From positions 13,539-77,538 of the forward strand of contig CACCYL010000002.1 of NCBI GenBank assembly GCA_902550225.1: DNA of 64,000 nt, read 5' to 3'. The notes beneath the pieces are model-generated. The model was not told the origin of the DNA and made no database searches. It worked only from the letters and a program-made list of their open reading frames with translations. Position 1 is the first letter of the stretch. Every line of letters starts with the position of its first letter. Position numbers and translations under genes: made by a program. Below, piece after piece: positions 1 to 64,000 of the stretch. Origin of the DNA: an uncultured Alphaproteobacteria bacterium. GTDB taxonomy: Bacteria; Pseudomonadota; Alphaproteobacteria; Methylaequorales; Methylaequoraceae.

Positions 1-969
1 TTCTTGATAAAATTGGTTATTTTTATTCCATGGAAGAATAACACCTTCATTGAGAGATAATGAGGGATTGCCAATAATAAGCTCTGGGTTAAATTTTTCC
101 TTATAACCAAGACCGTCACAAGACTTACAGGCACCATTGGGACTATTGAACGAAAATAGTCTGGGCTCTATTTCTTCAATAGTGAAACCTGAAATTGGAC
201 AAGCAAATTTTGATGAAAAAATAAAATTTTTTTTTTCGACCACATCATAAAAATAAATGACTCCATCAGACAAACTTATCGCAGCTTCCACTGATTGTGC
301 TATTCTACTTTCGTATTTTTTGTCAACCTCTATTCTATCAACTATAATATCAATTGAATGATTTTTCTTCTTATCAAGTTGAGGTATATTTGAAGAGTCA
401 CAAACTTCCCCATCAATCCTAAATCTCATAAATCCTTTTTTAATAAAATCAGCAATCTCTTTTTTAAACTCACCCTTCCTGTTATTAACTACAGGAGAAA
501 TCAAATAAAATTTTTTCTTTTTTTTGAATTTATAAAATTCATCCACAATTTCTTGAACACTCATTGATTTGATTTCTTTTCCAGTTTCCGGAGAGTAAGG
601 AGTTCCAATTCTTGCAAATAAAACTCTAAAGTAATCATATATTTCAGTAACTGTGCCGACGGTTGATCTTGGATTTCTAGACGTTGTTTTCTGATCAATT
701 GATATAGATGGCGATAAACCTTCTATAGAATCAACATCAGGCTTCTCCATCATATTTAAAAATTGTCTAGCATAAGAGGATAAACTCTCTACGTATCGTC
801 TCTGACCTTCTGCGTAAATCGTATCAAAAGCAAGCGATGATTTTCCTGATCCAGATAAACCACTAATAACAACAAACTTATTTTTAGGAATATTTACATC
901 GATGTTCTTAAGATTGTGTTGTCTTGCTCCGACTATTTTTATAAAGTTTTGATTGTGCCTTGTTTTCAT
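1..969 (-). CDS. uvrA: Excinuclease ABC subunit A (3' part outside window)
   Basis: Manual minus-strand translation from ATG at 969 gives [37 protein letters not shown] and [18 protein letters not shown]; not in the ORF track because it runs off the window. Confidence 0.97.
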
Positions 970-1043
970 TTTCTTAAAAACTTTTAAAAGATTTATATTT
1001 TATTTAGAGTAATTATGATATTATAATTTTTTTTATTATAACA

Positions 1044-1505
1044 ATGGCCGGATCAGTTAATAAAGTCATATTACTTGGAAGATTAGGTGGAGACCCAGAA
1101 ATAAGAGTTTCTCAAGAAGGAACAAAAATAGCTAGGTTCTCAGTTGCTACAAGCGAATCTTGGAAAGATAAGACAACAAACGAGAAAAAAGAAAAAACGG
1201 ATTGGCATAAGATTGTAATTTTTTCAGCTGGGCTAGCTGAAATAGTCGAGAAATTTCTTAAAAAAGGCTCTCTTGTTTATTTAGAAGGTCAAATTAGATC
1301 CAGAAAATTCAATGACCAAGCTGGCGTTGAGAAAACAACAACTGAAATAATACTTCAAGGATATAACTGTCAGTTGACAATGTTAGATAACAAATCGGAT
1401 GATTTTCAAAAATTGAATTCTCCTGACATTGAAAATTCTTCTGTTGAAAAAAAAATTGAAGAATCTGCGCAAGATTTTGATATAGAGGATGAAGTCCCTT
1501 TTTAA
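1044..1505 (+). CDS. ssb: Single-stranded DNA-binding protein
   Basis: SVNKVILLGRLG N-terminus, acidic DEVPF tail, divergent from uvrA. Confidence 0.98.
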   Translation: MAGSVNKVILLGRLGGDPEIRVSQEGTKIARFSVATSESWKDKTTNEKKEKTDWHKIVIFSAGLAEIVEKFLKKGSLVYLEGQIRSRKFNDQAGVEKTTTEIILQGYNCQLTMLDNKSDDFQKLNSPDIENSSVEKKIEESAQDFDIEDEVPF

Positions 1506-1517
1506 AACAAAAAATTT

Positions 1518-4154
1518 ATGATTGACGATAGTAAGCCAGAAAATATAGAAAACGAAAGTATCTTTATAGAAAGAGAAATGGAGAACTCTTTCTTAGACTA
1601 TGCAATGAGTGTGATAGTTTCTAGGGCTTTGCCAGATGTATGCGATGGGTTAAAACCAGTTCACAGAAGAATTATTTATGCAATGAATGAAGCCGGGTAT
1701 ACTTCAGGTAAACCCTCCAGGAAATCTGCAAGAATTGTTGGTGATGTTATGGGTAAATACCATCCGCATGGTGATTCTGCTATATATGACGCGATGGTTC
1801 GATTGGCCCAGGATTTTAGTATGAGGGTTCCACTTATTGATGGCCAAGGAAACTTTGGTTCAATGGACGGAGATTCTGCAGCTGCTATGAGATATACAGA
1901 AGCTAAATTATCTCCAATTGCTTCATTTCTTGTAAATGATATTGACAACGAGACAGTCAATTTTAAAGAAAATTATGATGGGACAGCTTTTGAACCAGAA
2001 CTACTTCCTGCTGAGTTTCCAAACTTACTGATAAATGGTTCAGAAGGAATTGCTGTAGGCATGGCAACTAAAATTCCTCCACATTGTCCAAATGAAATTA
2101 TTGATGCGTGTTGTAAAATTATCTTAGAACCTAACGCCTCAGATGAAGATTTACTTGACTTAGTGAAAGGACCAGATTTCCCAACTGGAGGAATAATTGT
2201 CGGGAAAACAGGTATCAAAGATGCTTATTCAAAAGGAAAAGGTTCAATAATAATAAGAGCTAGAACATCTATAGAAAATTCAAAAAAAGGGAGAGAATCA
2301 ATAATTATTTCAGAGATTCCTTATTCAATAAAGAAGTCTCAATTAATTGAAAATATTGCAAAAGTAGCAAAAGAAAAGATTATAGATGGAATATCCGAAC
2401 TGAGAGATGAATCCAACAGAGAAGGGGTGAGAGTTGTAATTGATCTAAAAAGAGATGTTCAAGCTGACGTGGTAATGAACCAATTATACAAATTTACGTC
2501 ATTACAGACCTCCTTTGGGATAAATATGTTGGCATTAAACAATGGTGTTCCAGAACTTTTAAATTTAAGAAGATATTTAGAACTTTTCACAAAGTTTAGA
2601 AAAGATGTTGTTTATAAAAGAACCAAATATCATTTAAAGAAGACAAGAGAAAAGGCACACATACTATTAGGACTTTCTGTAGCTCTTGAAAATATTGACC
2701 TAATAATTGAACTTATAAAATCCTCAAAAGATTCAAATGATGCAAAAAATAAATTGACTTCTCAAAACTGGAAAATCCCATCTGACAATTTTATAAAAGA
2801 TTTTATTAACTCGGATAATGAAAGCTTAATTGAAACAGGTAACTTTAAGATTACTGATACCCAAGCTAAAGCAATTTTAGAGATTAAGTTGAGTAGACTT
2901 ACAGGGTTAGAGAGATCAAAATTAATTAATGATTTGAAGGAATGTGTAAATTTAATAAATAATTTTTTAAAAATTTTATCTTCAAAAGATAAACTTAACG
3001 AAGTAATAATCGAAGAATTACATCAAATAAAAGAAAAAATAGGATCTTCACGACAAACTGAGATATCAGAGAGTGAAGAAATCATTGATGACGAATCACT
3101 TATTAAGTCTGAGGATGTTGTCGTTACCCTAACGCATACAGGATACATAAAAAGGGTTCCACTTAATTCTTATAGAGCACAAAAGCGAGGTGGAAAAGGC
3201 AGAGCTGGAATGACAACTAAACAAGAAGACTTTGTCAGCGAAGTTTTTGCAGTAAATACACTTGCTCCACTTCTATTTTTTTCATCAAGAGGAATAGTAT
3301 ATAAATTGAAAACATACAAGTTGCCGATAGGAAGCCCGACCTCTAAAGGAAAAGCTTTGGTAAATTTACTCCCTTTAAGAAGTGGAGAAAAAATAACAGC
3401 AATAATGCCATATGATGTTTCAGAAAATAATATAATTTTTGCCACGTCTTCAGGAAACATCAGGAGAAATAAACTTACTGATTTTCACAACATCAATTCA
3501 AATGGAAAAATTGCTATGAAACTCAATGAAGACGACAAGCTGGTAAATGTATTAACATGTTCAGAAGATTCAAACATCTTTTTATCAACTAAACTAGGAA
3601 AATGTATTCGATTTTCTTGCAGTGATCTCAGAATATTCTCAGGTAGGTCGTCAATAGGCGTCAGAGGTATTAAACTTTCAAAAGGTGATACAGTTATTTC
3701 TTTGGCGATTCTTAACGGAATTGACTTTGATGTTTCTGAAAGAGACGAGTATCTGAGAATAAGCACTTTAATGAGAAAAAATGAAAAGATAGAAAATAAT
3801 AATTTAAATGATGAAAAGTTTGAAAATTTGAAAGAAAACGAGGAATTTATTTTAAGTGTTACAGATAAGGGTTTCGGTAAAAGAAGTTCCGCGTTTGAAT
3901 ACAGAAAGACAAAAAGAGGTGGACTTGGTATTGCAAATATGCAATTAAGCGATAGAAATGGAAGTCAGGTAGTAGCGTCTTTTCCAATTAATAATAGTGA
4001 TCAGTTAGTTCTGGTTACAGATAAGGGAAAATTAATTAGATGTCCTGTGAATGACGTAAGAATTGGAGGAAGACAAACTCAGGGTGTGACGCTTTTTAAT
4101 GTATCTGATGAAGAAAAAGTAGTTTCCGTTGCTAAATTAGAGGAAAATGACTGA
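1518..4154 (+). CDS. gyrA: DNA gyrase subunit A
   Basis: RALPD, YHPHGD, AAMRYTE active site, GyrA-box QKRGGKG. Confidence 0.98.
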
Positions 4155-4653
4155 TAATCTTATCACAGGAATTTATCCTGGAACGTTTGATCCTGTGACT
4201 TTTGGGCACCTGGATATCATCCAACGTGCCTCTCACATAGTTAATAAACTGATTATAAGCGTTGCTGAAAATAAACATAAAAAGCCTTTTTTTAAAATAG
4301 ATGAGAGAATTATTATGATTAAAGAGTCGTTAAACGGTATTGATACTAAAAATTGCGATATAAACGTTGTAGGTTTTGATAATTTGTTGGTTGAACATGC
4401 GAAAAAATGTGAAGCAAAAGTTATTATAAGAGGTTTAAGAGCTGTTGCAGATTTTGAATATGAGTTTCAGATGGCAGGTATGAATTCAAAGTTAGGTCCT
4501 GAGATAGAGACAATTTTTTTAATGGCATCCGAAAATCTTCAGTTAACTTCTGCAAGGTTTGTGAAAGAAATTGCATTGTATGATGGTGAGATTAATAATT
4601 TTGTTCCAGACAACGTTCTTAAAATGTTTGAAATCAAAAGAAAGGAAAAATAA
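4147..4653 (+). CDS. coaD: Phosphopantetheine adenylyltransferase
   Basis: [14 protein letters not shown] and [12 protein letters not shown]. Confidence 0.97.
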
Positions 4654-5180
4654 TGTTTAAATTTTTAAGATATTTTATACAAACTTGTTTATTTTTTATT
4701 TTTACTAATACTATGGCAACAGAGGGTCCAGTGCTTCACATGGTTTTAGAAAAAGGTATTGTTAAGATAAAGACTTTTTCAGAAAAAGCCCCAAATACTG
4801 TTAAAAGGATAATAGAATTGTCGGAATCTGGATTTTATGACGGTTTAACTTTCCATAGAGTCATATCTGGTTTTATGGCTCAAGGAGGAGATCCAAAAGG
4901 TGACGGAACCGGTGGAAGCGGAAAAAATATTAAAGCTGAATTTAATGATATTAAACATGAAAGGGGCATTGTATCGATGGCAAGGGCAAATGACCCAGAT
5001 TCAGCTGACAGTCAATTTTTTATTTGTTACGACAGTCATCCGTTTTTAGATGGCAAGTATACAGTTTGGGGTAAAGTTATTGAAGGGATGAACTTAATTG
5101 ACAGAATTCCAGAGGGAAAAGGACAAAACGGACAAGTTCTCAGAAACCCTACCAAAATAATTACAATAAGATTAAAATAA
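4653..5180 (+). CDS. Cyclophilin-type peptidyl-prolyl isomerase with signal peptide
   Basis: FHRVISGFMAQGGD, SMAR, SQFFI, LDGKYTVWG. Confidence 0.95.
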   Translation: MFKFLRYFIQTCLFFIFTNTMATEGPVLHMVLEKGIVKIKTFSEKAPNTVKRIIELSESGFYDGLTFHRVISGFMAQGGDPKGDGTGGSGKNIKAEFNDIKHERGIVSMARANDPDSADSQFFICYDSHPFLDGKYTVWGKVIEGMNLIDRIPEGKGQNGQVLRNPTKIITIRLK

Positions 5181-5233
5181 AATAAATTTTTGTTGTGAAA
5201 ATCATATAATTTTACTATATCCTTACTAACAAT

Positions 5234-5309
5234 GCGCCCGTAGCTCAGTTGGTAGAGCACTCCCCTTTTAAGGGAGTTGTCATGAGTTCGAGCCTCATCG
5301 GGCGTACCA
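5234..5309 (+). tRNA. tRNA-Lys(UUU)
   Basis: Cloverleaf: acceptor GCGCCCG/CGGGCGT, anticodon arm CTCCC-CTTTTAA-GGGAG, TTCGA T-loop, CCA end. Confidence 0.95.
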
Positions 5310-5326
5310 AAAGACTCGAGTGCTAA

Positions 5327-5950
5327 ATGTGGGCTAGATTAAAAAACTATTTTTTTACTGGAATCCTAGTAACAGCACCAGTTGTTATTACTTTCTGGAT
5401 CGTAATCTCACTCATTAACCTATTTGACAGGCTTATCACACCTGTCATACCATACTATTTAAATCCTAACTTTTATCTACCAAGAGATGTTCCAGGGTTA
5501 GGTCTTATAGTACTTATTTTATTCATGGTTGTTATTGGTTCTTTAACTGCCAATTTCTTTGGTTCGTGGCTCCTTAAGAAAACTGATTTGATAATACAAA
5601 GAATTCCATTGATAAAAGTTTTTTATAAAACAATTAAACAAATTTTGGAAACAATTCTCAAAACAAATAGTGACGCCTTCAGAGAAGCAGTTCTTGTTGA
5701 ATATCCTAGAAAAGGAGTATGGGTTATAGGTTTTACAACAGGCGATGTTGAAGGTGAGATTAAAAAAAAATTAAAAAAAAAACTTACCAATGTTTTTATC
5801 CCAACAACACCTAATCCAACATCCGGGTTTCTTTTAATGGTTCCTAATACAGAATTAAAAAAATTAAACGTTAGTGTTGATGATGCAATAAAAACAATTG
5901 TATCAGCAGGTATAATTAAATTAGAATCTAAACAGAATAAAAATTCTTAA
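5327..5950 (+). CDS. DUF502 family membrane protein
   Basis: VLVEYPRKG and VFIPTTPNPTSGF motifs, two TM segments. Confidence 0.92.
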   Translation: MWARLKNYFFTGILVTAPVVITFWIVISLINLFDRLITPVIPYYLNPNFYLPRDVPGLGLIVLILFMVVIGSLTANFFGSWLLKKTDLIIQRIPLIKVFYKTIKQILETILKTNSDAFREAVLVEYPRKGVWVIGFTTGDVEGEIKKKLKKKLTNVFIPTTPNPTSGFLLMVPNTELKKLNVSVDDAIKTIVSAGIIKLESKQNKNS

Positions 5951-7994
5951 AGTTTTTTTCTTGATAAAAAATTTTCTGCAGGAACTTAATTTTATCAGTG
6001 TTCTCTTTATAGTTTTTTATTAAATGTTCTGAATTTTCTTTAACAGAATTTAGAAGCGTGTGATCTTCATGAGGTTTAAAAAACTTCCATGATGGCATCC
6101 CAGTTTGGTTTGTCCCAAAAAAATCACCAGCCCCTCTTAAATAAAGATCCTTTTCTGCGATTTCAAAGCCATCATTGCTTTTTTTTAGTATTAAAAGTCT
6201 TTGTTTTGATAACTCTGATAAATTTTGATTATAAATTAAAACGCAATTAGATTGAAGATTACCTCTAGTTACTCTACCCCTAAGTTGATGAATTTGTGCA
6301 AGTCCAAATCTTTCAACATTTTCTATTATCATTAATGTTGCATTAGGTATATTTATTCCAACCTCTATTACGGTTGTAGATACAAGAATCATAATTTTTT
6401 GATCTTTAAAGTCCTGCATTACTCTCTCAGCATCTTCTTTATTCACTTTACCGTGGATAAAACCAACTTTGTTTTTAAATCTTTTCTTTAGATATTCATA
6501 TCTTGTGATTAATGTTTGCTCCTCAGAATCTAATGTTCCTATTGTGGGTAAAATCCAAAATATTTGTTCATTCTTAATAAGTTTTCTTTCTATTCCCTCT
6601 ATAAGAGTTTCAATTTGATTTTTATTTATTAAAGATGTAACTACTTCTTTTCTTCCTATGGGCTTAGACTTAATATTTGAAATGGATATTTCACCATACA
6701 TTACAAAAGAGAGACTTCTAGGAATTGGTGTTGCAGACATTATTAAAGTATGACATCCAGCTGACTTCTCTAAAAGATTAATTCTTTGTCTAACACCAAA
6801 TTTGTGTTGTTCGTCTATGACTATTAGACCTAATTTATAGAACTCAATAGAGGAATTGTAAACGCTATGAGTTCCAATTAAAATATCGATATTTTTATTT
6901 ACTAAACGAGCGTAAATATCTTTTTTATTTTTGGTTTTACCAGTGAGTATTTCAGTTTTAATATTAAAGGGAGAGAGTAGTTTATTAAAATAATTAAAAT
7001 GCTGATTAGCTAATATTTCAGTAGGAGCCATTAGGACTACTTGAAATCCACTTTTAATAACATCGGCAATAATTAAAAGTGCAACTATTGTCTTCCCGGA
7101 ACCAACATCACCCTGTATTAGTCTATACATTTGTTTTTTTAATGATAAGTCATATTTGATGTCCTGCAAAGTTGTTAATTGATCTTTTGTAAGTTTAAAT
7201 GAAAGTTTTCTTTGGATTTCATTTGACAATTCATAATTTAATATTGGTGAAATGTTATTTTTTAAATTTATTTTTTTTTTTAGTTCATAAAAAATTATAT
7301 AACTTGCGAGAAGCTCGTCATATGCAAGTCTTTGACGATTTCTTTCGAGTAATTTCAATTCACAAAGAGAACTGGGATTGTGAAGGTGTAAGAGAGAATC
7401 TTTAAAAGAGTTCCAATTTTTTTTTCTAAACTTTTTTAGAATCCATTCTTCAGGAAAATTATAAGATTCAATTATATCTAAATGATTTTTAACAAACTTT
7501 CTGAAAATTTTTTTATTAATCTTTTTTCTTGATAAATCGTATTGCGGTTCAAATTTGTCAAAATAAAAGAAATCTTTCTCATTTAAAACTCCTGTTGGGT
7601 GGATAATTTGAAGCTTATTTTTTACATAAATTAATTTACCTGAGATTCTGTATATATTTTCAAGTTTAATATAATTTTTGATTTGAAATTCATTCATATT
7701 AAAAAAAAGGAGTTCAATTATTTGTTTTTTTTTATTTTCGGCTAGAATCTTAAATGGAGCGCTTTTACTGTACTTTTTTTCATATTTATTTATTAACAAG
7801 TCACATGAGATAATTTTTTCGAAATGAATTGGTTTGATTTCTTCAACTAAAATATTCTCATTGATACTGAGTGGCATATGAGTAAAAAGATCAATAATTC
7901 TTTTTCCAAAATAGCTGATGATGTTTTTTATTGTTAAGTTAGATTTTAAGTAATCGAAATTATTAAAAATATTTTTATTTTTCAAATTGTTCAT
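5928..7994 (-). CDS. recG: ATP-dependent DNA helicase RecG
   Basis: QGDVGSGKT, DEQHKFGV, MSATPIPR, QLRGRV; divergent from sdhE-mfd. Confidence 0.93.
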   Translation of the reverse strand: MNNLKNKNIFNNFDYLKSNLTIKNIISYFGKRIIDLFTHMPLSINENILVEEIKPIHFEKIISCDLLINKYEKKYSKSAPFKILAENKKKQIIELLFFNMNEFQIKNYIKLENIYRISGKLIYVKNKLQIIHPTGVLNEKDFFYFDKFEPQYDLSRKKINKKIFRKFVKNHLDIIESYNFPEEWILKKFRKKNWNSFKDSLLHLHNPSSLCELKLLERNRQRLAYDELLASYIIFYELKKKINLKNNISPILNYELSNEIQRKLSFKLTKDQLTTLQDIKYDLSLKKQMYRLIQGDVGSGKTIVALLIIADVIKSGFQVVLMAPTEILANQHFNYFNKLLSPFNIKTEILTGKTKNKKDIYARLVNKNIDILIGTHSVYNSSIEFYKLGLIVIDEQHKFGVRQRINLLEKSAGCHTLIMSATPIPRSLSFVMYGEISISNIKSKPIGRKEVVTSLINKNQIETLIEGIERKLIKNEQIFWILPTIGTLDSEEQTLITRYEYLKKRFKNKVGFIHGKVNKEDAERVMQDFKDQKIMILVSTTVIEVGINIPNATLMIIENVERFGLAQIHQLRGRVTRGNLQSNCVLIYNQNLSELSKQRLLILKKSNDGFEIAEKDLYLRGAGDFFGTNQTGMPSWKFFKPHEDHTLLNSVKENSEHLIKNYKENTDKIKFLQKIFYQEKNFKNFYSV

Positions 7995-8020
7995 TTAAAA
8001 TGCTTCAAAAAGTTTTTATT

Positions 8021-8284
8021 ATGAATACATCTTCTAAAAAAAAAATTCTACATAGAGCTAAGTACAGAGGCATTAAAGAATTAGATATTATATTTGAAAA
8101 ATTCGTCAACACATATAAATATAAATTAAATGACCGAGAATTCAAAGAACTTGAAGAAATTTTAAATCTGCCAGATAATCTTCTTTTGGATATTATTTTA
8201 AAGAAAGAAAAGGTACCTGCTAATTATGACAATCCTGTAATGAAAAAAATTTTTAAAACTTGTAACGATAAATCAAGTGAATAA
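8021..8284 (+). CDS. sdhE: Succinate dehydrogenase assembly factor 2 (SdhE)
   Basis: RGIKELD matches the RGxxE motif; usual position upstream of mfd; start could also be 8000. Confidence 0.85.
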   Translation: MNTSSKKKILHRAKYRGIKELDIIFEKFVNTYKYKLNDREFKELEEILNLPDNLLLDIILKKEKVPANYDNPVMKKIFKTCNDKSSE

Positions 8285-11200
8285 AATATCAAATAAATTT
8301 GCACTAGATAAATCTTCATTAGAGTTTTTTTTAGCTGCCCAGTCCACTAAATACAACAAAATTGCCTATTTTTCCAGTATTGAGTACGACTTCGATGACA
8401 TCAAAAATAAATTACTTAAAATCAACTCTAAATTGAATGTAATTGAATTTCCAAGTTTTGATTGTTTTTTTTTTTCAAATCTTTCACCTACTAATAAAAA
8501 TAAATCTGATCGAATAAATTGTCTTCATAATTTAGTTTTCTCAGATTCTTCAGATAATATAATAATAAGCTCTCTGAAAGCAATAACAACTAATACAATT
8601 AACATCGAAACAGTAAAGAAATTTCAATTAGTAATAAAAAACAGAAGCTCTTTGACATACGACAAAATTCTTAATTTTTTAGTTGAAGGTGGGTATGAAA
8701 GAGTGGATTTTGTACATAATAAGGGAGAATTTGCAATTAGAGGAGAAATTATGGATATTTTCTCTCCAATTCATAGACAACCCCTTAGAATTTTATTTGA
8801 TTTTGAAAAAATAGACAAACTTAATTTGTTTTCTACACAAGACCAACTTTCAACAAGTACTGTTGATGATTATTATTTATCCTTATCTTCTGAGTTTCAA
8901 TTCAATTCAGAGAATATAGAATGTTTTAGAAGCTTATTTAGACAACTTAAACTAAAGGATAAAGCCGATTATTATAAATCACTTTCTCAGAAAATAGTTT
9001 TACCAGGTTCAGAACAGTTTTTTCCAATATTAAATAATAATTTTAATTCTTTTTTAGAATATTTAGATGGTTATAAAATCCTTTTGGACTCAAATTTTGA
9101 AAAGGATTTCACACAAGTAACATCGGATTCATTTGACAATATTGATGAATATAAAGTTTTAAAAAAAATAAACTGTAATTATTTTTATAATTTAAAAGAA
9201 CTAAATTCTAAAATTGAAAATAGATTTCATACTTTTTCATTCAATGAGTTAAATTTAAAAGAAGAAGGGATTAATTATTTTTCGTCAAGATATAACTTTA
9301 ATAAAAATAAAATTCTAAATCAAAAAAAGTTAATAAATTTAATAAAAAAAAGAGAAATTATAATTTTCTGTTATTCCTCAAATTTAAATAAAAAAAAAAT
9401 TCTAAGTTTTTTAAATTCACAAAATATAAACTATATTGACACGTTTAAACAAGATTTTTTCGATTTAACTAGAATAAACTTTAACTTCTTAGTTTATAAA
9501 TTCACAATAAATAATAGTTTTGTTTTAAATTTTAATAATACTCATTCACTATATTTTATTGCCGACCAAGAAATTTATGGCAAAACTTCGAATAAATATA
9601 TTTCTAAATCAATAAAAGAAGAAAATTTGATAGATGATTATTCAAATCTTAAAATTGGAGATTATATAGTCCATAATGACCATGGTATTGGAAAATATAA
9701 TGGACTTATATCCAGAACGTTTAACAACGTTGTTCAAGAGTTTTTAGAGTTGCTATATCACGGAAATGATAAATTGTTAATTCCAGTAGAAAACTTAGAT
9801 CAGATTTCAAAATATGGTCAAAGTGAAATTAAGGTGAGCTTAGATAAGTTAGGTTTACAGAGTTGGCAGCAAAGAAGGGCTATTGTAAAGAATCGAATAA
9901 AAGACATAGCAGAGAATTTATTAAAAACTGCAGCTAAGAGAAAATTAGAAAAAGGTGATGTTCTCATCGCTAAATCTTTTGAGTATGAAAAATTCTCATC
10001 AGAGTTTGAGTTTACGGAAACATCAGATCAGTTAAAATCAATACAGCAAATTGAAAATGATTTGGCCTCAGGTACACCAATGGATCGTTTAATCTGCGGA
10101 GATGTAGGTTTTGGCAAAACAGAAATAGCAATGAGAGCTTCATTTATTTCTGTTTCAGCTGGATTCCAAGTTGCATTGATATGCCCTAAATTACTTTTAG
10201 TGAATCAACACATAAAAAATTTTAAAAAAAGATTCAAAAATTTTGATTATGTAATAAAAAAAATTTCAAGAATAGAATCAGATACTGAAAAAAAAAATCT
10301 TAAAGAAGAAATTGGAAACGGAAATATTGATATTCTAATTGGAACTCATGCAATATTATCAAGTGAACTCGTCTTTAAAAAGTTAGGTTTAATAATCATT
10401 GATGAGGAGCAGAGTTTTGGTGTTGAACAAAAAGAAATTCTAAAAAAATTTAAGCCAAATTGTCATATCCTGACTTTAACTGCAACACCAATTCCAAGAA
10501 CATTACAATCGTCTATATTTCAATTAAAAAATATTTCATTAATTAAAACTCCACCTCTAAGTAGACTTAATATAAAAACCTATCTTATGTTAAAGGAAAA
10601 AAAACAAATAAAAAAAATTATTCAAAAAGAAATTAATCGTGATGGACAGGTTTTTTATGTTGCACCAAGAATTTCAGATTTAAATAATATCCAAAAAAAT
10701 CTAAATAATCTCATTCCTAAAGAAAAAATAGAAGTAATTCATGGTAGATTGTCCAATAAAAATATTGAAGAATCTTATAATAGATTCTTTTTAAAAAAGT
10801 CAAAAATATTGGTCTCAACAGCTATGATCGAATCTGGATTAGATATTTCTAATGTAAATACAATAATTATTGAAAAGCCACAATTATTTGGTCTTTCTCA
10901 GTTATATCAGTTAAGAGGACGAGTAGGCAGATCAAATAGACAAGCATATGCATATTTGCTTCTTGATGATTTTAGAAATATAAGTGAAAATTCGATTCAA
11001 AAACTAAAAATAATCTCTAAAATTCAAAATCTTGGTGCAGGTTTGTCTATTGCTTCTAGTGACCTTGATCTTAGAGGAGGCGGAAATATTGTTGGATCAG
11101 AACAGTCAGGTCATATTAAAGAAGTAGGTATTGAACTATATTATAAAATGCTCAAAGAAACTATTGACGAACTTAAAAATATTAAGACAAATGATAGAGA

Positions 11201-11645
11201 TTGGTCCCCAGTAATTAAACTTGGATTCGCAATTAGCATTCCAAAAAATTACATTAAAGATTTGGATATGAGATTAAGGTTTTATAGAAAAATATCAAAT
11301 ATAGTTAATATTGACGAATTAAAAGATATGTTATCCAACTTGAATGATAGATTCGGAAACATTCCTAACTCTTTCAAAAATTTATTTCATATAATTGAAA
11401 TTAAAATAAAAGCTAAACAAATGAATATAAAAAAAATTGAGAATACCAATAAAGGTTTTGTACTGGAATTTAAAGATGATAATATGATGAATGTTGAAAA
11501 ACTTATAAAATTAGTTGAAAAAAATGCTAAAATTTTAAAATTTTTGCCTGGTTCAAAGTTATTTTTTAAGAATGTTAAAATTAAAGATGAAGAGAAAGTC
11601 ATGAGTTTAAAAAATTTTTTACAAATACTCTCTAAACAAATATGA
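8277..11645 (+). CDS. mfd: Transcription-repair coupling factor
   Basis: GEFAIRGEI, CarD-like HGIGKY, CGDVGFGKTE, DEEQ, TRCF C-terminus; N-terminal half is divergent. Confidence 0.95.
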   Translation: MNKISNKFALDKSSLEFFLAAQSTKYNKIAYFSSIEYDFDDIKNKLLKINSKLNVIEFPSFDCFFFSNLSPTNKNKSDRINCLHNLVFSDSSDNIIISSLKAITTNTINIETVKKFQLVIKNRSSLTYDKILNFLVEGGYERVDFVHNKGEFAIRGEIMDIFSPIHRQPLRILFDFEKIDKLNLFSTQDQLSTSTVDDYYLSLSSEFQFNSENIECFRSLFRQLKLKDKADYYKSLSQKIVLPGSEQFFPILNNNFNSFLEYLDGYKILLDSNFEKDFTQVTSDSFDNIDEYKVLKKINCNYFYNLKELNSKIENRFHTFSFNELNLKEEGINYFSSRYNFNKNKILNQKKLINLIKKREIIIFCYSSNLNKKKILSFLNSQNINYIDTFKQDFFDLTRINFNFLVYKFTINNSFVLNFNNTHSLYFIADQEIYGKTSNKYISKSIKEENLIDDYSNLKIGDYIVHNDHGIGKYNGLISRTFNNVVQEFLELLYHGNDKLLIPVENLDQISKYGQSEIKVSLDKLGLQSWQQRRAIVKNRIKDIAENLLKTAAKRKLEKGDVLIAKSFEYEKFSSEFEFTETSDQLKSIQQIENDLASGTPMDRLICGDVGFGKTEIAMRASFISVSAGFQVALICPKLLLVNQHIKNFKKRFKNFDYVIKKISRIESDTEKKNLKEEIGNGNIDILIGTHAILSSELVFKKLGLIIIDEEQSFGVEQKEILKKFKPNCHILTLTATPIPRTLQSSIFQLKNISLIKTPPLSRLNIKTYLMLKEKKQIKKIIQKEINRDGQVFYVAPRISDLNNIQKNLNNLIPKEKIEVIHGRLSNKNIEESYNRFFLKKSKILVSTAMIESGLDISNVNTIIIEKPQLFGLSQLYQLRGRVGRSNRQAYAYLLLDDFRNISENSIQKLKIISKIQNLGAGLSIASSDLDLRGGGNIVGSEQSGHIKEVGIELYYKMLKETIDELKNIKTNDRDWSPVIKLGFAISIPKNYIKDLDMRLRFYRKISNIVNIDELKDMLSNLNDRFGNIPNSFKNLFHIIEIKIKAKQMNIKKIENTNKGFVLEFKDDNMMNVEKLIKLVEKNAKILKFLPGSKLFFKNVKIKDEEKVMSLKNFLQILSKQI

Positions 11646-12823
11646 ATACTTCAAAGAAACAGATTAATTTTAATTTGAACGATTTTCTTCCTTTTATTGA
11701 CGGTTTGGATATTGCAATAAACTTTTCTTTAGTTATTTTTTTATCTTCTTTTCTTTTAGAGTCATTAGATACAAGAATAGGTATCGTTATTTTATGTTTT
11801 GTTACTTCATTATCTTTTATTTCCAGAATTTTTGACTTAAAAATTTCAAAGTTATTAGAAAAATTAAAAATCAATAAAATAAATCTGTTTTTAATTTTAT
11901 TCTTTCTCTACTTTATACCTGTTATAATTCAAAAGGAATTTCCAATTTTTTTGTCAATTGGAATTTTCATTATTTTTAGGGTTTTTACAGGTATTATAAT
12001 TTCATTAAGTTATAGAAATGTTTTAATAAACGAACAAAAATTTGCTACAAACGTTTTACAGTTGAAATATTGGATATTAATTTTTCTTGGAATTGCCTGC
12101 GGTTCAGTATTTTATAATTTAATGAATGAAATTTATTCAAATGATTTCATAAATAATGGTGGTTGGAAAATACTTTATGTAATAGTTATAACCTTACTTT
12201 TAGTAATATTTGTTCTTTCCAAATTTTATTTAAAAAAAAATCTTATTATAATTCTAGATTCCAATAATATAAAAAATAATACTTTTGTTACTAACTATTT
12301 AAATAGTTTTATTTTATTTATACCTATTTTATGTTTTTTACTTTTTTCTTTTTCTAATTGGCTACCAAAATTCAGTAACCCTGACAATTTATACTTTTTG
12401 AGTTATGGATTTTTATATTTATTTTTAACTAACTTAATTTTGTTTTTTATAACACCGCTTGCTAATATTGTAGGTAGAAGAAAATCTGTAATCTTTTTCA
12501 ATTTATCGATTCTAATAATTTCCTCAATTTGCACATTTGTAGATCATTCATCAAGTTATAGTATTGATTTTCTTAAATTTTTTTTATCTTTGGTGTCAAG
12601 TTTCACGATTTGTTGCTTTATCCTTCAACAGCAAATAAACAGAACTACAGAAAATTTATGTATTTCAAGCTTAAACCTTTCTTTTCTTACCGCAGGTATA
12701 TTTGTTTCGCCATTTGTCTTTATTGCAGTTAATTTTTCAATAAATTATTCTGTTATTTACATATTTTTATCAATAGTTTATTTTATAAATTATATAAAGA
12801 TCGTTTTAAAAAAAGATGGATAA
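11642..12823 (+). CDS. Polytopic membrane protein, divergent MFS-like
   Basis: About 11-12 hydrophobic segments, GGWKILY and [10 protein letters not shown] (MFS motif-A-like). Confidence 0.55.
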
Positions 12824-13136
12824 AATTTCAGCTTCACACATTTTGATTATGCATAAAGATTCTAAAGATTCTAGATCAAGTTTATCCAAAGATGACGCTA
12901 TGAAACTTATCAATAAAATACATAATGAACTGACTAGTGAAAAGTCTTCTTTCAAGGATCTTGCTAGTAAACATTCTGAATGCTCCTCATCTGCATATGG
13001 AGGAAGTTTAGGAGAATTTGGCAAAGGAATGATGGTAAAGCCCTTCGAAGAAAGTGCCTTTTCTTTAAAAGTTGGTGAAATTTGTGAACCAATTGAAACT
13101 GAGTTTGGTTTTCATATAATTAAAAGAGATAAATAA
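12816..13136 (+). CDS. Parvulin-type peptidyl-prolyl isomerase
   Basis: [32 protein letters not shown]. Confidence 0.93.
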
Positions 13137-13158
13137 ATCCGTTAAATAATAAGAAACC

Positions 13159-13386
13159 TTATTCTTTTAAATCTTCTGACCAAGCAGCTGCCAATAGCTG
13201 TCTGATTCTTAAAATATTTTCATTATCTTGAGTTTTAATATTTATATCTTTTTTTTTTTTTTTTACGCTAGCGTTTAACCACAACATTTCAATTGATTCA
13301 ATTAAATTTTTTTTTTCAATTGAGGATAAATTATTGAAATTTTTAATAGACTCTTTCAAATTACTTACTTCGTCGTCATGCGCCAT
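13159..13386 (-). CDS. Hypothetical protein
   Basis: 75-aa ORF whose start overlaps the end of the upstream small ORF. Confidence 0.55.
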   Translation of the reverse strand: MAHDDEVSNLKESIKNFNNLSSIEKKNLIESIEMLWLNASVKKKKKDINIKTQDNENILRIRQLLAAAWSEDLKE

Positions 13387-13522
13387 ATTCAGTTGCCATT
13401 TCGAATAAAAATCTTGTTTCTTTTTGATAAACTTCTTTATTAATAAATCCTTTTACATAAAGTTCTCTGACATTTTCCATTTCGTTTTTTATTGCTACCA
13501 ATTTTTCTTCTGTATTTGTCAT
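13376..13522 (-). CDS. Small hypothetical protein (48 aa, SHOCT-like helical)
   Basis: Manual translation MTNTEEKLVAIKNEMENVRELYVKGFINKEVYQKETRFLFEMATEYGA; fills the gap and overlaps the next gene. Confidence 0.55.
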   Translation of the reverse strand: MTNTEEKLVAIKNEMENVRELYVKGFINKEVYQKETRFLFEMATEYGA

Positions 13523-13565
13523 ATTTTGATAATAATATAGTATTATATTTAGTAAACATTATAAA

Positions 13566-13820
13566 ATGAAAAATAGACTTTCAAAATCTATTCAAAGATT
13601 AAAAAAAGAGAAAAAAATTTCTGATAAAGAGAAATCTGATTCAAAAGTTTTAACAGCGTATAATGTAAAAATATTTAGAAATTTGTCCGAGAAATATGAC
13701 TTATCATTAACATTAAATAATGAAAAAATTAATAAAGAAAATGATAAGGAACAAAATTTAAGTTTGGGTGCACAGATGACTCTAGAAAGAATAAAAAAAG
13801 GTGAGAATTTTAAGTTATAA
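13566..13820 (+). CDS. Hypothetical protein
   Basis: 84-aa ORF overlapping the DUF192 start. Confidence 0.5.
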   Translation: MKNRLSKSIQRLKKEKKISDKEKSDSKVLTAYNVKIFRNLSEKYDLSLTLNNEKINKENDKEQNLSLGAQMTLERIKKGENFKL

Positions 13821-14283
13821 AATTCTCTTTTTTGTTATTTTTGGATTTACCGAGCTGCGATCAAACGAGTTCGCACTCATTCATTCAAAAAATTTTTCTA
13901 ATTTGTTAGTAAAAATAGCCATTGATGATAATACAAAGCAAAAAGGTCTTATGAATATGAAAAAGTTAAACACTAATAATGGGATGCTTTTTATTTACGA
14001 TGTACCGCAAATAGTCAAGTTCTGGATGTACAATACTTTCATTCCATTAGATATAATATTTATTGACGATAGAAACATCATCAGTTCTATAAAAGAGGGT
14101 GTTCCAATGAAAAAAAAATTAATTTCATCTGAAATTAAAATTTCTGCTGTGTTAGAAATACCGAAAGGCTGTGCAAAAAAATTAAAAATTAAGAAAGGTC
14201 AAATTGTTTCTTGGATAATAAAAAAATCAGCTGAAATAAAAAATATTAGATATTTTCATTGTTTAAATTTAAAAGAAAAATAG
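13801..14283 (+). CDS. DUF192 family protein
   Basis: KGLM, GMLF, FWMYNTFIPLDIIF, VLEIPKG. Confidence 0.9.
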   Translation: MRILSYKILFFVIFGFTELRSNEFALIHSKNFSNLLVKIAIDDNTKQKGLMNMKKLNTNNGMLFIYDVPQIVKFWMYNTFIPLDIIFIDDRNIISSIKEGVPMKKKLISSEIKISAVLEIPKGCAKKLKIKKGQIVSWIIKKSAEIKNIRYFHCLNLKEK

Positions 14284-14303
14284 AATAAAATGGGGAAATT
14301 GTT

Positions 14304-14927
14304 TTGGGAAAATTTATTGAAAAATATAAATTAGAAAATCCTAGCTTTAGCTTTGAGTTAAATGAGCTAATTCAAAAAATTAAGTCTGAGAATAATCAAG
14401 AAACAGAAGATTTGTTTTCTACAATTAACTCACTTAGAGAAAAATTAGATCAATCTATTTTTGAAAAAAATACTGCAGTACAAAAAGCTATTTCATTAAA
14501 AAATGATGAAATAAACCAGTTAAAAACTTCTGTAAAAGAACTTAGAAATCAAATGGAGAAGCTAAGATTTGAAAAAAGAGAAGCAATTCAAATTCAAATT
14601 CAGGCTTCAGCTAATGAAATAAAACAACTTAAGTTGTCTTGTTCCGCATTAAGAGAAGAGCTTGAAAATTTAAAGTTCGAAAAACAAGAAGCTGTACAAA
14701 ATGCGATAAAGAAATCTTCACTTGAAATTAGCGAATTAAAAGATGCAACTTCTGCTTTAAGAGACGAATTAGTTGAATCAAAGTTTTCAAAAAAACAAGC
14801 AATTCAAAAAGCGGTTTTAAATTCCAGTGATGAAATTAAACAACTTAAAAATTCAACACAATCACTTAGAGACGAATTAGAAAAAGTAATAAAAAATTAT
14901 GAAAAAAAAATCCAAAAAAAACAATAA
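14304..14927 (+). CDS. Coiled-coil protein with about 4.3 x 36-aa repeats
   Basis: Recurring LRxELxxxxFEKxxAVQxAxxxxxxEIxQLK unit; TTG start; 8 bp upstream of the cyclase. Confidence 0.8.
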   Translation: MGKFIEKYKLENPSFSFELNELIQKIKSENNQETEDLFSTINSLREKLDQSIFEKNTAVQKAISLKNDEINQLKTSVKELRNQMEKLRFEKREAIQIQIQASANEIKQLKLSCSALREELENLKFEKQEAVQNAIKKSSLEISELKDATSALRDELVESKFSKKQAIQKAVLNSSDEIKQLKNSTQSLRDELEKVIKNYEKKIQKKQ

Positions 14928-14935
14928 GTTAAAAA

Positions 14936-17242
14936 ATGAAAAACGGTAACGAAAACATAGTCCAAACCTTGGAGAAGCTAAGAAGAACCGAGCTCTTACT
15001 TCAGATATCTAGAAAAATTGCTGGACTTAAATCCTTAGAGGAGATTTTGTGGACACTTATAGAATTCGTTACTAATGAGTTAGATGCAGATAGAGGAACA
15101 TTATTTTTAAATGATAACGAAACTAATGAACTTTATTCAAGAGTTGCTCAAGGGGACTTGACTCGCGAAATAAGAATTTTAAATAACGTGGGAATTGCAG
15201 GTGCAATTTTTCAAAACAAGTCTGGGGAAGTCATTCATGACGTTTATGCCGATTCCCGTTTTAACAAAGAAGTTGATCAGGAAACAGGTTATAAGACAAA
15301 AAATATGATTTGTTGTCCAGTTAAAACTGTTGACGGACTGACGATAGGCGTTATTCAAGTTTTAAATAAAAGAAAGGGAAGATTTACAAAAGATAATCTT
15401 TTCTTTGCAGAGTCAATTGCTACCCAAGCCGCTGTATCAATTCAAAATGCGCAAAATACGGAACATTTTGAAAAAAAAAGAGCTAAAGAAATGGAGTTTA
15501 TAAGTATTGTTTCTGATGTCACAGCTGAAATCGATTTAGGAGCTTTGCTGCAAAGAGTGATGGAGGAGGCAACACGAATGCTCAATGCTGACAGGGCTAC
15601 ATTATTTTTAAATGATGAAAAAACCAATGAATTATTTTCAAGGGTAGCTATGGGGGAAGGCATTGGTGAGATAAGACTTCCTAACACTGCAGGAATTGCA
15701 GGATCAGTTTTTACTTCTGGTAAATCAATGAATATTCCCTATGCCTATGCTGATTTAAGATTTAATCCTTCATTTGATAAACAGACAGGGTATTTTACTC
15801 GTTCGATTTTGTGTGTACCTGTTGTAAATAAAGAGGGTAAGGTAATTGGTTGTACACAAGTTTTAAATAAGAGTGGTGGCAAGTTTACAGATGAAGATGA
15901 ATCTAGGTTAAAGGCATTTACTCAACAAGTTGCAATTGCTCTTGAAAATGCCAAGCTTTTTGAAGATGTATCTAAATCTAGAAAGTATAACGAAAGTATG
16001 CTTTCTAGTATGTCTAACGGAGTTATAACAATCAATAGTGAAGAAGAAATTGTTACTTGCAACAAATCTGGCTTAAAAATACTGCGAACTAAAGATTTAG
16101 ATATAATAAAAAAGCAATCCAAAGATTTTTTTTCTGGAAATAAAAAATGGATATATGAGAAAATTAAGAGTGTTGGTGAATCAAAAGAACCAGAAATTAT
16201 TGTTGACGCTGAAATAGAGGTTTTCGACAATGAAACAGAAAAAGAAGAAAAAATATCAGTAAATTTGACAATACTTCCACTGATAAATGAAGATAGTGAT
16301 GGAAGAACAGATCAATCAGACAATTTTCTTGGCACTTTATTGATGTTTGAAGATATTTCTTCAGAAAAAAGAATGAAATCAACAATGTCTAGATACATGG
16401 ATCCTGGAATAGCAGATCAATTATTAGAGGATGGATCAGACATCATGGGAGGGCTAGAAACAACCGCAACGTTGTTGTTTTCTGATTTAAGAAGTTTTAC
16501 TACCATTACAGAGTCGTTGGGTGCTCAGGGTACTGTAAAATTATTAAATGAATATTTTGAAATAATGGTTGAATGCATATCAGAGCAGGGGGGTATGTTA
16601 GACAAATTTATTGGAGATGCAATTATGGCGGCATTTGGTCTTCCAATATCACATGAAGATGACGAAGATAGGGGTGTTAAAGCTGGTATCAATATGATCA
16701 AAAGATTATGGGAGTGGAACGAGCAAAGAGAAAAAGACGGCAAACCTCCTGTTGATATGGGATTAGGATTAAATACGGACAAAATTGTGGCAGGAAATAT
16801 CGGATCACAAAAAAGAATGGATTACACGATGATCGGTGACGGTGTGAATTTAGCAGCGCGTTTAGAAAGTGCATGCAAACAATATAGTGCAAGAATTTTA
16901 ATTAGTGACTATACATTTAAAAAACTAAAAGGAACTTATCGCATTAGGTATATTGATGATGTTGTTGTTAAAGGAAAAAACGAACCTATTGGTGTTCATG
17001 AAGTTTTAGATTATCACACTGATAAAACTTTTCCGAATTTAATGGATGTTGTAAATCATTTTAATGAAGGTAGAAAACATTATAAAAGTGGAAGTTTTGA
17101 AAAAGCTATTTCATCTTTTAATGAATGTCTTAAATCAAATTCTCAAGATAACTTATCAAAAACATACATTGAGAGATGCAATTTGTTAATAGAGGAGAAA
17201 CCAACTGATTGGAACGGTGTTTGGGTAATGAAAAGCAAATGA
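14936..17242 (+). CDS. GAF-GAF-PAS class III adenylate cyclase (CyaB1-like architecture)
   Basis: Two GAF repeats (DADRGTLFL and NADRATLFL; NKxxGxF), PAS-like MSNGVI segment, catalytic FSDLRSFT, DKFIGDA, YTMIGDGVNLAARLE, TPR-like tail. Confidence 0.93.
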   Translation: MKNGNENIVQTLEKLRRTELLLQISRKIAGLKSLEEILWTLIEFVTNELDADRGTLFLNDNETNELYSRVAQGDLTREIRILNNVGIAGAIFQNKSGEVIHDVYADSRFNKEVDQETGYKTKNMICCPVKTVDGLTIGVIQVLNKRKGRFTKDNLFFAESIATQAAVSIQNAQNTEHFEKKRAKEMEFISIVSDVTAEIDLGALLQRVMEEATRMLNADRATLFLNDEKTNELFSRVAMGEGIGEIRLPNTAGIAGSVFTSGKSMNIPYAYADLRFNPSFDKQTGYFTRSILCVPVVNKEGKVIGCTQVLNKSGGKFTDEDESRLKAFTQQVAIALENAKLFEDVSKSRKYNESMLSSMSNGVITINSEEEIVTCNKSGLKILRTKDLDIIKKQSKDFFSGNKKWIYEKIKSVGESKEPEIIVDAEIEVFDNETEKEEKISVNLTILPLINEDSDGRTDQSDNFLGTLLMFEDISSEKRMKSTMSRYMDPGIADQLLEDGSDIMGGLETTATLLFSDLRSFTTITESLGAQGTVKLLNEYFEIMVECISEQGGMLDKFIGDAIMAAFGLPISHEDDEDRGVKAGINMIKRLWEWNEQREKDGKPPVDMGLGLNTDKIVAGNIGSQKRMDYTMIGDGVNLAARLESACKQYSARILISDYTFKKLKGTYRIRYIDDVVVKGKNEPIGVHEVLDYHTDKTFPNLMDVVNHFNEGRKHYKSGSFEKAISSFNECLKSNSQDNLSKTYIERCNLLIEEKPTDWNGVWVMKSK

Positions 17243-17961
17243 GGAATTTTCCATTAGACAAGGGTTTACCAAGTGTAGATTATATAGTTAAGAACTGGCC
17301 TAACACAAAATGTATTTTAAAAAAATATATTTTGTCAAATCATAAACAACCCAATTTATACTCGATAGCTATAATATGTTTGAAAGAGTTAAAAGTTTTT
17401 AAGTTAAAAGACTATAAATCAATTATTAGAAAATTATCAAAATTATGTTTAAGAAATACTTGTTTCAATACATATCATGATTCTCATCACTTTAAGTCAG
17501 TTTTGGTAATTTCATGCATATTAGGAAAACAATTAAATTTAAAATATAAGGATAGGCTTTTATTGGTCATAATAGCCCTTACTCACGATATGAATCATCA
17601 GGGTAGGAGGATACTTATTAGCAAACCATACTATCAGGAATTAAAAAGCTATGCCGGATTAGAAAAAATTTTATTCAAAAAAATCTTTGTTTTTAAAGAA
17701 TTGAAAAGGATTAAGAAAATATTTGAGAGTACCTTTTTCCCCGTTAAACCAGAAAATGTAGTAGATGATCTTGAGAAAATAATTTTAGATGCTGATATAT
17801 TATCATCCCTAATGTTTGGTCCGCAAGTTGGAGTGAAACTCGCTAGAAGACTGAAACAAGAAATTAGGTATAATGATGACTCTGAACTACTTTTTTCAAA
17901 TTTTCTTAAACTTTTAGGGGGAAAATGTTTATATCTAGATTATTCAAAAAAATCATGTTAA
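17239..17961 (+). CDS. HD-domain protein with class I cyclic-nucleotide phosphodiesterase-like motifs
   Basis: YHDSHH, ALTHDMNHQG, ILDADI; ATGA overlap with the cyclase stop. Confidence 0.7.
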   Translation: MRNFPLDKGLPSVDYIVKNWPNTKCILKKYILSNHKQPNLYSIAIICLKELKVFKLKDYKSIIRKLSKLCLRNTCFNTYHDSHHFKSVLVISCILGKQLNLKYKDRLLLVIIALTHDMNHQGRRILISKPYYQELKSYAGLEKILFKKIFVFKELKRIKKIFESTFFPVKPENVVDDLEKIILDADILSSLMFGPQVGVKLARRLKQEIRYNDDSELLFSNFLKLLGGKCLYLDYSKKSC

Positions 17962-18006
17962 TAATAAACTATTATGAAACGTTGTCGTTAAAAGTTATTC
18001 ACAGTT

Positions 18007-19344
18007 ATGAAATTGTGGATAAGTAGTAATATGGGAAAATTTTTAATAGGGTTTGTATTTTTGATGTGTGCTGGATCACTTGTATCAGCACAAGAAGTAA
18101 AAGATGAGGTTATACCTTATAATCTAAAAGCTGCACTTAAGTCAGTTTTGAATAATCATAAGACAATATTGGCAACAAAAAGTGATATAGAGGCTGCCAA
18201 GTTAAGACTAAAACAATCCAGGGGTGGCTATTTTCCTTCGTTAGATGTTACAGCCAACTACGGACATGAAAATATCATAAAATATGGACCAGGAAACAAC
18301 ACACAATTGATGGGAAGGGACGCAACAGCAAAAATAACTCAAACAATTACAGATTTTGGTTTAACAAAATCAACAGTAGAAACATCTAGATTATCATTAA
18401 AACAAACACGAGCAACTGAAACACAAATTAAAAATGACATTTTATTAAGAGCAATCTCAGCATACTTGAGAATAATTCAATCAAGGGAAAGTGTGCGGTT
18501 CGCAAGACAATCTGTTGCAAACATAAAAAAACAAACCGAACTCGAAGATGCAGCAGTAACTGCTGGAGGTGGACTTACTTCGGATGTTCTCCAAGCAAAA
18601 ACTCAATTAGCTGGTGCTCAGGCACGTTTAATTCAGTTTGAAGGTGTGTTAGCCACTTCTAGACATGAATTTGAATATGTTTTTAATTCATTTCCAGATA
18701 ATTTAAATTCTTTGGTACTCCTCAAATCTGTTTTTGATAAATTACCTAAATCTCTAGAAGAGGCTGAAGAAATAACTATGAAAAATAATCCTTCACTGAT
18801 TGCAGCACGAATCACAGAGGATATCGGTAAAGAAGCAATAAACACAGCTAAATCTTCTCTTTTTCCAACTGTTAAAGGGATAGTGAGTCATTCAGAAAAA
18901 CAAGATTTTGGTGGTGTAGTAGGATTCAAAAGAGAAACCTCTGCAAAGTTAGACTTTGCATATCCATTAAATCTAAGTCTTTCGGAATATGCTGGTAAAG
19001 ATGCGGCGATTGAGTCTTATTTAGCAACCTCTACTAGAATAAGAGATCAAGAGGATATGATTAAACAAATGCTCAGGACTACATGGGACGGTTTAAAAAC
19101 AGCTCAACAAAATTTTCAGTTTCTTACTAATCAGGCAAGAATCTCTGGTGAATTTTTAGAGCTTGCAAGACAAGAAAGAAAAGCAGGAAATCGAACTTTA
19201 CTTGACGTTTTAGGTGGTGAGACTGCTCTAATTAATGCCCAAGCCGATGCAATTGCAGCACAAATTGAAGTTCTCATAAATAGTTACACTTTAATGAGTT
19301 TAATGGGGGGACTTTCAATTGAATCGATTGAATTTGTTGAATAA
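18007..19344 (+). CDS. TolC family outer-membrane channel
   Basis: Signal peptide, YFPSLDV, RTLLDVL, two-repeat OEP architecture. Confidence 0.92.
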   Translation: MKLWISSNMGKFLIGFVFLMCAGSLVSAQEVKDEVIPYNLKAALKSVLNNHKTILATKSDIEAAKLRLKQSRGGYFPSLDVTANYGHENIIKYGPGNNTQLMGRDATAKITQTITDFGLTKSTVETSRLSLKQTRATETQIKNDILLRAISAYLRIIQSRESVRFARQSVANIKKQTELEDAAVTAGGGLTSDVLQAKTQLAGAQARLIQFEGVLATSRHEFEYVFNSFPDNLNSLVLLKSVFDKLPKSLEEAEEITMKNNPSLIAARITEDIGKEAINTAKSSLFPTVKGIVSHSEKQDFGGVVGFKRETSAKLDFAYPLNLSLSEYAGKDAAIESYLATSTRIRDQEDMIKQMLRTTWDGLKTAQQNFQFLTNQARISGEFLELARQERKAGNRTLLDVLGGETALINAQADAIAAQIEVLINSYTLMSLMGGLSIESIEFVE

Positions 19345-19345
19345 A

Positions 19346-19375
19346 TTAGGTCTTTTTAACTTTTAAAACAGTGGT
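19346..19375 (+). promoter_or_regulatory. Bipartite motif TTAGGTC-N14-AACAGTGGT (copy 1)
   Basis: Same half-sites and spacing recur at 22925-22954, upstream of the paralogous gene. Confidence 0.5.
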
Positions 19376-19400
19376 ATTTCGCCTATAGTTAAAACTGGAT

Positions 19401-22400
19401 ATGAAAGGAAATAGTCAACAAATAAATTTCAACGACAGTGGGTTTTTAACTAAAATATATGCTGGCAGCACCATTGACATTGAAGGATTGCCAAGTTGGT
19501 TACCAAAGGCAAATTTTTCAAAAACGCAAACAGACCTTCTGATAACTTCACCAGCTGGCGATGAAATATTATTAGTAGATTTTTTTACAAATTTTGAACT
19601 TCCCTCACTCAAAACCGAAAATGGTTTATTACTTAAAGGCACTTTAATTGATACTTTATCTGGATCATTCACACCTGGACAGTACGCGCAAGCCAATAAT
19701 GCAAATGCACTTTCGATTGGAGAGGTTTCTAGTGTTACGGGAGAGGCAAAAGCAACTCGTTTGGACGGATCAACTGTTAATCTTGCAACTGGAGATCCAG
19801 TTTTTCAAGGAGATACTGTAGAAACTACTGGGGCAGGGGCAATTGGATTAGTATTTCTTGATAAAACAACTCTCTCATTATCGGAGGGTGGAAAAATGGT
19901 TTTAGATGAACTTGTATATGACCCTGCAACAGGAACTGGAAGTATGGCCGTTGACATGGTTGAGGGAGCTTTCAGTTTTGTGAGTGGCGAGATTGCTAAA
20001 ACTGGGCCAGATGCAATGAAAGTTTCAACACCGGTTGCAACTATTGGGATAAGAGGAACTACGGTTGCAGGTAAAGCTGCAGTTGAAGGCAACGAAAACT
20101 CATTTACACTTCTACAAGACGCTGATGGAGGAGTAGGACAAATATCTGTGAGTAATGCCGGTGGAACTCAAGTTCTAGCACAGGTTGGTGCGACCACGAG
20201 TATAACGAGTTTTACAGCTCCACCCCCACCCCCAATTATTTTAAGTGCAGCACAAATTCAAGCAAATTATGGAACAGCTTTAAATGTTTTACCACCAACG
20301 CCTGTGGTTGCTCCAACACCACAACCACCCCCACCGCCTCAAGAACAACAACAGGAGCAAGTTCAAGAAGAGGAGTCTCAAGAGGAAGAAGAGGCAGTAG
20401 AAGAGGAGGCTGTTGAAGAGGAATTACAAGAGGAGGGAGAAGGTCCTCCAGAAGGAGAGGAGGGAGAAGGTCCTCCAGAGGGTGAAGAAGGAGAAGGTCC
20501 TCCAGAAGGAGAAGGTCCTCCAGAAGGAGAAGAGGGCCCGCCGATTGGACCTGATGGAGAACCGTTAGCAGAAGAAGGACCTCCCGAAGGAGACGGCCCG
20601 CCGATTGGACCTGATGGAGAGCCATTAGCAGAAGGAGAAGGCGGTCCACCAATAGGACCTGATGGAGAACCCTTACCACCTGGAGAAGGCGGTCCGCCGA
20701 TTGGACCCGATGGAGAGCCACTAGCTGACGGTCCACCAATAGGACCTGATGGAGAACCCTTACCGCCTGGAGATTTTGGTCCTGGAGGCCCGCCGATTGG
20801 ACCCGATGGAGAGCCACTAGCTGACGGCCCACCAATAGGACCTGACGGAGAACCCCTGCCACCTGGAGATTTTGGTCCTGGTGGTCCTACACCTGAACAA
20901 GACGCAGCTGCAAGAGAGGCTTTTGAAACTGCATTGGCCGCCGGTTTATCTCCTGAAGAAGCAATGGCAGAAGCCGCTGCTGCTGCTGGAATTCCTCCAC
21001 CACCAGGAGGGTTCGGAGGAGATCCTTTGTCAGCAACAGTTGGAGGTGATGAGTTTGCAGGAGGTCCTCTTGGTCCAGGCGGTCCAGGAGATTTTGGTCC
21101 GGGAGGTCCAGGAGACTTTGGTCCTGGTGGTCCAGGAGACTTTGGTCCGGGAGGTCCAGGAGATTTTGGTCCTGGTGGTCCAGGAGACTTTGGTCCTGGT
21201 GGCCCAGGAGACTTTGGTCCGGGTGACCCTGATGATTTTGGTTTTGGAGGTCCAGGAGATTTTGGTCCAGGAGGCCCAGGAGATTTTGGTCCTGGTGGTC
21301 CAGGTGGATTCGGTGATCCACTTTCATTTTTAGGACCCGCTCCTGATAATGCCGCAACTTTTGCGCCTCTAGGTGGTCCAATGGATCCTAATGATCCATT
21401 TGCTGCTTTCGGGGGGAATGCTTTTGGTGATAGCCCAATTGGTTTGCCAGGTGGTCCAGGCGGTCCTGGTGGTCCAGGAGACTTCGGTCCGGGAGGTCCC
21501 GGTGGTCCAGGAGACTTCGGTCCGGGAGGTCCTGGTGGTCCAGGAGATTTTGGACCAGGTGGAGGACCTGGAAATTTCGATTCTGGCTCGGGCGGTGATC
21601 AAGGGTCCTTTGGAACTTTTCTTCCACCAGGTTCTTTTCAACCACCTGGTACTGTTCAACAGCCAGGTGCTTATATCCCAGCTCAAGTAGGTTTTGCTCC
21701 AATTGCACCTGTTACAACAGCTCCCGTAATTGGTTCGGGTTTTTCAGCCAATGATGGTGGTGGTTTTCACGGAGGTCCTGGTGGACCTGCAGGTTTTGAT
21801 CCAGGTGGGGGTCCCGGTGATTTTGGTCCAGGTGGTCCAGGTGGTCCCGGTGATTTTGGTCCGGGAGGTCCAGGAGACTTTGGTCCAGGAGGCCCTGGTG
21901 GCTTTAGTCCAGCTGGCTTTGGTGCTGATGGCTTTGGTCCAGGAGGCTTTGGTCCTGCAGGCTTTGGTCCTGCAGGCTTTGGTCCTGGAGGCTTTGGTCC
22001 AGGAGGTTTCGGTCCTACGGGTTTTGGTCCTGGAGGCTTTGGTCCAGGAGGTTTTGGTCCTGCAGGTTTTGGTCCTGCAGGCTTCGGTCCTGCAGGCTTT
22101 GATCCATATGGTCCTGATCCAAGCGGTGGAGTGCCTGCTGGAGATTTTTATTATGAAGATGCAAGTATGTATGAGAATACTGGAGAAGCAGAAGGTTCTG
22201 AATCTGGAAGCGGAAGTGGAGGTGGAAGTAGTGGGACTACATTCATAGGATCAAATAATGTTGATAACGTTGATAAATCTGCGGAATCCGTCGCATGGCG
22301 TTTTGAAGGTTATAGCGGGGCAGATATTTTCAAGGGTGGGTCTGGTGATGATATCTTTTGGGGAGCAATTGATGGTGATACTTTAACTGGTAATGCTGGG

Positions 22401-22883
22401 CAAGATACTTTTTATTTTGGTGATATGACTGAAGGAAATGATACAATAACGGATTTCACAGTTGGAGCTAGTGGTGATGTATTAAAGTTTAACACTGCGT
22501 TTCAAACAAGTTCATATACAAGAGATGCATCGGTTGTCAATATGGTACAGCTTCACGGTACATCTTATAATATGGGATCCAATTCAAATGTTCTTCCAAC
22601 AATTTTTAATTTTACATCACAATTTTCATCAGCAAATACAACAGCAGGCGTTACAAATCAGCTTACAAGTTTCAAAGTTACAACGGATGGTTCAACTCCA
22701 ATTTCAACTGCAACTGATTTTATTATTGTAACAGGAGATACAAGTACTAATGGTCATGTCTATGGATGGTCAGACAGTGGAAATGGTGTTATTGATAATG
22801 GAGAACTTTTTGGTTTAGCAACCTTAACTGGTGTTGACAATGATAACATTGGGGCAACAAATTTCACTTTTGGTCCAATATAA
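19401..22883 (+). CDS. Putative T1SS cargo: BapA-prefix-like + FecR-like domain + Gly/Pro repeat region + RTX C-terminus
   Basis: No Sec signal; GDPVFQGD...TPVATIGIRGT FecR-like core; long acidic G/P repeats; 4 GGxGxD-type nonamers; lies between tolC and ABC/hlyD. Confidence 0.85.
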   Translation: MKGNSQQINFNDSGFLTKIYAGSTIDIEGLPSWLPKANFSKTQTDLLITSPAGDEILLVDFFTNFELPSLKTENGLLLKGTLIDTLSGSFTPGQYAQANNANALSIGEVSSVTGEAKATRLDGSTVNLATGDPVFQGDTVETTGAGAIGLVFLDKTTLSLSEGGKMVLDELVYDPATGTGSMAVDMVEGAFSFVSGEIAKTGPDAMKVSTPVATIGIRGTTVAGKAAVEGNENSFTLLQDADGGVGQISVSNAGGTQVLAQVGATTSITSFTAPPPPPIILSAAQIQANYGTALNVLPPTPVVAPTPQPPPPPQEQQQEQVQEEESQEEEEAVEEEAVEEELQEEGEGPPEGEEGEGPPEGEEGEGPPEGEGPPEGEEGPPIGPDGEPLAEEGPPEGDGPPIGPDGEPLAEGEGGPPIGPDGEPLPPGEGGPPIGPDGEPLADGPPIGPDGEPLPPGDFGPGGPPIGPDGEPLADGPPIGPDGEPLPPGDFGPGGPTPEQDAAAREAFETALAAGLSPEEAMAEAAAAAGIPPPPGGFGGDPLSATVGGDEFAGGPLGPGGPGDFGPGGPGDFGPGGPGDFGPGGPGDFGPGGPGDFGPGGPGDFGPGDPDDFGFGGPGDFGPGGPGDFGPGGPGGFGDPLSFLGPAPDNAATFAPLGGPMDPNDPFAAFGGNAFGDSPIGLPGGPGGPGGPGDFGPGGPGGPGDFGPGGPGGPGDFGPGGGPGNFDSGSGGDQGSFGTFLPPGSFQPPGTVQQPGAYIPAQVGFAPIAPVTTAPVIGSGFSANDGGGFHGGPGGPAGFDPGGGPGDFGPGGPGGPGDFGPGGPGDFGPGGPGGFSPAGFGADGFGPGGFGPAGFGPAGFGPGGFGPGGFGPTGFGPGGFGPGGFGPAGFGPAGFGPAGFDPYGPDPSGGVPAGDFYYEDASMYENTGEAEGSESGSGSGGGSSGTTFIGSNNVDNVDKSAESVAWRFEGYSGADIFKGGSGDDIFWGAIDGDTLTGNAGQDTFYFGDMTEGNDTITDFTVGASGDVLKFNTAFQTSSYTRDASVVNMVQLHGTSYNMGSNSNVLPTIFNFTSQFSSANTTAGVTNQLTSFKVTTDGSTPISTATDFIIVTGDTSTNGHVYGWSDSGNGVIDNGELFGLATLTGVDNDNIGATNFTFGPI
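20535..22105 (+). repeat. Intragenic GC-rich tandem repeats (GPPIGPDGEPL x7; PGDFGPGG 24-bp units; GFGPx 15-bp units x~14)
   Basis: Directly visible in DNA and protein; third codon positions vary between units. Confidence 0.95.
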
Positions 22884-22906
22884 AGCTCCTAATAAATAGA
22901 GCTTTT
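22882..22906 (+). terminator. Weak hairpin after the first FecR/RTX gene
   Basis: AAAGCTC...GAGCTTT followed by a short T run. Confidence 0.35.
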
Positions 22907-22924
22907 AACTAAATAAATTTCCTT

Positions 22925-22954
22925 TTAGGTCGTAAATATAGCATTAACAGTGGT
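22925..22954 (+). promoter_or_regulatory. Bipartite motif TTAGGTC-N14-AACAGTGGT (copy 2)
   Basis: Matches 19346-19375 in both half-sites and in the 14-nt spacer length. Confidence 0.5.
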
Positions 22955-22963
22955 TCGTGGAAT

Positions 22964-25618
22964 GTGTATAATGAAAATCAAATAAATGTCATTAAAATTG
23001 ACAAAGTAGACTCAATACGATCATCTATTGAAGGTCTAAAAGACAAGCTTTTTATCAATGATCTTAAAAAAGATCTTCAAGAATTCATAGATACAAATGT
23101 TGAATTAGATAAAAGCAATAATCATTTAAAAATCCCAACAATTAAAGAGGCTCCCTCTTGGTTTCCGAAAGCTAACTTATCAAAAACGCAAACGGATTTA
23201 ATAGCAACATCAGTTGATGGCGAAGAATTCATTTTTTTTGATTATTTTACAAATCATCGACTCCCATCTATCCAAACAGAAAATGGTTTAAATTTTCATG
23301 GAGGTTTAGTAGATAGGTTGGCTGGTTTATTTGCAAAAGGTCAGTATGTTCAGGCGTCTCTTGATGGTGAGTTATCGATCGGAGAAGTGTCGAGTTTAAC
23401 GGGTGTAGCCAAAGCAAAACGAGTTGATGGTAGCGAATTTAACTTATCAAATGGTGACCCTGTATTTCAAGGAGATACAATAACAGTTTCAAATTCTGGT
23501 GCGGTTGGTCTGACATTTTTGGATAAAACCACGTTATCTTTATCGGAAGGTGGAAAGATGCTTTTAGATGAGTTGGTTTATAATCCTGAAACTGGGGATG
23601 GGAATATGACTATCGACATGGTTGAGGGTGCATTCAGTTTTATAAGTGGAGAGATAGCAAAAACTGGAGAAGATGCCATGACCATAAAAACGCCTGTTGC
23701 AACCATCGGAATTAGAGGAACTACAGTTGCCGGTAAAGCTGCGGTGGAAGGAAACGAAAACTCATTTACTTTACTTCAGGATGCCGATGGAGGAGTAGGG
23801 CAAATATCTATCAGTAACGCTGGAGGCACACAAATACTAGAACAAGTTGGTGCAACCACAAGTGTAGTAAGTTTTAATGCCCCACCACCTCCACCAATTA
23901 TTTTAAGCGCTGCACAGATTCAAGCTAATTATGGAACAGCTTTAAACGTTTTGCCACCTACACCAACTGTAGCACCCACACCGCAAGAGGTTCCAGCACA
24001 ACAAGATCAACAGCAAGAAGAAGCTCAAGAAGAAGCTTCAGAAGAAGAATCTGATGAAGAAGCAGAAGAAACTTCGGAAGAAGTTATAGAAGAAGAAGGT
24101 TCTTTAGAAGGAGAAGAGGAATTAGCTGAAGAGGAGGAATCAATAGAGGAAGAAATAGCAAGAGTTGAAGAAGATTTATTCGAGGAGGGTGCTCCAGAGA
24201 ACCAAGCACTAGCAGAAGAAGAGGTCGTAGCGGAAGAAGAACTAGCTCTACCACCTGAAGAAGCTCAACCTGGAGGTGATGAACAAGCTGCTCGAGAAGC
24301 CTTTGATACTGCACTTTCAGCTGGAGCATCTCCTGAACAAGCAATGGCCGAAGCAGCCGCAGCCGCTGGTTTTGATGAATCTGTGGCTCGAGAATCAGCA
24401 CTAGATAGTGGCCCATTAGGAGACCCTACTTTTGCACAAACATTTGCTCCTGGAGTTGGGGGGACAATATTAGGTTTACCACTTGGACCTGAACCAATCA
24501 ACGCTAGTCAAGATTCTGTAATGATACCGGTTTTTGGAATGGGGCCAGCATTTGGATCTGCAACAATGGATGTATTTGGAGGTCAGTTAAGTGGGAGATT
24601 TGAAAACTCTCTTCAAGCTGCTTCTGGTTTTGGAGACGAAATATTTGGATTTTTGGATGAAAATCCTTATAGTTTTTCTGATACAGAGTCTTCTGAAAGT
24701 TATTTTTTTGACGATCCGTCACTTTATGATGATTACAGGAAACAAGATTTTGATCAATCAACAGAAATCTCAAGTTCACAAACAACAAATACTTTTGATG
24801 GTACAAATTTAAACGACACCATTGATAAATCTTCTGAAACCGCAAGTGTCATCATAAATGGATTAGATGGAGCCGATACACTTGAAGGAGGAATAAATAA
24901 TGACACAATTAATGGAGGTGATGGGATTGACAAACTAGTTGGTAATCAAGGTGATGATATTTTAAGAGGTGATGATGGTAATGATTTTATTTTTGGAGGT
25001 GATGGTAAGGACAAATTGATTGGAGGTTTGGGCGATGATGAACTTAACGGTGGTGACCAAGATGATGTAATTGTTGGAGGTCTAGGTAGCGATACTCTTT
25101 ATGGAAATGATGGTGACGACAAATTTTATTTTGAACCAGGTCACATAGATGGAACTTCAAAAGATGAAATAATTGATTTTAGAGTGAGTGGTAATGATTT
25201 GATTGTCGGTTCTCAAGCTCCTTCGTCAGCTTATAATCGAAGTTCAATACATACAGATTCGTCTCAGTTTGGTAGTAACTATGATATTACCAGTAACTCC
25301 AATGAGTTACCCTACTTATTCAATTTTACCAATGATGTAACAACAGCCATTGCTGAGAGTTCTTCTGCTCTTGCTAATCACTTCACTGGTTTTTCAATAA
25401 GTGTAAGTGGAAGTGGAACTAATGATTTTGAAAATGAATCAATGTACATAAGCGTAGGTGACGGAACAGATACATATATTTGGTTTTGGACAGACACCAA
25501 TAATCATCATGGGATGATAGCTGATAGCGAACTTGAACCATTTGCTAAACTAAGTAATTATGATAATGATAATTTAACTGGTAACGAATTTTTATTTCAA
25601 ACAATTTCTGGAGTTTAA
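22964..25618 (+). CDS. Paralogous T1SS cargo: FecR-like domain + Glu-rich linker + RTX Ca-binding repeats
   Basis: FecR-like block nearly identical in protein to that of 19401; 10 tandem GGxGxDxLx-type nonamers (~24860-25130); GTG start uncertain. Confidence 0.85.
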   Translation: MYNENQINVIKIDKVDSIRSSIEGLKDKLFINDLKKDLQEFIDTNVELDKSNNHLKIPTIKEAPSWFPKANLSKTQTDLIATSVDGEEFIFFDYFTNHRLPSIQTENGLNFHGGLVDRLAGLFAKGQYVQASLDGELSIGEVSSLTGVAKAKRVDGSEFNLSNGDPVFQGDTITVSNSGAVGLTFLDKTTLSLSEGGKMLLDELVYNPETGDGNMTIDMVEGAFSFISGEIAKTGEDAMTIKTPVATIGIRGTTVAGKAAVEGNENSFTLLQDADGGVGQISISNAGGTQILEQVGATTSVVSFNAPPPPPIILSAAQIQANYGTALNVLPPTPTVAPTPQEVPAQQDQQQEEAQEEASEEESDEEAEETSEEVIEEEGSLEGEEELAEEEESIEEEIARVEEDLFEEGAPENQALAEEEVVAEEELALPPEEAQPGGDEQAAREAFDTALSAGASPEQAMAEAAAAAGFDESVARESALDSGPLGDPTFAQTFAPGVGGTILGLPLGPEPINASQDSVMIPVFGMGPAFGSATMDVFGGQLSGRFENSLQAASGFGDEIFGFLDENPYSFSDTESSESYFFDDPSLYDDYRKQDFDQSTEISSSQTTNTFDGTNLNDTIDKSSETASVIINGLDGADTLEGGINNDTINGGDGIDKLVGNQGDDILRGDDGNDFIFGGDGKDKLIGGLGDDELNGGDQDDVIVGGLGSDTLYGNDGDDKFYFEPGHIDGTSKDEIIDFRVSGNDLIVGSQAPSSAYNRSSIHTDSSQFGSNYDITSNSNELPYLFNFTNDVTTAIAESSSALANHFTGFSISVSGSGTNDFENESMYISVGDGTDTYIWFWTDTNNHHGMIADSELEPFAKLSNYDNDNLTGNEFLFQTISGV

Positions 25619-25670
25619 GATGTTATATGTTTATTTTGAGGGTAAGAGAGTGATATTATAAAATAATATT

Positions 25671-27260
25671 ATGAAGTTTTGGTTTCACATATTAAAAGAA
25701 AGTAACTCTCTAAATACTATTCTTTTATTGACTTTTTTTATTACTATAATGGGTTTATTAAGCCCAATTTTTATTATTCACATTTTTAATAGATATATCG
25801 CATTTGGCCTTCAGGGTACTTTGTTTTTTTTATTATCAGGTGCTCTTTTAGTTGCAGTATTCGAGTATATATTTAGGAATATAAGGAGTAAAATTTTATG
25901 TGAAATTCTCATAAATCCAATAAAATTTTTTAAATTAGACCTAATCAAAACATTTTTTGAGAGAGAAAATAAAACATCAAAAAGAAATTTTGTTGAAATA
26001 ATTGATTTCAACAATAATTTTTTTCAATTCATATCACCTAAAGTTCAGTCAAATCTTCTCGACTCAATTTTTGCAATTTTAATTATTATTATTCTTTTTT
26101 TTCTAGACCTTTTATTAGCAACAATTTTTTTAATTCTTGTTATTATTTTCCTGTTATTGCAACAAAGATTAATAAAAAATAAAAATCTAAACTTGGAAAG
26201 ATTAAATTTATCTAAGAATGATAAATTAATAATTAAAGAGATTGGAACTAATCAAGAGCTTTTAAAATCTACTCTAGCATTTAAATATTCTGGATATTAT
26301 CTAGAAAATTACTTAAATAAAAAATTAAAAATCGACTCTTCAACTGCAAATTTTGATGCTCAACAAATTTCCACCACGAGTTTTTTTGTTTTGTTATCAT
26401 CAATCATTACTATTGGATTTGGGAGTATCTTTGTGGTGAATGGAAATCTCTCTATTGGTAGCCTGATAGGATTTAATATATTTGCTACTCGAGCGTTGGG
26501 TACAATTTCATCAGTTCAAAATTCATATTCCATTATTGAGAGAACAAATATGTATCTTAGTGATTGCCAAGATTTTTTTAAAAATTCTAAAAATCGAGTT
26601 GAGGGTATGCAACTTAGTAAAATTATTGGGAATTACAAACTTAAAAATGTAAACTATTCTTTTGATAATGATAATAAGTATATAATTAAAAATTTCTCTG
26701 CTAATTTTAATTCTTCAGAAATTTCAGTTATTAGCGGAGCGAATGGCTCCGGAAAGACCACAATTGCAAAATTGCTCATGGGACTAATTAATCCAGAATC
26801 TGGAGATATTTTATTAGATGAAACTAATTTGGAGAAACTATCATTGCAATGGTATAAGAATCAAGTAGCTTATATACCTGAAGATGTTGAAGTGTTAAAT
26901 TCATCAATTTTAAATAATATTTTAATATCCAACCCTGATCTGAATGAACAAGAGGTAAGTAGACTGCTTCAAAATGTTGGATTAGATAAAGAGTTAAAAA
27001 AATCAGATTTAACAATAACTGATTCTATAAATAAAAATTATTCAAAAGGGATTTTAAAAAAAATACATATTGCACGGTCGATTTCAAAAATCTATCAAAT
27101 TTATATTTTTGATGATCCGTTATTATATCTAGATAAATTAGGTAAAAATATGGTACTTAAATTGATAGCCTCATTAAAAAGAGCTGGAAAAACTGTAATT
27201 TGTTTTTCAGAAGATACTGAAATTATTAAATTAAGTGATAAACAAACTAATTTAGGGTGA
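25671..27260 (+). CDS. T1SS ABC transporter (TMD+NBD) with degenerate ATPase motifs
   Basis: Walker A GANGSGKT; signature YSKGI, Walker B IYIFDD, no switch His (CFSED). Confidence 0.85.
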   Translation: MKFWFHILKESNSLNTILLLTFFITIMGLLSPIFIIHIFNRYIAFGLQGTLFFLLSGALLVAVFEYIFRNIRSKILCEILINPIKFFKLDLIKTFFERENKTSKRNFVEIIDFNNNFFQFISPKVQSNLLDSIFAILIIIILFFLDLLLATIFLILVIIFLLLQQRLIKNKNLNLERLNLSKNDKLIIKEIGTNQELLKSTLAFKYSGYYLENYLNKKLKIDSSTANFDAQQISTTSFFVLLSSIITIGFGSIFVVNGNLSIGSLIGFNIFATRALGTISSVQNSYSIIERTNMYLSDCQDFFKNSKNRVEGMQLSKIIGNYKLKNVNYSFDNDNKYIIKNFSANFNSSEISVISGANGSGKTTIAKLLMGLINPESGDILLDETNLEKLSLQWYKNQVAYIPEDVEVLNSSILNNILISNPDLNEQEVSRLLQNVGLDKELKKSDLTITDSINKNYSKGILKKIHIARSISKIYQIYIFDDPLLYLDKLGKNMVLKLIASLKRAGKTVICFSEDTEIIKLSDKQTNLG

Positions 27261-27264
27261 AAAG

Positions 27265-28536
27265 ATGACAGAGAAATGGGTAAAATGGAATTTATTAAAA
27301 AACGATGAAAAACCAAAAAACGTTATTAGTAAAAGACTTAAAGTATCATTAATTCTTTTCTCACTTATTTTTTTGTTGCTAGTGAATTTAAAAATTATAG
27401 AGGTATTAAGCCTAGCTGACGGAAAAATAATTCCCCAAGGAAGAATAAAGTATGTGCAACATTTGGAGGGAGGAATAGTTGAAGAAATACTGATTAGTGA
27501 AGGTGAAAAAGTTGAAATAAATCAACCTTTAGTTGTTTTATCGAAAGAAAAAGCAAGCTCTGAATTTGAGGAGATTAACTCAAGACTTAAATCAATTGAT
27601 TTGTCGATACTAAGAGTTAATTCTGAAATAAATTCTAATAATTCAATAGAAATTCCTGAAAATAAAAATAATTTATTTGATGAGGAATTAGTAAAATCTG
27701 AAAATGAACTTTTTCAAAGTAGAAGAAAAGCAATCAATTCTGAAATAAAGTCTAAGAAAGCAAGTATTGATAAAGCTAACAAAAATCTCAAAAATTTAAA
27801 AAAAAGATTAAAAATCGTTAAAGAACAAGAAGATATTAGTCAAAAATTGTTAGAAGTTGAAGCAACAAATAGATTAAAGCATTTAGAAATTTTAAGAGAA
27901 AGGCAGGAGGTTGAAGGGAGTATCGACGAACAACAATCTATTATTGATTTGAGCAAGAATGACTTAGAAAAGGTGCAAAACAATTACATAGAAGATTTAA
28001 ATATCGAGTTGTCAAAGTACCGAAAAGAAAAAGAAGAACTTAATAAAAGAATTCAGAAATATTCAGATAACTTAAATAGAACTATTTTAAAAAGCCCTGT
28101 ATCTGGAACAGTAAAACTTGTATCGGTAAATTCTAAAGGTGCTATTGTTGCTCCTGGTGTGACTGTAGTTGAAATTGTACCTGAAAATGAAAAACTAATT
28201 ATTGAGGCAAAATTACCTTTATCAGAAATTGGCTATGTAAAAAAGAACCTTGAAGCAAAAATTAGATTAAATACACCTGAAGGCTCTAGGTTTAGATCAA
28301 TAAAAGGGAATGTTGTTTTTGTAGGGGCTGATAGAATTTCTAGTAAAGACGAAGAGGGTTTTTATTTAGTCAAGGTGGAAACCTCTGAAAACTCTTTTGC
28401 ACGAAAAAACGAGGAATATAAACTTTTGTCTGGTGTTCCAGTTATGGTTGGTATTATAACTGGTAAAAGAAGTTTTATGGATTATTTCTTAACGCCTTTT
28501 ATAACAGGTGCAAGCTTTGCATTATCTGAAAGGTAA
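27265..28536 (+). CDS. HlyD family T1SS membrane fusion protein
   Basis: VQHLEGGIV, coiled coil, KSPVSGTV, GKRSFMDYFLTP. Confidence 0.93.
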   Translation: MTEKWVKWNLLKNDEKPKNVISKRLKVSLILFSLIFLLLVNLKIIEVLSLADGKIIPQGRIKYVQHLEGGIVEEILISEGEKVEINQPLVVLSKEKASSEFEEINSRLKSIDLSILRVNSEINSNNSIEIPENKNNLFDEELVKSENELFQSRRKAINSEIKSKKASIDKANKNLKNLKKRLKIVKEQEDISQKLLEVEATNRLKHLEILRERQEVEGSIDEQQSIIDLSKNDLEKVQNNYIEDLNIELSKYRKEKEELNKRIQKYSDNLNRTILKSPVSGTVKLVSVNSKGAIVAPGVTVVEIVPENEKLIIEAKLPLSEIGYVKKNLEAKIRLNTPEGSRFRSIKGNVVFVGADRISSKDEEGFYLVKVETSENSFARKNEEYKLLSGVPVMVGIITGKRSFMDYFLTPFITGASFALSER

Positions 28537-28537
28537 A

Positions 28538-28837
28538 TTATTTTACAGATGATTTGGAAATTGTTTCAGATTTGAATATTACGCCGTTTTTTTGAGAATT
28601 GAGTTTTAAATGTTTGTAAAGCTCATCAAAAATAACATTTCCTTTTCTTTCTTTGACAATGAGAGTAAGAATATCTGCTTCACTAGCATCACCAAATTGC
28701 TGTATGTCAAAAATATCTGTGGCTCTACCATTAGCATAACCCACTGAAATAACGTCTGAATTTTCAGAAAACTTTTTAACAACTTTTTGTCCTAAACCTT
28801 TTTTTATTAAGCCACCAATTTCAATAAACTTTGACAT
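28538..28837 (-). CDS. Divergent PII-like protein
   Basis: Paralog-like to 28840 (YANGRAT vs YARGTG; KNGVIF vs GKGIM). Confidence 0.6.
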   Translation of the reverse strand: MSKFIEIGGLIKKGLGQKVVKKFSENSDVISVGYANGRATDIFDIQQFGDASEADILTLIVKERKGNVIFDELYKHLKLNSQKNGVIFKSETISKSSVK

Positions 28838-28839
28838 AT

Positions 28840-29196
28840 TTATCCTCCAGCTCGTTTGATGACATCTTTAGGTATATAAGTCGCAACTCTGTCAAGTTTA
28901 ACCATCCACATTATACCTTTTCCAGGTGTATCAAGATTTCCTGCTAAAAACATTGATTCAAAGACTCTGTTCGATTGTTCTTTAGAAACTATAATTCTTA
29001 TTATTTCTTTTTGTTCATCTATAGTTACTCCAAGAAGTCCCATTCTATCTCTAATGCCTGTACCCCTGGCATAATTAATTGTTGCACCTTGCGCTCCAAC
29101 ACTGGTGGCAGCATCTATGATTTTATCGGCTAGACCACTTTCAACAACACAAGTGATTAAAAAAACGTCTGTTAAATAAGTGATATCTCTGGCCAT
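28840..29196 (-). CDS. PII-family regulator
   Basis: GAQGATINYARGTG, KEIIRIIV, LDTPGKGI. Confidence 0.88.
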   Translation of the reverse strand: MARDITYLTDVFLITCVVESGLADKIIDAATSVGAQGATINYARGTGIRDRMGLLGVTIDEQKEIIRIIVSKEQSNRVFESMFLAGNLDTPGKGIMWMVKLDRVATYIPKDVIKRAGG

Positions 29197-29208
29197 AATT
29201 TTTTCCTT

Positions 29209-30909
29209 TTAGTTATTTTTTTGTTTAAATTGTATATATAGTCCCATTAGGAGTACAGCAAGAATTGGACAAATACTTGCCATAGATAGAATACCAAAAC
29301 CTTCAGTGGCGGATACAGCATTTCCTAGACCCAGACCCATAGCCAGAACAAGTGGTACTGTTACCGGGCCGGTTGTGACTCCAGCACTGTCCCAGGCGAC
29401 ATTAACAAATTCTTCAGTTGAAAAGTAAGTTAAAACAATTGCAAGAAGATAAAGTGGTATTAAAACGGTTGCTAAGTCAAAAGCAAATACAATTTTTCCA
29501 ACACCTAAGGCTATACCAAATGCAACACCCCCAGCAACACTATACATTAACATTGACTTTTTGAAAGCACCATTGGTAAGCTCTTGAACTGTCAAACCAA
29601 GGGCATTAAGTGCGGGCTCAGCAAGCGTTGCTCCAAATCCTAAGAGCCAAGCGAAAAGAATTACTATAGTTAAACCCAATAATTCGTTGTAAATTGGTGA
29701 TACTTCACTTATTGGGACTTCCATAAAGGCGGCAGGAAGATTGGTTCCAGCTTGTCCACCTATAGCTCCTAAACCATATGTGAGTCCTATATTGAAGACA
29801 CACATCCCAACAATGGACAAAGTTAACCCATAAGTTGTTATCATATTATTAGGAAGTTTAGATCTAAGGATTACAAAAAGCACAATCATTAAAAATATCA
29901 CAAGTGGGAGTATTGCACGAACTCCTCCAATAATTTCAACATACGGGGTTTGTGACCACTTAGAAACCTCTCCTATGGTCATATCTGAAGCCATACTAGT
30001 CGAAGCAATTATTTCCTCAACTGAGATTGTCTGAGAAACATGTATAGCAAGAATCAGAACAGCGATAATTGGAAATAATGAAGCCATTGTAACGACGCCG
30101 AAACCAGAAAGAGATGAATCTCCTTTACCAGCTGATGCTGCAATTCCAATACCTAGTGATAGCACAAGAGGTACAGTAACTGGTCCAGTTGTAACAGCAC
30201 CACAATCCCAAGCTAATCCGAGAATAGTTCTTAAATCAGGATTACTCCATACATATGCAGTAAGAATTATTGTTGGTGCAAGAGCTGCATAAATCATAGG
30301 TTTTAGAGACCAACCTTTGACAAACCTTATTGTTCCAATGATGGCTGCTAATCCAACACCAGCACCGACCATTACAACTAAGGTTTCACTTCTATTGTTT
30401 AGTATCTCATACAGATACGGTGCGTCCTGAGGATTTATTGACGAACCAAATGCTTTGAGTGCTCCAATAGCTGGTTCCGCATAAGTTACTCCCACCCCAA
30501 GTATTCCAATAATAATTAAAACAAGAACCATTGGTGCTTTTTTTGGTAATGTGTCACCAATTACATTGCCAAATGGCATTAAACCGGTTTTAAGACCTTC
30601 CATAAAAATTGCTAGGCCTATTATTACTGCAATTAATCCTAGACAAATTGTTGTCGCTGAAGAGATCGGTTGTCTTAAAATTAAAAGCTGAAACAGAAAT
30701 AAATATGCTGCAAGTGGAACAACAGCTTTAATTTGTTCCATAACTCTAGAAATCGTGTAAGGTGCTAACAGAGTAAGTGCCTTGGCAGGAGATACTTTAA
30801 TTTTCTGAGGCTTTAGTGATTTTCCTTTAGCTGCCTTCGGCGTAAGAAGATTATAACTTAAAGATTTATGATTTATCTCTGATTCGTGAATGTAATCGGA
30901 ATATTTCAT
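29209..30909 (-). CDS. DUF1538 family membrane protein (two fused domains)
   Basis: AEPA and AWD(C/S)xxVTTGPVTVP and GFG motifs each occur twice; adjacent to PII-like genes. Confidence 0.9.
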   Translation of the reverse strand: MKYSDYIHESEINHKSLSYNLLTPKAAKGKSLKPQKIKVSPAKALTLLAPYTISRVMEQIKAVVPLAAYLFLFQLLILRQPISSATTICLGLIAVIIGLAIFMEGLKTGLMPFGNVIGDTLPKKAPMVLVLIIIGILGVGVTYAEPAIGALKAFGSSINPQDAPYLYEILNNRSETLVVMVGAGVGLAAIIGTIRFVKGWSLKPMIYAALAPTIILTAYVWSNPDLRTILGLAWDCGAVTTGPVTVPLVLSLGIGIAASAGKGDSSLSGFGVVTMASLFPIIAVLILAIHVSQTISVEEIIASTSMASDMTIGEVSKWSQTPYVEIIGGVRAILPLVIFLMIVLFVILRSKLPNNMITTYGLTLSIVGMCVFNIGLTYGLGAIGGQAGTNLPAAFMEVPISEVSPIYNELLGLTIVILFAWLLGFGATLAEPALNALGLTVQELTNGAFKKSMLMYSVAGGVAFGIALGVGKIVFAFDLATVLIPLYLLAIVLTYFSTEEFVNVAWDSAGVTTGPVTVPLVLAMGLGLGNAVSATEGFGILSMASICPILAVLLMGLYIQFKQKNN

Positions 30910-30946
30910 AATCTATCATAACATATTGTAGAAATTAATAAAATCT

Positions 30947-31414
30947 TTATTCAACATGACTTGTTGACTTCTCTAATCTGTAAAGAATTTGCTTTGTTAT
31001 TTTTTTAATTATTTGATTCTCAGACTCTATAATCTCATCTATTTCATCATGAGAATAATGTACATTTTGATACTCATTTCTTTTAGCAAGTTCTTTACAT
31101 AAATTTAAAATTACTTTTTGTGCGGCCTTTGATCCAGAATTAATTAGTTCATCAAGATTTTCTTTACTTATAGATATCAACTCTGTGGATTGACTTGAGG
31201 TAATGGTTGCGCTTCTGTTTTGTTGTAAAATTAAAGCCATTTCACCAAAAACCTCTCCATCTCTCATAGACCCAACTTTTTTTCCATCAACTAATACGTC
31301 CAGCGATCCAGAAACTATCATGTAAGCTTTATCGCCTTTGTCGCCTTGATTAAAGAGCGTCTCGCCCTCTAACATCAAAACTTTTGTTGTTTTTCCGTGA
31401 CTTATCTCTTTCAA
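30947..31414 (-). CDS. Stand-alone cyclic-nucleotide-binding protein
   Basis: LFNQGDKG, FGEMALILQQNRSAT phosphate-binding cassette; no HTH evident. Confidence 0.9.
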   Translation of the reverse strand: MKEISHGKTTKVLMLEGETLFNQGDKGDKAYMIVSGSLDVLVDGKKVGSMRDGEVFGEMALILQQNRSATITSSQSTELISISKENLDELINSGSKAAQKVILNLCKELAKRNEYQNVHYSHDEIDEIIESENQIIKKITKQILYRLEKSTSHVE

Positions 31415-31851
31415 GAAAATATCCTTTGAGATAATCTATAGTGAATCTGAAGCGCTAAAGCTCTTATTACGTTGGGAGAGTCCTTAGTTAGTTTTACAAG
31501 ATCAGCTTTGGTAATTGGAAGTTTTTGGTTATCTGATTTTCCTAATTCCTTAGACATTTCATTAATTACTTTATGAAGATCAATGTTAGAGGATAATAAA
31601 ATAGCTTCCAACGCCTTTCTTTTTATTTCAACAATTTCACTTGGTACAATTGCTTTTATGCTCGCAGTTCTGTTTTCATTTAGAATTAAAGACAATTCTC
31701 CAAAGATTTCACCTGTTTCAATTTTTCCTATCTTTTTTCCTTCAATTTCTGCAACTAGTCCACCTGAAATAACTAGAAAAGCTGTTTCTCCTTTTTCGCC
31801 CTCTCGAACAATATATTGATCTGGAAGAACTCTTATTTTTTTTAAACCCAT
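31411..31851 (-). CDS. Stand-alone cyclic-nucleotide-binding protein
   Basis: IVREGEKG, FGELSLILNENRTAS; paralog of 30947. Confidence 0.9.
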   Translation of the reverse strand: MGLKKIRVLPDQYIVREGEKGETAFLVISGGLVAEIEGKKIGKIETGEIFGELSLILNENRTASIKAIVPSEIVEIKRKALEAILLSSNIDLHKVINEMSKELGKSDNQKLPITKADLVKLTKDSPNVIRALALQIHYRLSQRIFS

Positions 31852-31866
31852 TTAAACCTAATTTTT

Positions 31867-34242
31867 TTATTTAGAGGTTGCGACAAAAACACCATCCCAA
31901 TCTTTTGGGGGAGGATACTTTTTAAATTCATTAATTCTTTCTGTCATCATTTCATAGTAATCTTTCATTAAATTTTTACAAAGTGTTTTTGCCTGAGTCA
32001 TTTCCTCGACAGCATCTTTCCAATTTTGATTAAAATAATGATTTAATACATTTTTATGCTTTTTTTCAAGATTTTTGAAATCAACACTATTTTTAAAACT
32101 TGGATCACCAAGTAAACAAAAAATTGATACAGCTTCTTTTTTTCCTTTTACTGCTAGCATATCAAGTTGGAGTGTAGCAAAAGTATCTTTAACAGCATCG
32201 TTTGTTTCTTGCCCAATAACTGTTTTAACTCCATAACCTTTTGATTGACCTTCAAGACGTGATGCTAGATTTACTGCGTCTCCCAGTACTGAATAGTCAA
32301 ACCTTTGATCCGATCCCATATTTCCAACAACACAACCTCCGGTATTTAGTCCAATTCCAATTTTTAATTCCAAAAAATCTTTATTTTCTGACTTCGCTTC
32401 TTGCTCTCTGATATCGTTAAGTTCTTTTAGTGCTTTATGCATACTTAATGCTGCTTCACAAGAAACTTGCTCATGTTTATCAACATCTATAGGTGCATTC
32501 CAAAAAGCCATAATACAATCTCCCATATATTTATCGATTGTTCCGTTTTTATTTATGATTTCATTAGTAAGAGGTGTTAAAAATCTATTTATAAGTTTTG
32601 TTAGGCCTTGAGGATCTGATTTAAAAGCTTCTGAAATTGTTGTAAATCCTCTTACATCACAAAAAAGAAATGTCATTTTTTTTGTTTCTCCACCCAAAAC
32701 TAATTTATCAGGATCTTCAGCTAATTGTTCCACTAAAGCGGGAGATAGATATTGAGAAAATGCACCCCTTATTTGTTTTTTCTCATTGGCATCACGTAAA
32801 TAGTTTGCAAAGGTGTTACTAAAATAAATTACAAAAGTTGTTACACCTGCAAAGGTTGGATCAAATAAAGTTTTATGTTCAGTAAATAATCTTACACTAA
32901 TATAAAATGCTGAACTTATTATGGTTACAAGTGATGAAATATTTACAATTGGACCAAACTTTAATGCAGATACTGTGATAAATAATGCAAGCAAAATTGT
33001 AAAGAGTGCTTCATAAAATTTCATATTTGCACCAGATTTCAAAAAAGGTGATCCTGAAATTTTAACTTTGTTTTTTTCAATTATTGCTTCTTCTTCACTT
33101 AAACCTTTTTTTAATGCATCTTTATAAACTTTTTCAGAATTTTTTGTGGAAGTATAATAAAGAATTGCTGAAATGACTGTATCAATGAGATTTGCATGAA
33201 TTTCGACACCTGGCATTCTTTCATCGACTGGAGTGGGTCTAATATCCTTTAACCCAGTGGCCGATGTGCCTAATATACCAAGTTTTCCTTGTAATCTATC
33301 TTTGCCGACCCTTCCTTTAATTATATCCACTGCACTTACATAATACCTTGATTTGCCTTCTTTAACTTTTCCAGCATCTGAATCACCATAATAAATCCAC
33401 ACTCTACCATTCTCATCAGTCGGAATAGCAGCATTACCAATAGCTTTAGTTTGAATTATTATTTCTTTAATTCCCGTCAAACCTGTCCTAGTGGCAATAC
33501 TATTTCCTTGAAACGCAACCCTTATCATATCAAGCCCAAGAGTTGGTCTGATTTCACCTGCAACATTTGATATTAAAGGTACTCTTCTAATAATACCATC
33601 TGGTTCTTGTGCAACTGAAACTGTACCAGACCCAGAAGCAGCTTTTTCAAACTCTGTCACATTAGCAAGCAATCCAGGATAAGATATCAACCATTCCTTT
33701 GGATTTTTACCTTTGCCAATAAAAACTTTTACAGATGAATCGTTTATATCATTTCTGTTTGCATCACCTTCAATATCTAATCCCGAGTGACCAATTATTA
33801 CAGGGAACTCATTCATAGCTTCCATTGCTAAAAACTCATTAGAGGGAAGTTCACTTAGTAGTTTGGCAATATTTGGGTTTCGTTTTTCTAAATCTTGAGA
33901 AATCAAATCGGGTGAAGTCCTGTCTTTTTCTGCAAATAGAACATCTAGGCCTAAAACGAGCATGCCCGATTCTTTAGATTTTTTAAAAAGATCAGCAAGT
34001 ACAGTTCTTGGCCACGGCCATTGACCAATTTCTCTAAGAGATTTTTCATCAATATCTACTATTACGGAATAAGTTTGACCATCCGTAGACCTTGGGAATT
34101 TTTTTTGAAGAACATCAAAATACTTTAGTCTAAGAACTTCTACTACTTCAGGATCAGCTATACGAACCAAACCAAAAAGAATAGCCATTAATACAGAAGC
34201 AATAGTAACAATTAGTCTAAAACTTAGCTTAAATTTGATCAT
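31867..34242 (-). CDS. CHASE2-domain adenylate cyclase
   Basis: IVDIDEKSL..GQWPWPR, DGIIRRVPL, GVEIHAN, 3 TM segments, FCDVRGFT, DKYMGDC, YSVLGDAVNLASRLE. Confidence 0.95.
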   Translation of the reverse strand: MIKFKLSFRLIVTIASVLMAILFGLVRIADPEVVEVLRLKYFDVLQKKFPRSTDGQTYSVIVDIDEKSLREIGQWPWPRTVLADLFKKSKESGMLVLGLDVLFAEKDRTSPDLISQDLEKRNPNIAKLLSELPSNEFLAMEAMNEFPVIIGHSGLDIEGDANRNDINDSSVKVFIGKGKNPKEWLISYPGLLANVTEFEKAASGSGTVSVAQEPDGIIRRVPLISNVAGEIRPTLGLDMIRVAFQGNSIATRTGLTGIKEIIIQTKAIGNAAIPTDENGRVWIYYGDSDAGKVKEGKSRYYVSAVDIIKGRVGKDRLQGKLGILGTSATGLKDIRPTPVDERMPGVEIHANLIDTVISAILYYTSTKNSEKVYKDALKKGLSEEEAIIEKNKVKISGSPFLKSGANMKFYEALFTILLALFITVSALKFGPIVNISSLVTIISSAFYISVRLFTEHKTLFDPTFAGVTTFVIYFSNTFANYLRDANEKKQIRGAFSQYLSPALVEQLAEDPDKLVLGGETKKMTFLFCDVRGFTTISEAFKSDPQGLTKLINRFLTPLTNEIINKNGTIDKYMGDCIMAFWNAPIDVDKHEQVSCEAALSMHKALKELNDIREQEAKSENKDFLELKIGIGLNTGGCVVGNMGSDQRFDYSVLGDAVNLASRLEGQSKGYGVKTVIGQETNDAVKDTFATLQLDMLAVKGKKEAVSIFCLLGDPSFKNSVDFKNLEKKHKNVLNHYFNQNWKDAVEEMTQAKTLCKNLMKDYYEMMTERINEFKKYPPPKDWDGVFVATSK

Positions 34243-35963
34243 GGTTCTGCAAAACTATTACCGAGGGTTCTTATAAGTGGATAAATAAAATACGTAATTA
34301 ATCTTCTTTGCCCAACTCTAAATTTTCCTGAGACTTTCATTCCTGGCATTAAATTAAATCCTGGAGGAATATCTTTTAACTCATTTTCTGTTATTTGAGC
34401 TCTAGCCCTATAAAAATTTCCAGGTTTTCCATCGACGTCTTTATCAATTGTGTCAGCAGAAACATAAATGAGCTTTCCTTTTAACTCACCGTGTTTTTGT
34501 GCTGGAAGGGCATTGAGTTGAATTTTAACAGATGTATCCGGAATCAGTTTACTAATATCAGAAGGATCAACATCAAAAACAGTTAATAACTCCACACCTG
34601 TTGGTACCAATGTAACAACACTTTTACCTTGTGTTATTACTGCTCCAGGATATAGAGAATGAAGGTCTAGAATCATACCGTCAGAGGGCGCTCTTACTAC
34701 AACATCAGTTTGTTGTCTTTCAAGTTTTTTTACATCTTCTTGTAGCGACATTCTTTGATCCTCTAATCCAACAAGCTCATCGTTTATTCCTCCAAAAAAT
34801 TGACTGTTATATTCTTTTCTATTAGATTTTAATTCGCTTAGTTTATTGCTTGTTTTTGTGAATTCTTTTTCTAAAGATAGTCTTTTGTTTTTCTCAGCTA
34901 AAACTTGTGATTCTGCTACTAGATCAAGTTCAAATAACTCCAACTTTGAATCTTCTAGCTGCTTTTGTATATCAAGTTGTTCCTTTATAAACTTCAAATC
35001 GTCTTCTGTGGAACCTATTTGTTGATCTAAGGAAGCAATCTTTGCTAAATATTGGTCTTTTTTATCTTTGAAGATTCTGCTTTGTCTTTCGTCATTTGGA
35101 TTTGCAACCGAAACATTATTCCTCAACAATGACTGCTTTTTTAGTCTATCAATTTTTGAATTAACAACTGAAAGCTGATAATCAAGTTTCATTTTATCGG
35201 CTCTTTGAAGTGTAGCATCGAATGTTACGAGTGGATCTCCTTGATTGACACTTTCACCTTTTTTAACAAGTATTTCTTTAACAACAGAATTATAGTTTGA
35301 TTGAACCTCTACATTTGGAACAACGGTAGTTATTTTTCCAGAAGCAGAAATTGTAGTATCAATTTCAGAAATAGTGCCCCAACTAATTAAAAATAAAACT
35401 AGGAAACCAAATGAATAAACTGACATTTTAACAGAACGAGGTACCTGTTTTGTTTTAATTCTATCAATGTCGTCATCAAATTCATCTAATAATTCACTCA
35501 TCATTTTTTTCTTTGATCTATTTTCTTTTTCTTCCTCAGTTAAAACCTCTTCTTGATCTTTGTTATTTTCATTTTCATTGCCAGATTCGAAAGCATCTAC
35601 AGATAATTTTTCGTTTGCATTTCTGGCGTAGCTTGCAAGCTGCTGCATCATATTAAAAGCGGTTTGTGGAGAGTTTTTGAGATAGCCTAGTAAAGCATTT
35701 TGATCAATTTCTTTTACCGTTGTCTCAACTGTCGCTCTTGCCATCGCACTTCTTGGTTGTTTGTCAATTAATGCCATTTCTCCAAACAATGCACCTTTTT
35801 CAAGTATTGATAAAGTGACGTATTCGTCACCGTTGAATTTGCATACCTCTATTTTTCCTTTTACTATTTGATAGGCATAGTCTCCAACTTCACCTTCTCT
35901 AAAAAGTACATCACCTGCAGCTAAATTTCTAACAGCCGGTTGTATATTTTTTTTATCAGCCAT
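34239..35963 (-). CDS. HlyD family membrane fusion protein with N-terminal cNMP-binding domain
   Basis: LFREGEVGD...FGEMALIDKQPRSA, then TM, coiled coil, RAPSDG, LMPGM. Confidence 0.92.
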   Translation of the reverse strand: MADKKNIQPAVRNLAAGDVLFREGEVGDYAYQIVKGKIEVCKFNGDEYVTLSILEKGALFGEMALIDKQPRSAMARATVETTVKEIDQNALLGYLKNSPQTAFNMMQQLASYARNANEKLSVDAFESGNENENNKDQEEVLTEEEKENRSKKKMMSELLDEFDDDIDRIKTKQVPRSVKMSVYSFGFLVLFLISWGTISEIDTTISASGKITTVVPNVEVQSNYNSVVKEILVKKGESVNQGDPLVTFDATLQRADKMKLDYQLSVVNSKIDRLKKQSLLRNNVSVANPNDERQSRIFKDKKDQYLAKIASLDQQIGSTEDDLKFIKEQLDIQKQLEDSKLELFELDLVAESQVLAEKNKRLSLEKEFTKTSNKLSELKSNRKEYNSQFFGGINDELVGLEDQRMSLQEDVKKLERQQTDVVVRAPSDGMILDLHSLYPGAVITQGKSVVTLVPTGVELLTVFDVDPSDISKLIPDTSVKIQLNALPAQKHGELKGKLIYVSADTIDKDVDGKPGNFYRARAQITENELKDIPPGFNLMPGMKVSGKFRVGQRRLITYFIYPLIRTLGNSFAEP

Positions 35964-35969
35964 TTTAAT

Positions 35970-38141
35970 TTATCCGGCCTTTTTTAAAGATTTAATTTTG
36001 TTCTCTACGCCTAAAATAGACATTTGCTTATTATACGTTTGACCAAAATAACCTGAAATTTGTCTTAATTCTTCAAAAGAACCCTGTTGAGATATTTTCC
36101 CCTTTTCAAGCACAAAGATTTTGTTACAAAGTCGAAGATGCCAAACCCTGTTTGATACGATAATTATCGTTCTACCAAGTGCAATATCTGATAGTGCATC
36201 GTATAATTTTATTTCACTGTCAACATCAAAACCTGTGAAAGCATCATCAAGTATCATGATACGAGGGTTTCTAATAAGTGCTCTGGCAATTGCTAGTTTT
36301 TGTCTTAAGCCAGTTGCAAGATTTGTGGCATTTTCCTCTAAGAATGTTTCATATCCATCAGGATAAGACTCAATTTCTTCATGTGCGAAAACTTTTTTCG
36401 CAGCCCAAGTTATCCTGTCCATGGAGGAATTTGGCATTGCACTCGCTATTGTTTCTCTTATTGTTCCTGGAAAAAAATAACTATCTGTTCCAACCAATGA
36501 AACCTGTGATCTTACATGACTAAGATCCAGTAAACGTAGATCTATATTATCCAGAGCCACGATACCAGCCTGGGGTCTATATAGACCCTGAATTAGTTTT
36601 GCGATAGTACTTTTTCCACATCCACTTTTACCTGTAATACCAATTATCTGTCTTGGATTAATTTCAATATCAATATCATTTAATACTTTTGTATTATCAT
36701 CGTATCCAAACTCAACATTTTTAAAACTAACTTGTCCCATAAGTTGAGGTTTTTGGCCTCTGACAGTTGTTTCGGAGTTTGCATCCACTATTCCTGATAT
36801 AATCTGAAGAGATTGAACTAATTTTGTTATTTCTGTTTTAAGTGTAACTAGATCAATTATTGGCTTTGATACTCTGCCGGCAAGCATATTAAAACCTACT
36901 AAAATCCCAGCTGAAAGAGATCCAGAAAATACAAGATGCACCCCTACAAAAATAACCATTGCAGTCATAAGTTGATTTATGGTTGATGAAATATTGTTTA
37001 AAACTGCTGACTTTTTTTGCATTTCTTCATTTGCAATAATATAATTTGCTTCCAAATCTCTCCACTGATCTTTCAAATTAGGTTCAAGAGCAAGTCCCTT
37101 AACATTCTCAATTCCGTTAACAGCAACAGAAATAAATTCTTGTCTTTTTGATTCAGCCTTACTTAAACCAGCGAGCGAATCTCTTTGTTTTTTTGAGTAA
37201 AACATTGATGCTAAAGCTCCTAATATACTAAAAGAAAACACAACAATAAATAGTAATGGGCTATAAAAAAATAGAATGGGAACAAAAACAAGTAAACTAA
37301 TTGAGTCCAGTGCTGTTGAGAAAACTTTTTGCGTCAGAAGGCTTTTGATCTGCGATATTTGGCCTGTGAATCTCAAAAAAGTAGCTGATTCTTTATGAAA
37401 CCTTTGCATTGGTAAAGCAATTAATTTTTCAAAAACTTTAACTGAAAGTTTCGCCTCAACCTTTTGTGAGAAAAAATCAAGAAGATATGACTTTAAATAC
37501 CCGAGTATTCCGTTAAATACATAAGCAACAACTACACCTGAAGTTATAACATATAAAGTTGAATAAGCTTCATAGTTTACAACCTTATCCAAAACCAACA
37601 TCATGAAAACAGCTGGTATAACTGCGAAAATGTTTAAAATCAAAGCTACAATTACAACTTGAAACATAACAGACTTGTTTCTAAAGGATTCACCTATTAG
37701 CCATCCAATTTTTAATTCACTGTCTTCTTCAAATTTTTTAAGTTTGGCTTTAAGAAGTATTACTTCTCCGTTCCAGCCTTTTTTTAATTCTTTTAAATTA
37801 ATTTGTTGAGGTTTCGGACTGGTAACACCAGTATCAAGACATAAAATTGACTTATCATCATCTTTTTCACCCTGAATAACTCTTAAAGCTATTATGTATC
37901 TTCCATTTTTAAGTCTTAAGATCTGTTGTTTTTTAGACAAGAGCTTTACTAGTTCCTTCTCGCTAATTTTGGTTGCTTTTGCTTTTAAATCAAAGGATTG
38001 AGCTAAGTCACACATTTCAGAGGTTCTAAGTTCTCTATCCTCAATTTGAAATCTTTCTGGAATATCATTTGGACCAATATGAACACCTAATTGTCTTGCA
38101 ACTAGAATAATTGATTTTTGAGAACCTCGCATCGCTTCCAT
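35970..38141 (-). CDS. T1SS ABC transporter with C39-like domain and degenerate ATPase motifs
   Basis: N-terminal C39-like region ending WNGEVIL with no evident catalytic Cys; Walker A GKSGCGKS; LATGL signature; Walker B IMILDD; IVSNR switch. Confidence 0.9.
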   Translation of the reverse strand: MEAMRGSQKSIILVARQLGVHIGPNDIPERFQIEDRELRTSEMCDLAQSFDLKAKATKISEKELVKLLSKKQQILRLKNGRYIIALRVIQGEKDDDKSILCLDTGVTSPKPQQINLKELKKGWNGEVILLKAKLKKFEEDSELKIGWLIGESFRNKSVMFQVVIVALILNIFAVIPAVFMMLVLDKVVNYEAYSTLYVITSGVVVAYVFNGILGYLKSYLLDFFSQKVEAKLSVKVFEKLIALPMQRFHKESATFLRFTGQISQIKSLLTQKVFSTALDSISLLVFVPILFFYSPLLFIVVFSFSILGALASMFYSKKQRDSLAGLSKAESKRQEFISVAVNGIENVKGLALEPNLKDQWRDLEANYIIANEEMQKKSAVLNNISSTINQLMTAMVIFVGVHLVFSGSLSAGILVGFNMLAGRVSKPIIDLVTLKTEITKLVQSLQIISGIVDANSETTVRGQKPQLMGQVSFKNVEFGYDDNTKVLNDIDIEINPRQIIGITGKSGCGKSTIAKLIQGLYRPQAGIVALDNIDLRLLDLSHVRSQVSLVGTDSYFFPGTIRETIASAMPNSSMDRITWAAKKVFAHEEIESYPDGYETFLEENATNLATGLRQKLAIARALIRNPRIMILDDAFTGFDVDSEIKLYDALSDIALGRTIIIVSNRVWHLRLCNKIFVLEKGKISQQGSFEELRQISGYFGQTYNKQMSILGVENKIKSLKKAG

Positions 38142-38173
38142 GACAATATAATATATTAATTTTTGATTTAATC

Positions 38174-38213
38174 AAAAAAAAAACCCCCTTAGAAACACCA
38201 AGAGGGTTTTTTT
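38174..38213 (-). terminator. Rho-independent terminator of the 38232-39218 gene
   Basis: Minus strand AAACCCTCTTGG-loop-CTAAGGGGGTTT followed by a long U tract. Confidence 0.85.
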
Positions 38214-38231
38214 ATTTATAAAGGTATAGGT

Positions 38232-39218
38232 TTAGACTACCTCACCACCATCATTTGGATCGTCAGGAGGTGGAGGCATATCTGCGGGCATATCACCTGG
38301 CATTGGCCCTGGATCTCCCGGAGGAGGTCCTTCTGGACCTTGATGTGCTCCCGCATCGTCCATGTGTGTATGCATGTCACCCATTCCATCCGGAGGAGGT
38401 GGAGGCATTCCATCGCCGTCCATGTCCATGCCTGGAGGAGGTCCCATTGGATCACCCGGAGGAGGTCCGCCTGGTTCTCCTGGAGGAGGTCCACCAGCTG
38501 GTCCACCTTCACCAAATAATGGATCTGGTCCTTCACCACCTGGAGGTGGTGGAGGCATTCCATCTCCATCCATATCCATGCCTGGAGGAGGTCCATCTGG
38601 TCCCATTCCGCCTGGACCCATATCACCTGGAGGAGGTCCGTCTGGTCCGCCGGCCATATCACCTGGAGGAGGTCCGTCTGGTCCCATTCCGCCTGGACTC
38701 ATATCACCTGGAGGAGGTCCATCTGGTCCCATTCCGCCTGGACCCATATCACCTGGAGGTGGTCCGTCTGGTCCGCCGGCCATATCACCTGGAGGAGGTC
38801 CACCTTCACCTGGAGGAGGTCCATCAGGAGCTCCTGGTAAATCACCAGGAGGCGGAGGTGGAGGAGCATCAGCACCTGGTCCCATGTCAGGAACAGGAGG
38901 CATATCAGGACCAAAATCCGAACATGGTCCGTCAGGACAACCATCTAAATGGGTGTCCATAACATCAGAGACAGCGTCAAAAGCCTCTTCTGCACTTGCA
39001 CCAGGGTTTTCAGCCATAAAATCGTTGTATGCACCTTGAGCTGTGTCAGCCATATTCATCATAACTTCGGGGGGCATACCTCCATCAGTCATAACGTCCA
39101 TTGCTGCAGTCATACATTCGTCAAAACTACCTCCACCTTGCATTACGTCAAACGCAGCAGAGCCTGCAGCGTCGCCGAGATCCATAAGTTCAGGAGGCAG
39201 TGTAGTAAAATCTGCCAT
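38232..39218 (-). CDS. Very acidic Pro/Gly/Asp/Met-rich repeat protein, candidate T1SS cargo
   Basis: AAGGAA RBS at 39225-39230, own terminator, located between tolC and ABC; GPDGPPPGDM repeats. Confidence 0.8.
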   Translation of the reverse strand: MADFTTLPPELMDLGDAAGSAAFDVMQGGGSFDECMTAAMDVMTDGGMPPEVMMNMADTAQGAYNDFMAENPGASAEEAFDAVSDVMDTHLDGCPDGPCSDFGPDMPPVPDMGPGADAPPPPPPGDLPGAPDGPPPGEGGPPPGDMAGGPDGPPPGDMGPGGMGPDGPPPGDMSPGGMGPDGPPPGDMAGGPDGPPPGDMGPGGMGPDGPPPGMDMDGDGMPPPPPGGEGPDPLFGEGGPAGGPPPGEPGGPPPGDPMGPPPGMDMDGDGMPPPPPDGMGDMHTHMDDAGAHQGPEGPPPGDPGPMPGDMPADMPPPPDDPNDGGEVV

Positions 39219-39330
39219 AATAAATTCCTTTATTAAATTGTAAGATTAAATTGTGTTAATACTTTAAAAAGTCGATACAGTCTATTTTAATCATATTTTA
39301 TTTTTCAATTTAAGCAAGCTTTAATTAATT

Positions 39331-40656
39331 TTATTTTTCAATTGTTTCAAAGTTTAAAATTCCGCATAATTTTAATAATTCAAAGGATGAAATAATAAGT
39401 TGATATTGTGCGTTTACTAAATTTGATTCAGAATCTGTTAATTCTTTTTGTGCATCTAGAATTTCCAATGTTGTTCTGGTACCAACACTAGCTTCTTTAG
39501 TTACTCCCTCAACTGCCATTAAATTTGACTCAACTGAAACCTCAAGGGAATCTATACTTGATTTGGAACTTTGTATTTTCTTCCATGCCGAATTAATTTG
39601 AAATTGTAAGTCAAGTTTTTTTGTCTCGATGGATTTAATAACTGAAAGTGCAGAATCTTTTGATTTTTCTAAATTTAACAAATTATGTCCTTTGTTAAAC
39701 AATGGAACCGTAACATTGGCAGTTACTGAGTATGAATCTGTTCTTTCAACTGTCCTTGATGGATCAAGTGATTTTCCTACTGAACCAGACAAAGAAAATT
39801 CTGGTGCAAAATTTAAATTATTTTTTCTTACATCCAATTTTGAGTTTATAAGTTGTAATTTTAATTTTCTATAATCTGGGTTCTTTTCCAAACCTGTTTG
39901 TATTGAATCTTCCAAAGATTTTGGAAGTTTTGGTATTTGCCCAAATTTTAACCAATCTTTTGGATTGGCGTCGACAATTTGGGCATTATTGGAATCAAAC
40001 CATTTGATATCTGGAGCTCTACCGACAATAGTTTTAAAATCAGAAATTGAAATTTCTAAGTTATTTTCAGCTTCTATTCTCTTTGAAGTAGCACCTGCTA
40101 ATCTTGCTTTAGCTTGAAAAACGTCAGTTTTAGTAACGTCTTTAAATTCGAATCGCTTTTCAGCAGCATTTAGTTTTTTTTCAAGAGTTTCTTCGTTCCT
40201 TTTTGAAACATCTAAAAGAAAATAATCCTTTAAGACAGTATAATAAGCTCTACTAGCTTTAAACAAAACATCTTGGACTGTGGCATAAAAGGTTAACTTT
40301 GCGATGTTCAAGTTATTTTTAGCTTGCTTGAAATTTATAGCTTTTGTGTAACCTAGAGGTTGAGATAAATCTACGTCGAACGTAGTTGGGTTGAAAGCGC
40401 TATCATTAATTCTAGATGTATCGGGATTACTTTTTGTAATTTTCCTTCCTTGTGAAGCTGAAAAATCAAGGGATGGAAGAAAATCTGTTTTTGAAATTTT
40501 TAAATCTTTTTCTGAAATTTTTAGTTCAGTTTTACTTTTTTCAATGTCTGGATAAAACTTATATGCATCTTTCAAAACATTGGAGAGTTCTTCAGAAATT
40601 GAAATAACGGGAAAAAATATCAATGCTAAGATAACCAGATTTAATTTGGATTTCAC
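39331..40656 (-). CDS. TolC family outer-membrane channel
   Basis: Signal peptide, FLPSLD, GTRTTLEILDAQ. Confidence 0.92.
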   Translation of the reverse strand: MKSKLNLVILALIFFPVISISEELSNVLKDAYKFYPDIEKSKTELKISEKDLKISKTDFLPSLDFSASQGRKITKSNPDTSRINDSAFNPTTFDVDLSQPLGYTKAINFKQAKNNLNIAKLTFYATVQDVLFKASRAYYTVLKDYFLLDVSKRNEETLEKKLNAAEKRFEFKDVTKTDVFQAKARLAGATSKRIEAENNLEISISDFKTIVGRAPDIKWFDSNNAQIVDANPKDWLKFGQIPKLPKSLEDSIQTGLEKNPDYRKLKLQLINSKLDVRKNNLNFAPEFSLSGSVGKSLDPSRTVERTDSYSVTANVTVPLFNKGHNLLNLEKSKDSALSVIKSIETKKLDLQFQINSAWKKIQSSKSSIDSLEVSVESNLMAVEGVTKEASVGTRTTLEILDAQKELTDSESNLVNAQYQLIISSFELLKLCGILNFETIEK

Positions 40657-40783
40657 TTCTAAATTTCCATTTCCTCAAAAATAAACTAATATTAAAGTAA
40701 CTTCTAATTAACAACAACATTTAAAAGAAAAATTTAAATTTTTCGCTTTTCATTCACCAATTCATATATTATAAGCAGACTAT

Positions 40784-40860
<77 letters not shown>

Positions 40861-40906
40861 TTAAGTTTTTGGAAAGCATTGATATTGACCTTTATGGGAG
40901 AAAGTT

Positions 40907-41515
40907 ATGTTTAAAAACTATTTTGTGGCAATTTTTATTACAGTAATTGGATTTTCTGCTTTTGCAAACGACTATTATAAAGCTCTAGAGCTTTTCAATA
41001 AAAAAATGATTGAACAATCTATCATCCACTTTAAGAAAGTTGCTGAAGACGAGAATCATGAAAAAAGAAGTGATGCAATGTTTAATATTGCTCTTATTTA
41101 TGATAATGGTTTTGGAATTCAAACTGATAAAACTAGAGCACTATATTACTATGAATCTGCTTCAGAACTTTCAAACAAGTATGCTCTATTCAATCTGGGT
41201 TGGATGTATTATAATGGCGAGAACGTAAATAAAGACGTTTTCAAGGCATTCGAATTATATAAAATGTCGTCAGACTTTGGTCATCCAAGAGCTATGTATA
41301 ATTTAGCTAATATGCATTTTACAGGAACAGGAACAGTTAAAGATTTAAAGATGGCTTATAAATTATTTTTAAAATCAAAGATGCACGGAATCAAAGAAAG
41401 TGAATATTTTATTGAACAAATTGAAATTTCTTTAAATCCTGAGGAGTTAAATCTACTTAATAGAGAGTTTGAATCATTGATAGAAAAAAAAATTGTTTTA
41501 CCTCCTATAAATTAA
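40907..41515 (+). CDS. Secreted Sel1-like repeat protein
   Basis: Three AxxNL(G/A)xMYxxGxG repeats, signal peptide. Confidence 0.9.
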   Translation: MFKNYFVAIFITVIGFSAFANDYYKALELFNKKMIEQSIIHFKKVAEDENHEKRSDAMFNIALIYDNGFGIQTDKTRALYYYESASELSNKYALFNLGWMYYNGENVNKDVFKAFELYKMSSDFGHPRAMYNLANMHFTGTGTVKDLKMAYKLFLKSKMHGIKESEYFIEQIEISLNPEELNLLNREFESLIEKKIVLPPIN

Positions 41516-41669
41516 ACAGATATTTTACTAATACTAGTATTAAGTAAAATGAAATTAGGAAGCATAAAATAACTACTGAAAACTTATTTTTTTTTAGCTT
41601 TATAAAAAATTTATAAGTAAGGTATGTATCAATAATTGCAAGTATGAATGCTAAAAGATAGATATTCAT
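41505..41669 (-). CDS. Possible 54-aa two-TM protein
   Basis: Manual translation MNIYLLAFILAIIDTYLTYKFFIKLKKNKFSVVILCFLISFYLILVLVKYLFNL; could be a chance ORF in AT-rich DNA. Confidence 0.35.
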   Translation of the reverse strand: MNIYLLAFILAIIDTYLTYKFFIKLKKNKFSVVILCFLISFYLILVLVKYLFNL

Positions 41670-41756
41670 GAAACGAATAAACAATATTTTGAAAATAAAT
41701 TTTTATAAATATAGTAGAATGTTATATTTATATTACTTCCTCCCCAATATTAGTCA

Positions 41757-41790
41757 TAAAAAGGCGTTTTTTTCTAAAAACGCCTTTTTA
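41757..41790. terminator. Perfect 15-bp inverted repeat overlapping the stop of the 41774 ORF
   Basis: TAAAAAGGCGTTTTT-ttct-AAAAACGCCTTTTTA. Confidence 0.65.
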
Positions 41791-42106
41791 TTTTCTCACA
41801 GTCATAACGCTTAATAAATTGATCTTTGTATGTTATCCATTTGTTAGTGGAAATATTGAAGGTGCTCCTAGTGTTAAAAATATCATTATTAAAAATGATT
41901 TCATTTCTGCCAAATAAAACCACATTATCAAAAACACCCCCCGAATAATTTACAATAGTCTGATCTTTTAAGTTAACAATTTTTGAAAAGTCTCTGCTCA
42001 AACCTATGTCTAAGGAGGAATTTATTTCTGAACATACAAGTTTAAAGTCTTGGCTTATTGAAGACTTGTTAAATAATAAAATTATAATTGTCAAAATTTT
42101 AATCAT
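41774..42106 (-). CDS. Small secreted hypothetical protein (2 Cys)
   Basis: Signal-like N-terminus, one Cys near each end. Confidence 0.65.
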   Translation of the reverse strand: MIKILTIIILLFNKSSISQDFKLVCSEINSSLDIGLSRDFSKIVNLKDQTIVNYSGGVFDNVVLFGRNEIIFNNDIFNTRSTFNISTNKWITYKDQFIKRYDCEKIKRRF

Positions 42107-42118
42107 ATTTTTATAACT

Positions 42119-42195
42119 TGGCGACCCCGGTACGATTCGAACGTACGACCTACTGCTTAGAAGGCAGTTGCTCTATCCAGCTGAGCTACGGGGCC
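42119..42195 (-). tRNA. tRNA-Arg(UCU)
   Basis: GGCCCCG/CGGGGTC acceptor, ACTGC-CTTCTAA-GCAGT, CCA. Confidence 0.96.
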
Positions 42196-42262
42196 CGCTA
42201 GATCTATTTATACATAAAGATACTAGAGATTGAAATATTTCTTTTTTTTTTACTTTATTATT

Positions 42263-43144
42263 TTAAATACTAATGTTTTTCTTTAATTTTCTTTTGATTT
42301 TATCATATTTTCTTTTAATTCTAGTAATGTATGAAGGATACATAACATTATTATTCAACAAACATTTGTACATTTTATTAGTCAGAGAATCAGAGAGGTT
42401 TGGACGTAGAATATTAAAATAATTAATTTTTTTTTTTATTAGATTTAACTTTTTCTTTACATCTATTTTTTTTAAATTTTTATAAGACTCTAATTCCGCA
42501 TTACACCACAAAAACCTAAGTTCGTAACGTGAGTTTATTTTACTGTAAATTATAATTTTTGGTTTTTCTAACTTACTTGAACCAGATCCGGACAATTTAT
42601 CATTAATTTGATCAATATAATCTATCGAATTTTCAATGTATTTTAATGCAACTTTTTTTTCACGATAATATTTCTGTTCGATATTCTTTGCATCTTTTCC
42701 CATCACATTATTGAAAGGATCAAAAGAATTTATTTCTATACTATCTTTAAATTTTATTTTGATTTGCTTTATGTTACTTTCTTTTGCACTCAAATTGAAA
42801 CACTTGATTATATCTGGGTGAGAGAGATCAGGTTTTATAACTGAAATTTTTGAATAAAAATTCTTCATCGCATTTAATACATTTAAAACATCTTTTTTTT
42901 CTATATTTGTTTGAGATCTTATAATTTTTTTTGACCATCTAAGGTGAACATGAAAAAGATTTGACATGAAATTTGAAGTCTCCCAATGAATGGACTTCTT
43001 CTGTTTAGAAAATATCTGGAAAAAAAAATTCTTTTCTTGAAATTTATTCCACTCTTCAATAGAAATTTGAATATCTTTTAACGCTTGTTCTTTGTATGGT
43101 CTTAAAAAATTACCTTTTTTGTGATTTTGAAGAATGTTTGTCAT
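42263..43144 (-). CDS. Hypothetical protein with an internal duplication
   Basis: Two copies of W-x(n)-KxDVxxxLNxxK-x(n)-PxLS-x(n)-C. Confidence 0.7.
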   Translation of the reverse strand: MTNILQNHKKGNFLRPYKEQALKDIQISIEEWNKFQEKNFFFQIFSKQKKSIHWETSNFMSNLFHVHLRWSKKIIRSQTNIEKKDVLNVLNAMKNFYSKISVIKPDLSHPDIIKCFNLSAKESNIKQIKIKFKDSIEINSFDPFNNVMGKDAKNIEQKYYREKKVALKYIENSIDYIDQINDKLSGSGSSKLEKPKIIIYSKINSRYELRFLWCNAELESYKNLKKIDVKKKLNLIKKKINYFNILRPNLSDSLTNKMYKCLLNNNVMYPSYITRIKRKYDKIKRKLKKNISI

Positions 43145-43430
43145 TTTTTTTTCTCATTATGAATACTGGAAATAATGTTATAAACGAAATCACAAGTGAA
43201 GCTATTAAAATAACAATCATCCAGTATGTGGTTACAATTTTTTCACAAAGATCTTTATTCGTTATAACGAAATCCTCGCTACATTTTTCGTAGTTATTGA
43301 ATAAGTGATGTATAAGTTTTGTATCTGAAAAGTAAATTAGGTTAATTAAGTATCCAAAAGAAATTAAAAAGAGCGTAAGAAAAATAATGCCTATCAAAAA
43401 TAGAAAGAGTCTCAGAAGGAAAAAAATCAT
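43110..43430 (-). CDS. Two-TM hypothetical protein
   Basis: Two hydrophobic helices flanking a loop with 2 Cys. Confidence 0.6.
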   Translation of the reverse strand: MIFFLLRLFLFLIGIIFLTLFLISFGYLINLIYFSDTKLIHHLFNNYEKCSEDFVITNKDLCEKIVTTYWMIVILIASLVISFITLFPVFIMRKKNDKHSSKSQKR

Positions 43431-43453
43431 CTTATTTTAATATGAATATGTTA

Positions 43454-44041
43454 CTAATTTTTGATTTTATATTCTAATTCATTGACATGTCTTTGAAATC
43501 TATCTTTTAGTGTTTTATGATTTTTTAAGAATTTTTTTAATTTATTACAGAGTGTTTTGTAGTACCACAAAATATCGTTCGTTGTTTGTACATGATTTTT
43601 CCATAATTTTTTTCCAATTTTATTATGATCATTTATCATACAGCTAACGCTATGTAGTTTATCACATAAAATTACAAAAAGAGAAGATTGAGATTTTTTC
43701 TGAATAGTTTCCAAATATTCTTTTTTTTTTTCAAGCCATTGATCATTCTGGTTGTCTAATTCTTCGTAATCAGAACACTGCTTTACTATGTTAAAAACTT
43801 TAACACCGAATTTCTTTTTTATAAAATTTGACTTTTTATTTATATCTTCCAACTCAAAATAATCGTGAATTAATGCTGCAATTGCTTCATCGGTATTTCC
43901 ATTATTTTCTATTATCAAATTACTAACTGAAGACAAATAATTAAAATATGGAAATTTAATTCCTTTTCTGTATTTATGCCTATAAAAATTATATGAAAAG
44001 TCCAATGCTCTTTTGTATTGAATTAGGTCTAATTTCCCCAT
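43454..44041 (-). CDS. Mesh1/SpoT-hydrolase-like HD protein (degenerate)
   Basis: RKGIKFPY, IAALIHD, FGVKV, DKLH. Confidence 0.8.
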   Translation of the reverse strand: MGKLDLIQYKRALDFSYNFYRHKYRKGIKFPYFNYLSSVSNLIIENNGNTDEAIAALIHDYFELEDINKKSNFIKKKFGVKVFNIVKQCSDYEELDNQNDQWLEKKKEYLETIQKKSQSSLFVILCDKLHSVSCMINDHNKIGKKLWKNHVQTTNDILWYYKTLCNKLKKFLKNHKTLKDRFQRHVNELEYKIKN

Positions 44042-44110
44042 GTTATAACTAAATGTTTAAAAGATTATAATTTATTGTTCAGAAGAGTAATATCAGCATT
44101 GCGAATCTTT

Positions 44111-45127
44111 TTAAATGTTTTTGTAAAAATTATTTAAAGTTTCAATGTGTGTTACAGCTGCTTTTGCATTACCTACAATATTGTAACCTCCCTCTAAAAT
44201 AGACAGAATTCTTCCATTACAGTGGTTTTCTGCTATTTGGAGCACAATTGTTGTTAGTGTTTTAAATCCTTTATCTGAAATGTCAAAGCAACCAAGAGGA
44301 TCATCCTTTCTACTATCAAATCCAGCAGATATTAAAATAAAATCAGGTTTAAAAATATTTGCTTTTTTTACTAATATATTTTCATAAGTACTTACGATTT
44401 TTTTATCAGTTGTACCGCAAGGAAAGTGAATATTAACATTATACCCTTTACCTTTTCCACTTCCTGTTCTGTCAGGCGATCCAGTTCTTGGATAGGCGTT
44501 TGCATCATGAGTTGAAAAGAAAAGAACTGAAGGATCTTTATAAAAGAATGCTTCTGTTGAATTCCCATGATGATAGTCCCAATCAATGATAAGTACTCTC
44601 TTTAATTTATATTTATTTTGTATATATTTAGCTGATATTGCAACATGATTATAAAAACAAAATCCTTCATGTTTACCAGTATTTAGTGCATGATGTCCAG
44701 GTGGACGCACTGCACAAAAAATATTTTTATGCTTGTTTTTCATAATTTCATCTATACCTTGCAAACATCCTTTAACTGCTGTTAGTGAAGATTTCTCACC
44801 AATTGGATACTTACGCTTTAAAGACTTAATATGATAATTTGAATGTATAGTCTTTAACCAATTTTTTTCTTTTGTTTCAAGATTGATTTCACGAATCAAA
44901 GTTCCTAATTTTTTTTTTTCAAGTAATTTTATTAATTCTATAATCCTTTCGGATTTCTCTGGATGATCAATTGAGATTAAATGATTTAGTACAATATCGT
45001 GTGTCAAAACTCCGGTTTGATTCCGTTGTTTAAAATTTGCAAATAAATTATTAAAAATCTTTATTTTGAAAAAGAAAATAAAAATAGTATAAAAAGAAAA
45101 TAGCAGAAATTTTCTTTTTTTTTTCAT
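44111..45127 (-). CDS. Histone deacetylase family amidohydrolase
   Basis: HPE, RPPGHHA, GFCFYN, DWDYHHGN, SAGFD, LEGGY. Confidence 0.93.
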   Translation of the reverse strand: MKKKRKFLLFSFYTIFIFFFKIKIFNNLFANFKQRNQTGVLTHDIVLNHLISIDHPEKSERIIELIKLLEKKKLGTLIREINLETKEKNWLKTIHSNYHIKSLKRKYPIGEKSSLTAVKGCLQGIDEIMKNKHKNIFCAVRPPGHHALNTGKHEGFCFYNHVAISAKYIQNKYKLKRVLIIDWDYHHGNSTEAFFYKDPSVLFFSTHDANAYPRTGSPDRTGSGKGKGYNVNIHFPCGTTDKKIVSTYENILVKKANIFKPDFILISAGFDSRKDDPLGCFDISDKGFKTLTTIVLQIAENHCNGRILSILEGGYNIVGNAKAAVTHIETLNNFYKNI

Positions 45128-45133
45128 GTGAAA

Positions 45134-45730
45134 TTATCTTTTTAATTGAGAAACTGATTCATAAGTAGTTTCGTATATTCTTTCTATTAGATTTTCAAGA
45201 GCTTTTTGTCCAGATTTAACTGCACCACTCTGTAAATTACAATTAAGAAAAATATTCTTTTCCCAATTCATGCTTGAAGAAATATCATTTGTGACACGTT
45301 TTGAGGAATTTGAGACCTCAATTTTGATATCTAATGAAATTTGGTACATTCCAGTATTTCTGACTGTTTTAAATTTTGAGTTCCCATTAAAATCATAGAA
45401 AGAAACCTGTGAAACAAAACCATCTCCTTCTATTTTTTCTTTTTCTAACTTTTGATCTACTATTTCAAAATCTTTGAACATGTTATTAACTAAATTTTCA
45501 ATTGATTTTTTGATTGGTTTTTCAAAGTTTAATTTTAGTGCCCATGATTCACAGCTTTCAGACTTAATTTGATTAATTTGGTTAAAGTTTTTTTTGGAAA
45601 TGAAGATTGCATGCTTTCCCTCTATTTTTGCTGTTGAGGGAGGAGAAACCTCCATGATATTTAGTTTATCAAAATTTTTAGCGCAACTTAAAATAATAAA
45701 AAACAAAAATATAGGGAAAGTTTTTATCAT
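45134..45730 (-). CDS. Lipoprotein of unknown function
   Basis: Lipobox ILSC after a hydrophobic stretch. Confidence 0.75.
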   Translation of the reverse strand: MIKTFPIFLFFIILSCAKNFDKLNIMEVSPPSTAKIEGKHAIFISKKNFNQINQIKSESCESWALKLNFEKPIKKSIENLVNNMFKDFEIVDQKLEKEKIEGDGFVSQVSFYDFNGNSKFKTVRNTGMYQISLDIKIEVSNSSKRVTNDISSSMNWEKNIFLNCNLQSGAVKSGQKALENLIERIYETTYESVSQLKR

Positions 45731-45824
45731 AATATTTAGATTATAATAATTAGAAACATTATTGAAACGAAAATTTAAATACGTAGGACTTTGTTTTTTC
45801 CTATGTATTTAAGATAAAAAAGTA

Positions 45825-45944
45825 CTACTTCTGTGAAAGTTTATATCCCCATCTGTTTTCAGATGCGTCCCAAACTCTATTAGTTTCTTTGGGTATTTTC
45901 ACAAAAAAGTTGTTAAACTTTATAATATTATTGGTTAATAACAT
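45825..45944 (-). CDS. 39-aa microprotein
   Basis: MLLTNNIIKFNNFFVKIPKETNRVWDASENRWGYKLSQK; GGAG RBS upstream; hairpin at 45777-45810 downstream. Confidence 0.6.
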   Translation of the reverse strand: MLLTNNIIKFNNFFVKIPKETNRVWDASENRWGYKLSQK

Positions 45945-45969
45945 ACTATTTACTCCATTAAAGTTAATA

Positions 45970-46025
45970 AGTATGTACTTTTGACGCATGTACTATGCGC
46001 CACTTTTGAACCATGTGGATGGTAA
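45970..46025 (-). promoter_or_regulatory. Candidate structured leader: two hairpins with the repeat ACATG-NN-TCAAAAGT
   Basis: Plus-strand copies at 45977-45991 and 46002-46016, each overlapping a short stem-loop. Confidence 0.45.
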
Positions 46026-46184
46026 GTATATTTTACAAATATTTTAGCCAATTACAACAAATAAATGGATATTTAATGAATTTCATAAATCAATAGCTTT
46101 TAAATACGCATGTTTTAGTTTTTTTCTTTTAAAAGAGTTTACAGAGGTGTTGAATATCCAAAAGAGAACTATATTCTAGAAATC

Positions 46185-46544
46185 ATGATTTTGTTTTTTC
46201 TAGTATCTTTATTTTCTATACCAGCTTATGCAGGTGAAATTGATGGTAAAGGTATAATTTGTAATGTATATGGAGATACTGTGGGATATTTCTTTGAAAG
46301 TGACAGAGCTTTTGAATATAAAATCGCCGGAGGAGATAAAGGGCTAGAGGTTGTAAAGAAAGATGTGGGAAAATATTACACAAATGAAAATTCAATTTTC
46401 ATAAATGAAATCAAAATTAACAGAAAAGATTTAAAGTATCAAAAGTTCTCTTCATTTAGAGGTGAATGCAAGGCTTATGACAATTTTAATTCTTTTAAAG
46501 ATGGATTTGATATAGAAAAACTAATTGAGGATAACAAAATTTAA
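46185..46544 (+). CDS. Secreted hypothetical protein (paralog of 49678)
   Basis: Signal peptide AYA, GKGIIC, FESD, RKDL, NKI end. Confidence 0.75.
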   Translation: MILFFLVSLFSIPAYAGEIDGKGIICNVYGDTVGYFFESDRAFEYKIAGGDKGLEVVKKDVGKYYTNENSIFINEIKINRKDLKYQKFSSFRGECKAYDNFNSFKDGFDIEKLIEDNKI

Positions 46545-46961
46545 ATGAAAAGCTTCAATCTGACCTATGCAGCTTTTTTATTTCCAGCTATTCCTTTGAT
46601 GATGCTTACCTTTGGAAACAGATGGATTGCAATTAGCAAGTTAATTAGACAAATGCATAGGGATTTAATTGACAAACGAAAACAACAAAGTAAATCAGCA
46701 TCTAAATATTTAGTTCAAATTAAAATTTTAAGTTTGAGACTTAAATATGTTAAATATATGCAATTATTTTCAGGAATAGCTTTTATTATTAACCTTTTGA
46801 CAATTCTATTTGGAATGATCGGGAGCACAATAGCCCCTTATTTGTTTGCTATGGCCTTATTAATTTTTTCGACTGCATTGATTATTTTTCTAATTGAAAT
46901 TAATTTGAGCAGTCAAGCTCTAAAAACACATCTTGAAGATTTGGAAGATAAAAAAAAATAG
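46545..46961 (+). CDS. DUF2721 family membrane protein
   Basis: FPAIPLMML.FGNR, QIKIL..R, EI.LS.QAL..HL. Confidence 0.8.
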   Translation: MKSFNLTYAAFLFPAIPLMMLTFGNRWIAISKLIRQMHRDLIDKRKQQSKSASKYLVQIKILSLRLKYVKYMQLFSGIAFIINLLTILFGMIGSTIAPYLFAMALLIFSTALIIFLIEINLSSQALKTHLEDLEDKKK

Positions 46962-47021
46962 TTTTTAACATACTTGTTAATTTTATCTTGTGTTTTTTTT
47001 TTTTAATATTAAAAAACTAAT

Positions 47022-47642
47022 ATGATTTTTGTAAGGCTAATAATTTTATCACTAATATTTTCAGGAAGTTCGAAAGCTTCTGACTTTAGCTCACGGGAAG
47101 TCTTCAATAAGCTTTTAAAAGGCTTTTATAAAAACGATATACATAAGTGTAATTATGTTAATAAATCGTGGAGTACTGGTTTTGAGGCGTATCCTTATGG
47201 AATGGTTTTAAATAGCAGTGCATTTAAGAGTATATTAGTTTTTAACAACAAAAATGTTTTAGGAACACTATGGCCAAACATAGGAGAAATATCATTGGAA
47301 AGAGGCGTGAGAAAGTATCAATTATGGAAAAAAAATAAAAATGATGAATATGAATTACTTAATTCAGATTATTTGGATGATGCAAGCAGTGCTGATATAA
47401 ATTTGAAATCTGAAACAAATACAAATTATAAAGTATACTTTGATAACAAAACATTAAAAATTGGAGTAAAACACTGGATTACAGATTTCTACAGTTGCCA
47501 AAAAATTGAATCATCTAATTTTGCAAAAAAAAAATTAATTGATATCTTTGTTAACCAAAACGAATATGTTAAGAAAGATTTCGCATACAGGGAGAAAAAT
47601 CCAAGTCTATTCACCAACAATATTGAGCTTCTTGCTAATTAA
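47022..47642 (+). CDS. Secreted hypothetical protein
   Basis: Signal peptide, 206-aa ORF. Confidence 0.7.
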   Translation: MIFVRLIILSLIFSGSSKASDFSSREVFNKLLKGFYKNDIHKCNYVNKSWSTGFEAYPYGMVLNSSAFKSILVFNNKNVLGTLWPNIGEISLERGVRKYQLWKKNKNDEYELLNSDYLDDASSADINLKSETNTNYKVYFDNKTLKIGVKHWITDFYSCQKIESSNFAKKKLIDIFVNQNEYVKKDFAYREKNPSLFTNNIELLAN

Positions 47643-47736
47643 TATAGTAGAATTGTGGTAGATATTAAATTTGATTTAGATTATTTGGTGTTTTGTTGGA
47701 TTTTGGATTTTGAAGTTTTTGGTATAAATAATTAAT

Positions 47737-47907
47737 ATGAAAAAAGTTAATTTTGGGCTTGCATTACTAGTTTTATTGATAGTACTTGTTTCGTTTCTTT
47801 ACAAAAAAATTAATAAAGACTTTGCAACAATCATTGACCAATTAGAAGTAATAGATTCAAAATTGGATCATATTGAATACGATCTGCACGAATTGGAAGA
47901 AAAATAA
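47737..47907 (+). CDS. 56-aa single-TM + acidic coiled-coil microprotein
   Basis: MKKVNFGLALLVLLIVLVSFLYKKINKDFATIIDQLEVIDSKLDHIEYDLHELEEK (manual translation). Confidence 0.6.
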   Translation: MKKVNFGLALLVLLIVLVSFLYKKINKDFATIIDQLEVIDSKLDHIEYDLHELEEK

Positions 47908-47925
47908 TATTAAATTAAGTTTTAC

Positions 47926-48126
47926 TTATATCTTAAGATTAACAGCTGAATTTTTTCCATTTTCTTCAGCAATTTCAAATGTTATATCTTGGCCCTCTTC
48001 TAAATTATCAATGCCAGAGCTTTTTAAAGCCGTCTTGTGTACAAAAACGTCTTTAGACCCATCTTCTGGCTGGATAAATCCATAACCTTTTTTAAAATTA
48101 AACCATTTGACTTTACCTTTTATCAT
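47926..48126 (-). CDS. cspA: Cold-shock protein
   Basis: GKVKWFN, KGYGFI, DVFVH; AAGGAG RBS. Confidence 0.95.
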
Positions 48127-48405
48127 TTTTCTCCTTGTTAAAATACGGATTTAGATTACAAAGCAACTTAATGCAAAATAAATTTAATTGAGTCTAAATC
48201 ATATTCCAAAAAAAAGAAATTATTGTAAGATTCAATACAATTTATTTATTTCATTATAATCAAAATCTCTTAATTAGATAGTTTTAATATTTAAAAAAGC
48301 AATCTTTAATATTTTTAATTTAAAAGCCACCTTGCTTTTGCTTCAATATAAAATTTACTATTACAAGGTGGTTCTATTAAAATAATAGCAATTTGAAAAA
48401 AAAAA

Positions 48406-48753
48406 ATGAAAAAGTTAATAATTTTTATATATTGTTTTAGTTTTAGTCTATTTTGTGAGGATTTCTGTGTCATTAATAATATTTTAGACAACAACAATAA
48501 GATCCTTAATTGCAATGATAAACAGTTGCTTTTTGGTTATATACAATTTAAATCAAAACAAGAAAATTTAAAATTCTCCTATAACAAAGAGGTAAGAGAA
48601 TATGTACCTCAACTTTATAAGTCAGAAATTTTGACTTTTGTCAGTAATAATTGTTATAAAAAATCTTTAAAAATAAAAACTATTACAAATTTTTATAGTA
48701 AACCAGATGAATATATTAATAAAATTATTGTAGAATGCAGATTTAAACTATGA
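48406..48753 (+). CDS. Secreted Cys-containing hypothetical protein
   Basis: Signal-like N-terminus, spaced cysteines. Confidence 0.65.
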   Translation: MKKLIIFIYCFSFSLFCEDFCVINNILDNNNKILNCNDKQLLFGYIQFKSKQENLKFSYNKEVREYVPQLYKSEILTFVSNNCYKKSLKIKTITNFYSKPDEYINKIIVECRFKL

Positions 48754-48884
48754 AAAATGAAGACGATATAAAATTAAAGGTTTGCAAAGAATGTGATGCG
48801 CCACTACCTTGCGATGCCTTAAAGTTAAGTTACTTTAATTTAAACTCTTACGTTTGTGATGATTGTTTTAAACAGTTGTCCTAG
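48750..48884 (+). CDS. 44-aa CxxC...CxxC microprotein
   Basis: MKNEDDIKLKVCKECDAPLPCDALKLSYFNLNSYVCDDCFKQLS; ATGA overlap with the upstream stop and 1 bp to the next ATG. Confidence 0.65.
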   Translation: MKNEDDIKLKVCKECDAPLPCDALKLSYFNLNSYVCDDCFKQLS

Positions 48885-48885
48885 C

Positions 48886-49065
48886 ATGAGAATAAGAGAG
48901 GAAAGAAGTTGTTTTAAGTGTGATAAATCGTTTTCTGAATTATTTCGATGCAAATATGACGAAAGAGGTAATTGGGTATTTCTATGCAAAAACTGTTTAG
49001 AAGAATCCAAGTTAAATAATTTGTTTTATCAATATGGTGGGACCTGGAAATCAAAGAAAAAATAG
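48886..49065 (+). CDS. 59-aa CxxC...CxxC microprotein
   Basis: CFKC...LFRC...W.FLCKNC...YQYGGTWKS. Confidence 0.75.
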   Translation: MRIREERSCFKCDKSFSELFRCKYDERGNWVFLCKNCLEESKLNNLFYQYGGTWKSKKK

Positions 49066-49078
49066 AAATATAAAAATT

Positions 49079-49636
49079 ATGTGTGGCAGATACGTACTTT
49101 ATTCAAAAGAGAAATTCAAAAACAAATATAATATAAATATAAGCCCAAACTATAATATTTCGCCGAATCAAGAGGTATTTGTGATTGATCAAAATATGAA
49201 TATTATGAAACTAAAGTGGGGAATAAGGGCTGAGTGGAAAAAATCGTTAATCATAAACGCGAGATCAGAAACAATGGAAATAAAGAAGTCTTTTGCCAGC
49301 TTAAATAGATGCGTTTTTATAAGCGATGGATATTATGAGTGGAAAAGAAGTGGAAAATTAAAAAGCCCATATTATCATTACATCCCAAATAGTTTTTTGT
49401 ATTTTGCCGGCCTTTGTAATCATAAAGGCTGCGTTGTTGTTACTATGGATAGTTTTCATTACCTTTCGAAAGTTCATAGAAGACAACCATTTTTTTTAAA
49501 AGAAAATCAAATTGATTCATGGATTAAAAATGATAAAAGTAATATAATTTTTGATGAAATAATAAATTTTCATAAAGTATCAACTGAAGTAAATAAAATA
49601 TGGTGTAACTCAAACAATTTAATTAGTGAAATTTAA
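49079..49636 (+). CDS. SOS response-associated peptidase (SRAP/YedK)
   Basis: N-terminal MCGRY, YNISP, INARSET, GYYEW, HxRxP. Confidence 0.93.
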   Translation: MCGRYVLYSKEKFKNKYNINISPNYNISPNQEVFVIDQNMNIMKLKWGIRAEWKKSLIINARSETMEIKKSFASLNRCVFISDGYYEWKRSGKLKSPYYHYIPNSFLYFAGLCNHKGCVVVTMDSFHYLSKVHRRQPFFLKENQIDSWIKNDKSNIIFDEIINFHKVSTEVNKIWCNSNNLISEI

Positions 49637-49677
49637 GATAAAACTCAATAATCACATATACTTATTAAATATATCTT

Positions 49678-50145
49678 ATGCTTAGCATCATAAAAATATT
49701 TCTTTTCGCGTCCTTAAATATTCTAGTGCTTTCTGAACTTCAAAGTAAGCCAATTGGTAAAGGTTTATCGTGTTTTTCCAAGGAAGATTCGGTTAATAAT
49801 AATCACGAATCATTTCGAGGATTATATTTTGAATCAGACAATTCAATTAGAGTAGTTAGTTTTAAAAGTAAAAATAAATCTCTTAAAATTATTTCAAAAC
49901 TTACTCCTTATAAAATTTCTGAGAATTTCGTAAAATTTAAAATAAAGTTTATTTGGTACGGTGATATTTCTTTTGAAGAATTTACTTTGAGAAGGAAAGA
50001 CCTTGAACTAAATCATGAAATAAATAATAAAAACAGAGTTTTGAAGTGCAAAATTCTAGATGGTGAATTTATGCCTGAAATGATCGAGTTAAAAAATTTC
50101 TTTCAAGTGAAATTTGATGATGGTTTAAAATCAAATAAAATATAA
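49678..50145 (+). CDS. Secreted hypothetical protein (paralog of 46185)
   Basis: GKGLSC, FESD, RKDL, CK, NKI end. Confidence 0.75.
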   Translation: MLSIIKIFLFASLNILVLSELQSKPIGKGLSCFSKEDSVNNNHESFRGLYFESDNSIRVVSFKSKNKSLKIISKLTPYKISENFVKFKIKFIWYGDISFEEFTLRRKDLELNHEINNKNRVLKCKILDGEFMPEMIELKNFFQVKFDDGLKSNKI

Positions 50146-50175
50146 AAAAAAGCCTGACTTAATTAAGTCAGGCTT
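50143..50175 (-). terminator. Rho-independent terminator downstream of pqqA
   Basis: AAGCCTGACTTA-at-TAAGTCAGGCTT with an A tract on the left (U tract on the minus strand). Confidence 0.85.
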
Positions 50176-50202
50176 ATTAAATACATGAAAATCTCTACTT
50201 AT

Positions 50203-50280
50203 TTACTTTTCAGCGCAAGCGTAAGAGTTGATTTCAAGTCCTACTGAGATTTCAGAAATAGTTGGTTTTGTCCAAGCCAT
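50203..50280 (-). CDS. pqqA: Pyrroloquinoline quinone precursor peptide PqqA
   Basis: MAWTKPTISEISVGLEINSYACAEK with the W-x-x-P leader and ExxxY core; AAGGAG RBS; terminator. Confidence 0.93.
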   Translation of the reverse strand: MAWTKPTISEISVGLEINSYACAEK

Positions 50281-50429
50281 TGTATTCTCCTTTATGTTAA
50301 TATTAATAATTGTAAAAAATATATTATCTAAACCTTAATTAACTCTGATAAGTTTGTTCATAATCCATTAATGTTTAGTGGTCTTAAAATAAGATTTTAT
50401 CGGTATTCTGCCTACAAGAATGAATTAGA

Positions 50430-50463
50430 TAATAAAGAGAATGAAGTTTCATTCTCTTTATTA
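50430..50463. terminator. Perfect 16-bp inverted repeat downstream of the 50471 ORF
   Basis: TAATAAAGAGAATGAA-gt-TTCATTCTCTTTATTA. Confidence 0.6.
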
Positions 50464-50470
50464 CTATAGA

Positions 50471-50713
50471 TTAGTTGTTTAGCAGTGCAAGAGCTCTATC
50501 AAAGATTTCTTCAGCATTATCAAGCTCACCAATTTCTAACTTTTCAGCTCCTTGAGATCTAAGGTTAGAAATCTGTGCAAAAGTTTCTGTGTTAATTGAA
50601 CTTTTGTTAGAAAATAGCTTTGAATCGACTTCAGCCATTTTTTGATAAGGACAAGCCTCAGCGCTTGTTGAAATGATGAAGGCAGCAGCTAAGCATAAAA
50701 TAATTTTTTTCAT
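50471..50713 (-). CDS. Small secreted helical protein
   Basis: Signal peptide ending AEA-CP, AAGGA RBS. Confidence 0.75.
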   Translation of the reverse strand: MKKIILCLAAAFIISTSAEACPYQKMAEVDSKLFSNKSSINTETFAQISNLRSQGAEKLEIGELDNAEEIFDRALALLNN

Positions 50714-50918
50714 TGTTTATCCTTTTGTTAAATATCTAAGATAGTATATTAAATTTTTTTTTCTATTATTATTTTTTTTAAGGTGTATTTTAATATAATC
50801 TTTTATACTGCTAATTGATTTTTTACTCTTTACTCATTAATAATCTGAAAAAAATTTTTTTTTAAAATTCTTTTGTAAATAGGAAAAAAATCTAAAAATT
50901 AAAAAAGGTCTTGGTCTA

Positions 50919-51755
50919 ATGGAATTCACTGGAGGTAAAAATTATATTTCGACAAATGATTTAACTGTTGCTGTAAATGCGTCAATCGCTCTGGAAAAAC
51001 CATTATTGGTTAAAGGGGAACCAGGTACTGGAAAGACTGAGTTAGCAAGACAAATTGCTAGTAGTTTAAAATTACAAATAATTGAATGGAGCATAAAGTC
51101 CACAACAAAGGCACAGCAGGGCTTATATGAGTACGATGCTGTCAGTAGATTAAGAGACAGTCAGCTTGGAGAAGAAATAAAAAATATTTCTAAGTATATA
51201 AAAAAAGGTAAGATATGGGAATCCTTTGAAACAACAAAAAAATCAGTTCTTTTAATTGATGAAATTGATAAAGCTGATATTGAGTTTCCTAATGATTTAC
51301 TTCAAGAATTGGATAAAATGGAGTTTTACATTTACGAAACAGGAGAAGTTGTTAAAGCTAATCATAGACCTATAATAATCATAACATCCAATAATGAAAA
51401 AGAGCTTCCTGAAGCATTTTTAAGGAGATGTTTTTTCCATTATATTCAATTCCCTGAAATTGATACCCTAAGAAAGATAGTTGAAGTTCATTTTCCAGAC
51501 ATAAAAAAATCATTATTAGAAACTGCACTAAAAAAATTTTTTCAGATAAGAGAAGTTCCAGGATTAAAAAAAAAACCATCTACATCAGAAGCTCTTGATT
51601 GGATAAAACTTTTATTAGTAGAGGATTTAGAATCAAAAGATTTGAAATCAGATGGAAAGAACATATTACCAAAGCTTCATGGGGCGTTGCTAAAAAATGA
51701 ACAAGATATTCAACTTTTTGAACAATTAGCGTTTATGTCAAGAAGAGAAGATTAA
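50919..51755 (+). CDS. MoxR family AAA+ ATPase
   Basis: GEPGTGKT, YEYDAVSRL, IDEIDKAD, TSNNEKELP. Confidence 0.95.
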   Translation: MEFTGGKNYISTNDLTVAVNASIALEKPLLVKGEPGTGKTELARQIASSLKLQIIEWSIKSTTKAQQGLYEYDAVSRLRDSQLGEEIKNISKYIKKGKIWESFETTKKSVLLIDEIDKADIEFPNDLLQELDKMEFYIYETGEVVKANHRPIIIITSNNEKELPEAFLRRCFFHYIQFPEIDTLRKIVEVHFPDIKKSLLETALKKFFQIREVPGLKKKPSTSEALDWIKLLLVEDLESKDLKSDGKNILPKLHGALLKNEQDIQLFEQLAFMSRRED

Positions 51756-51759
51756 GTTT

Positions 51760-52956
51760 ATGTTTTTAGATTTTTTCCTCAAATTAAAAAATGCTAAAAT
51801 ACCTGTATCGATAAATGAATTTTTAAATCTTCTCAATGCTTGTAATAATCAAGTAATTTCGTATGACGTAAATGCATTTTATTATTTGGCAAGAACATGT
51901 TTGATAAAAGACGAAAAACTTTTTGATAGGTTTGACTTAGTTTTTGGCGAATATTTCAAGTCAATTGAAAGAATTGAATTAGAAGATGTGATGTCATCTA
52001 TGGATATACCTGATGATTGGATTAAACAAATGTTTAACAGATATTTCACAGAAGACGAAATTAACAGAATCAAGTCTCAAGGTGGTTTTGAAAAACTTTT
52101 AAAAACTTTAAAACAAAGATTAAAAGATCAAAAAAAAAGACATCAGGGTGGAAATAAATGGATTGGAACCTCCGGAACGTCTCCGTTTGGAGCATATGGA
52201 TATAATCCTGAGGGCATAAGAATTGGGCAGGATAAAAGGCGTCATGGAAAAGCAATAAAAGTTTGGGATAAAAGGATTTTTAAAGATTTTGACAATACCA
52301 AGGAATTTAATAATAGAAGTTTTAAAGTAGCTCTAAAGAAACTAAGACAATGGGCTAGAACTGGAATTAACCAGGAGTTAGATATTGAAGAAACAATATC
52401 AGATACGGCAAAAAATGGAATTTTAAATATAAAAACTAAAAAAGAAAGAGAAAATTCGATCAAAGTTTTATTGTTCTTAGATGTTGGTGGTTCCATGGAA
52501 AGTCATATCGAGCAAGTTGAACAACTTTTTTCAGCTGCCAGTAACGTATTTAAAAATCTTCATTATTTTTATTTTCATAACTGCTTATATGAGGGTATTT
52601 GGAAAAACAATAACAGAAGATGGAATGAAAGGTTATCAACATATGATGTCATAAGAACCTATGGAAAAGAATTTAAATGTATCTTTGTTGGAGATGCAAC
52701 TATGAGTCCATACGAAATTGAAATTCCAGGTGGAGGTAATGAACATTTTAATAATGAACCTGGAAGAGTTTGGCTGGAAAGAGCTATTACCCAATGGCCG
52801 TCATATATATGGATAAATCCTGTTATCGAAAAATACTGGCAGTATTCAGAATCTACAATGATAATAAAAGATATCTTTCAGAATCGGATGGTACCATTAA
52901 CATTGGATGGAATTGACAAAGCTACAAGTATCCTCGCGAAACCAAATTATAATTAA
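51760..52956 (+). CDS. VWA (CoxE-like) domain protein
   Basis: GGNKWIGT, DVGGSM, YFHNC, GDA.MSPYE; MoxR partner. Confidence 0.92.
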   Translation: MFLDFFLKLKNAKIPVSINEFLNLLNACNNQVISYDVNAFYYLARTCLIKDEKLFDRFDLVFGEYFKSIERIELEDVMSSMDIPDDWIKQMFNRYFTEDEINRIKSQGGFEKLLKTLKQRLKDQKKRHQGGNKWIGTSGTSPFGAYGYNPEGIRIGQDKRRHGKAIKVWDKRIFKDFDNTKEFNNRSFKVALKKLRQWARTGINQELDIEETISDTAKNGILNIKTKKERENSIKVLLFLDVGGSMESHIEQVEQLFSAASNVFKNLHYFYFHNCLYEGIWKNNNRRWNERLSTYDVIRTYGKEFKCIFVGDATMSPYEIEIPGGGNEHFNNEPGRVWLERAITQWPSYIWINPVIEKYWQYSESTMIIKDIFQNRMVPLTLDGIDKATSILAKPNYN

Positions 52957-52963
52957 GAAATTA

Positions 52964-53158
52964 TTATTTTTTAATTATTAAATTTTTCTTATTTTTAGTT
53001 TCTTGTTTATTCTTTTTTTCCAAATCAAGAGGTTTGACTTTAATTGAGTATGAATTGTTCTCCTTACCGTATTTTGATCTAACTGAATCAAAAAAGTTAT
53101 TATTAGAATAACCTTTAGAAAAAAAAAGGACTAAGATTAGAATTATTAAAATTTTCAT
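52964..53158 (-). CDS. Small hypothetical exported protein
   Basis: Signal-like N-terminus, 64 aa. Confidence 0.45.
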   Translation of the reverse strand: MKILIILILVLFFSKGYSNNNFFDSVRSKYGKENNSYSIKVKPLDLEKKNKQETKNKKNLIIKK

Positions 53159-53237
53159 TGTATTTAATTAATAATTTCACTATTAACTTCAATTAAAATT
53201 TTAATTTTTAATCATGAATAACTGAAAGTTTTATAAA

Positions 53238-53498
53238 ATGAATGAAAAAGTAAATACACTCTTTAAAAAAGTTGATTGTTGGAGATGGTTTGGTTTTTTT
53301 TTAGCAGTAATCGGTGCCTATGTCCTAGGAAATGCAAAAGTATCGTCTCAATCAATTGGTTGGATTATATGCAGTTTTTCATGTCTCATATGGATAGTTA
53401 TGGGCATAAAAGATAAAGATATACCAAGAACTTTAATGGAAATAATGTATTTTGTTATTGGTATAAGAGCAACAATTAATTGGCTCAACTTTACATAA
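53238..53498 (+). CDS. Small three-TM membrane protein
   Basis: Three hydrophobic helices, Trp-rich. Confidence 0.65.
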   Translation: MNEKVNTLFKKVDCWRWFGFFLAVIGAYVLGNAKVSSQSIGWIICSFSCLIWIVMGIKDKDIPRTLMEIMYFVIGIRATINWLNFT

Positions 53499-53605
53499 TT
53501 GACTGTTAACATAAATCCAATAAGTAATTTTAAAAAAGATTTTACTAAATTATTCTCTATAATTTGTGAAGGCAGAGAAAGGAAAATCATGTATAATATT
53601 TTAAT

Positions 53606-53878
53606 ATGAAGAACTGGTGGGTCTATATAATTCAATGCAGGAATAAAAGTTTATATACAGGCATTACAACTGATGTCGAACGACGACTGGATGAACACCA
53701 AAACGATAACAAAAAGGCATCAAAGTATTGTGCAAGACTTCGTCCACTTAAACTAGTTTACAAAAGTTTAGCGTATGAAAGTAAAAGTGATGCATCCAAA
53801 GAAGAATATCGTATTAAACAATTGTGTCATAAAGATAAACTTAAAATTATAAAAAATATTTATGAACGAACTAGCTAA
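53606..53878 (+). CDS. GIY-YIG nuclease (UPF0213-like)
   Basis: WVYIIQC, LYTGITTD, RRLDEH, EYRIK. Confidence 0.9.
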   Translation: MKNWWVYIIQCRNKSLYTGITTDVERRLDEHQNDNKKASKYCARLRPLKLVYKSLAYESKSDASKEEYRIKQLCHKDKLKIIKNIYERTS

Positions 53879-55676
53879 AACTCTTGAAGATATATTTGGA
53901 TTTTCTTCTTTTAGGCCAGGGCAAGAGGAAATTATTAATCATTTAATGCAGAAGAAAAAATTGTTAGCAGTTATGCCCACAGGAGCAGGAAAATCTCTAT
54001 GCTTTCAACTTCCAGCTTTGCTCTTTGAAAATCAGACTATTGTAGTGTCTCCGCTTTTAGCTCTTATGGATGACCAAGTTATTGGCTTGAAGGATTTGGG
54101 TGTTAAGGCTGAACGTGTTCACTCAGGAATGACTGAGTCCAAGAGAGAGCAAGTATGGGAAGAGTTTAAAAATAAAACAATTAAAATTTTATATATCTCG
54201 CCTGAATCATTAATGCGTAATGAAATGATATGCGCATTAAAGCCATTGAATATTAGCATGTTTGTTGTTGATGAAGCTCACTGTATTTCTAAATGGGGGA
54301 ATGATTTTAGACGAGAGTATGAGCTACTAAAAGAACTTCAAAATCATTTTCCTGAAGCAGTTATTTCAGCATTTACTGCAACAGCTGATGAAGAAACACG
54401 CAGTGACATTAATAACAAATTAACTAATGGTGAAGGTAAAATATTTCTTCATGGATTTAATCGTCCTAATCTATCTTTAGCTGTGCAGCAGAAAACTAAC
54501 AATTGGAAAGCTCAGCTACTTGAGTTCTTAGAAAATAGAAAAAATCAATCAGGTATTGTGTATTGTTTGTCTCAAAAACTAACTGAACAATGTTCTGAAT
54601 TTTTGAGATCAGAGGGATTCAATGCCTATCCGTTTCATGCTGGATTAGACAGCCAGGTAAAAATTGATACGCAAGACAAATTTATGACAGAAGACAATGT
54701 TGTAGTTTGTGCAACAATAGCTTTTGGGATGGGAATTGATAAAGCTGATGTTAGATACATCGCTCATATAAGTTTGCCAAGTAGTATGGAAGCTTTTTAT
54801 CAAGAAATTGGCAGAGCCGGGCGAGACGGTATGGAGGCTGATACATTGCTAATTTTTGGTTTACAAGATTTGTTTCAACGTAAACGTTTTATTGATATGA
54901 GCGATGCCCATAATAGCTTTAAAATTAAAGAGCATAAACGATTAGACGCATTGATTACGTATTGTGATTCGGCTACTTGTAGGCGCCAAACACTATTATC
55001 TTATTTTAAAGAAACCTGCGAAATATGCGGTAAGTGTGATAATTGTCTTAATCCACCTCAAATGATTGAAGGAACAGAGTATGCACAAATGGTTTTATCA
55101 GCCATATATCGTACAGGTCAATATTTTGGTTCGGGACATATTGTTGATTTACTGAGAGGGGTTTTAAGCGATAAAGTTAAGGCAAAAGGACACGATAATA
55201 TTAAAACATTTGGAGTAGGGCAAACAGCTACTGCTGATTTTTGGAAAACATTTATTCGTCAGATGGTTTCAGCAAATTACTTGCGTATTAATATTCAGCG
55301 TTATGGTGCATTACAAATTACATCAAAGGGTGAAATGGTTCTTAAAGGAGAGGACGAATATTTTTATCGTAAGATTGAATTTAATCAGCCTATTAAATCA
55401 AAAAGAATTAAACCTGAAACTATTGATACTGAAACACTTGATGATGAAAAAGAATTGTTCTCTGCATTAAAATCTAAACGTTTGGAATTGGCACGAAAAA
55501 GGCGTGTTCCTGCTTATATAATTTTCCCTGATACTACTCTTCATCAAATGGTAATTCACAAACCTCAAACGATCTATGAGATGGGAAAGCTGAATGGAGT
55601 AGGGCCACAAAAGTTAGAGAAATATGGCGAAGCTTTTTTATCTATTATTACAAACGAAAAATATTCTTATGATTAA
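53862..55676 (+). CDS. recQ: DNA helicase RecQ
   Basis: MPTGAGKS, DEAHC, QEIGRAGRDG, Zn-binding RQC and HRDC domains. Confidence 0.96.
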   Translation: MNELAKTLEDIFGFSSFRPGQEEIINHLMQKKKLLAVMPTGAGKSLCFQLPALLFENQTIVVSPLLALMDDQVIGLKDLGVKAERVHSGMTESKREQVWEEFKNKTIKILYISPESLMRNEMICALKPLNISMFVVDEAHCISKWGNDFRREYELLKELQNHFPEAVISAFTATADEETRSDINNKLTNGEGKIFLHGFNRPNLSLAVQQKTNNWKAQLLEFLENRKNQSGIVYCLSQKLTEQCSEFLRSEGFNAYPFHAGLDSQVKIDTQDKFMTEDNVVVCATIAFGMGIDKADVRYIAHISLPSSMEAFYQEIGRAGRDGMEADTLLIFGLQDLFQRKRFIDMSDAHNSFKIKEHKRLDALITYCDSATCRRQTLLSYFKETCEICGKCDNCLNPPQMIEGTEYAQMVLSAIYRTGQYFGSGHIVDLLRGVLSDKVKAKGHDNIKTFGVGQTATADFWKTFIRQMVSANYLRINIQRYGALQITSKGEMVLKGEDEYFYRKIEFNQPIKSKRIKPETIDTETLDDEKELFSALKSKRLELARKRRVPAYIIFPDTTLHQMVIHKPQTIYEMGKLNGVGPQKLEKYGEAFLSIITNEKYSYD

Positions 55677-56316
55677 AATCATTCACATTTTTATAAGTTT
55701 CTTTTTAATTATAAATGTTTCCAAGGCTAAATCTCCTGAGGAAATGATTAAAGAATCTATTGCAAATTATCCAGGAAAATGCCCATGTCCTTATTCAATA
55801 ATGAGTAGCGGTAGGAAATGTGGGAAAAGAAGTGCTTATTCAAAACCCGGTGGTTATGAGCCGTTGTGTTATATTTCAGATATCACAGGTATAAAATATG
55901 ATAGTGTAAATATTCAACAAAAAATAAGAATTATTGATGGAGACACCATCCATATAAATAAAATTAAATATAGACTTCACGGTATTGATGCACCTGAAAT
56001 AAAACAATTATGTAAAATGAAAGAAAAAAATTACAAATGTGGGGTTAAATCAAAGGAATTTTTAGTTTCTCTCATCAGCAAACAGTCAGTAAATTGTAAT
56101 TACAAAGATAAAGATAGATACAAACGAATTGTAGCTGAATGTTTTGTAGGTCAAATCAACCTAAATAAGGAATTAGTAAGAAACGGGTGGGCTCTTGCTT
56201 ACAGAGATTATTCCAAAGACTATGTTATGGATGAAAAATACGCCCAAGAAAACAGCCTAGGTATGTGGAAGGGAACATTTATTCATCCAAAAAAATGGAG
56301 AAAATTTAATAGATGA
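55669..56316 (+). CDS. Thermonuclease (SNase) family protein with an N-terminal Cys-rich module
   Basis: Signal peptide, CPCPY...CGKRSAY...PLCY, then IDGDT, RLHGIDAPE, DRYKR. Confidence 0.9.
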   Translation: MIKIIHIFISFFLIINVSKAKSPEEMIKESIANYPGKCPCPYSIMSSGRKCGKRSAYSKPGGYEPLCYISDITGIKYDSVNIQQKIRIIDGDTIHINKIKYRLHGIDAPEIKQLCKMKEKNYKCGVKSKEFLVSLISKQSVNCNYKDKDRYKRIVAECFVGQINLNKELVRNGWALAYRDYSKDYVMDEKYAQENSLGMWKGTFIHPKKWRKFNR

Positions 56317-56591
56317 AAAATATCAAGGGTACTGAATTTCAAAAAATGGTATGGTCAGAGATAACCAAAATTCCTAAAGGAAAAACAATCACTTATAAAG
56401 GACTCGCGATAAAAATAGGTAAGCCCAAAGCTTATCGTGCCGTTGCTAATGCATGCGCTAAGAATCCATTATTAGAAATAATTCCATGTCACAGAGTCAT
56501 TAGAGAGGACGGAAAAATGGGTGGATATAAAGGAAAAAAAGGAGTAAGAAGAAAAAAAAAACTTCTTAAGAGTGAAGGAGTAAAATTATAA
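56313..56591 (+). CDS. MGMT family (O6-alkylguanine alkyltransferase C-terminal domain)
   Basis: IPKG..TY, RAVANA, NP...IPCHRV. Confidence 0.92.
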   Translation: MKNIKGTEFQKMVWSEITKIPKGKTITYKGLAIKIGKPKAYRAVANACAKNPLLEIIPCHRVIREDGKMGGYKGKKGVRRKKKLLKSEGVKL

Positions 56592-56726
56592 ACTTATTAT
56601 TCTATAGAGATTAAAAATCATTATTTTGAACGTAATTCAAAATAAATATCCGGTAGTGATATTTAGTGTGTTTGAAATTATTTCTTTATTTATGGTATTA
56701 TTCATAAAGTTTGATTTGATAGTAAA

Positions 56727-57521
56727 ATGAACAAATTGAAAAAGTTTAAATTTGGAGAAAATTGGTATAGCTTTTCTAAGCTAATAAACAATAAAAAACT
56801 AAAATATTCTGTTAATTCACTTCAAAAATTGACAGATATGAAAAGTTTCAAAAACATGACGTTTCTTGATATAGGTTGTGGTTCTGGTCTTTCATCTTTA
56901 GCAGCAATTAATTTAAAATGTAAAAGTTTATTTGCAATAGACGATGATCCAAAATCAGTTTTAACAACAAAATTAGTTTTAAAAAAATATAAAAAAAAAG
57001 CTAAAGTAAAAAAATTAAGCGTTTTTGATTTAAATGAAAAAAATAAATTTGATATAGTTTACTCTTGGGGTGTCTTGCATCATACAGGATTTATGATTAA
57101 AGCCATAAAGAAGACCTGTAAAATGGTCGATAATGATGGTTTGCTAATTATTTCTTTGTATAAAAAAACTTATTTGTGTTCCTTTTGGAAAGTTGAAAAA
57201 TTTATTTATAATAAATCTCCAATCCTTATTCAGAGAATTATAAAAAATGCTTTTATATTTTTTATCAAATTTGGTTTATTTTTAACAAAAAGAAATTTTA
57301 ACGATTATGTTAACAATTACGAAAACATGCGAGGTATGAATTTTTATCATGATGTTCATGACTGGCTTGGTGGATATCCTTATGAGTCAATATCAGTAAA
57401 AGAAACGAAGAGTTTGTTAGAGTCATTGAATTTTAAATTAATAAAATGCTTTGAGACGAACAGAACGGTAGGGTTATTCGGAGCTAGTTGTGATGAATAC
57501 GTGTTTAAAAAAAATTACTAA
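56727..57521 (+). CDS. Class I SAM-dependent methyltransferase
   Basis: FKFGENW, FLDIGCGSG, YSWGVLHHT, DWLGGYPYE. Confidence 0.9.
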   Translation: MNKLKKFKFGENWYSFSKLINNKKLKYSVNSLQKLTDMKSFKNMTFLDIGCGSGLSSLAAINLKCKSLFAIDDDPKSVLTTKLVLKKYKKKAKVKKLSVFDLNEKNKFDIVYSWGVLHHTGFMIKAIKKTCKMVDNDGLLIISLYKKTYLCSFWKVEKFIYNKSPILIQRIIKNAFIFFIKFGLFLTKRNFNDYVNNYENMRGMNFYHDVHDWLGGYPYESISVKETKSLLESLNFKLIKCFETNRTVGLFGASCDEYVFKKNY

Positions 57522-57577
57522 TTTCATTTCTTAAAATAACATTTGAAAAAATAATTCATTTTACGTAGTGTTTAATT

Positions 57578-57874
57578 ATGAAAAATTTAATTATAACTTC
57601 ACTTTTATTTCTAGGGCTTACTTCCTGTTCAAGTATCGATAACAAAACAATTGGCAATACGCTAGGTGCAGCTGCAGGTGGAGTGATTGGTGCTCAATTT
57701 GGAGCTGGAACTGGCAAATTATTCATGACAGCTATTGGTGCTGGTGTAGGAGCTTTAGTTGGTGGTGAAATTGCAGATGAATTGTCTGTAGACAAAGTCA
57801 AAAAGAAATGTGAAGAGTTGGGCTTTGAAGAAAAAACTCCAGAGTTTAAAAATTGTCTAAATAAACTTAAATAA
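57578..57874 (+). CDS. Glycine-zipper 2TM lipoprotein
   Basis: LTSC lipobox, GxxxG repeats, C-terminal C..LGF..TPEF..C. Confidence 0.88.
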   Translation: MKNLIITSLLFLGLTSCSSIDNKTIGNTLGAAAGGVIGAQFGAGTGKLFMTAIGAGVGALVGGEIADELSVDKVKKKCEELGFEEKTPEFKNCLNKLK

Positions 57875-58050
57875 GAGCATACTAAAATAATCAAAAATTA
57901 GAGGCTCTTTGATCTTTATGCTAAATGTAGTTAATAGGCAAGGGAAAAGTTTTCTGTTATGCTCCTGTGTCTTTTTTTTGTAAATATTTCATTAGATAAA
58001 TATCTTATCATTGCTTGAGTTTTATAATTTATATTCACATATAAATAAAT

Positions 58051-58674
58051 GTGAAAAAATTCCTTTCATCTCTTGTTATGACAACGCTTATTTCGTCATG
58101 TGCAGTAGAAAAAAAGAAACTTACAGAAAATGTTGGTAAATATGTTCCACCAAATATTGATGATACTAATTTTAAAAATTCAGTAATTACTAATAAAAAT
58201 TTTGACGAAACTTGGACCTCTTTAATTAATTTTGTAAATGATTCTTTTTTTAAAATCGAAAAATTAGAGAAAAACTCTGGATTGTTAACGTTATCATTTG
58301 GTTCAAGAGAACCTGAAAACTTTATAGATTGTGGTGATTTTGAATATACTCTTTTTTTTACTGGTGAAAAATTTAAAGGCTCTTATATTGATTATGCTAA
58401 AAGTGGCTTACTGGCAGTACTTGCAGCAAAAATGTATGTTAATATACGAGAAATTGATAATGAATCTACAAAAATAAGTGTTAACACAAATTATACGTTC
58501 TCAACACAACATGCACTTGGTTATTATGACCCTAAACTAAACCAAACTTATAGTTTTGTATCAGGAGGCTATCAAACAATAAATGTTATCAACCCTATTA
58601 AAGGAAGCATTCCAACACGAACTTGTAAATCAACTAACTTTGCAGAAAATGCAATTTTTAATGTAACTAAGTAA
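58051..58674 (+). CDS. Lipoprotein of unknown function
   Basis: ISSC lipobox, IDCG motif, C-terminal CKST. Confidence 0.75.
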   Translation: MKKFLSSLVMTTLISSCAVEKKKLTENVGKYVPPNIDDTNFKNSVITNKNFDETWTSLINFVNDSFFKIEKLEKNSGLLTLSFGSREPENFIDCGDFEYTLFFTGEKFKGSYIDYAKSGLLAVLAAKMYVNIREIDNESTKISVNTNYTFSTQHALGYYDPKLNQTYSFVSGGYQTINVINPIKGSIPTRTCKSTNFAENAIFNVTK

Positions 58675-58684
58675 GGTTTCTTTG

Positions 58685-58888
58685 CTACTTTTTAAAGAAC
58701 ATTGATATTAAACTTACAACTACACTCACAACGATACAGGTAACTATTGGAAAATAAAAAGAAGAGTTTTCTTTTTTAATAACAATATCACCCGGCAATC
58801 TACCCAGTCCAATGTCCTTTAAAAAGGGAAATAATAACCCTAAAAGAATAAATAAAACTCCTATGATAATAAGTGCCTTTTGTATCAC
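58685..58888 (-). CDS. DUF2905 family protein
   Basis: LGRLPGDI, FYFPIVTC. Confidence 0.9.
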   Translation of the reverse strand: MIQKALIIIGVLFILLGLLFPFLKDIGLGRLPGDIVIKKENSSFYFPIVTCIVVSVVVSLISMFFKK

Positions 58889-59027
58889 AATTTAATCTTA
58901 TAAGATAAATTTAAACAATCAAATATTTATCAATCTTTTACATTTTTTCAATTATTATCAACATTTAAGAGTTCTGAATGAAAACAAAATTGATTCACTA
59001 ATAATCATTTTTAATAGTGAAATATTC

Positions 59028-59276
59028 TTAAACTGAATTATCATCCTTAGGTGATGATGGAAGTTCTTTTTCCCATTTAAATTCTTCAATATATTCTTCC
59101 ATCTCTTGAAAGATATTTTGAATCTCATTGTAACCATCGCCAATTAATCCTATAAACTGAAAGATAGGAATCAAAAACATTATAATGATGTAAATAATTG
59201 CCAAACCAATGGGAATGAATATGAGTTTAAACATATTTCGTTCAAACCATTTAAATATTTTATGGATGTCTTTCAT
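59028..59276 (-). CDS. Small membrane hypothetical protein
   Basis: One long TM segment and an acidic tail. Confidence 0.6.
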   Translation of the reverse strand: MKDIHKIFKWFERNMFKLIFIPIGLAIIYIIIMFLIPIFQFIGLIGDGYNEIQNIFQEMEEYIEEFKWEKELPSSPKDDNSV

Positions 59277-59339
59277 AATATTAACTTGTTCCTAATAGTG
59301 TTGAATTTTAGAATAGTTGCTTGAGGTGAGTAATATAAA

Positions 59340-59358
59340 GTGTAGCCTCAGTGTAGCC
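59340..59358. repeat. GTGTAGCC direct repeat (11-bp period) near the tRNA-Thr 3' end
   Basis: Copies at 59340-59347 and 59351-59358. Confidence 0.5.
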
Positions 59359-59402
59359 CACACCAATAATTTATAAGCAACTTTTCGGAAACCCTTGGTG
59401 AG

Positions 59403-59478
59403 TGGTGCCGCTTGAGAGATTTGAACTCCCGACCCACTGATTACAAATCAGTTGCTCTACCAACTGAGCTAAAGCGGC
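59403..59478 (-). tRNA. tRNA-Thr(UGU)
   Basis: GCCGCTT/AAGCGGC acceptor, ACTGA-TTTGTAA-TCAGT, CCA. Confidence 0.96.
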
Positions 59479-59518
59479 ATTTAAAATCAAATTACATAAA
59501 AATTATTATTTTTTCAAC

Positions 59519-59758
59519 CTAATTTTGTGGAGGCTCAAATGGTAGTTCGTCTTCAACATTGTTCTCATTATTCTCCATATTTTCAATATTATTTGGGTTG
59601 GAAAATGAACTAGGTGTGCACTGCTTCATTACAACTTGAGCAAAAAGAGATTCTTTACATTTGACCCATGGTGGTGCTTCTCTATTCCTTCCAAACCAAA
59701 ATGAACTAATCATTAGAATTAGAATTAAAACTGAGATTATCCACATACTTCTAGACAT
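59519..59758 (-). CDS. Small membrane-anchored hypothetical protein
   Basis: N-terminal TM, W.KCKESL...CTP. Confidence 0.65.
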   Translation of the reverse strand: MSRSMWIISVLILILMISSFWFGRNREAPPWVKCKESLFAQVVMKQCTPSSFSNPNNIENMENNENNVEDELPFEPPQN

Positions 59759-59760
59759 AA

Positions 59761-60159
59761 TTATATTGAAACCACGTTGTTACGTTGAACAGGAATTGAA
59801 GATTTGATTTTATCAATGATATTAGAATCATTTTTGAAATAAATAAGTTTTGGAGTGTGTTTTTTAATATCTTTTTTATTTATCTCTGCATATGTGCAGA
59901 TTATAACTTTATCATTTTTGTTACCTTTAAAGGCGGCGGCTCCATTGAGTGTGATTATGCCGCTCCCGCTCTCAGCTTTGATTGCATAAGTAGTGAATCT
60001 CTCCCCATTTACTAAATTATAAATATGAATCATTTCATACTCTGAAATTTCAGCAGCGTTTAACAATTCACAATCAATTGCACATGAACCTTCGTAGTCA
60101 AGGTGAGTATTTGTAATTGTTGCTCTGTGAAGCTTTGATTTTAAAACGCTAATTTTCAT
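59761..60159 (-). CDS. panD: Aspartate 1-decarboxylase
   Basis: LKSKLHRAT, YEGS cleavage site, NGERFTTY, NGAAA. Confidence 0.96.
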   Translation of the reverse strand: MKISVLKSKLHRATITNTHLDYEGSCAIDCELLNAAEISEYEMIHIYNLVNGERFTTYAIKAESGSGIITLNGAAAFKGNKNDKVIICTYAEINKKDIKKHTPKLIYFKNDSNIIDKIKSSIPVQRNNVVSI

Positions 60160-60223
60160 AAATGTAACTAAAAACATAATGATGATGGATAATCAACAAA
60201 AAATATAATATAATATACTGTTT

Positions 60224-62041
60224 ATGAAATTAAGAAGATGGCAACAAAAAGTAATTGATGAATTTCCTGAAATTACAAAAAATTACAAGAAGTTTATCTT
60301 AAAAGCTCCAACAGGAGCTGGTAAGACTGTTTTAGCAAGTGAGATAATCAATAGATTTTATAAAAATAAAAAAATAGTTGTCCTTTGTCATAGATTAGTT
60401 TTATTAGAACAACTTGAAAAAGGGTTATCTACCGATCACAAAGTTAAAAAACTTGGTCTATCCGAAGAGGGAACTCCATTTGAGAATTATGACGTTTTAA
60501 TCTCAACTAATTTAAGATCCAGAGATTTTCTTCAAAATGCAATTAAACATTGTGATCTACTCATTATTGACGAGGCACATAGAGTTTCACCTAACGGACA
60601 AGCTTATAGGGAATTACTTGATCAATTTGACAAAGAATCTGCAGAACAATCTAAACTTCTTGGCCTAACTGCCTCTCCAGAAAGAAGAACAGGTGATCAA
60701 AAAGATCAATTAGGTTTAGCATTTGATGCAATAATAGATTGTGCTGACATTGAGGAGTTAATCAAAGAAGGGGTTCTTGTCCCTGCTGATTATCGCTCGT
60801 TTTTTATTCACGATTTAGAGCTCGATAATATGGATATTTCCACAGGCGATTTTCCAATAGAACAATTGTCTAATGCCATTATCAAGTCGTCAATGATTGA
60901 GTATGCTATAAATATATATCTTGGAGAAACAAAAAAAATGAAAGACAAACCTATTTCCGCATGGTTTTGTCCAGATATTTTAGTTGCTGAGGAAACCAAA
61001 AAGCAGGTAGCAAATAAAAATCTCAATGTTGAGTTAATAACAGCTAAAACTCCAATTAAAGAAAGATTAGAGATACTTAAAAAGCATGAGGTTGGTGATC
61101 TTGAGTGTTTGATTTCTGTAGGAGTTCTATCTGAAGGGTGGGATAATCCAAATTGTAATATTATTGTTCATCTAAGGCCAACTTTATCAAAAGTATTTTG
61201 GGGACAATCAGTTGGACGTGGTTTAAGATCGGCTAAGGGTAAGACTAAATGTTTGGTTATAGATGTAAGTTCAAATTTCACAACCTTTGGGCCTGTTGAA
61301 CAACTCAAGTGGAAACTAATGAATCATAGAAAATCTTACTTGGAATTTAAAAATAGATTTAATTGGGTAAGTAAACAGCAATTTGTAAAAGACAGAGATT
61401 ACACTTATTTACTTTGTGAAGGACCTAGTGTCACTGGGAAAAGATGTTCACTTGTATACAAAAAAAAGCAACTTTCAGACGAGGCATGTCCGATATGTAA
61501 GTCTTATGCGTCAACAGATCTTTATAAAGATAATAAGATTGAAAAACCTAAAAATGATAACAGTCTTCACAAAATCTTTTTCGAAAAAGTACCTAAAATT
61601 TTTAAGGATATGAATCAAAATATATGGCAAAATATGGAATCTACAGCCTGGCGAGACGCTAATATTTATGAAAAATTATTCCTAACATTTTGTTTGGCTT
61701 TTGACTTTGTATCAGGCGAAATGACTAATTCTGAACATGAGTTCTGGAACTTGACGTTGGATGCTGAAAAAAAAATACGAGAGTTTTTATTTGAAAGAGA
61801 AATTACTATTCCACAGCAGGAAGAGTTTATATTTACGACATTAGCAGACGGGTTAAGTAAAGGTAGAGTGATTAGACCAGTTCAAACCAATTATGGTATT
61901 GCTTTATGTGGTGAAAATTTTGTTAAAAACTCAAGTGATGAAAATGAAAGAAAATTTCAAAAAGCTTTACAAGTAATTGAAAGAATAGCCGCGATGGGTG
62001 TAACTAATACGGAGGAATTGCCGTACTATAAGATAAATTAA
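60224..62041 (+). CDS. SF2 DEAH helicase (RadD/Irc3-like) with a Cys cluster
   Basis: APTGAGKT, DEAH, GLTASP, EGWD.P, QSVGRGLR, CPIC. Confidence 0.85.
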   Translation: MKLRRWQQKVIDEFPEITKNYKKFILKAPTGAGKTVLASEIINRFYKNKKIVVLCHRLVLLEQLEKGLSTDHKVKKLGLSEEGTPFENYDVLISTNLRSRDFLQNAIKHCDLLIIDEAHRVSPNGQAYRELLDQFDKESAEQSKLLGLTASPERRTGDQKDQLGLAFDAIIDCADIEELIKEGVLVPADYRSFFIHDLELDNMDISTGDFPIEQLSNAIIKSSMIEYAINIYLGETKKMKDKPISAWFCPDILVAEETKKQVANKNLNVELITAKTPIKERLEILKKHEVGDLECLISVGVLSEGWDNPNCNIIVHLRPTLSKVFWGQSVGRGLRSAKGKTKCLVIDVSSNFTTFGPVEQLKWKLMNHRKSYLEFKNRFNWVSKQQFVKDRDYTYLLCEGPSVTGKRCSLVYKKKQLSDEACPICKSYASTDLYKDNKIEKPKNDNSLHKIFFEKVPKIFKDMNQNIWQNMESTAWRDANIYEKLFLTFCLAFDFVSGEMTNSEHEFWNLTLDAEKKIREFLFEREITIPQQEEFIFTTLADGLSKGRVIRPVQTNYGIALCGENFVKNSSDENERKFQKALQVIERIAAMGVTNTEELPYYKIN

Positions 62042-62046
62042 TAATA

Positions 62047-62337
62047 TTAGTTAGGTTCGTAAATACAAATTAAAGTAAAGCCGCTACCTCGTTTATGGAT
62101 GATTTTAACTTCATCTTTTGTAATTATTGTGTGCTCAAGATTACATAACTTTACGATTAACTCTTCTTCTCTTACTTTTATGTCAAAATAAAGAAGTAGT
62201 TTATCACCTTTATCACATATTTTTAATTTTTCCTGAATTTCATTTTCTGATTTAATAATTGGTGGTTTGCAAATCTTTTTTGCTATACTCACGTTTGATG
62301 TAAGTAAAATAAAGGAAATGATAAAAATCTTTTGCAT
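62047..62337 (-). CDS. Small secreted 4-Cys protein
   Basis: Signal peptide, four spaced cysteines. Confidence 0.65.
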   Translation of the reverse strand: MQKIFIISFILLTSNVSIAKKICKPPIIKSENEIQEKLKICDKGDKLLLYFDIKVREEELIVKLCNLEHTIITKDEVKIIHKRGSGFTLICIYEPN

Positions 62338-64000
62338 TAGATTGTTGCAGAAACCTTACCCAAATGTTTTGTTAGTTTCATATTTTCACCATAGTCGACA
62401 GGGACACCAATTATTGCAGGACCATTCTGTTTAAATGCTTCATTGAGTGCTGGAATAAATTGATCTGCAGAGTGCACCTGTTTTCCCCACATACCGAAAG
62501 ATTTGGCTAATTCAAGAAAATTTGGATTGTCAAATTTTAAATCAGAATGTTCACCTTTAAATTGAACTTGTTGTTTCCATTTTATTAAACCATATTCACC
62601 GTCTAACCAAACAACAGCAACAATATTTATTTTCTTTCTAACAGCAGTTTCTAAATCTTGCACGTTCATAAGGAATCCAGCATCACCATTTACTGAAAGT
62701 ACTTTTTTGTCTGGAAATGCCATTTTTGCTCCAATTGAACCGGGAAGAGCAAAACCCATTGTACAAAATCCATTGGAGATAAGACACGTATTTGGATTGA
62801 CACAATTATACTCTCTTGCAACCCACATCTTATGAGCCCCAACGTCTGAAAGGATAATATCATCTTCTCCGAGTACTTTCTTTATGTCTGCTAAGACTCT
62901 CTGTGGTTTCATTGGAAATGAGTTATCTTCATTATTTTTATCTAAATGATTTAACATTTTTGATCTTAATTTTTTTCTTGAATCAATGTTGAATAATGGC
63001 AATTGACTTCTAGAAACTTTATTTATTAAAGCTAAATTTAGTTGATAGAGAGCACCTGCTAAATCTGCAATAATTTCAACATTAGGGAGATAGTCTCTGT
63101 CTACTTCTGCAGGAGTATAGTCAATGTGAATAATCTTCTTTTCTCTCCCTTCAATTCTATTCCAAGCTGATGGGGAATATTCAACTAAATCGTAACCTAC
63201 GGCAATTACTAAATCTGACTCATCAATTGCCAAATTATTGTAATCACCACTTCCAAGTCCAATAGTAAATAGAGAATGTTTATCTTTAAAAGAAACTGAT
63301 CCTTTGCCCATAAAAGTATTGATTACTCCGATTCCTAAATTCTCTACTAGCACCCTAAGTCTGTTAGAGGCTCTTTTTCGTATTGTTCCGTTTCCAGCAA
63401 GGATGATTGGATTTTTTGCATCCAAAATAAGATTAAGCGCCATCTCGATTGCCCTATTATCAGCTGCTGGTCTTCTTATCAAAGTTGGTTTAATTGGTGT
63501 ATCTTTTATTTCTTCTTTTGCAATATCCTCTGGAAATTCAACAACGGTAACACCTGGTTTTTCAGTTTCAGCTACCTTAAAGGCTTTTCTTACTACTTCA
63601 GTTATATTTTTTGGGGATAAAATAGTTTGCGCCCATTTTGATATTGGGTGAACCATGCTTATTGAATCCATAATTTGGTGACTTTCTTTGTGAAGTCTAT
63701 TTGTAGATCCTTGTCCAATTATTGCTACTACTGGGGATCTATCCATGTTAGCATCCGCTAATCCTGTCATAAGGTTAGTCACGCCAGGACCTAGTGTAGA
63801 TAAACAAACTCCCGCTTTACCAGTTAATCTACCGTATGCATCAGCCATAAAAGCAGCTGCTTGCTCGTGTCTACATAAAATAAATTCTATTTTTTTACTT
63901 TGTTTTAAGGAAATCATAAAATCAGCATTTTCTTCTCCGGGAACTCCGAATATCCGAGTAACCCCTTCCTCTTCAAGACATTTTACAAATAAGTCTGATG
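62337..64000 (-). CDS. Acetolactate synthase large subunit family (start outside window)
   Basis: Frame stays open past 63917 (SDLFVKCLEEEGV..IFGVPGEEN); RHEQAAAFMA, TLGPG, GDAGFLMN TPP motif. Confidence 0.93.
   Translation of the reverse strand, partial: SDLFVKCLEEEGVTRIFGVPGEENADFMISLKQSKKIEFILCRHEQAAAFMADAYGRLTGKAGVCLSTLGPGVTNLMTGLADANMDRSPVVAIIGQGSTNRLHKESHQIMDSISMVHPISKWAQTILSPKNITEVVRKAFKVAETEKPGVTVVEFPEDIAKEEIKDTPIKPTLIRRPAADNRAIEMALNLILDAKNPIILAGNGTIRKRASNRLRVLVENLGIGVINTFMGKGSVSFKDKHSLFTIGLGSGDYNNLAIDESDLVIAVGYDLVEYSPSAWNRIEGREKKIIHIDYTPAEVDRDYLPNVEIIADLAGALYQLNLALINKVSRSQLPLFNIDSRKKLRSKMLNHLDKNNEDNSFPMKPQRVLADIKKVLGEDDIILSDVGAHKMWVAREYNCVNPNTCLISNGFCTMGFALPGSIGAKMAFPDKKVLSVNGDAGFLMNVQDLETAVRKKINIVAVVWLDGEYGLIKWKQQVQFKGEHSDLKFDNPNFLELAKSFGMWGKQVHSADQFIPALNEAFKQNGPAIIGVPVDYGENMKLTKHLGKVSATI

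Follow-up and report, generated by a model that had tools for sequence, protein, structure and literature searches.

A conserved two-exporter locus in which cAMP may gate type I secretion in marine Alphaproteobacteria

Introduction

An exporter with a CNB domain, HetC, has been studied in Nostoc; in vitro this domain bound ppGpp, GTP, and GDP and not cAMP (PMC10986499). Comparison can also be made with the Lap adhesin systems, which work with c-di-GMP: the locus shares with them a likeness of its putative surface proteins to LapA-type N-terminal modules and differs in that neither LapG nor GGDEF or EAL enzymes were found in the five genomes searched. Of its other parts, FecR-domain proteins are known beside CHASE2 sensors (PMC5192318; PMC5498481), and UmpAB, which the membrane transporter of the locus resembles, has been described as a Na+(Li+,K+)/H+ antiporter (PMC5484666).

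A sequence-only reading of the window, a 64,000-nucleotide stretch from an uncultured alphaproteobacterium, had proposed that two type I secretion systems (T1SSs) are wired into a cyclic-nucleotide circuit that controls secretion or display of surface polymers, as a cAMP counterpart of Lap/Bap that is not a described system. As a whole this reading is partly supported. The claim of novelty has to be qualified by HetC (PMC10986499), and the Lap comparison stands as an analogy and fails as membership. The pairing of a CLD-type ABC with the cNMP-HlyD adaptor, the cargo position, the loss of ABC motifs, the MpIBP match, and the recurrence of the DUF1538/PII module are new here.

Results

ORF listing with Pfam and NCBIfam scans reproduced all 18 named genes, labeled g01 to g08 along the plus arm (5' to 3') and g09 to g18 along the minus arm in ascending coordinates. 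The arms converge as described, ending at 28536 and 28538 with a single base between them, and a single block holds the genes for cyclic-nucleotide synthesis, its receptors, a PDE-like enzyme, and both T1SSs.

The plus arm opens with a 207-aa coiled-coil protein (g01, 14304-14927), whose Pfam and NCBIfam coiled-coil matches are all subthreshold. Next comes a 768-aa GAF-GAF-PAS class III adenylate cyclase that ends in a TPR-like tail (g02, 14936-17242; Pfam GAF 131 bits, Guanylate_cyc 81.7 bits), the GAF tandem of which best matches GAF-A/B of Anabaena CyaB2 (1ykd, E 1.3e-45). Aligned to CyaB of P. aeruginosa (3r5g), its cyclase domain has Asp, Lys, Asp, Thr, Asn, and Arg in columns shared with CyaB, and the second, CHASE2-type cyclase of the minus arm (g14, 31867-34242, 791 aa; Pfam CHASE2 158.8 bits, Guanylate_cyc 71.1 bits) has Asp, Lys, Asp, Ser, Asn, and Arg (E 2.2e-33). 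Both enzymes do retain the class III residues, as had been stated; we take these columns to have the catalytic roles known from class III cyclases.

The compact HD/PDE-like protein g03 is listed as an ORF at 17209-17961, and its true start is likely 17239 because homologs of the resulting 240-aa length dominate (most have 239 to 246 aa); this start places an ATGA overlap on the stop codon of g02. Invariant residues are H80, H83, H84, H116-D117, H120, and D186. The earlier assignment to PDE-like HD proteins holds as a resemblance to the class I PDE core, since a PDB search with a profile of 18 homologs gave no matches other than class I PDEs (best E 1e-4) and all top listed Foldseek matches of the AF2 model (pLDDT 79) are PDE catalytic domains (TMq ~0.5 to 0.6), but the Pfam PDEase_I score of 13.4 bits stays under the cut-off of 24.8.

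The remaining plus-arm genes encode TolC1 (g04, 18007-19344; Pfam OEP 186 bits, TIGR01844 190.7 bits, under the cut-off of 225.15), two paralogous FecR/RTX proteins, and an ABC/HlyD pair with no cNMP domain. The first FecR/RTX protein (g05, 19401-22883, 1160 aa) consists of an N-terminal FecR-type module, a stretch rich in Glu, a long low-complexity core of Pro/Gly/Asp/Phe (54% GC), weak RTX repeats, and a C-terminal domain (Pfam FecR 28.8 bits; RTX 18.7 bits, under cut-off). The second (g06, 22964-25618, 884 aa) joins the same N-terminal module through an acidic linker to clear RTX nonapeptide repeats (HemolysinCabind 52.7 bits, FecR 27.7 bits). The N-terminal module is the best-conserved part of these proteins, its ~300 aa in g05-type proteins being 63 to 78% identical to family homologs, 48% to L035, and 30% to L062. 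A segment of g05 (residues 101 to 177) matches the adhesin MpIBP in its N-terminal region (PDB 5ix9, E 1.4e-4), which we take to be a LapA-type retention module, and the retention_LapA model NF033682 gives 23.3 bits for g05 and 23.8 bits for g06 against a cut-off of 50. The adaptor g08 (27265-28536, 423 aa) scores 288.5 bits with TIGR01843 (cut-off 208.65).

The minus arm opens with TolC2 (g18, 39331-40656; OEP 190.7 bits, TIGR01844 213 bits, again under 225.15), followed by the acidic, Met/Pro/Gly/Asp/Ala-rich low-complexity protein g17 (38232-39218, 328 aa), a terminator-like hairpin of 16 pairs plus a T run (38177-38213), and the HlyB-like exporter g16 (35970-38141, 723 aa), which has a dead C39-like domain (CLD) at its N terminus. 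The adaptor g15 (34239-35963, 574 aa; Pfam cNMP_binding 70.4 bits, HlyD_3 56.8 bits, TIGR01843 219.7 bits, above 208.65) starts with a cytoplasmic CNB domain (residues ~12 to 125), which an acidic linker joins to a single TM helix (~180 to 200) and then a periplasmic HlyD part. Downstream of the CHASE2 cyclase lie two single-domain cNMP-binding proteins (protein 1, g13, 31411-31851, 146 aa, 55.6 bits; protein 2, g12, 30947-31414, 155 aa, 65.6 bits). The cassettes of all three receptors read FGE..R(S/T)A: FGEMALID..PRSA is kept in an alignment of eight cNMP-HlyD sequences, and g12 carries FGEMAL...NRSA. Such Gly-Glu and Arg-Ser-Ala residues are typical of true cNMP binders.

Three further genes complete this arm. 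The double-DUF1538 membrane protein g11 (29209-30909, 566 aa; DUF1538 358.5 bits in two stretches) appears to be a fused UmpA/UmpB-like transporter, judged from NCBIfam scores of 204 (UmpA) and 177 bits (UmpB), each short of its equivalog cut-off (490 and 500). The claim of two PII-like proteins was borne out, PIIa (g10, 28840-29196, 118 aa) by Pfam P-II (31.1 bits, cut-off 25) and PIIb, which closes the arm (g09, 28538-28837, 99 aa), by its predicted fold. PIIb has no Pfam or NCBIfam match and no BLASTP similarity to adjoining g10; its AF2 model from nine orthologs (pLDDT 82.5) has the order beta-alpha-beta-beta-alpha-beta and matches GlnK/PII best in Foldseek, with CutA and DUF3240 also found (TMq ~0.55 to 0.67, E ~3e-3). 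The arm is tightly packed and probably a single operon: g15 and g14 overlap by 4 bp, as do g13 and g12, and from g14 to g09 the gaps are 2 to 37 bp. RNA-library contigs from four libraries of four studies cover parts of it and span the junctions g09-g11, g14/g15, and g15/g16, weak evidence that falls short of proving one transcript and may reflect DNA carry-over.

Mapping the locus across the family, we found an ortholog of cNMP-HlyD, full-length or cut by a contig end, in 22 of 24 genomes. The core order, a TolC1 arm converging on PIIb-PIIa-DUF1538-cNMP-CHASE2 cyclase-cNMP-HlyD-ABC2-cargo-TolC2, is retained as far as contigs extend in seven other genomes from seven genera (G004, G018, G019, G020, G022, G024, and G041). 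Unlinked components in relatives had been named as evidence against the system; the components are linked. PIIa is 82 to 93% identical between genera, and cNMP protein 1 is present in all seven genomes, four of which (G019, G024, G022, and G020) carry just one of the two small cNMP genes. Orthologs of g01 lie 5' of the GAF cyclase in G004, G014, G021, and G041, and both genes are absent from this position in G019; neither is thus family-wide, and g01 is limited to some genera. The cargo/ABC hairpin is present in three of four genera checked, in the same place with different stem sequences in G018 and G019, and was not found in G041.

In other lineages, parts of the locus recur together in different arrangements. 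In L035, PIIb-PIIa-DUF1538 (71% identity) adjoins cargo-ABC-cNMP-HlyD, and a protein of >2400 aa without a Pfam match has an N terminus that matches the g05 module by tblastn. In L043, a GAF cyclase, DUF1538, PIIa, PIIb, and a second cyclase all lie upstream of cargo-ABC-cNMP-HlyD. Two lineages besides that of the window have the DUF1538/PII module next to cyclases and cNMP-HlyD. A TolC-ABC-HlyD-CHASE2 cyclase set occurs in G019:C12 and in L062, where it is accompanied by one FecR/FG-GAP and one cNMP-EAL protein. The fused adaptor itself forms about 40 full-length clusters at 50% identity, and a CLD-type ABC lies immediately upstream of it in 21 of 21 loci outside the family having upstream sequence.

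The candidate cargo g17 has no Pfam or NCBIfam match, an uninformative protein atlas result, and a C terminus ending in DDPNDGGEVV; orthologs occupy the same place in G004, G018, G019, G024, G041, and L035. Of 17 distant loci that could be assessed, 10 have an acidic, low-complexity ORF rich in Met on the same strand, no more than 2.5 kb upstream. Only 13 of 502 ORFs (297 kb) pass the composition filter, all 13 upstream of an ABC gene and none elsewhere, and g17 is the sole ORF to pass in the 64-kb window. From gene position and composition, g17, acidic and disordered, is likely the cargo of the cNMP-HlyD system.

Of the Guanylate_cyc matches in each genome, two of two belong to the locus in G000, G014, and G021; G011 has two matches, one of them examined, and all three in G019 are CHASE2 cyclases adjoining T1SS genes. 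In the genus of the window, both class III cyclases of the genome sit in the secretion locus: an abundant marine bacterium with a small genome houses its only predicted cAMP-making enzymes within a two-machine secretion block. Five genomes, four of them at least 93% complete, yielded no GGDEF (control 8/14), EAL, LapG (PF06035), or above-cut-off HTH_Crp_2 (control 14/14) match. cNMP domains beyond the locus number two of five in G000 and three of six, including a glutaminase-STAS-cNMP fusion, in G014, which indicates that the cAMP circuit is not exclusive to secretion.

Discussion

On balance, we consider it probable, by a modest degree, that the locus forms a single, conserved functional unit and that its type I secretion is gated posttranslationally by cAMP. 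A cyclic-nucleotide sensor is built into one of the two secretion machines, and the switch by cAMP would thus probably lie directly at the machine itself; the cytoplasmic tail of HlyD engages substrate and triggers TolC recruitment, and since the sensor domain occupies the position of this tail, cAMP binding may open or close export. From the observed anatomy and conservation, we infer each step as follows. The CHASE2 cyclase would sense a periplasmic cue and make cAMP, in some genera a CyaB1/2-type GAF-GAF-PAS cyclase would amplify the signal by binding cAMP at its GAF domains, and the PDE-like enzyme, coupled to this cyclase in translation, would reset it. Bound to the HlyD sensor domain, cAMP would open or close export of the acidic cargo, with the hairpin after the cargo gene acting as a putative attenuator ahead of the ABC gene. 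The small cNMP proteins and PII-like pair could relay the signal to the DUF1538 ion transporter, and the plus arm may export or surface-anchor its two RTX proteins, whose N-terminal modules resemble those of LapA/MpIBP. As searches of five genomes turned up neither a CRP-type regulator nor c-di-GMP enzymes, cAMP appears to act directly on machines and not through transcription.

Some observations weigh against this gating. In motif columns of five family genomes, neither ABC has the catalytic Glu or an H-loop His: g16 has Walker B DD, H-loop Asn, and the signature LATGL, and g07 (25671-27260, 529 aa; ABC_tran 80.5 bits, NCBIfam T1SS models LssB and PrtD under cut-off), which has no N-terminal accessory domain, has Walker B DD and no H-loop His. 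Pumping in the usual mode is therefore in question. The close DUF1538+PIIa pair of G120 stands alone, with no T1SS or cyclase within ~19 kb, and this too counts against a cAMP-secretion block. So do the binding of ppGpp by HetC, the cNMP receptors beyond the locus, the absence of g01 and g02 from this position in G019, and the sparsity of cyclases at distant cNMP-HlyD loci, where a cyclase domain matched in 2 of 22 (L029 and L043) and a CHASE2 cyclase in none, many contigs being short.

That sparsity, together with the cNMP receptors beyond the locus and the binding of ppGpp by the HetC domain (PMC10986499), speaks for a rather unlikely alternative: a shared operon without cAMP-gated secretion, in which the cAMP module mainly runs the DUF1538/PII transporter and metabolism, as by the glutaminase-cNMP fusion, and the HlyD CNB domain binds another nucleotide, e.g., ppGpp, or is structural. 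Against it, the adaptor cassette keeps its Gly-Glu and Arg-Ser-Ala residues, the cNMP-HlyD stop overlaps the CHASE2 cyclase start by 4 bp in a pair kept in seven other genera, and T1SS-CHASE2 pairing recurs in L062 and G019:C12.

It is doubtful that retention or release of the FecR/RTX proteins is the main cAMP-controlled output. Their conserved MpIBP-like modules, the occurrence of FecR-domain proteins beside CHASE2 sensors, and the failure to find c-di-GMP enzymes or LapG in five genomes would suit such a Lap counterpart. However, no protease was identified (LapG 0/5 genomes), the retention model reaches 23 of the required 50 bits, and neither the ABC nor the HlyD encoded alongside them bears a cNMP domain. 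The sensor HlyD is instead paired, as a conserved partner, with the arm of the Met/Pro/Gly/Asp-rich protein, so that display of surface proteins under cAMP, as the sequence-only reading had it, would be at most indirect.

It is very improbable that the minus-arm exporter is a bacteriocin-type PCAT cleaving a double-glycine leader off the Pro/Gly-rich protein, for despite a Pfam Peptidase_C39 match (25.3 bits) and weak matches of the cNMP proteins to TIGR03896 ("bacteriocin-type transport-associated protein"), g16 aligns best to HlyB from residue 13, C39-like domain included (7sgr and 8dck, E 1.6e-99), bacteriocin ABC models score far under cut-offs, and the first 40 residues, where we would expect the catalytic Cys, contain none.

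Uncertain in its membership of the cAMP-gated system that we favor is a Sel1-repeat protein with a hydrophobic N terminus (40907-41515, plus strand; Pfam Sel1 88.8 bits), the gene for which adjoins TolC2 divergently and is kept in G004, G018, G019, G024, and G041.

Two secretion arms in one block

By comparison of genomes, the reading of this locus as one cAMP-wired secretion block is well supported. Listing the open reading frames (ORFs) and scanning them against family models reproduced exactly the gene list of the sequence-only reading. On the plus strand, a coiled-coil gene, a GAF-GAF-PAS class III cyclase (g02), an HD protein, TolC (TolC1), two FecR/RTX proteins (g05 and g06), an ABC gene (ABC1, g07, 25671-27260) and HlyD (g08) follow one another. 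On the minus strand, the order is TolC (TolC2), a 328-aa acidic protein (g17, 38232-39218), a HlyB-like ABC gene (ABC2, g16, 35970-38141), an HlyD adaptor fused to a cyclic nucleotide-binding (cNMP) domain (g15, hereafter the fused adaptor), a CHASE2 cyclase (g14), two single-domain cNMP proteins (g13 and g12), a double DUF1538 protein (g11), a P-II protein (g10) and a 99-aa protein (g09). The two convergent arms, described earlier as nearly touching, do end at 28536 and 28538, with 1 nt between them.

From the fused adaptor to the last minus-arm gene, neighboring genes overlap by 4 bp or are separated by gaps of 2-37 bp, which fits a single operon. The convergent stop codons of other genera lie about 8-15 nt apart (tblastn ends in G004, G018, G019, and G024, four compared genomes), and no terminator-like site was found at the 28536/28538 junction of the window; the convergent transcripts may therefore overlap and interfere. 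The window is AT-rich throughout (GC of about 24-36%) except for two GC-richer low-complexity coding stretches.

The components are also linked in related genomes, as the sequence-only reading supposed. Of the 24 other genomes of Methylaequoraceae, the family of the window, 22 have an ortholog of the fused adaptor, full-length or cut by a contig end; the search detected none in G010 (86% complete) and G012 (79% complete). Searches with all window proteins (tblastn) recovered the same convergent core, within contig limits, in G004, G018, G019, G020, G022, G024, and G041, seven genomes that represent seven genera, the window's own among them; in G041, the entire block lies on one 704-kb contig. 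The number of FecR/RTX genes per locus varies between one and two, as does that of the small cNMP genes. The pair of coiled-coil and GAF-cyclase genes is present in G004, G014, G021, and G041 and absent at this place from G019, which retains the PDE-like gene encoding the HD protein, and in G024 the 12 kb upstream of TolC1 contained no tblastn match to the coiled-coil, GAF-cyclase, or PDE-like genes. A recent genomic island is ruled out, since the block is family-wide.

Synthesis, turnover, and targets of the predicted messenger

Both cyclase domains pass the Pfam class III model, with 81.7 bits for the GAF cyclase and 71.1 bits for the CHASE2 cyclase. The earlier statement that they keep the catalytic residues holds: both agree with Pseudomonas aeruginosa CyaB (3r5g) at the two Asp, Lys, Thr (Ser in g14), Asn, and Arg columns, which we take to serve the metal (Asp), the substrate (Lys with Thr/Ser/Asp), and the transition state (Asn/Arg), and both are predicted to be active. 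The GAF tandem of g02 has its best match in 1ykd, the cAMP-binding GAF pair of Anabaena CyaB2 (E 1.3e-45), and the whole protein has the domain order of Anabaena CyaB1/CyaB2, a GAF-GAF-PAS cyclase. In contrast to these enzymes and to P. aeruginosa CyaB, however, translation of g02 is coupled to that of a compact PDE-like gene, and g02 heads a T1SS operon.

The real start of the HD protein is probably at 17239, overlapping the stop codon of the cyclase gene, and its homologs are mostly 239-246 aa long. The H..HH and HD..H..G metal-site motifs of class I PDEs (PF00233; e.g., RhoPDE, 5vyd, and PDE5) are invariant; the residues without variation are H80, H83, H84, H116, D117, H120, and D186. A profile of 18 homologs matched only class I PDEs in the PDB (best E 1e-4), with PDEs making up 78/78 of the matches listed at E of 10 or below, and the top Foldseek matches listed for its AF2 model (pLDDT of 79) are all PDE catalytic domains, with a modest TMq of about 0.5-0.6. 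Unlike class I PDEs, this protein has only 240 aa and stays below the Pfam PDEase_I cut-off (PF00233; 13.4 against 24.8 bits). Thus, the resemblance noted earlier stands in motifs, profile, and fold, whereas membership in the family does not; given the Pfam score, we call the protein PDE-like rather than a member.

A census of messenger genes places much of this signaling in the block. Matches to the Guanylate_cyc model fall in this locus in 2/2 cases in each of G000, G014 (93% complete), and G021 (99% complete); G011 has two, one of which was examined, and the three of G019 are all CHASE2 cyclases adjoining T1SS genes. These counts suggest that cAMP is made only at this block in these genomes. 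No GGDEF domain, EAL domain, LapG protease (Peptidase_C93, PF06035; positive control detected in Caulobacter), or CRP-type helix-turn-helix above cut-off was found in any of the five genomes searched for each (0/5). Four of these genomes have a completeness of 93% or more, and every search gave matches in its named control genomes. Thus, cAMP would act here without an obvious transcription factor, and there would be no c-di-GMP for its Lap role, that is, for control of the LapA adhesin system. Three of the five cNMP-binding domains of G000 and three of the six of G014 are encoded in the locus. Those outside it are small single-domain proteins and, in G014, a genome of the window's genus, also a glutaminase-STAS-cNMP fusion of 612 aa (L105:547-2385, on contig G014:C22), which was not seen in the 63%-complete G000. 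This fusion is a predicted second, metabolic target of the same messenger.

A sensor-bearing exporter and its likely cargo

The cNMP domains of the fused adaptor and of the two small proteins g12 and g13 score 70.4, 65.6, and 55.6 bits, respectively, against a cut-off of 27.5 (PF00027). All three retain the Gly-Glu...Arg-Ser/Thr-Ala phosphate-binding cassette and are predicted to bind cyclic nucleotides. Both adaptors exceed the cut-off of the HlyD model TIGR01843 (208.65 bits), g08 with 288.5 and g15 with 219.7 bits. TolC1 and TolC2 match Pfam OEP with 186.3 and 190.7 bits and score 190.7 and 213 bits with TIGR01844, below its cut-off of 225.15. The plus-arm ABC protein lacks an accessory domain and matches ABC_tran with 80.5 bits and T1SS ABC models below their cut-offs, and g16 matches ABC_membrane (113.9 bits) and ABC_tran (94.4 bits). 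The best PDB match of g16 is HlyB (7sgr, 8dck), to which it aligns over residues 13-693, including the C39-like domain, with E 1.6e-99. A PCAT/bacteriocin exporter was rejected: residues 1-40 of g16 hold no Cys where a C39 peptidase needs its catalytic one, the C39-like domain aligns to the inactive one of HlyB, and the TIGR01193 score is 256.9 against a cut-off of 523.85 bits.

The minus-arm exporter resembles HlyB-HlyD-TolC of Escherichia coli as a three-part machine of ABC protein, adaptor, and TolC, with the cargo gene before the ABC gene and a hairpin between them; the hemolysin operon likewise has a hairpin between its cargo and ABC genes. It differs from the E. coli system in the N-terminal cNMP-binding domain of its adaptor, in a likely cargo without RTX repeats, and in an operon that also holds cyclase, cNMP, transporter, and PII-like genes. 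Moreover, in HlyB, the Walker B Glu and the H-loop His are required for hydrolysis, whereas both ABC proteins of the block (35970-38141 and 25671-27260) lack them, with a Walker B Asp (DD) in place of the catalytic Glu and the H-loop His missing. Aligned to the HlyB columns that we take to be E631 and H662, ABC2 has DD and an Asn at the H-loop, and it reads LATGL instead of LSGGQ. This loss is constant in 5/5 family genomes compared (loci L013-L020 and L112-L113); for ABC1 of G018, the alignment does not cover the H-loop column. The nearest loci outside the family (L027, L029, L030, L045, and L047) show comparable losses, and more distant ABC partners keep the Glu and mostly the His.

Gene position and composition lead us to read the 38232-39218 protein as the likely cargo of the sensor-bearing system. 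A composition filter (P+G+D+E+M+A of at least 65%, Met of at least 5%, and D+E of at least 12%), chosen after the window protein had been seen, passed 13 of 502 ORFs of at least 90 aa in 20 loci spanning 297 kb. All 13 lie on the same strand as an ABC gene and at most 2.5 kb upstream of it, with none elsewhere in those loci; they occur in 10/17 loci with sufficient upstream sequence, and the window protein is the sole ORF to pass in the 64-kb window. The family orthologs have in common an N-terminal part rich in Ala, Met, and Asp, motifs of the DMDGDG type, and an acidic C-terminus with a hydrophobic ending, which resembles the C-terminal signals of some T1SS substrates. A strong hairpin followed by a T run lies between the cargo and ABC genes in the window (38177-38213), G018, and G019, with differing stems; none was found in G041. 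A protein atlas search with the acidic protein was uninformative, its best scores of 0.77 and 0.75 going to unnamed clusters.

FecR/RTX proteins and the comparison with Lap

In the plus-arm FecR/RTX proteins, a FecR-type domain is N-terminal and RTX repeats are C-terminal. The repeats score 52.7 bits in g06 and 18.7 bits in g05, below the cut-off of 23, and g17 has none. The N-terminal module is the best-conserved part, with 63-78% identity to family homologs, and the remainder is variable. Residues 101-177 of g05 match PDB entry 5ix9, from the N-terminal region of the Marinomonas ice-binding adhesin MpIBP (E 1.4e-4), which presumably is its retention-module region, and the NCBIfam LapA retention-module model NF033682 matches weakly (23.3 and 23.8 bits; cut-off, 50 bits).

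RTX proteins with an N-terminal module that matches this MpIBP region, and a second-messenger system encoded beside a T1SS, are features in common with MpIBP and with the Lap system of Pseudomonas fluorescens, which comprises an adhesin with a LapA-type retention module, LapBCE, LapD/LapG, and c-di-GMP control, and the block had been proposed to be a cAMP counterpart of Lap. We regard this proposal as unlikely and the block as no Lap system: LapG, GGDEF, and EAL were each found in 0/5 genomes, the retention model stays at 23 against 50 bits, and, in contrast to Lap, the messenger would be cAMP and its receptor forms part of the adaptor in the other T1SS.

A different parallel comes from FecR-domain proteins encoded beside CHASE2 sensors, as described in Burkholderia (the BiofilmReg operon) and Pseudomonas (PMC5192318). 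For Sinorhizobium meliloti, both a CHASE2 cyclase, CyaD1, and a FecR-domain target of Clr, SMc02177, have been described (PMC5498481). The likeness is that a FecR-type periplasmic domain adjoins a CHASE2 sensor or shares a regulon with it and that S. meliloti, too, has an adenylate cyclase as the output. The block differs from these pairs in that RTX proteins of a T1SS carry the FecR-type module at their N-terminus and that the cyclase lies inside a T1SS operon, and it differs from the Clr system of S. meliloti in that a CRP/Clr-type regulator was found in 0/5 genomes.

Within the gene at 19401-22883, window positions 20000-22000 form a block of 54% GC in a genome of about 28% GC, encoding Pro/Gly/Asp/Phe repeats of the types GPGDFGPGG and GPPIGPDGEPL, with a composition resembling that of the acidic cargo. 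Assemblies of relatives break inside the homolog of this gene, with contigs G014:C9 and G021:C3 ending there.

The DUF1538 transporter and PII-like proteins

PII-like proteins regulate transporters, as SbtB does SbtA, and SbtB has been reported to bind cAMP. In the minus arm, g11 matches DUF1538 with 358.5 bits and has two halves fused in one protein. Two PII-like proteins had been proposed beside it, and both assignments stand as predictions. The first, g10, matches Pfam P-II (31.1 bits, cut-off of 25). The second, the 99-aa g09, has an AF2 model (pLDDT of 82.5) whose top Foldseek matches are GlnK/PII (E of about 3e-3); no sequence family was found for it and BLASTP gave no alignment with the neighboring P-II protein, so its PII-like status comes from its fold only.

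A DUF1538 pair of Halomonas zhaodongensis has been characterized as UmpAB, a Na+(Li+,K+)/H+ antiporter (PMC5484666). The likeness to UmpAB lies in the two DUF1538 halves, here followed by PII-fold proteins. In contrast to UmpAB, the halves are fused here, and g11 scores below the equivalog cut-offs (NF041627, 204.3 against 490 bits; NF041628, 177.5 against 500 bits).

Fused adaptors beyond the family

In an exhaustive HMMER search, the fused adaptor had full-length matches of 26-39% identity in about 40 clusters (formed at 50% identity), which come from Alpha- and Gammaproteobacteria and a few other groups. A genome scan located fusions of this kind in records whose titles name Magnetococcales, Piscirickettsiaceae, SAR116, Rhodospirillales/Rhodospirillaceae, Pseudomonadales, and others. 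A HlyB-like ABC gene lies directly upstream of the fused adaptor in all 21 distant loci with upstream DNA (21/21). Judged by sequence, the widespread core consists of three parts, the likely cargo, the CLD-type ABC, and the cNMP-HlyD.

Other parts of the block are found again in different arrangements. In L035, a locus from a Magnetovibrio-titled record, DUF1538 (71% identical) and a PII pair stand beside cargo-ABC-cNMP-HlyD with an adaptor only 31% identical, and a nearby protein of more than 2400 aa matches the FecR-type module of g05 at its N-terminus (tblastn, 49% identity; no Pfam match). In L043, a GAF cyclase (50% identical), DUF1538, both PII-like genes (PIIa and PIIb), and a second cyclase precede cargo-ABC-cNMP-HlyD. 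In L062, from another alphaproteobacterial record, TolC-ABC-HlyD is directly followed by a CHASE2 cyclase (33% identical, full length), with FecR/FG-GAP and cNMP-EAL proteins alongside; G019 likewise has a second set of TolC-ABC-HlyD-CHASE2 cyclase. However, a cyclase-domain match occurs in only 2/22 distant fused-adaptor loci, many of them on short contigs, close DUF1538 orthologs (E of 1e-60 or below) are rare in the class (5/301 genomes), and in G120 a close DUF1538-PIIa pair stands alone within about 19 kb, all of which count against strict linkage.

Several of these loci hold further variants. In L035, a MotA/ExbB-MotB pair (L035:12036-13643) separates the cNMP-HlyD gene from that of the giant FecR-type protein and may supply this secretion system with proton-motive energy. 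The cNMP-binding-EAL fusion of L062 (L062:17049-18317), encoded beside the T1SS, the CHASE2 cyclase, and the FecR/FG-GAP protein, is a possible link from cAMP to c-di-GMP. The second set of G019 (L108, G019:C12:8000-20000) is partly degraded, with a CHASE2 cyclase of 643 aa, and has a duplicate on G019:C19; it may reflect duplication or an assembly artifact. In the Rhodospirillales-titled loci L049-L058 and L080, two tandem ABC genes accompany an HlyD whose cNMP-binding segment comes after the HlyD part, not before it.

Proposed control of the exporter and its precedent

Type I secretion is usually regarded as unregulated at the machine itself, and its best-known second-messenger control, that of Lap, uses a separate receptor and protease. 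Here, the sensor is fused to the adaptor itself, which always follows the same kind of ABC gene and often the odd Met-rich acidic cargo, and we conclude that the block is probably a new form of type I secretion control, neither a Lap system nor a bacteriocin exporter. Direct gating of the adaptor by cAMP is the most likely mechanism, one that we favor by a modest degree.

A literature search excluding supplementary files returned no paper joining cyclic nucleotide-binding, type I secretion, and HlyD, and in a wider search the only relevant one among the papers listed concerns HetC of Nostoc PCC 7120 (PMC10986499). HetC is an ABC exporter of CNB-C39-ABC architecture with an essential N-terminal CNB domain, which bound ppGpp, GTP, and GDP and not cAMP. 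It supplies the nearest precedent for the cAMP reading and at the same time its chief caveat: it is an ABC-type exporter needing a cytoplasmic CNB-fold domain, the only experimental precedent we found for nucleotide control there. HetC carries its CNB domain on the ABC protein and has an active peptidase, and the ligand found for it was ppGpp (PMC10986499), whereas here the domain sits on the HlyD adaptor and ABC2 has none, the C39-like domain is inactive, and the same predicted operon includes a cyclase gene. The caveat bears on the main rival explanation, that the adaptor domain binds another ligand or that cAMP mainly serves the transporter and metabolism, where the glutaminase fusion would be one target. 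With a cyclase in the operon of the adaptor, we regard this rival as unlikely.

We give still less credence to a feedback device in which the two arms couple surface-display occupancy, through CHASE2 and cAMP, to the second T1SS and to ion flux. The FecR-type modules of the RTX proteins would then remain periplasmic, plugged under TolC1, and act as the CHASE2 ligand, so that surface-display occupancy would be turned into cAMP. The messenger would open the second T1SS via the adaptor sensor, releasing the Met-rich acidic disordered protein as a matrix protein that would bind metal or Ca, and would also adjust ion flux through the PII-controlled DUF1538 transporter. Since both ABC proteins lack the catalytic Glu and His, they may be nucleotide-gated conduits rather than ATP-burning pumps; if the feedback device were real, it would represent a mode of type I secretion run by a second messenger instead of ATP hydrolysis.

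If direct gating by cAMP is correct, the block would be a simple case of second-messenger gating of a secretion machine, its cargo would represent a new class of disordered proteins that seawater bacteria secrete, and the question would arise of how an ABC exporter can function when the catalytic Glu and His are missing. The family is streamlined, abundant, and marine, and the block holds all of its detected cyclases, with no CRP-type regulator or c-di-GMP enzymes found in the genomes searched.

Seawater RNA contigs and flanking genes

Contigs from four RNA libraries of four studies, with at least 90% likeness, cover portions of the minus arm and bridge g09-g10-g11 (28606-29754), g14/g15 (34088-34838), and g15/g16 (35740-36011). 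Near-identical sequence thus occurs in seawater RNA libraries; these contigs prove neither single transcripts nor expression levels. Their depth peaks over the cargo gene, which is no measure of expression, as contig depth gives no ranking of genes and the sequence there is of low complexity.

Among the neighbors of the block, the ORFs at 11642-12823, 13566-13820, 41774-42106, and 42263-43144 match no Pfam family. A small PPIC-type peptidyl-prolyl isomerase gene (12816-13136) lies just upstream of the block. In several genera, the block is flanked by genes for a DUF192 protein upstream (13801-14283 in the window) and a Sel1-repeat protein downstream (40907-41515), both with hydrophobic N-termini.

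What the first reader, a model, noticed from the sequence alone, without database searches (positions are those of the whole stretch)
19401..25618. Paired signal-less FecR-like/RTX proteins resembling tethered adhesins
Seen: both proteins share an N-terminal DL(L/I)xxxxxGxExxxxD(F/Y)F block. They then share about 200 aa of near-identical FecR-like sequence with many synonymous differences, followed by unrelated linkers (Gly/Pro versus Glu-rich) and RTX C-termini. Established: BapA-prefix and LapA retention modules are N-terminal domains that keep T1SS cargo anchored in TolC, and FecR-domain genes often neighbour CHASE2 cyclases. Inference: the N-terminal domain may stay in the periplasm as a plug and signal to the CHASE2 cyclase while the disordered stalk is outside, giving a trans-envelope sensor.
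Basis: partly seen in the sequence, partly recalled or inferred. Interest (0 to 1): 0.78.

Follow-up and report, generated by a model that had tools for sequence, protein, structure and literature searches.

The report
Tethered RTX proteins with FecR-like plug
Two neighbouring genes of a small marine bacterium encode secreted calcium-binding proteins whose conserved head resembles both the plug that ties giant adhesins to the cell and a periplasmic signalling domain, and such proteins repeatedly sit beside a membrane enzyme that makes cyclic AMP, which hints at an undescribed way of sensing the outside.

Summary
The genes at 19401-22883 and 22964-25618 encode signal-less paralogues. They share an ungapped 285-residue N-terminal module (75% identical, dS saturated, dN/dS about 0.15), have low-complexity stalks, and end in RTX C-termini. 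They lie inside a TolC/ABC/HlyD operon.

The module folds confidently (pLDDT 89). Residues 135-296 match FecR-type signalling domains (PupR, Z 15.6). Residues 103-199 are homologous to the solved anchoring plug of an RTX adhesin (5ix9; profile E 4e-10, Z 7.8). The same module heads proteins of up to 11,725 residues across Pseudomonadota. It stays below NCBI's LapA retention-module cut-off, and no LapG was found in any of 42 genomes of the order.

In at least 14 other alphaproteobacterial families, and in some other classes, module-bearing proteins lie in cassettes of TolC, substrate, ABC, HlyD and a CHASE2 adenylate cyclase. The link is not universal: only 4 of the 76 closest loci show it.

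Best reading: these are type I secreted proteins tethered by their plug and functionally coupled to cAMP signalling. Direct contact between plug and CHASE2 remains inference. Three earlier notes of this scan describe the same kind of locus on other DNA. This is a new variant of a known kind.

The parts
14936..17242 (+). GAF-GAF-PAS class III nucleotide cyclase heading the co-directional block
   Evidence: Pfam GAF 131 bits, Guanylate_cyc 81.7 bits
17209..17961 (+). Possible HD-type cyclic-nucleotide phosphodiesterase (weak)
   Evidence: Pfam HD E 0.011 and PDEase_I E 0.062, both below cut-off
18007..19344 (+). TolC-type outer-membrane channel of T1SS-A, with a signal peptide
   Evidence: OEP 186 bits; TIGR01844 190.7 bits, below its cut-off of 225; hydrophobic N-terminus, KD 2.49
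19401..22883 (+). P0001, 1160 aa: prefix + FecR-like plug module, Glu-rich then Gly/Pro/Phe-rich stalk, short RTX region and C-terminal domain
19479..20333 (+). Conserved N-terminal module of P0001 (aa27-311). aa27-100 is the prefix with the DLxxxxxGxE...DFF hairpin block; aa103-199 is the plug-like half; aa135-296 is the FecR-type domain
   Evidence: AF2 pLDDT 89.4, pTM 0.82. PupR 6ovk/6ovm and 4m0n at Z 15.6; 5ix9 at Z 7.8. 5ix9 sequence at E 4.2e-10
20334..22205 (+). P0001 stalk (aa312-935): 32% Gly, 21% Pro, no Lys, net charge -101, tandem repeats, local GC 54%
22206..22880 (+). P0001 RTX repeats and C-terminal domain (presumed secretion signal region)
   Evidence: HemolysinCabind 23.7 bits on this piece; 27% identical to the P0002 C-terminus, E 3e-23
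22964..25618 (+). P0002, 884 aa: 59-aa variable leader, the same module (aa60-344), Glu/Ala-rich stalk, 7 RTX motifs, C-terminal domain
23141..23995 (+). Conserved N-terminal module of P0002 (aa60-344)
   Evidence: BLASTP 75% to P0001; FecR 27.7 bits; NF033682 23.8 bits, sub-threshold
25671..27260 (+). ABC exporter of T1SS-A, 529 aa, without an N-terminal C39/CLD domain
   Evidence: ABC_tran 80.5 bits; TIGR03375 206 bits and TIGR01842 160 bits, both below cut-off
27265..28536 (+). HlyD-family membrane fusion protein of T1SS-A
   Evidence: TIGR01843 288.5 bits, cut-off 208.65
30947..31851 (-). Two small cNMP-binding proteins downstream of the CHASE2 cyclase
   Evidence: cNMP_binding 65.6 and 55.6 bits
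31867..34242 (-). CHASE2-sensor class III adenylate/guanylate cyclase; periplasmic CHASE2 domain about aa27-395
   Evidence: CHASE2 158.8 bits, Guanylate_cyc 71.1 bits; conserved about 10 kb from the module genes in 21 genomes of the order
34239..35963 (-). HlyD-family protein of T1SS-B with an N-terminal cNMP-binding domain; overlaps the cyclase gene by 4 nt
   Evidence: cNMP_binding 70.4 bits; TIGR01843 219.7 bits
35970..38141 (-). HlyB-like ABC exporter of T1SS-B with a C39-like N-terminal domain
   Evidence: ABC_membrane 113.9 bits, Peptidase_C39 25.3 bits; TIGR01846 487.9 bits, below cut-off
38232..39218 (-). 328-aa acidic Pro/Gly/Asp/Met-rich low-complexity ORF in the substrate slot of T1SS-B
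   Evidence: translation; no Pfam hit
39331..40656 (-). Second TolC-type channel (T1SS-B)
   Evidence: OEP 190.7 bits

Best explanation
P0001 and P0002 are anciently duplicated substrates of the adjacent type I secretion system (TolC, 529-aa ABC, HlyD). They are exported C-terminus first. The RTX/C-terminal part folds outside with calcium. A long acidic, Gly/Pro-rich disordered stalk follows it through the channel. The roughly 285-residue N-terminal module, a FecR-fold domain whose first half is homologous to the anchoring plug of RTX adhesins, folds before export and cannot pass, so the protein stays tethered with its head at the periplasmic end of TolC. The locus is one form of a recurrent cassette in which such substrates and their T1SS are joined to a CHASE2-sensor adenylate cyclase. 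Surface display is therefore functionally coupled to cAMP rather than to the c-di-GMP/LapD/LapG control of classical Lap systems. What is shown: domain homologies, the fold model, the gene order and its recurrence, and purifying selection. What is inferred: export by this T1SS, retention, and the direction and mechanism of the coupling. I put direct contact of the periplasmic FecR-like head with the CHASE2 domain at about 0.3.
For: T1SS cargo features: RTX repeats, a position between TolC and ABC/HlyD, and no hydrophobic N-terminus. These two are the only RTX matches in the 63%-complete genome. Module structure and homology: the model has pLDDT 89.4. FecR-type domains 4m0n and 6ovk/6ovm match at Z 15.6 with 137-138 residues aligned; 5ix9 matches at Z 7.8 with 75 of 76 residues at rmsd 2.0; the next hit is at Z 6.2 or lower. 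The family profile matches the 5ix9 sequence at E 4.2e-10. NF033682 matches at E 4-6e-5 on profile positions 4-68. Distribution: the same module sits at the N-terminus of 14,642 representative clusters (1,048 at E<=1e-30) in proteins of up to 5000 aa, and in open frames of up to 11,725 aa. Some of these carry adhesin repeats and RTX. Of 40 complete module ORFs in 76 loci, 31 have RTX motifs, and 31 of the 76 loci have T1SS genes within 10 kb. Selection: dN/dS about 0.15 with saturated dS. A tandem pair lies on one contig in 17 of 30 module-positive genomes of the order. CHASE2 link: in the order, 26 of 30 module-positive genomes have CHASE2, and in 21 both lie on one contig about 10 kb apart. 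In the class sample, 121 of 125 module-positive genomes have CHASE2, against 60 of 276 module-negative ones. In the phylum sample the figures are 43 of 43 against 134 of 258. At least 15 of about 73 listed prefix-bearing matches outside the own family have a listed CHASE2 gene within 17 kb; this is a hand count from truncated lists, against a rough chance expectation of about 2%. Of 20 such regions fetched, 17 hold a signal-less N-terminal-module protein, 13 of them with RTX motifs. T1SS genes flank these proteins, and an HlyD gene lies directly upstream of the CHASE2 gene in 8 regions from 7 families, as HlyD_B does in the window. The other 3 regions hold FecR-domain proteins with a Sec-type N-terminus. 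Because both export types pair with CHASE2, the periplasm is the only compartment in which both could meet it. Literature: passages in PMC9239204, PMC5192318 and PMC5498481 report FecR-domain genes next to CHASE2 receptors. Passages in PMC12036975 show that the FecR domain folds in the cytoplasm before export. Passages in bioRxiv 10.1101/2025.09.30.679566 describe the retention module as a calcium-independent periplasmic plug.
Against: Nothing here shows secretion, retention or binding; all of it is sequence, model and gene order. The LapA retention model scores 23 bits against a cut-off of 50, and only over its first half. The plug starts about 100 residues from the N-terminus, not at it. No Ig-like extenders are present. 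No LapG was found in 0 of 42 genomes of the order, 9 of them of high quality, so a known release and regulation route is missing. Among the 76 loci most similar to the module, CHASE2 was found in only 4, of which 3 belong to the window's own clade. That scan covered 110 flanking ORFs of 570 aa or more, and many of the giant genes ran off their loci. The CHASE2 link is therefore a property of some lineages, not of the module as such. In the window the cyclase is not in the substrates' operon. It lies 6 kb away on the other strand, in a second T1SS operon. The 20 cassette regions were chosen because both genes shared a contig.
Confidence: 0.55

Rival explanations
1. Plug only. The proteins are tethered T1SS surface proteins, but the FecR-like head is just a stopper. 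The neighbouring cyclases, cNMP-binding proteins and the cNMP-binding HlyD regulate expression or secretion through cAMP made in response to some other CHASE2 signal. The head does not talk to the cyclase.
For: Homology to the 5ix9 anchoring plug. The module heads giant adhesin-like proteins in many lineages that lack a CHASE2 neighbour (72 of 76 loci). A cNMP-binding domain is fused to HlyD_B, and two cNMP-binding proteins follow the cyclase, as expected if cAMP acts on secretion. A cNMP-HlyD and ABC lie directly upstream of giant module genes in L010 and L014 without CHASE2.
Against: It does not explain why FecR-domain proteins of both the Sec type and the T1SS type recur next to CHASE2 genes (PMC9239204, PMC5192318). 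It does not explain why the module keeps a complete FecR-type domain of about 160 residues when 5ix9 shows that a 76-residue plug suffices. It does not explain why nearly every module-positive genome has CHASE2.
Confidence: 0.28
2. Fully released exoproteins. The proteins leave the cell completely, like RTX enzymes or S-layer-type proteins, and the N-terminal module acts outside (binding, self-association) or only as an export aid.
For: The retention model is below its cut-off. There is no LapG/LapD and there are no extenders. The plug is not at the extreme N-terminus.
Against: All solved relatives of the fold act on the periplasmic side: FecR-type domains, and the 5ix9 entry titled 'Cell surface anchoring domain'. 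The module models as a compact domain of about 270 residues without calcium sites. FecR domains fold in the cytoplasm (PMC12036975 passages), which is hard to reconcile with passage through TolC. The module is the best-conserved part of the protein and is always N-terminal, that is, the last part to be exported.
Confidence: 0.12
3. Self-cleaving tether. As in FecR and FoxR, the FecR-like domain cuts itself at a Gly-Thr pair (here the invariant R218-G219-T220). The stalk would then be held only non-covalently and could be released by force or by a signal, replacing LapG.
For: G219 and T220 are invariant in 18 close sequences and G219 in 43 diverse ones. [quoted passage not shown] No LapG is present.
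Against: The equivalence of the two Gly-Thr pairs was not established. hhalign gives probability 0.14. A non-significant BLASTP alignment (E 2.8) places FecR Gly181-Thr182 opposite G224-K225, which has no nucleophile.
Confidence: 0.1

Closest known systems
Retention module (RIN plug) of RTX adhesins: PDB 5ix9 'Cell surface anchoring domain' / 'Antifreeze protein' (that this is region I of the Marinomonas primoryensis ice-binding adhesin is recalled, not taken from a call), and LapA-type 'retention module-containing proteins' (NF033682)
   Same: It is an N-terminal, calcium-independent beta domain on a T1SS substrate with RTX C-terminus. Residues 103-199 superpose on all 76 residues of 5ix9 (Z 7.8, rmsd 2.0, 24% identity) and the family profile finds its sequence at E 4e-10. 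A flexible segment follows the domain.
   Different: The plug here is the first half of a complete FecR-type domain and is preceded by a conserved prefix of about 75 residues. NF033682 is matched only on positions 4-68 of 145, at 23 bits against a cut-off of 50. There are no Ig-like extenders and no ligand-binding region; a disordered acidic Gly/Pro stalk takes their place. No LapG is found in the order.
C-terminal cell-surface-signalling domain of FecR-type anti-sigma factors (PupR, PDB 6ovk/6ovm; BDI_1681, PDB 4m0n/4m0h; Pfam PF04773)
   Same: Pfam FecR passes its cut-off. The fold match is Z 15.6 over 137-138 residues. In these relatives the domain is periplasmic and binds a partner protein that reports from the outer membrane.
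   Different: There is no anti-sigma N-domain, no transmembrane helix and no Tat or Sec signal. No ECF sigma factor or TonB-dependent transducer gene was seen between 8 and 46 kb of the window. The domain is fused to RTX cargo.
FecR-domain protein / CHASE2 receptor gene pairs: the Burkholderia 'BiofilmReg' LysM-FecR + CHASE2 histidine kinase (PMC5192318), the Campylobacterota CHASE2 adenylate cyclase + PDE + FecR-domain + TPR cluster (PMC9239204), and S. meliloti smc02177 (PMC5498481). Passages only were read in each paper.
   Same: A FecR-fold protein is encoded beside a CHASE2 sensor, here a class III cyclase with a possible PDE and cNMP-binding proteins nearby. The pairing recurs across families.
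   Different: In the published cases the FecR protein is described or predicted as extracytoplasmic and Sec-exported. Here, and in 17 of 20 cassettes examined, it is the head of a signal-less T1SS substrate, and the cyclase gene follows HlyD inside a T1SS operon. The held library had no paper with both CHASE2 and RTX apart from one unrelated imaging paper.
Lap system of Pseudomonas fluorescens (LapA, LapEBC, LapD, LapG). Its description is recalled and partly supported by passages of bioRxiv 10.1101/2025.09.30.679566 and the listing of PMC10990149.
   Same: A T1SS substrate is held at the surface by an N-terminal module and controlled by a nucleotide second messenger through an inner-membrane receptor with a periplasmic domain.
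   Different: The messenger is probably cAMP made by a CHASE2 cyclase, not c-di-GMP read by LapD. There is no LapG protease. Which way the information flows is unknown.

Membership tests
RTX-type T1SS substrate | Glycine/aspartate-rich nonapeptide repeats near the C-terminus | tested here: met
   HemolysinCabind 52.7 bits in P0002. In P0001: 23.7 bits on the C-terminal piece and 29.2 bits in the genome search.
RTX-type T1SS substrate | No N-terminal signal peptide | tested here: met
   Hydropathy only: maximum 15-residue KD mean 1.25 and 0.12, against 2.49 for the TolC signal peptide. No dedicated signal-peptide predictor was available.
RTX-type T1SS substrate | Adjacent ABC exporter, HlyD-type adaptor and TolC-type channel | tested here: met
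   Gene order TolC / P0001 / P0002 / ABC / HlyD with gaps of 4-80 nt.
RTX-type T1SS substrate | Secretion by that system demonstrated | not testable with these tools
   Needs an experiment.
LapA-like adhesin with retention module (NF033682) | Match to the retention-module model above its cut-off | tested here: not met
   23.3 and 23.8 bits against a cut-off of 50; only profile positions 4-68 of 145 are matched. 8 of 15 distant relatives score 27.8-38.8 bits, also below the cut-off.
LapA-like adhesin with retention module (NF033682) | Plug domain homologous to the solved anchoring domain | tested here: met
   5ix9: profile E 4.2e-10; Z 7.8 with 75 of 76 residues aligned.
LapA-like adhesin with retention module (NF033682) | LapG-type periplasmic protease (Peptidase_C93) in the genome | tested here: not met
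   0 of 42 genomes of the order, 9 of them at least 90% complete; none in the own genome, which is 63% complete. LapD was not searched.
LapA-like adhesin with retention module (NF033682) | Tandem Ig-like extender domains | tested here: not met
   No Ig/Big/cadherin family in either protein. The stalks are low-complexity. Some distant relatives do have such domains.
FecR-type cell-surface-signalling anti-sigma factor | FecR domain (PF04773) and its fold | tested here: met
   28.8 and 27.7 bits against a cut-off of 24; Z 15.6 to PupR and BDI_1681.
FecR-type cell-surface-signalling anti-sigma factor | Cytoplasmic anti-sigma domain plus a single transmembrane helix | tested here: not met
   No such Pfam or NCBIfam hit; no hydrophobic 19-residue stretch above 1.3.
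FecR-type cell-surface-signalling anti-sigma factor | Neighbouring ECF sigma factor and TonB-dependent transducer | tested here: not met
   Not among the genes scanned between 8 and 46 kb of the window.
BapA prefix-like domain (PF22783 / NF033677) | Match to the prefix models | tested here: not met
   No hit on the N-terminal pieces even at E<=10, nor in NCBIfam at E<=0.01. Sub-threshold hits on the same hairpin block occur in 1 of 10 relatives (PF22783, 22.3 bits) and 4 of 15 relatives (NF033677, 19-22.5 bits).
FecR-domain / CHASE2-receptor neighbourhood | FecR-fold gene close to a CHASE2 sensor gene, conserved across genomes | tested here: met
   The gap is 6.2 kb in the window. Both lie on one contig about 10 kb apart (domain to domain) in 21 genomes of the order. 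The pairing recurs in at least 14 other families.
FecR-domain / CHASE2-receptor neighbourhood | Physical or functional interaction of the two proteins | not testable with these tools
   No experiment was possible. The one modelling job gave no verdict (see Tried and rejected).

The most novel reading that the evidence does not exclude
A trans-envelope 'tethered' cell-surface signalling pathway. The T1SS substrate stalls in TolC with its calcium-folded RTX end and disordered stalk outside, and its FecR-fold head in the periplasm. There the head binds the CHASE2 domain of the adenylate cyclase, as FecR-type domains bind their outer-membrane partners. Pulling on, loss of, or binding to the external part would then change cAMP synthesis. 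The cAMP would feed back on secretion through the cNMP-binding HlyD and the small cNMP-binding proteins. This would give CHASE2, whose signals are largely unknown, a defined protein partner, and would show T1SS cargo acting as a sensor.
Probability: 0.25. Interest if true: 0.85.

Novelty: new variant of a known kind. Interest (0 to 1): 0.62.

Why it matters
RTX adhesins anchored by an N-terminal plug are known, and so are FecR-domain genes next to CHASE2 sensors. This locus joins the two ideas: the plug is itself a FecR-type signalling domain, and the T1SS that exports it repeatedly carries a CHASE2 adenylate cyclase as an operon member. If the coupling is real, it offers a testable protein partner for CHASE2. 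PMC5192318 says the factors that CHASE2 recognises are unknown, and PMC13001267 reports that in S. meliloti CHASE2 cyclases respond to a protein signal relayed by an outer-membrane protein. It would also be a cAMP-based counterpart of the c-di-GMP Lap switch. And it shows that even a 1.2-1.4 Mb streamlined marine alphaproteobacterium devotes about 25 kb to two T1SSs, two cyclases and four cNMP-binding domains. The module family is very large (14,642 representative clusters), so a function assigned here would annotate many giant 'hypothetical' surface proteins.

Tried and rejected
- **Complex prediction.** I sent the CHASE2 periplasmic domain (aa27-395, alignment A3) with the module (aa27-300, alignment A2). 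The result was 'no answer': score 0.00 in both runs, mark 0.32, controls not run. It counts neither for nor against binding.
- **First structure model.** The model from the shallow 18-sequence alignment had pLDDT 61. I discarded it for the 43-sequence model.
- **Sandbox search for CHASE2.** A search of the 76 loci with the window's CHASE2 domain, once and iterated, found only 4 loci. I distrusted its sensitivity and repeated it with Pfam on 110 flanking ORFs. Pfam found the same 4 loci, so the low rate is real for what those loci cover.
- **Mapping the FecR self-cleavage site.** hhalign gave probability 0.14 and BLASTP gave E 2.8. The mapping is not established.
- **Models that did not hit.** BapA-prefix models on the two proteins gave no hit. 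LapG was not found.
- **Promoter and terminator scan.** It found 58 promoter-like sites against 51.4 +/- 8 expected. It does not help define the operon. A near-consensus site at 22944-22972 overlaps the P0002 start and was not pursued.
- **ORF328 against P0001.** Only compositional similarity.
- **Paper search 'FecR' + 'LapA'.** It returned unrelated uses of the acronyms.
- **Paper search 'FecR / retention module / type I secretion'.** Of 47 papers holding at least two of the terms, none of the 15 listed held both FecR and 'retention module'.
- **Metatranscriptome contigs.** Four seawater runs from one study cover 25-27 of 30 bins of 17900-28600 at 92-99% likeness. These are short contigs of relatives in RNA libraries that may contain DNA, so I take them only as a weak hint that the operon is transcribed. 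Parts without cover mean nothing.
- **ESM Atlas look-up of the P0002 C-terminus.** It gave RTX calcium-binding clusters only.
Full report
**What is there.** The window is AT-rich (31% GC) and comes from a 1.2-Mb, 63%-complete assembly of a low-GC marine alphaproteobacterium; record titles of close relatives read 'uncultured Alphaproteobacteria' or 'Rickettsiales bacterium'. A co-directional block runs from 14.9 to 28.5 kb. In order it holds:
- a GAF-GAF-PAS cyclase;
- a small ORF with weak HD/PDE similarity;
- TolC;
- P0001 (19401-22883, 1160 aa);
- P0002 (22964-25618, 884 aa);
- a 529-aa ABC exporter;
- an HlyD-family adaptor.

Facing it on the other strand is a second T1SS operon: TolC, a 328-aa acidic Pro/Gly-rich ORF, an HlyB-like ABC with a C39-like domain, an HlyD with an N-terminal cNMP-binding domain, a CHASE2 class III cyclase that overlaps that HlyD by 4 nt, and two small cNMP-binding proteins. 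A DUF1538 gene and two P-II-like genes lie between the two operons.

**The observation.** It is confirmed.
- P0001 aa27-311 and P0002 aa60-344 align without a gap at 75% identity.
- The DNA is 70.9% identical. There are 107 synonymously different and 72 non-synonymously different codons. dS is saturated (about 1.4) and dN is 0.21. In aa198-254, protein identity is 91% and dN is 0.074.
- Both proteins pass the Pfam FecR cut-off and carry RTX repeats.
- Neither has a hydrophobic N-terminus or any transmembrane-like stretch.
- The stalks differ. P0001 has 624 residues with 32% Gly, 21% Pro, no Lys and net charge -101, built from tandem repeats that raise local GC to 54%. P0002 has 256 Glu/Ala-rich residues.
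- The stalks still share an acidic start, a helix motif and a short aromatic-acidic motif, and the C-termini are 27% identical.
- The tandem pair is old. 17 of 30 module-positive genomes of the order carry two copies on one contig.

**The N-terminal module.** With a 43-sequence alignment of diverse relatives, AlphaFold2 gives a confident model (pLDDT 89.4, pTM 0.82).
- Foldseek and two VIA-align runs agree on the top hits. The FecR-type periplasmic domains of PupR (6ovk/6ovm) and BDI_1681 (4m0n/4m0h) match at Z 15.3-15.6 over model residues about 135-296.
- Next comes 5ix9, 'Cell surface anchoring domain', at Z 7.8, with 75 of its 76 residues aligned at rmsd 2.0 on model residues 103-199. Everything else is at Z 6.2 or below.
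- The family profile finds the 5ix9 sequence at E 4.2e-10 and nothing else real in the PDB.
- NCBIfam's LapA retention-module model matches the same stretch at E 4-6e-5, but at 23 bits (cut-off 50) and only over its first 68 of 145 positions.
- Residues 1-90 form a small beta unit with only weak matches to beta-roll ends (Z about 6). The BapA-prefix models do not hit it, although some relatives give sub-threshold hits on the same hairpin block.

The module is therefore a conserved prefix plus a complete FecR-fold domain whose first half is homologous to a known adhesin plug. That 5ix9 is the N-terminal part of region I of the Marinomonas primoryensis ice-binding adhesin is my recollection.

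**How widespread the module is.** A full HMMER scan of 1.84 billion representatives finds 14,642 clusters at E<=0.001 and 1,048 at E<=1e-30. In the best 150 the match always lies at the N-terminus, in proteins of 192 to 5000 residues.
- Of the distant members scanned, 7 of 10 pass Pfam FecR and 5 of 10 carry RTX. Some carry cadherin-like, tandem-95, VCBS or BapA/LapF-type repeats.
- In genome samples the module heads open frames of up to 6913 aa (class) and 11,725 aa (phylum, other classes included).
- Among the 76 loci most similar to it, 31 have T1SS genes within 10 kb, and 31 of 40 complete module ORFs have RTX motifs.

This is what one expects of an anchoring head for T1SS surface proteins. 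Passages of bioRxiv 10.1101/2025.09.30.679566 describe the retention module as the only part that folds without calcium and that plugs the channel from the periplasm. Passages of PMC12036975 show that the FecR domain of E. coli folds, and even self-cleaves, in the cytoplasm before export. That fits a domain which is already folded when the rest of the protein is threaded out.

**What is missing for a Lap-type system.** No Peptidase_C93 (LapG) was found in the own genome or in any of 42 genomes of the order, 9 of them at least 90% complete. There are no Ig-like extenders. The only Ala-Ala pair after the domain lies in a confidently modelled helix, not in a free linker. These proteins should not be filed as LapA family members, though they probably work like them in being plug-anchored.

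**The CHASE2 link, evidence for.**
- *Order.* 30 of 42 genomes have the module and 33 of 42 have CHASE2. 26 have both, and in 21 both lie on one contig with the domains about 10 kb apart. This is one inherited island and counts as a single observation. One genome, however, has a second, 35%-identical module gene with its own TolC, ABC, HlyD and CHASE2 cyclase (L095).
- *Class sample (401 genomes).* 121 of 125 module-positive genomes have CHASE2, against 60 of 276 others.
- *Phylum sample (301 genomes).* The figures are 43 of 43 against 134 of 258. Genome size and kinship inflate such numbers.
- *Same-contig neighbours.* Counting by hand in the truncated lists (150 of 276 module matches and 150 of 398 CHASE2 matches are shown), at least 15 of about 73 prefix-bearing matches outside the own family have a CHASE2 gene within 17 kb on the same contig. 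I estimate about 2% by chance.
- *Fetched regions.* I fetched 20 such regions, chosen because both genes shared a contig. 17 contain a protein of 931-3433 aa with the module at its N-terminus and no strongly hydrophobic leader, and 13 of those have RTX motifs. They come from 14 families. T1SS genes surround them, and an HlyD gene lies directly upstream of the CHASE2 gene on the same strand in 8 regions from 7 families, exactly as HlyD_B does in the window. In 14 of the 20 the CHASE2 protein also matches the window's cyclase catalytic domain.
- *Sec-type cases.* The remaining 3 regions hold shorter FecR-domain proteins with Sec-type hydrophobic N-termini. Because FecR-fold proteins of both export types pair with CHASE2, the one place where both could meet its sensor domain is the periplasm. 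That is where a retained T1SS head would sit.
- *Other classes.* Same-contig neighbours also appear in other classes of the phylum (G439, G460, G512, G520).

**The CHASE2 link, evidence against.** The link does not belong to the module as such. In the 76 loci closest to the window's family, a Pfam scan of the N-terminal 430 residues of all 110 flanking ORFs of at least 570 aa found CHASE2 in 4 loci, and 3 of those are from the window's own clade. Many of the giant genes ran off their 10-kb flanks, so downstream neighbours are unknown. Several of these loci instead have a cNMP-binding HlyD plus ABC, and DUF1538, next to the module gene (L010, L014). In the window itself the cyclase belongs to the second, oppositely oriented T1SS operon, not to the substrates' operon.

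**Literature.**
- Passages of PMC9239204 describe Campylobacterota CHASE2 adenylate cyclases clustered with a phosphodiesterase, a FecR-domain protein and a TPR protein.
- Passages of PMC5192318 describe a LysM-FecR protein next to a CHASE2 histidine kinase in Burkholderia and Pseudomonas, and state that CHASE2 signals are unknown.
- Passages of PMC5498481 identify a FecR domain in S. meliloti SMc02177.
- Passages of PMC13001267 say that the S. meliloti CHASE2 cyclases respond to a plant protein through the outer-membrane protein NsrA.
- A search for CHASE2 with RTX found one unrelated paper. CHASE2 with 'adenylate cyclase' and 'outer membrane' found four papers, none on T1SS by their listings or the passages read.

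I therefore found no description of T1SS-borne FecR heads paired with CHASE2 cyclases in the held library. Subscription journals and supplements were not covered.

**Earlier notes of this scan.** Three describe the same kind of locus on other DNA:
- e1-2868998: plug-anchored T1SS proteins.
- e1-4777981: cAMP genes flanking a Lap-like locus in a near relative.
- e1-2083887: a T1SS operon with a CHASE2 cyclase in Micavibrio-like bacteria.

I saw them after stating my own reading. They agree with it. I tested the plug homology and the cassette recurrence independently.

**Mechanism and verdict.** Most likely (0.55) the two proteins are T1SS cargo held at the surface by their folded FecR-like head, with a long polyanionic disordered stalk and a calcium-folded RTX end outside, and the system is wired to cAMP. 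It is topologically sensible and fits the comparative data, but nothing here shows contact. The single complex-modelling job gave no verdict (see Tried and rejected). The rivals are a plug with independent cAMP regulation (0.28), full release (0.12), and a self-cleaving tether at the invariant Arg-Gly-Thr (0.1, not exclusive of the others). This is a new variant of known kinds (RTX adhesin retention; FecR-CHASE2 neighbourhoods), of moderate to high interest because it makes the CHASE2 partner question experimentally approachable.

Noticed in passing
window 38232-39218 (-): A 328-aa signal-less, very acidic Pro/Gly/Asp/Met-rich low-complexity ORF (GPDGPPPGDM-type repeats, local GC about 42%). 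It lies between the second TolC and the C39-like ABC, that is, in the substrate slot of the second T1SS operon. It has no Pfam hit and only compositional likeness to the P0001 stalk.
   Followed up: partly
window 34239-35963 (-): An HlyD-family adaptor with an N-terminal cNMP-binding domain, translationally coupled (4-nt overlap) to the CHASE2 cyclase. Similar cNMP-HlyD + ABC pairs lie just upstream of giant module genes in L010 (Magnetovibrio sp. MAG) and L014. This suggests T1SS gating by cAMP.
   Followed up: partly
window 17209-17961 (+): A small ORF between the GAF cyclase and TolC with weak HD (E 0.011) and class I phosphodiesterase (E 0.062) similarity. It is a possible cAMP phosphodiesterase, which would echo the PDE in published CHASE2 cyclase clusters (PMC9239204).
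   Followed up: partly
window 28538-30909 (-): A DUF1538 membrane protein followed by two P-II-like genes lies between the two T1SS operons. DUF1538 also sits beside the T1SS or module genes in L005, L007, L008 and L010.
   Followed up: no
window 25671-27260 (+) and 35970-38141 (-): In both T1SS ABC proteins the residue after the Walker B aspartate reads Asp (FDD / LDD), and the signature motif is degenerate (translations). That HlyB-type exporters have Glu at this position is recalled. Not analysed further.
   Followed up: no
window 20052-20060 (P0001 R218-G219-T220) and the matching site in P0002: An invariant Arg-Gly-Thr lies in the FecR-like domain. FecR and FoxR self-cleave at a Gly-Thr pair (PMC12036975 passages). 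Whether the two sites are equivalent could not be established.
   Followed up: partly
window 20334-22205 (+): The P0001 stalk is built of 14 GPGGPG(D/G)F, 11 GFGP(A/G/T) and 7 P(I/V)GPDGEPL units. Metatranscriptome contigs show in-frame length variants: 9 nt left out at 20477 and at 21824, and a skip of 96 nt at 20693-20790.
   Followed up: no
L095 (G010:C12:4000-16500): One genome of the same family carries a second, 35%-identical module protein (1327-aa frame, no RTX motif by my pattern) followed by TolC, ABC, HlyD and its own 646-aa CHASE2 cyclase. A near-duplicate of that CHASE2 gene lies on another contig.
   Followed up: partly
window 5234-5306, 40784-40857, 42122-42195, 59406-59478: Four tRNA genes. 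Two of them flank a Sel1-repeat gene just beyond the second TolC.
   Followed up: no

Follow-up and report, generated by a model that had tools for sequence, protein, structure and literature searches.

A predicted helix-hairpin unit recurs in candidate cargo of two neighboring type I secretion systems from an uncultured alphaproteobacterium

We describe a two-helix unit that, as judged by profile comparison, is one member of a wider family of α-hairpin tandem repeats unnamed in Pfam and NCBIfam. The unit is found in two FecR/RTX type I secretion substrates (P0001 and P0002), at the family level in a small protein encoded inside a second secretion operon (P0003), and probably, going by profile alignment, in an adjacent sensor enzyme, the CHASE2 cyclase P0004. 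In the FecR/RTX proteins, it occupies the position of the "targeting helix, DP, [T/A/P]AAG" element of LapA-type adhesins. Our favored reading, held tentatively and at slightly less than even confidence, is that the unit is a Lap-derived handle on the periplasmic side that would work without LapG.

Results

Two secretion systems and their candidate cargo

The window, by which we mean the whole 64,000-nt stretch of DNA analyzed, comes from an uncultured Alphaproteobacteria bacterium of the Methylaequoraceae (GCA_902550225.1, CACCYL010000002.1, positions 13,539-77,538, forward strand). The host is a small marine bacterium. Its genome, which is 63% complete, was compared with 24 relatives of the same family and 16 class-level relatives, giving 25 family genomes and 41 in all. 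By Pfam and NCBIfam, the type I secretion system (T1SS) sets on both sides of the cargo groups are complete (Table 1). The top NCBIfam matches of the plus-arm ABC transporter were the T1SS permease/ATPase families LssB and PrtD, each below cut-off. Cyclic-nucleotide (cNMP) parts comprise two cyclases, a PDE-like gene, a cNMP-HlyD fusion, and two cNMP-binding proteins. A preliminary description of this DNA had proposed five copies of one motif, and translation located all five stretches at the positions listed.

Table 1. Features of the secretion locus (positions within the window)
Feature	Position	Strand	Basis
GAF-PAS class III cyclase, head of plus arm	14936..17242	+	Pfam GAF, PAS, Guanylate_cyc
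TolC-like outer membrane factor, plus arm	18007..19344	+	Pfam OEP
P0001, FecR/RTX type I secretion substrate 1, 1160 aa	19401..22883	+	Pfam FecR 138-225, RTX repeats 970-1003
P0001 hairpin unit, aa 503-530, AAREAFETALAAGLSPEEAMAEAAAAAG	20907..20990	+	translation; motif HMM 61 bits
P0002, FecR/RTX type I secretion substrate 2, 884 aa	22964..25618	+	Pfam FecR and RTX
P0002 hairpin unit, aa 442-469, AAREAFDTALSAGASPEQAMAEAAAAAG	24287..24370	+	translation; motif HMM 66 bits
T1SS ABC transporter without N-terminal domain, plus arm	25671..27260	+	Pfam ABC_tran
HlyD adaptor, plus arm	27265..28536	+	TIGR01843 288.5 bits, above cut-off
P0004, CHASE2 / class III nucleotide cyclase, 791 aa	31867..34242	-	Pfam CHASE2 24-360, Guanylate_cyc 520-705
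Cyclase lineage-specific insertion, ~aa 362-397	33052..33159	-	ortholog alignment, hhalign
Basic cyclase copy, aa 371-389, KVYKDALKKGLSEEEAIIE	33076-33132	-	translation
HlyD adaptor with N-terminal cNMP-binding domain, minus arm	34239..35963	-	Pfam cNMP_binding 12-97, HlyD_3; TIGR01843 219.7 bits
HlyB-type ABC transporter with C39-like N-terminal domain, minus arm	35970..38141	-	Pfam Peptidase_C39 25.3 bits, ABC_membrane, ABC_tran
P0003, small protein with four-helix head and Pro/Gly/Met-rich tail, between minus-arm TolC and ABC transporter	38232..39218	-	translation
P0003 head, aa 9-93, two predicted helix hairpins	38940..39194	-	AF2
P0003 second copy (unit U4), aa 63-83, AYNDFMAENPGASAEEAFDAV	38970..39032	-	translation; hhalign
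P0003 first copy (unit U2), aa 21-39, AAFDVMQGGGSFDECMTAA	39102..39158	-	translation; hhalign
TolC-like outer membrane factor, minus arm	39331..40656	-	Pfam OEP

A conserved hairpin in otherwise unrelated linkers

BLASTP alignment of P0001 with P0002 returned three significant segments: the domain at the N-terminus with 75% identity, the RTX part at the C-terminus with 27%, and, standing alone in mid-protein, the motif (16/22 identical, E 3e-4). The two copies are strongly non-random and are the sole similarity between linkers that are otherwise unrelated, which bears out their earlier characterization as conserved islands. Conservation among orthologs holds as well: a cargo-motif HMM built from 56 distinct instances matched 108 of 120 FecR/RTX homologs (i-E < 1e-5). 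Six of the 12 homologs without a match are proteins of 486-510 aa, one of which ends inside the motif, and two homologs carry two copies per protein, an unusual arrangement if the motif is a single cleavage site. Across 30 diverse homologs, eight columns are invariant, corresponding to A446, F447, A450, G454, P457, E458, A460, and G469 of P0002.

The unit pattern spans 28 residues and consists of helix 1 (A-x-E-A-F-x-x-A-L-x-x-G), a one-residue turn, an S/D-P-E helix start, and helix 2 (E-A-M/F-A-x-A-A...G). A helix-turn-helix fold is predicted for it with moderate confidence. In the AF2 model of P0002, helices at residues 438-452 and 457-467 (pLDDT about 70) form an island amid disordered stretches (pLDDT around 30; below 50 for residues 341-437 and 469-605), and the RTX β-roll and C-terminal domain are above 90. 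The cargo layout runs from a FecR-like β domain (the plug) through an acidic spacer and one unit to a long Gly/Pro-rich disordered stalk. Both window copies end in AAAG, in keeping with the AAG signature suggested at the outset, but [T/A/P]AAG occurs in only 25 of the 56 distinct family instances, so the terminal AAG may be just a helix C-cap; AAG alone is present in 30 of 56 and is missing from the cyclase copy.

Position and likeness to the LapA element

PMC13090378 describes a LapG site as a targeting helix of low conservation, DP, [T/A/P]AAG, and a segment without secondary structure, in that order. In LapA-type adhesins (Pseudomonas fluorescens LapA; Desulfovibrio vulgaris DvhA, DVU1545), this element follows an N-terminal β-rich retention domain and precedes an unstructured segment in a type I secreted RTX protein, and the hairpin unit of the cargo is placed likewise. 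The adjoining T1SS (ABC transporter, HlyD adaptor, and TolC-like factor), the C-terminal RTX repeats, and the disordered segment after the site are shared with LapG substrates, and the first two likewise with RTX adhesins that carry the retention module NF033682 (LapA, MpIBP). Unlike those adhesins, the cargo proteins have a full FecR-type domain (PF04773, above cut-off); they are short chains of 884 and 1160 aa, with none of the long extender-domain arrays. The NF033682 model (retention_LapA) matched both cargo proteins over only positions 4-68 of 145 (aa 107-171 in P0001), with scores of 23-28 bits (E from 1.5e-6 to 6e-5) that fall short of its cut-off of 50; hmmscan gave 23.3 (P0001) and 23.8 bits and the genome search 28.0-28.2 bits. 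Class-level homologs, whose N-terminal module is 38-43% identical to that of the cargo, carry canonical DP...TAAG/PAAG sequences after the acidic spacer (LDPTAEELASIATAAG, LDPTPEELAQIAAAAGG, and VDPEALGELAPAAG). Among FecR-type N-termini from 10 other Pseudomonadota (L026-L036), DP...[TAP]AAG was found in 0/10 within the first roughly 700 residues.

The likeness of the unit to the LapA element itself is modest. In 19 true retention modules from other Pseudomonadota, the element reads D-x-x-A-L-Q-x-A-I-x-A-G-x-D-P-T-x3-E-A-T-A-A-G and has in common with the window unit a layout of helix, Gly, x-(D/S)-P, second short helix, and small residues leading to AAG. The cargo motif scored 21.7 against this element by hhalign (rough P 6.5e-5), a value reached by 0/300 column shuffles (maximum 15.1), and a second score was 21.2; when windows were slid along LapA-type N-termini, the top-scoring ones were those over the targeting element. 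The similarity to the LapA retention-module end put forward in the preliminary description is upheld at the profile level and in position, but not by HMM-to-sequence comparison, which yielded just 0-4 bits in both directions. Isolated motif segments produced 0/5 matches to NF033682 at E<=10, a test of little power because the tally includes segments from G025 and G030, which are canonical (DP...TAAG) and fail as well.

Several differences set the window element apart from that of LapA: SP replaces DP, two more residues lie between P and AAG, roughly half of the family lacks AAG, the distance from the β domain is 170-250 residues rather than tens, and the hairpin is also repeated in tandem in other proteins. 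High conservation of helix 1 in this family likewise contrasts with LapA substrates, in which PMC13090378 describes that helix as poorly conserved.

P0003 and a wider repeat family

P0003 had no match in Pfam or NCBIfam, but relatives were found in 19 of the 24 other genomes of the family. Taken alone, P0003 reached at most 1.2 bits with the cargo HMM (E 63 among 3,419 six-frame genome ORFs, not significant), but an ortholog (L071) gave 19.5 bits (E 1.2e-4, Z=3419) plus 10.2 bits, another (L077) gave 10.9 bits, and hhalign scored units U2 and U4 at 31.0 and 30.2 against the cargo profile (rough P 3.5e-7; reached by 0/100 column shuffles). With a broadened unit HMM, the single sequences of U2 and U4 scored 5.4 bits (E 3.5, rank 7 in the genome) and 9.6 bits (E 0.17, rank 4), respectively. 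These comparisons indicate that P0003 shares the unit at the family level and not as a lone sequence; the unit-profile match is significant for both FecR/RTX proteins and for the P0003 family, and in that form the proposal of a motif common to the cargo candidates of both arms stands. AF2 places helices at residues 9-27, 32-45, 50-70, and 76-93 of the head (mean pLDDT 67.7, pTM 0.51), which begins at residue 1 with no signal peptide. In this model P0003 is a minimal version: two predicted hairpins are its only folded part, and the rest is a Pro/Gly-rich tail.

Counting five copies of one motif, as the preliminary description did, understates the family. A P0003-head profile retrieved 132 proteins at E<=1e-3 from 1.84 billion representatives, and the cargo-only HMM identified 50 domains in 35 of the 132 (i-E<0.01, best 35 bits). 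Many acidic proteins that look otherwise unrelated carry the unit in tandem, from 2 up to 5 or more times. Neither Pfam nor NCBIfam has a model for the unit; Pfam KARI_C is a weak match on the repeat proteins.

Such arrays would also fit if the unit were a generic, self-folding α-hairpin of acidic disordered secreted proteins, a folding nucleus or spacer with no specific partner, whose likeness to the LapA element and the cyclase insertion is convergence from helix-capping rules (Gly C-cap, S/D-P-E N-cap, and Gly at the end of an Ala-rich helix). The variable terminal AAG and the weak KARI_C match fit this explanation, as do a capping pattern in IlvC that is alike by chance (FETLVEAGYSPEMAYFE, hhalign 16-17) and a Foldseek search with the four-helix P0003 head that returned nothing specific (0 matches at E<=0.001). 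Against it stand the plug/stalk-junction position, fixed in 108/120 cargo homologs, the canonical LapG-type sites at the equal position in class-level homologs, and the eight invariant columns in a free linker, which suggest constraint beyond the need of a spacer. We regard the generic hairpin as unlikely, although it deserves serious consideration.

A unit-like insertion in the CHASE2 cyclase

The copy in the cyclase, previously described as a basic version of the motif, is recognizable in profiles but not as a single sequence, for which the cargo HMM gave 1.2 bits (E 63 genome-wide, with 15 unrelated ORFs scoring higher) and which fell outside the top 30 genome matches of the broadened unit HMM. 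It lies within an insertion of ~35 residues that is kept in 22/22 same-family orthologs of the cyclase and is absent from the class-level homolog L060. Scores by hhalign were 25.9 against the cargo profile (P 1e-5, 0/200 shuffles) and 28.2 against the broad unit profile (P 7e-7, 0/60 shuffles), where P-values are rough for low-diversity profiles of 20-40 columns and the unrelated control IlvC, the best chance match in the genome, already reached 16.4 and 17.4. Across 100 sliding windows on the cyclase alignment, scores of 26-28 appeared only upon overlap with the insertion, and non-overlapping windows scored at most 9.4. The match spans 21-22 aligned columns and appears to resemble the unit from helix 1 through the turn to the beginning of helix 2, with the end of the second helix and AAG both missing. 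Located just before the second membrane helix, the insertion is predicted to face the periplasm.

A putative hairpin-to-hairpin docking could be built on this resemblance: the lone hairpin of retained cargo would pair with the CHASE2 insertion and physically link the two arms, and the cyclase would sense periplasmic cargo and set cNMP levels, with the cNMP-HlyD adaptor of the second system as the target. The presence of the insertion in all orthologs of the cargo-motif family, its absence from the class-level homolog, and its status as the only cyclase part matching the unit profile are consistent with docking, and in the models the lone hairpin exposes a hydrophobic face and P0003 pairs two hairpins within one chain. 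Operon linkage of FecR-domain proteins and CHASE2 sensors in other bacteria is a further point in its favor. PMC5192318 and PMC5498481 describe such pairs in the Burkholderia BiofilmReg operon and in Sinorhizobium meliloti, where one cAMP regulon includes both CyaD1, a CHASE2 cyclase, and SMc02177, a Clr target with a FecR domain. Like these pairs, the window encodes an extracytoplasmic FecR-domain protein together with a CHASE2 sensor, cAMP output being a feature of the S. meliloti case; the FecR domain of the window heads a type I secreted RTX protein, not a Sec-exported LysM-FecR protein, and the hairpin motif is not reported in the available parts of either paper. Docking is nevertheless improbable in our estimation. 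On its own sequence the cyclase copy does not reach significance, and it lacks the second half of helix 2 and AAG, and co-occurrence of the cargo motif and the cyclase insertion amounts to one evolutionary event because it is confined to one family of close kin.

LapG, LapD, and c-di-GMP parts

The window encodes no LapG-like protease, as the preliminary description had stated. In the wider search, LapG (PF06035) was found neither in the window's own 63%-complete genome nor in the 24 same-family relatives (0/25). Six of the 25 family genomes are at least 90% complete (90, 93, 93, 96, 98, and 99%); three of these (G009, G014, and G019) have strong N-terminal or full-length cargo matches, and the other three have short or weak matches only. 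Three of the 16 class-level relatives do encode LapG, among them G025, a genome with a canonical DP...AAG homolog. LapD_MoxY_N (PF16448) was above cut-off in 0/41 genomes, and GGDEF was found in 0/25 family genomes versus 14/16 class-level relatives.

A canonical site, at which an ordinary LapG-type protease would cut AAAG and have its gene in the portion of the genome that was not assembled, is very unlikely. Both window AAAG ends fit the [T/A/P]AAG consensus given in PMC13090378, and incompleteness of the genome would leave room for such a gene. However, PF06035 was not found even in the six family genomes of 90-99% completeness, neither GGDEF (25 family genomes) nor LapD (41 genomes) was found, and AAG is not conserved, being present in 30/56 instances. 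We attach equally little probability to recognition in the cytoplasm, in which the C39-like HlyB-type domain, a chaperone, or a cNMP-binding protein would bind the hairpin before export and cargo would be held or sorted between systems. C39-like domains, such as that of HlyB, bind substrates, the minus-arm ABC transporter has one at its N-terminus, and the P0003 head starts at residue 1 without a signal peptide; yet such domains are described as binding the RTX region rather than N-terminal elements, and both the position equal to periplasmic LapG sites and the predicted orientation of the cyclase copy point to the periplasm.

Discussion

Building on the observed motif, family, and position and on the predicted hairpin, we infer how a Lap-derived handle could act with respect to topology, retention, any partner, and any cleavage. 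Type I substrates would exit C-terminus first; the folded head (plug and hairpin, or hairpins alone) would remain periplasmic, with the disordered stalk threading TolC. The hairpin would be the handle at the plug/stalk junction, descended from the LapG-targeting element of Lap-type adhesins. Since LapG, LapD, and GGDEF were not found in the lineage, the handle would probably be read by a partner other than LapG, or it would simply be a folded stopper. The cyclic-nucleotide parts would hold the regulatory place that c-di-GMP has in Lap systems.

A more elaborate reading, to which we give little chance, treats the hairpin as a putative docking code common to the parts of a Lap-like system that is run by cAMP and needs no LapG. 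Cargo heads held in the periplasm would present a lone hairpin that pairs with the look-alike CHASE2 insertion or competes for a common partner. The cell would sense the amount of cargo parked in TolC pores and respond via cNMP, through the cNMP-HlyD adaptor that belongs to the second secretion system, and P0003, with two hairpins per chain, would be a built-in competitor or plug.

Alongside the tentative reading as a Lap-derived handle, what is new here is a two-helix unit, outside the family libraries searched, that recurs in the exported proteins of two neighboring secretion systems.

Two type I secretion arms encode the proteins compared for the motif

The source assembly (1.23 Mb, 63% complete) derives from an AT-rich marine alphaproteobacterium. 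Two type I secretion system (T1SS) arms, one on each strand, together hold the genes compared for the motif: those for the FecR/RTX cargo proteins P0001 and P0002 on the plus arm, and those for P0003 and the CHASE2 cyclase P0004 on the minus arm. The HlyD fusion to a cNMP-binding domain, along with the two stand-alone cNMP-binding proteins, suggests direct cyclic-nucleotide control of the type I secretion adaptor. A full-text literature search returned no paper on such a fusion, and the titles and opening abstract lines of literature on Pelagibacter, type I secretion, RTX, and FecR included none on this system.

Genes of the two secretion arms (window positions) and two further loci of the same genome
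Feature	Position	Strand	Context
GAF-PAS cyclase	14936-17242	+	Plus arm
250-aa ORF, HDxxHxG motif by eye	17209-17961	+	Plus arm, between GAF-PAS cyclase and TolC
TolC-like factor	18007-19344	+	Plus arm
P0001, FecR/RTX protein	19401-22883	+	Plus arm
P0002, FecR/RTX protein	22964-25618	+	Plus arm
ABC transporter without N-terminal domain	25671-27260	+	Plus arm
HlyD	27265-28536	+	Plus arm
TolC	39331-40656	-	Minus arm
P0003, Pro/Gly-rich	38232-39218	-	Minus arm
ABC transporter with C39-like domain	35970-38141	-	Minus arm
HlyD with N-terminal cNMP-binding domain	34239-35963	-	Minus arm
CHASE2 cyclase P0004	31867-34242	-	Minus arm
Two small stand-alone cNMP-binding proteins	31411-31851, 30947-31414	-	Minus arm, after cyclase
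P0003-head paralog, 114 aa	G000:C9:17813-18001 (locus L087)		Conserved in several genomes of the genus
226-aa two-unit ORF	G000:C2:146895-147572 (locus L086)		

Window positions 20001-22000 reach 54% GC, versus 25-35% across the genome, owing to the Gly/Pro/Ala-rich repeats of P0001 (GPPIGPDGEPL, GPGGPGDF); P0003 displays the same effect at 42% GC. Divergent from the minus-arm TolC gene, a Sel1-repeat protein (40907-41515, plus strand) with a signal peptide predicted by eye is a possible periplasmic peptide-binding partner. In one relative (genome G006, contig C6), the homologs of P0002, the cyclase, and P0003 are broken by several stop codons, which reflects either a decaying locus or a poor assembly.

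A conserved island in the FecR/RTX cargo

The preliminary description had assigned a shared helix-hairpin motif to five stretches: one in each FecR/RTX protein, two in P0003, and one in the cyclase. Translation recovered all five where they had been placed, and the view of the FecR/RTX copies as conserved islands in otherwise unrelated linkers is borne out. By BLASTP, P0001 and P0002 share 75% identity over the N-terminal 285 residues and 27% over the C-terminal RTX part; between these segments only the motif aligns, with 16 of 22 positions identical. The full 28-residue unit spans residues 503-530 of P0001 and 442-469 of P0002. With a permissive regular expression, 76 of 124 proteins proved to carry the motif, and 56 distinct instances taken from them were used to build a cargo HMM. 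Of the 120 homologs listed by a word-index search, 108 contain the motif at i-E<1e-5 by this HMM (E-values of our own HMM runs apply to the small databases stated alongside them). The 12 misses comprise six proteins of 486-510 amino acids, of which one stops within the motif, three with a weak version of it, and three that lack it; two homologs contain two copies. Alignment of 30 diverse homologs revealed invariant columns at A446, F447, A450, G454, P457, E458, A460, and G469. AlphaFold2, supplied with this alignment, placed helices at residues 438-452 and 457-467 of P0002 (pLDDT about 70), flanked by residues 341-437 and 469-605 at a pLDDT of about 30. The P0002 motif is predicted from this model, with moderate confidence, to be a helix hairpin.

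The P0003 head and a wider repeat family

The two looser copies described in P0003 fail as a single sequence but hold at the family level. Against the cargo HMM, the P0003 of the window scored 1.2 bits (E 63) among 3,419 six-frame genome ORFs of at least 60 amino acids. P0003 relatives occur in 19 of 24 same-family genomes, and in sister-genus orthologs both positions are plain units, with cargo-HMM scores for these orthologs of 19.5 (E 1.2e-4, Z=3419), 10.9, and 10.2 bits. When both positions were compared with the cargo motif by profile-profile alignment (hhalign), the scores were 31.0 and 30.2 (P 3.5e-7), values reached by none of 100 column shuffles (maxima 17.4 and 14.8). Residues 9-93 were modeled by AlphaFold2 as four helices making up two hairpins (mean pLDDT 67.7, pTM 0.51). 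Foldseek returned no PDB match to this head at E<=0.001, and a protein atlas look-up gave no usable match.

A profile of the P0003 head retrieved 132 proteins at E<=1e-3 from 1.84 billion representatives. Sixteen were inspected: ten are acidic and combine tandem units (from two to at least five) with Pro/Gly-rich spacers, and the other six are unrelated-looking repeat proteins. An HMM built exclusively from FecR/RTX copies found 50 domains in 35 of the 132 (i-E<0.01, best 35 bits), a recovery that places cargo motif and P0003 head in one repeat family. The scores of the P0003 units against a broad unit profile (42.4 and 47.4) are circular, because that profile was built partly from P0003-head matches, and were not used as evidence. 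The unit is covered by no Pfam model (ten proteins, E<=1) and no NCBIfam model (eight proteins, E<=0.1). Searching genome contigs with the head profile yielded 10 loci, all labeled uncultured Alphaproteobacteria and apparently close kin. Elsewhere, the genome of the window encodes a stand-alone paralog of the P0003 head and an AT-rich ORF in which two stretches are unit-like; of these, DEAISKGMSTEEAI closely resembles the cyclase copy. Separately, five stretches of P0138, a 771-aa tandem-unit protein retrieved by the head profile, match Pfam ABATE (PF07336; 62 bits); the hairpin unit may bear a distant resemblance to part of the ABATE domain.

An insertion in the CHASE2 cyclase

The proposed cyclase copy likewise finds no backing as a single sequence, although it does at the profile level. 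It scored 1.2 bits against the cargo HMM, below 15 unrelated genome ORFs, and lay outside the top 30 of the genome with a broadened unit HMM. The copy sits in an insertion of ~35 residues that follows the last conserved CHASE2 block and precedes the next membrane helix; the insertion is present in 22 of 22 same-family orthologs, close kin that count as about one event, and is absent from one class-level homolog. Compared with the cargo motif, a profile of the insertion scored 25.9 (P 1e-5; none of 200 shuffles reached it, maximum 15.4); with the broad unit profile, the score was 28.2 (P 7e-7; none of 60 shuffles). Across 100 sliding windows of the cyclase alignment, scores of 26-28 arose only where the insertion was overlapped; one partly overlapping window gave 15.2, and non-overlapping windows gave at most 9.4. 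As a control, a family profile (14 distinct sequences) was made for the FETLVEAGYSPEMAYFE stretch of IlvC, the top chance match of the genome; it reached 16.4 and 17.4. Given the shuffles, windows, and IlvC control, the cyclase copy stands above both composition and a hand-picked chance match. The match spans just 21-22 aligned columns without the AAG end, and hhalign statistics are rough on such short profiles; we put the odds that the cyclase carries a true unit of the family at about even. A complex prediction pairing cyclase residues 28-405 with P0002 residues 100-480 (separate alignments, without controls) scored 0.00 relative to a mark of 0.32 and bears neither way.

Likeness to the LapA retention module

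The motif had also been likened to the end of the LapA retention module. This likeness is modest: it finds support in profile comparison and in position, and direct HMM-to-sequence scores are low. NF033682 (retention_LapA) matched both cargo proteins over model positions 4-68 of 145 at 23-28 bits, under the cut-off of 50. The 19 full retention modules drawn from a search of 301 genomes of the phylum end in D-x-x-A-L-Q-x-A-I-x-A-G-x-D-P-T-x3-E-A-T-A-A-G. HMM-to-sequence comparison of the cargo motif with this element gave 0-4 bits, the best-placed matches falling on the right element in both directions. With hhalign, the score was 21.7 over 25 ungapped columns (P 6.5e-5), which none of 300 column shuffles reached (mean 8.1, maximum 15.1), and the top-scoring sliding windows of LapA-type N-termini were those covering the DP...AAG element. 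Over about 270-310 residues, class-level homologs of the cargo N-terminal module share 38-43% identity with it; following an acidic spacer, those of genome G025 carry LDPTAEELASIATAAG and LDPTPEELAQIAAAAGG, and that of G030 carries VDPEALGELAPAAG. The LapG protease family (PF06035) is present in G025 and absent from G030. Position provides stronger support for a LapA relation than do the profile scores.

According to a 2026 study (PMC13090378), which also describes a SUMO-msfGFP peptide reporter, the LapG site consists of a targeting helix of low conservation followed by DP, [T/A/P]AAG, and a segment without secondary structure. A P. fluorescens strain with exchanged cleavage segments is reported elsewhere (PMC10690286). 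That layout is also the layout of the cargo motif region, which differs in having SP for DP, a spacing two residues longer, and [T/A/P]AAG in no more than 25 of the 56 distinct instances. No DP...[T/A/P]AAG-type site was seen in ten FecR-type N-termini of other Pseudomonadota. Isolated motif segments, canonical DP...TAAG ones included, gave no NF033682 match in NCBIfam searches at E<=10 (0 of 5), such segments being too short for power. In G025, the class-level homologs at L118 and L119 also give sub-threshold matches to the BapA prefix-like domain (NF033677; 23-24 bits, cut-off 35) N-terminal to the FecR-type domain.

Lap regulators and alternative processing routes

The reported lack of a LapG-like protease in the window extends further: PF06035 was not found even in the whole 63%-complete genome, nor in any of 24 further family genomes, six of them 90-99% complete and 19 of them containing cargo homologs. 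Three of 16 class-level relatives have it. LapD_MoxY_N exceeded its cut-off in none of 41 genomes, and GGDEF, which 14 of 16 class-level relatives have, was found in none of 25 family genomes. These counts describe the genomes searched, in which close kin are non-independent samples, and are not proof of absence; the family may be without c-di-GMP synthesis altogether.

Processing of the motif as a double-glycine leader by a C39 peptidase can be rejected weakly, as the motif lies internally and is not an N-terminal leader, and its hydrophobic spacing presumably does not fit the leader consensus. The minus-arm transporter matched Pfam C39 weakly (25 bits), and the start of its C39-like domain, judged by eye, is devoid of the Cys-Gly of active peptidases. 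The 250-aa plus-arm ORF was rejected as a hidden LapG: it looks like an HD/phosphodiesterase-type protein, has no signal peptide and no Pfam or NCBIfam match, and its HD...HDMNHQG, identified by eye, resembles a class I cyclic-nucleotide phosphodiesterase signature.

Implications for type I secreted surface proteins

In the textbook example of inside-out signaling at a type I secretion pore, Lap-type adhesins are controlled through c-di-GMP, LapD, and LapG. The hairpin unit is best seen as a handle at the plug/stalk junction of Lap-like, plug-anchored type I substrates, with all function inferred. Such a handle would descend from a LapG-targeting element and would have been kept in a lineage showing no LapG, LapD, or c-di-GMP synthesis, with cyclic-nucleotide parts surrounding its secretion genes. 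In other bacteria, FecR-domain proteins have been linked to CHASE2 sensors (PMC5192318, PMC5498481, available portions), which by analogy makes it plausible that the cargo heads and the cyclase are functionally linked; the hairpin motif is not addressed in those portions.

A streamlined marine alphaproteobacterial lineage appears to keep cargo built from a plug, a handle, and a disordered stalk. The genomes searched show no Lap protease, receptor, or second messenger; the secretion genes are instead surrounded by cyclic-nucleotide parts. In public genomes and metagenomes, the hairpin unit also marks out a family of acidic tandem-repeat proteins that lies outside the families of the libraries searched, and it offers a search handle for more such cargo. 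Should the unit be merely a structural module, the finding would be of modest interest; if the handle is still read, its reader would be a new regulator of surface proteins exported by type I secretion.
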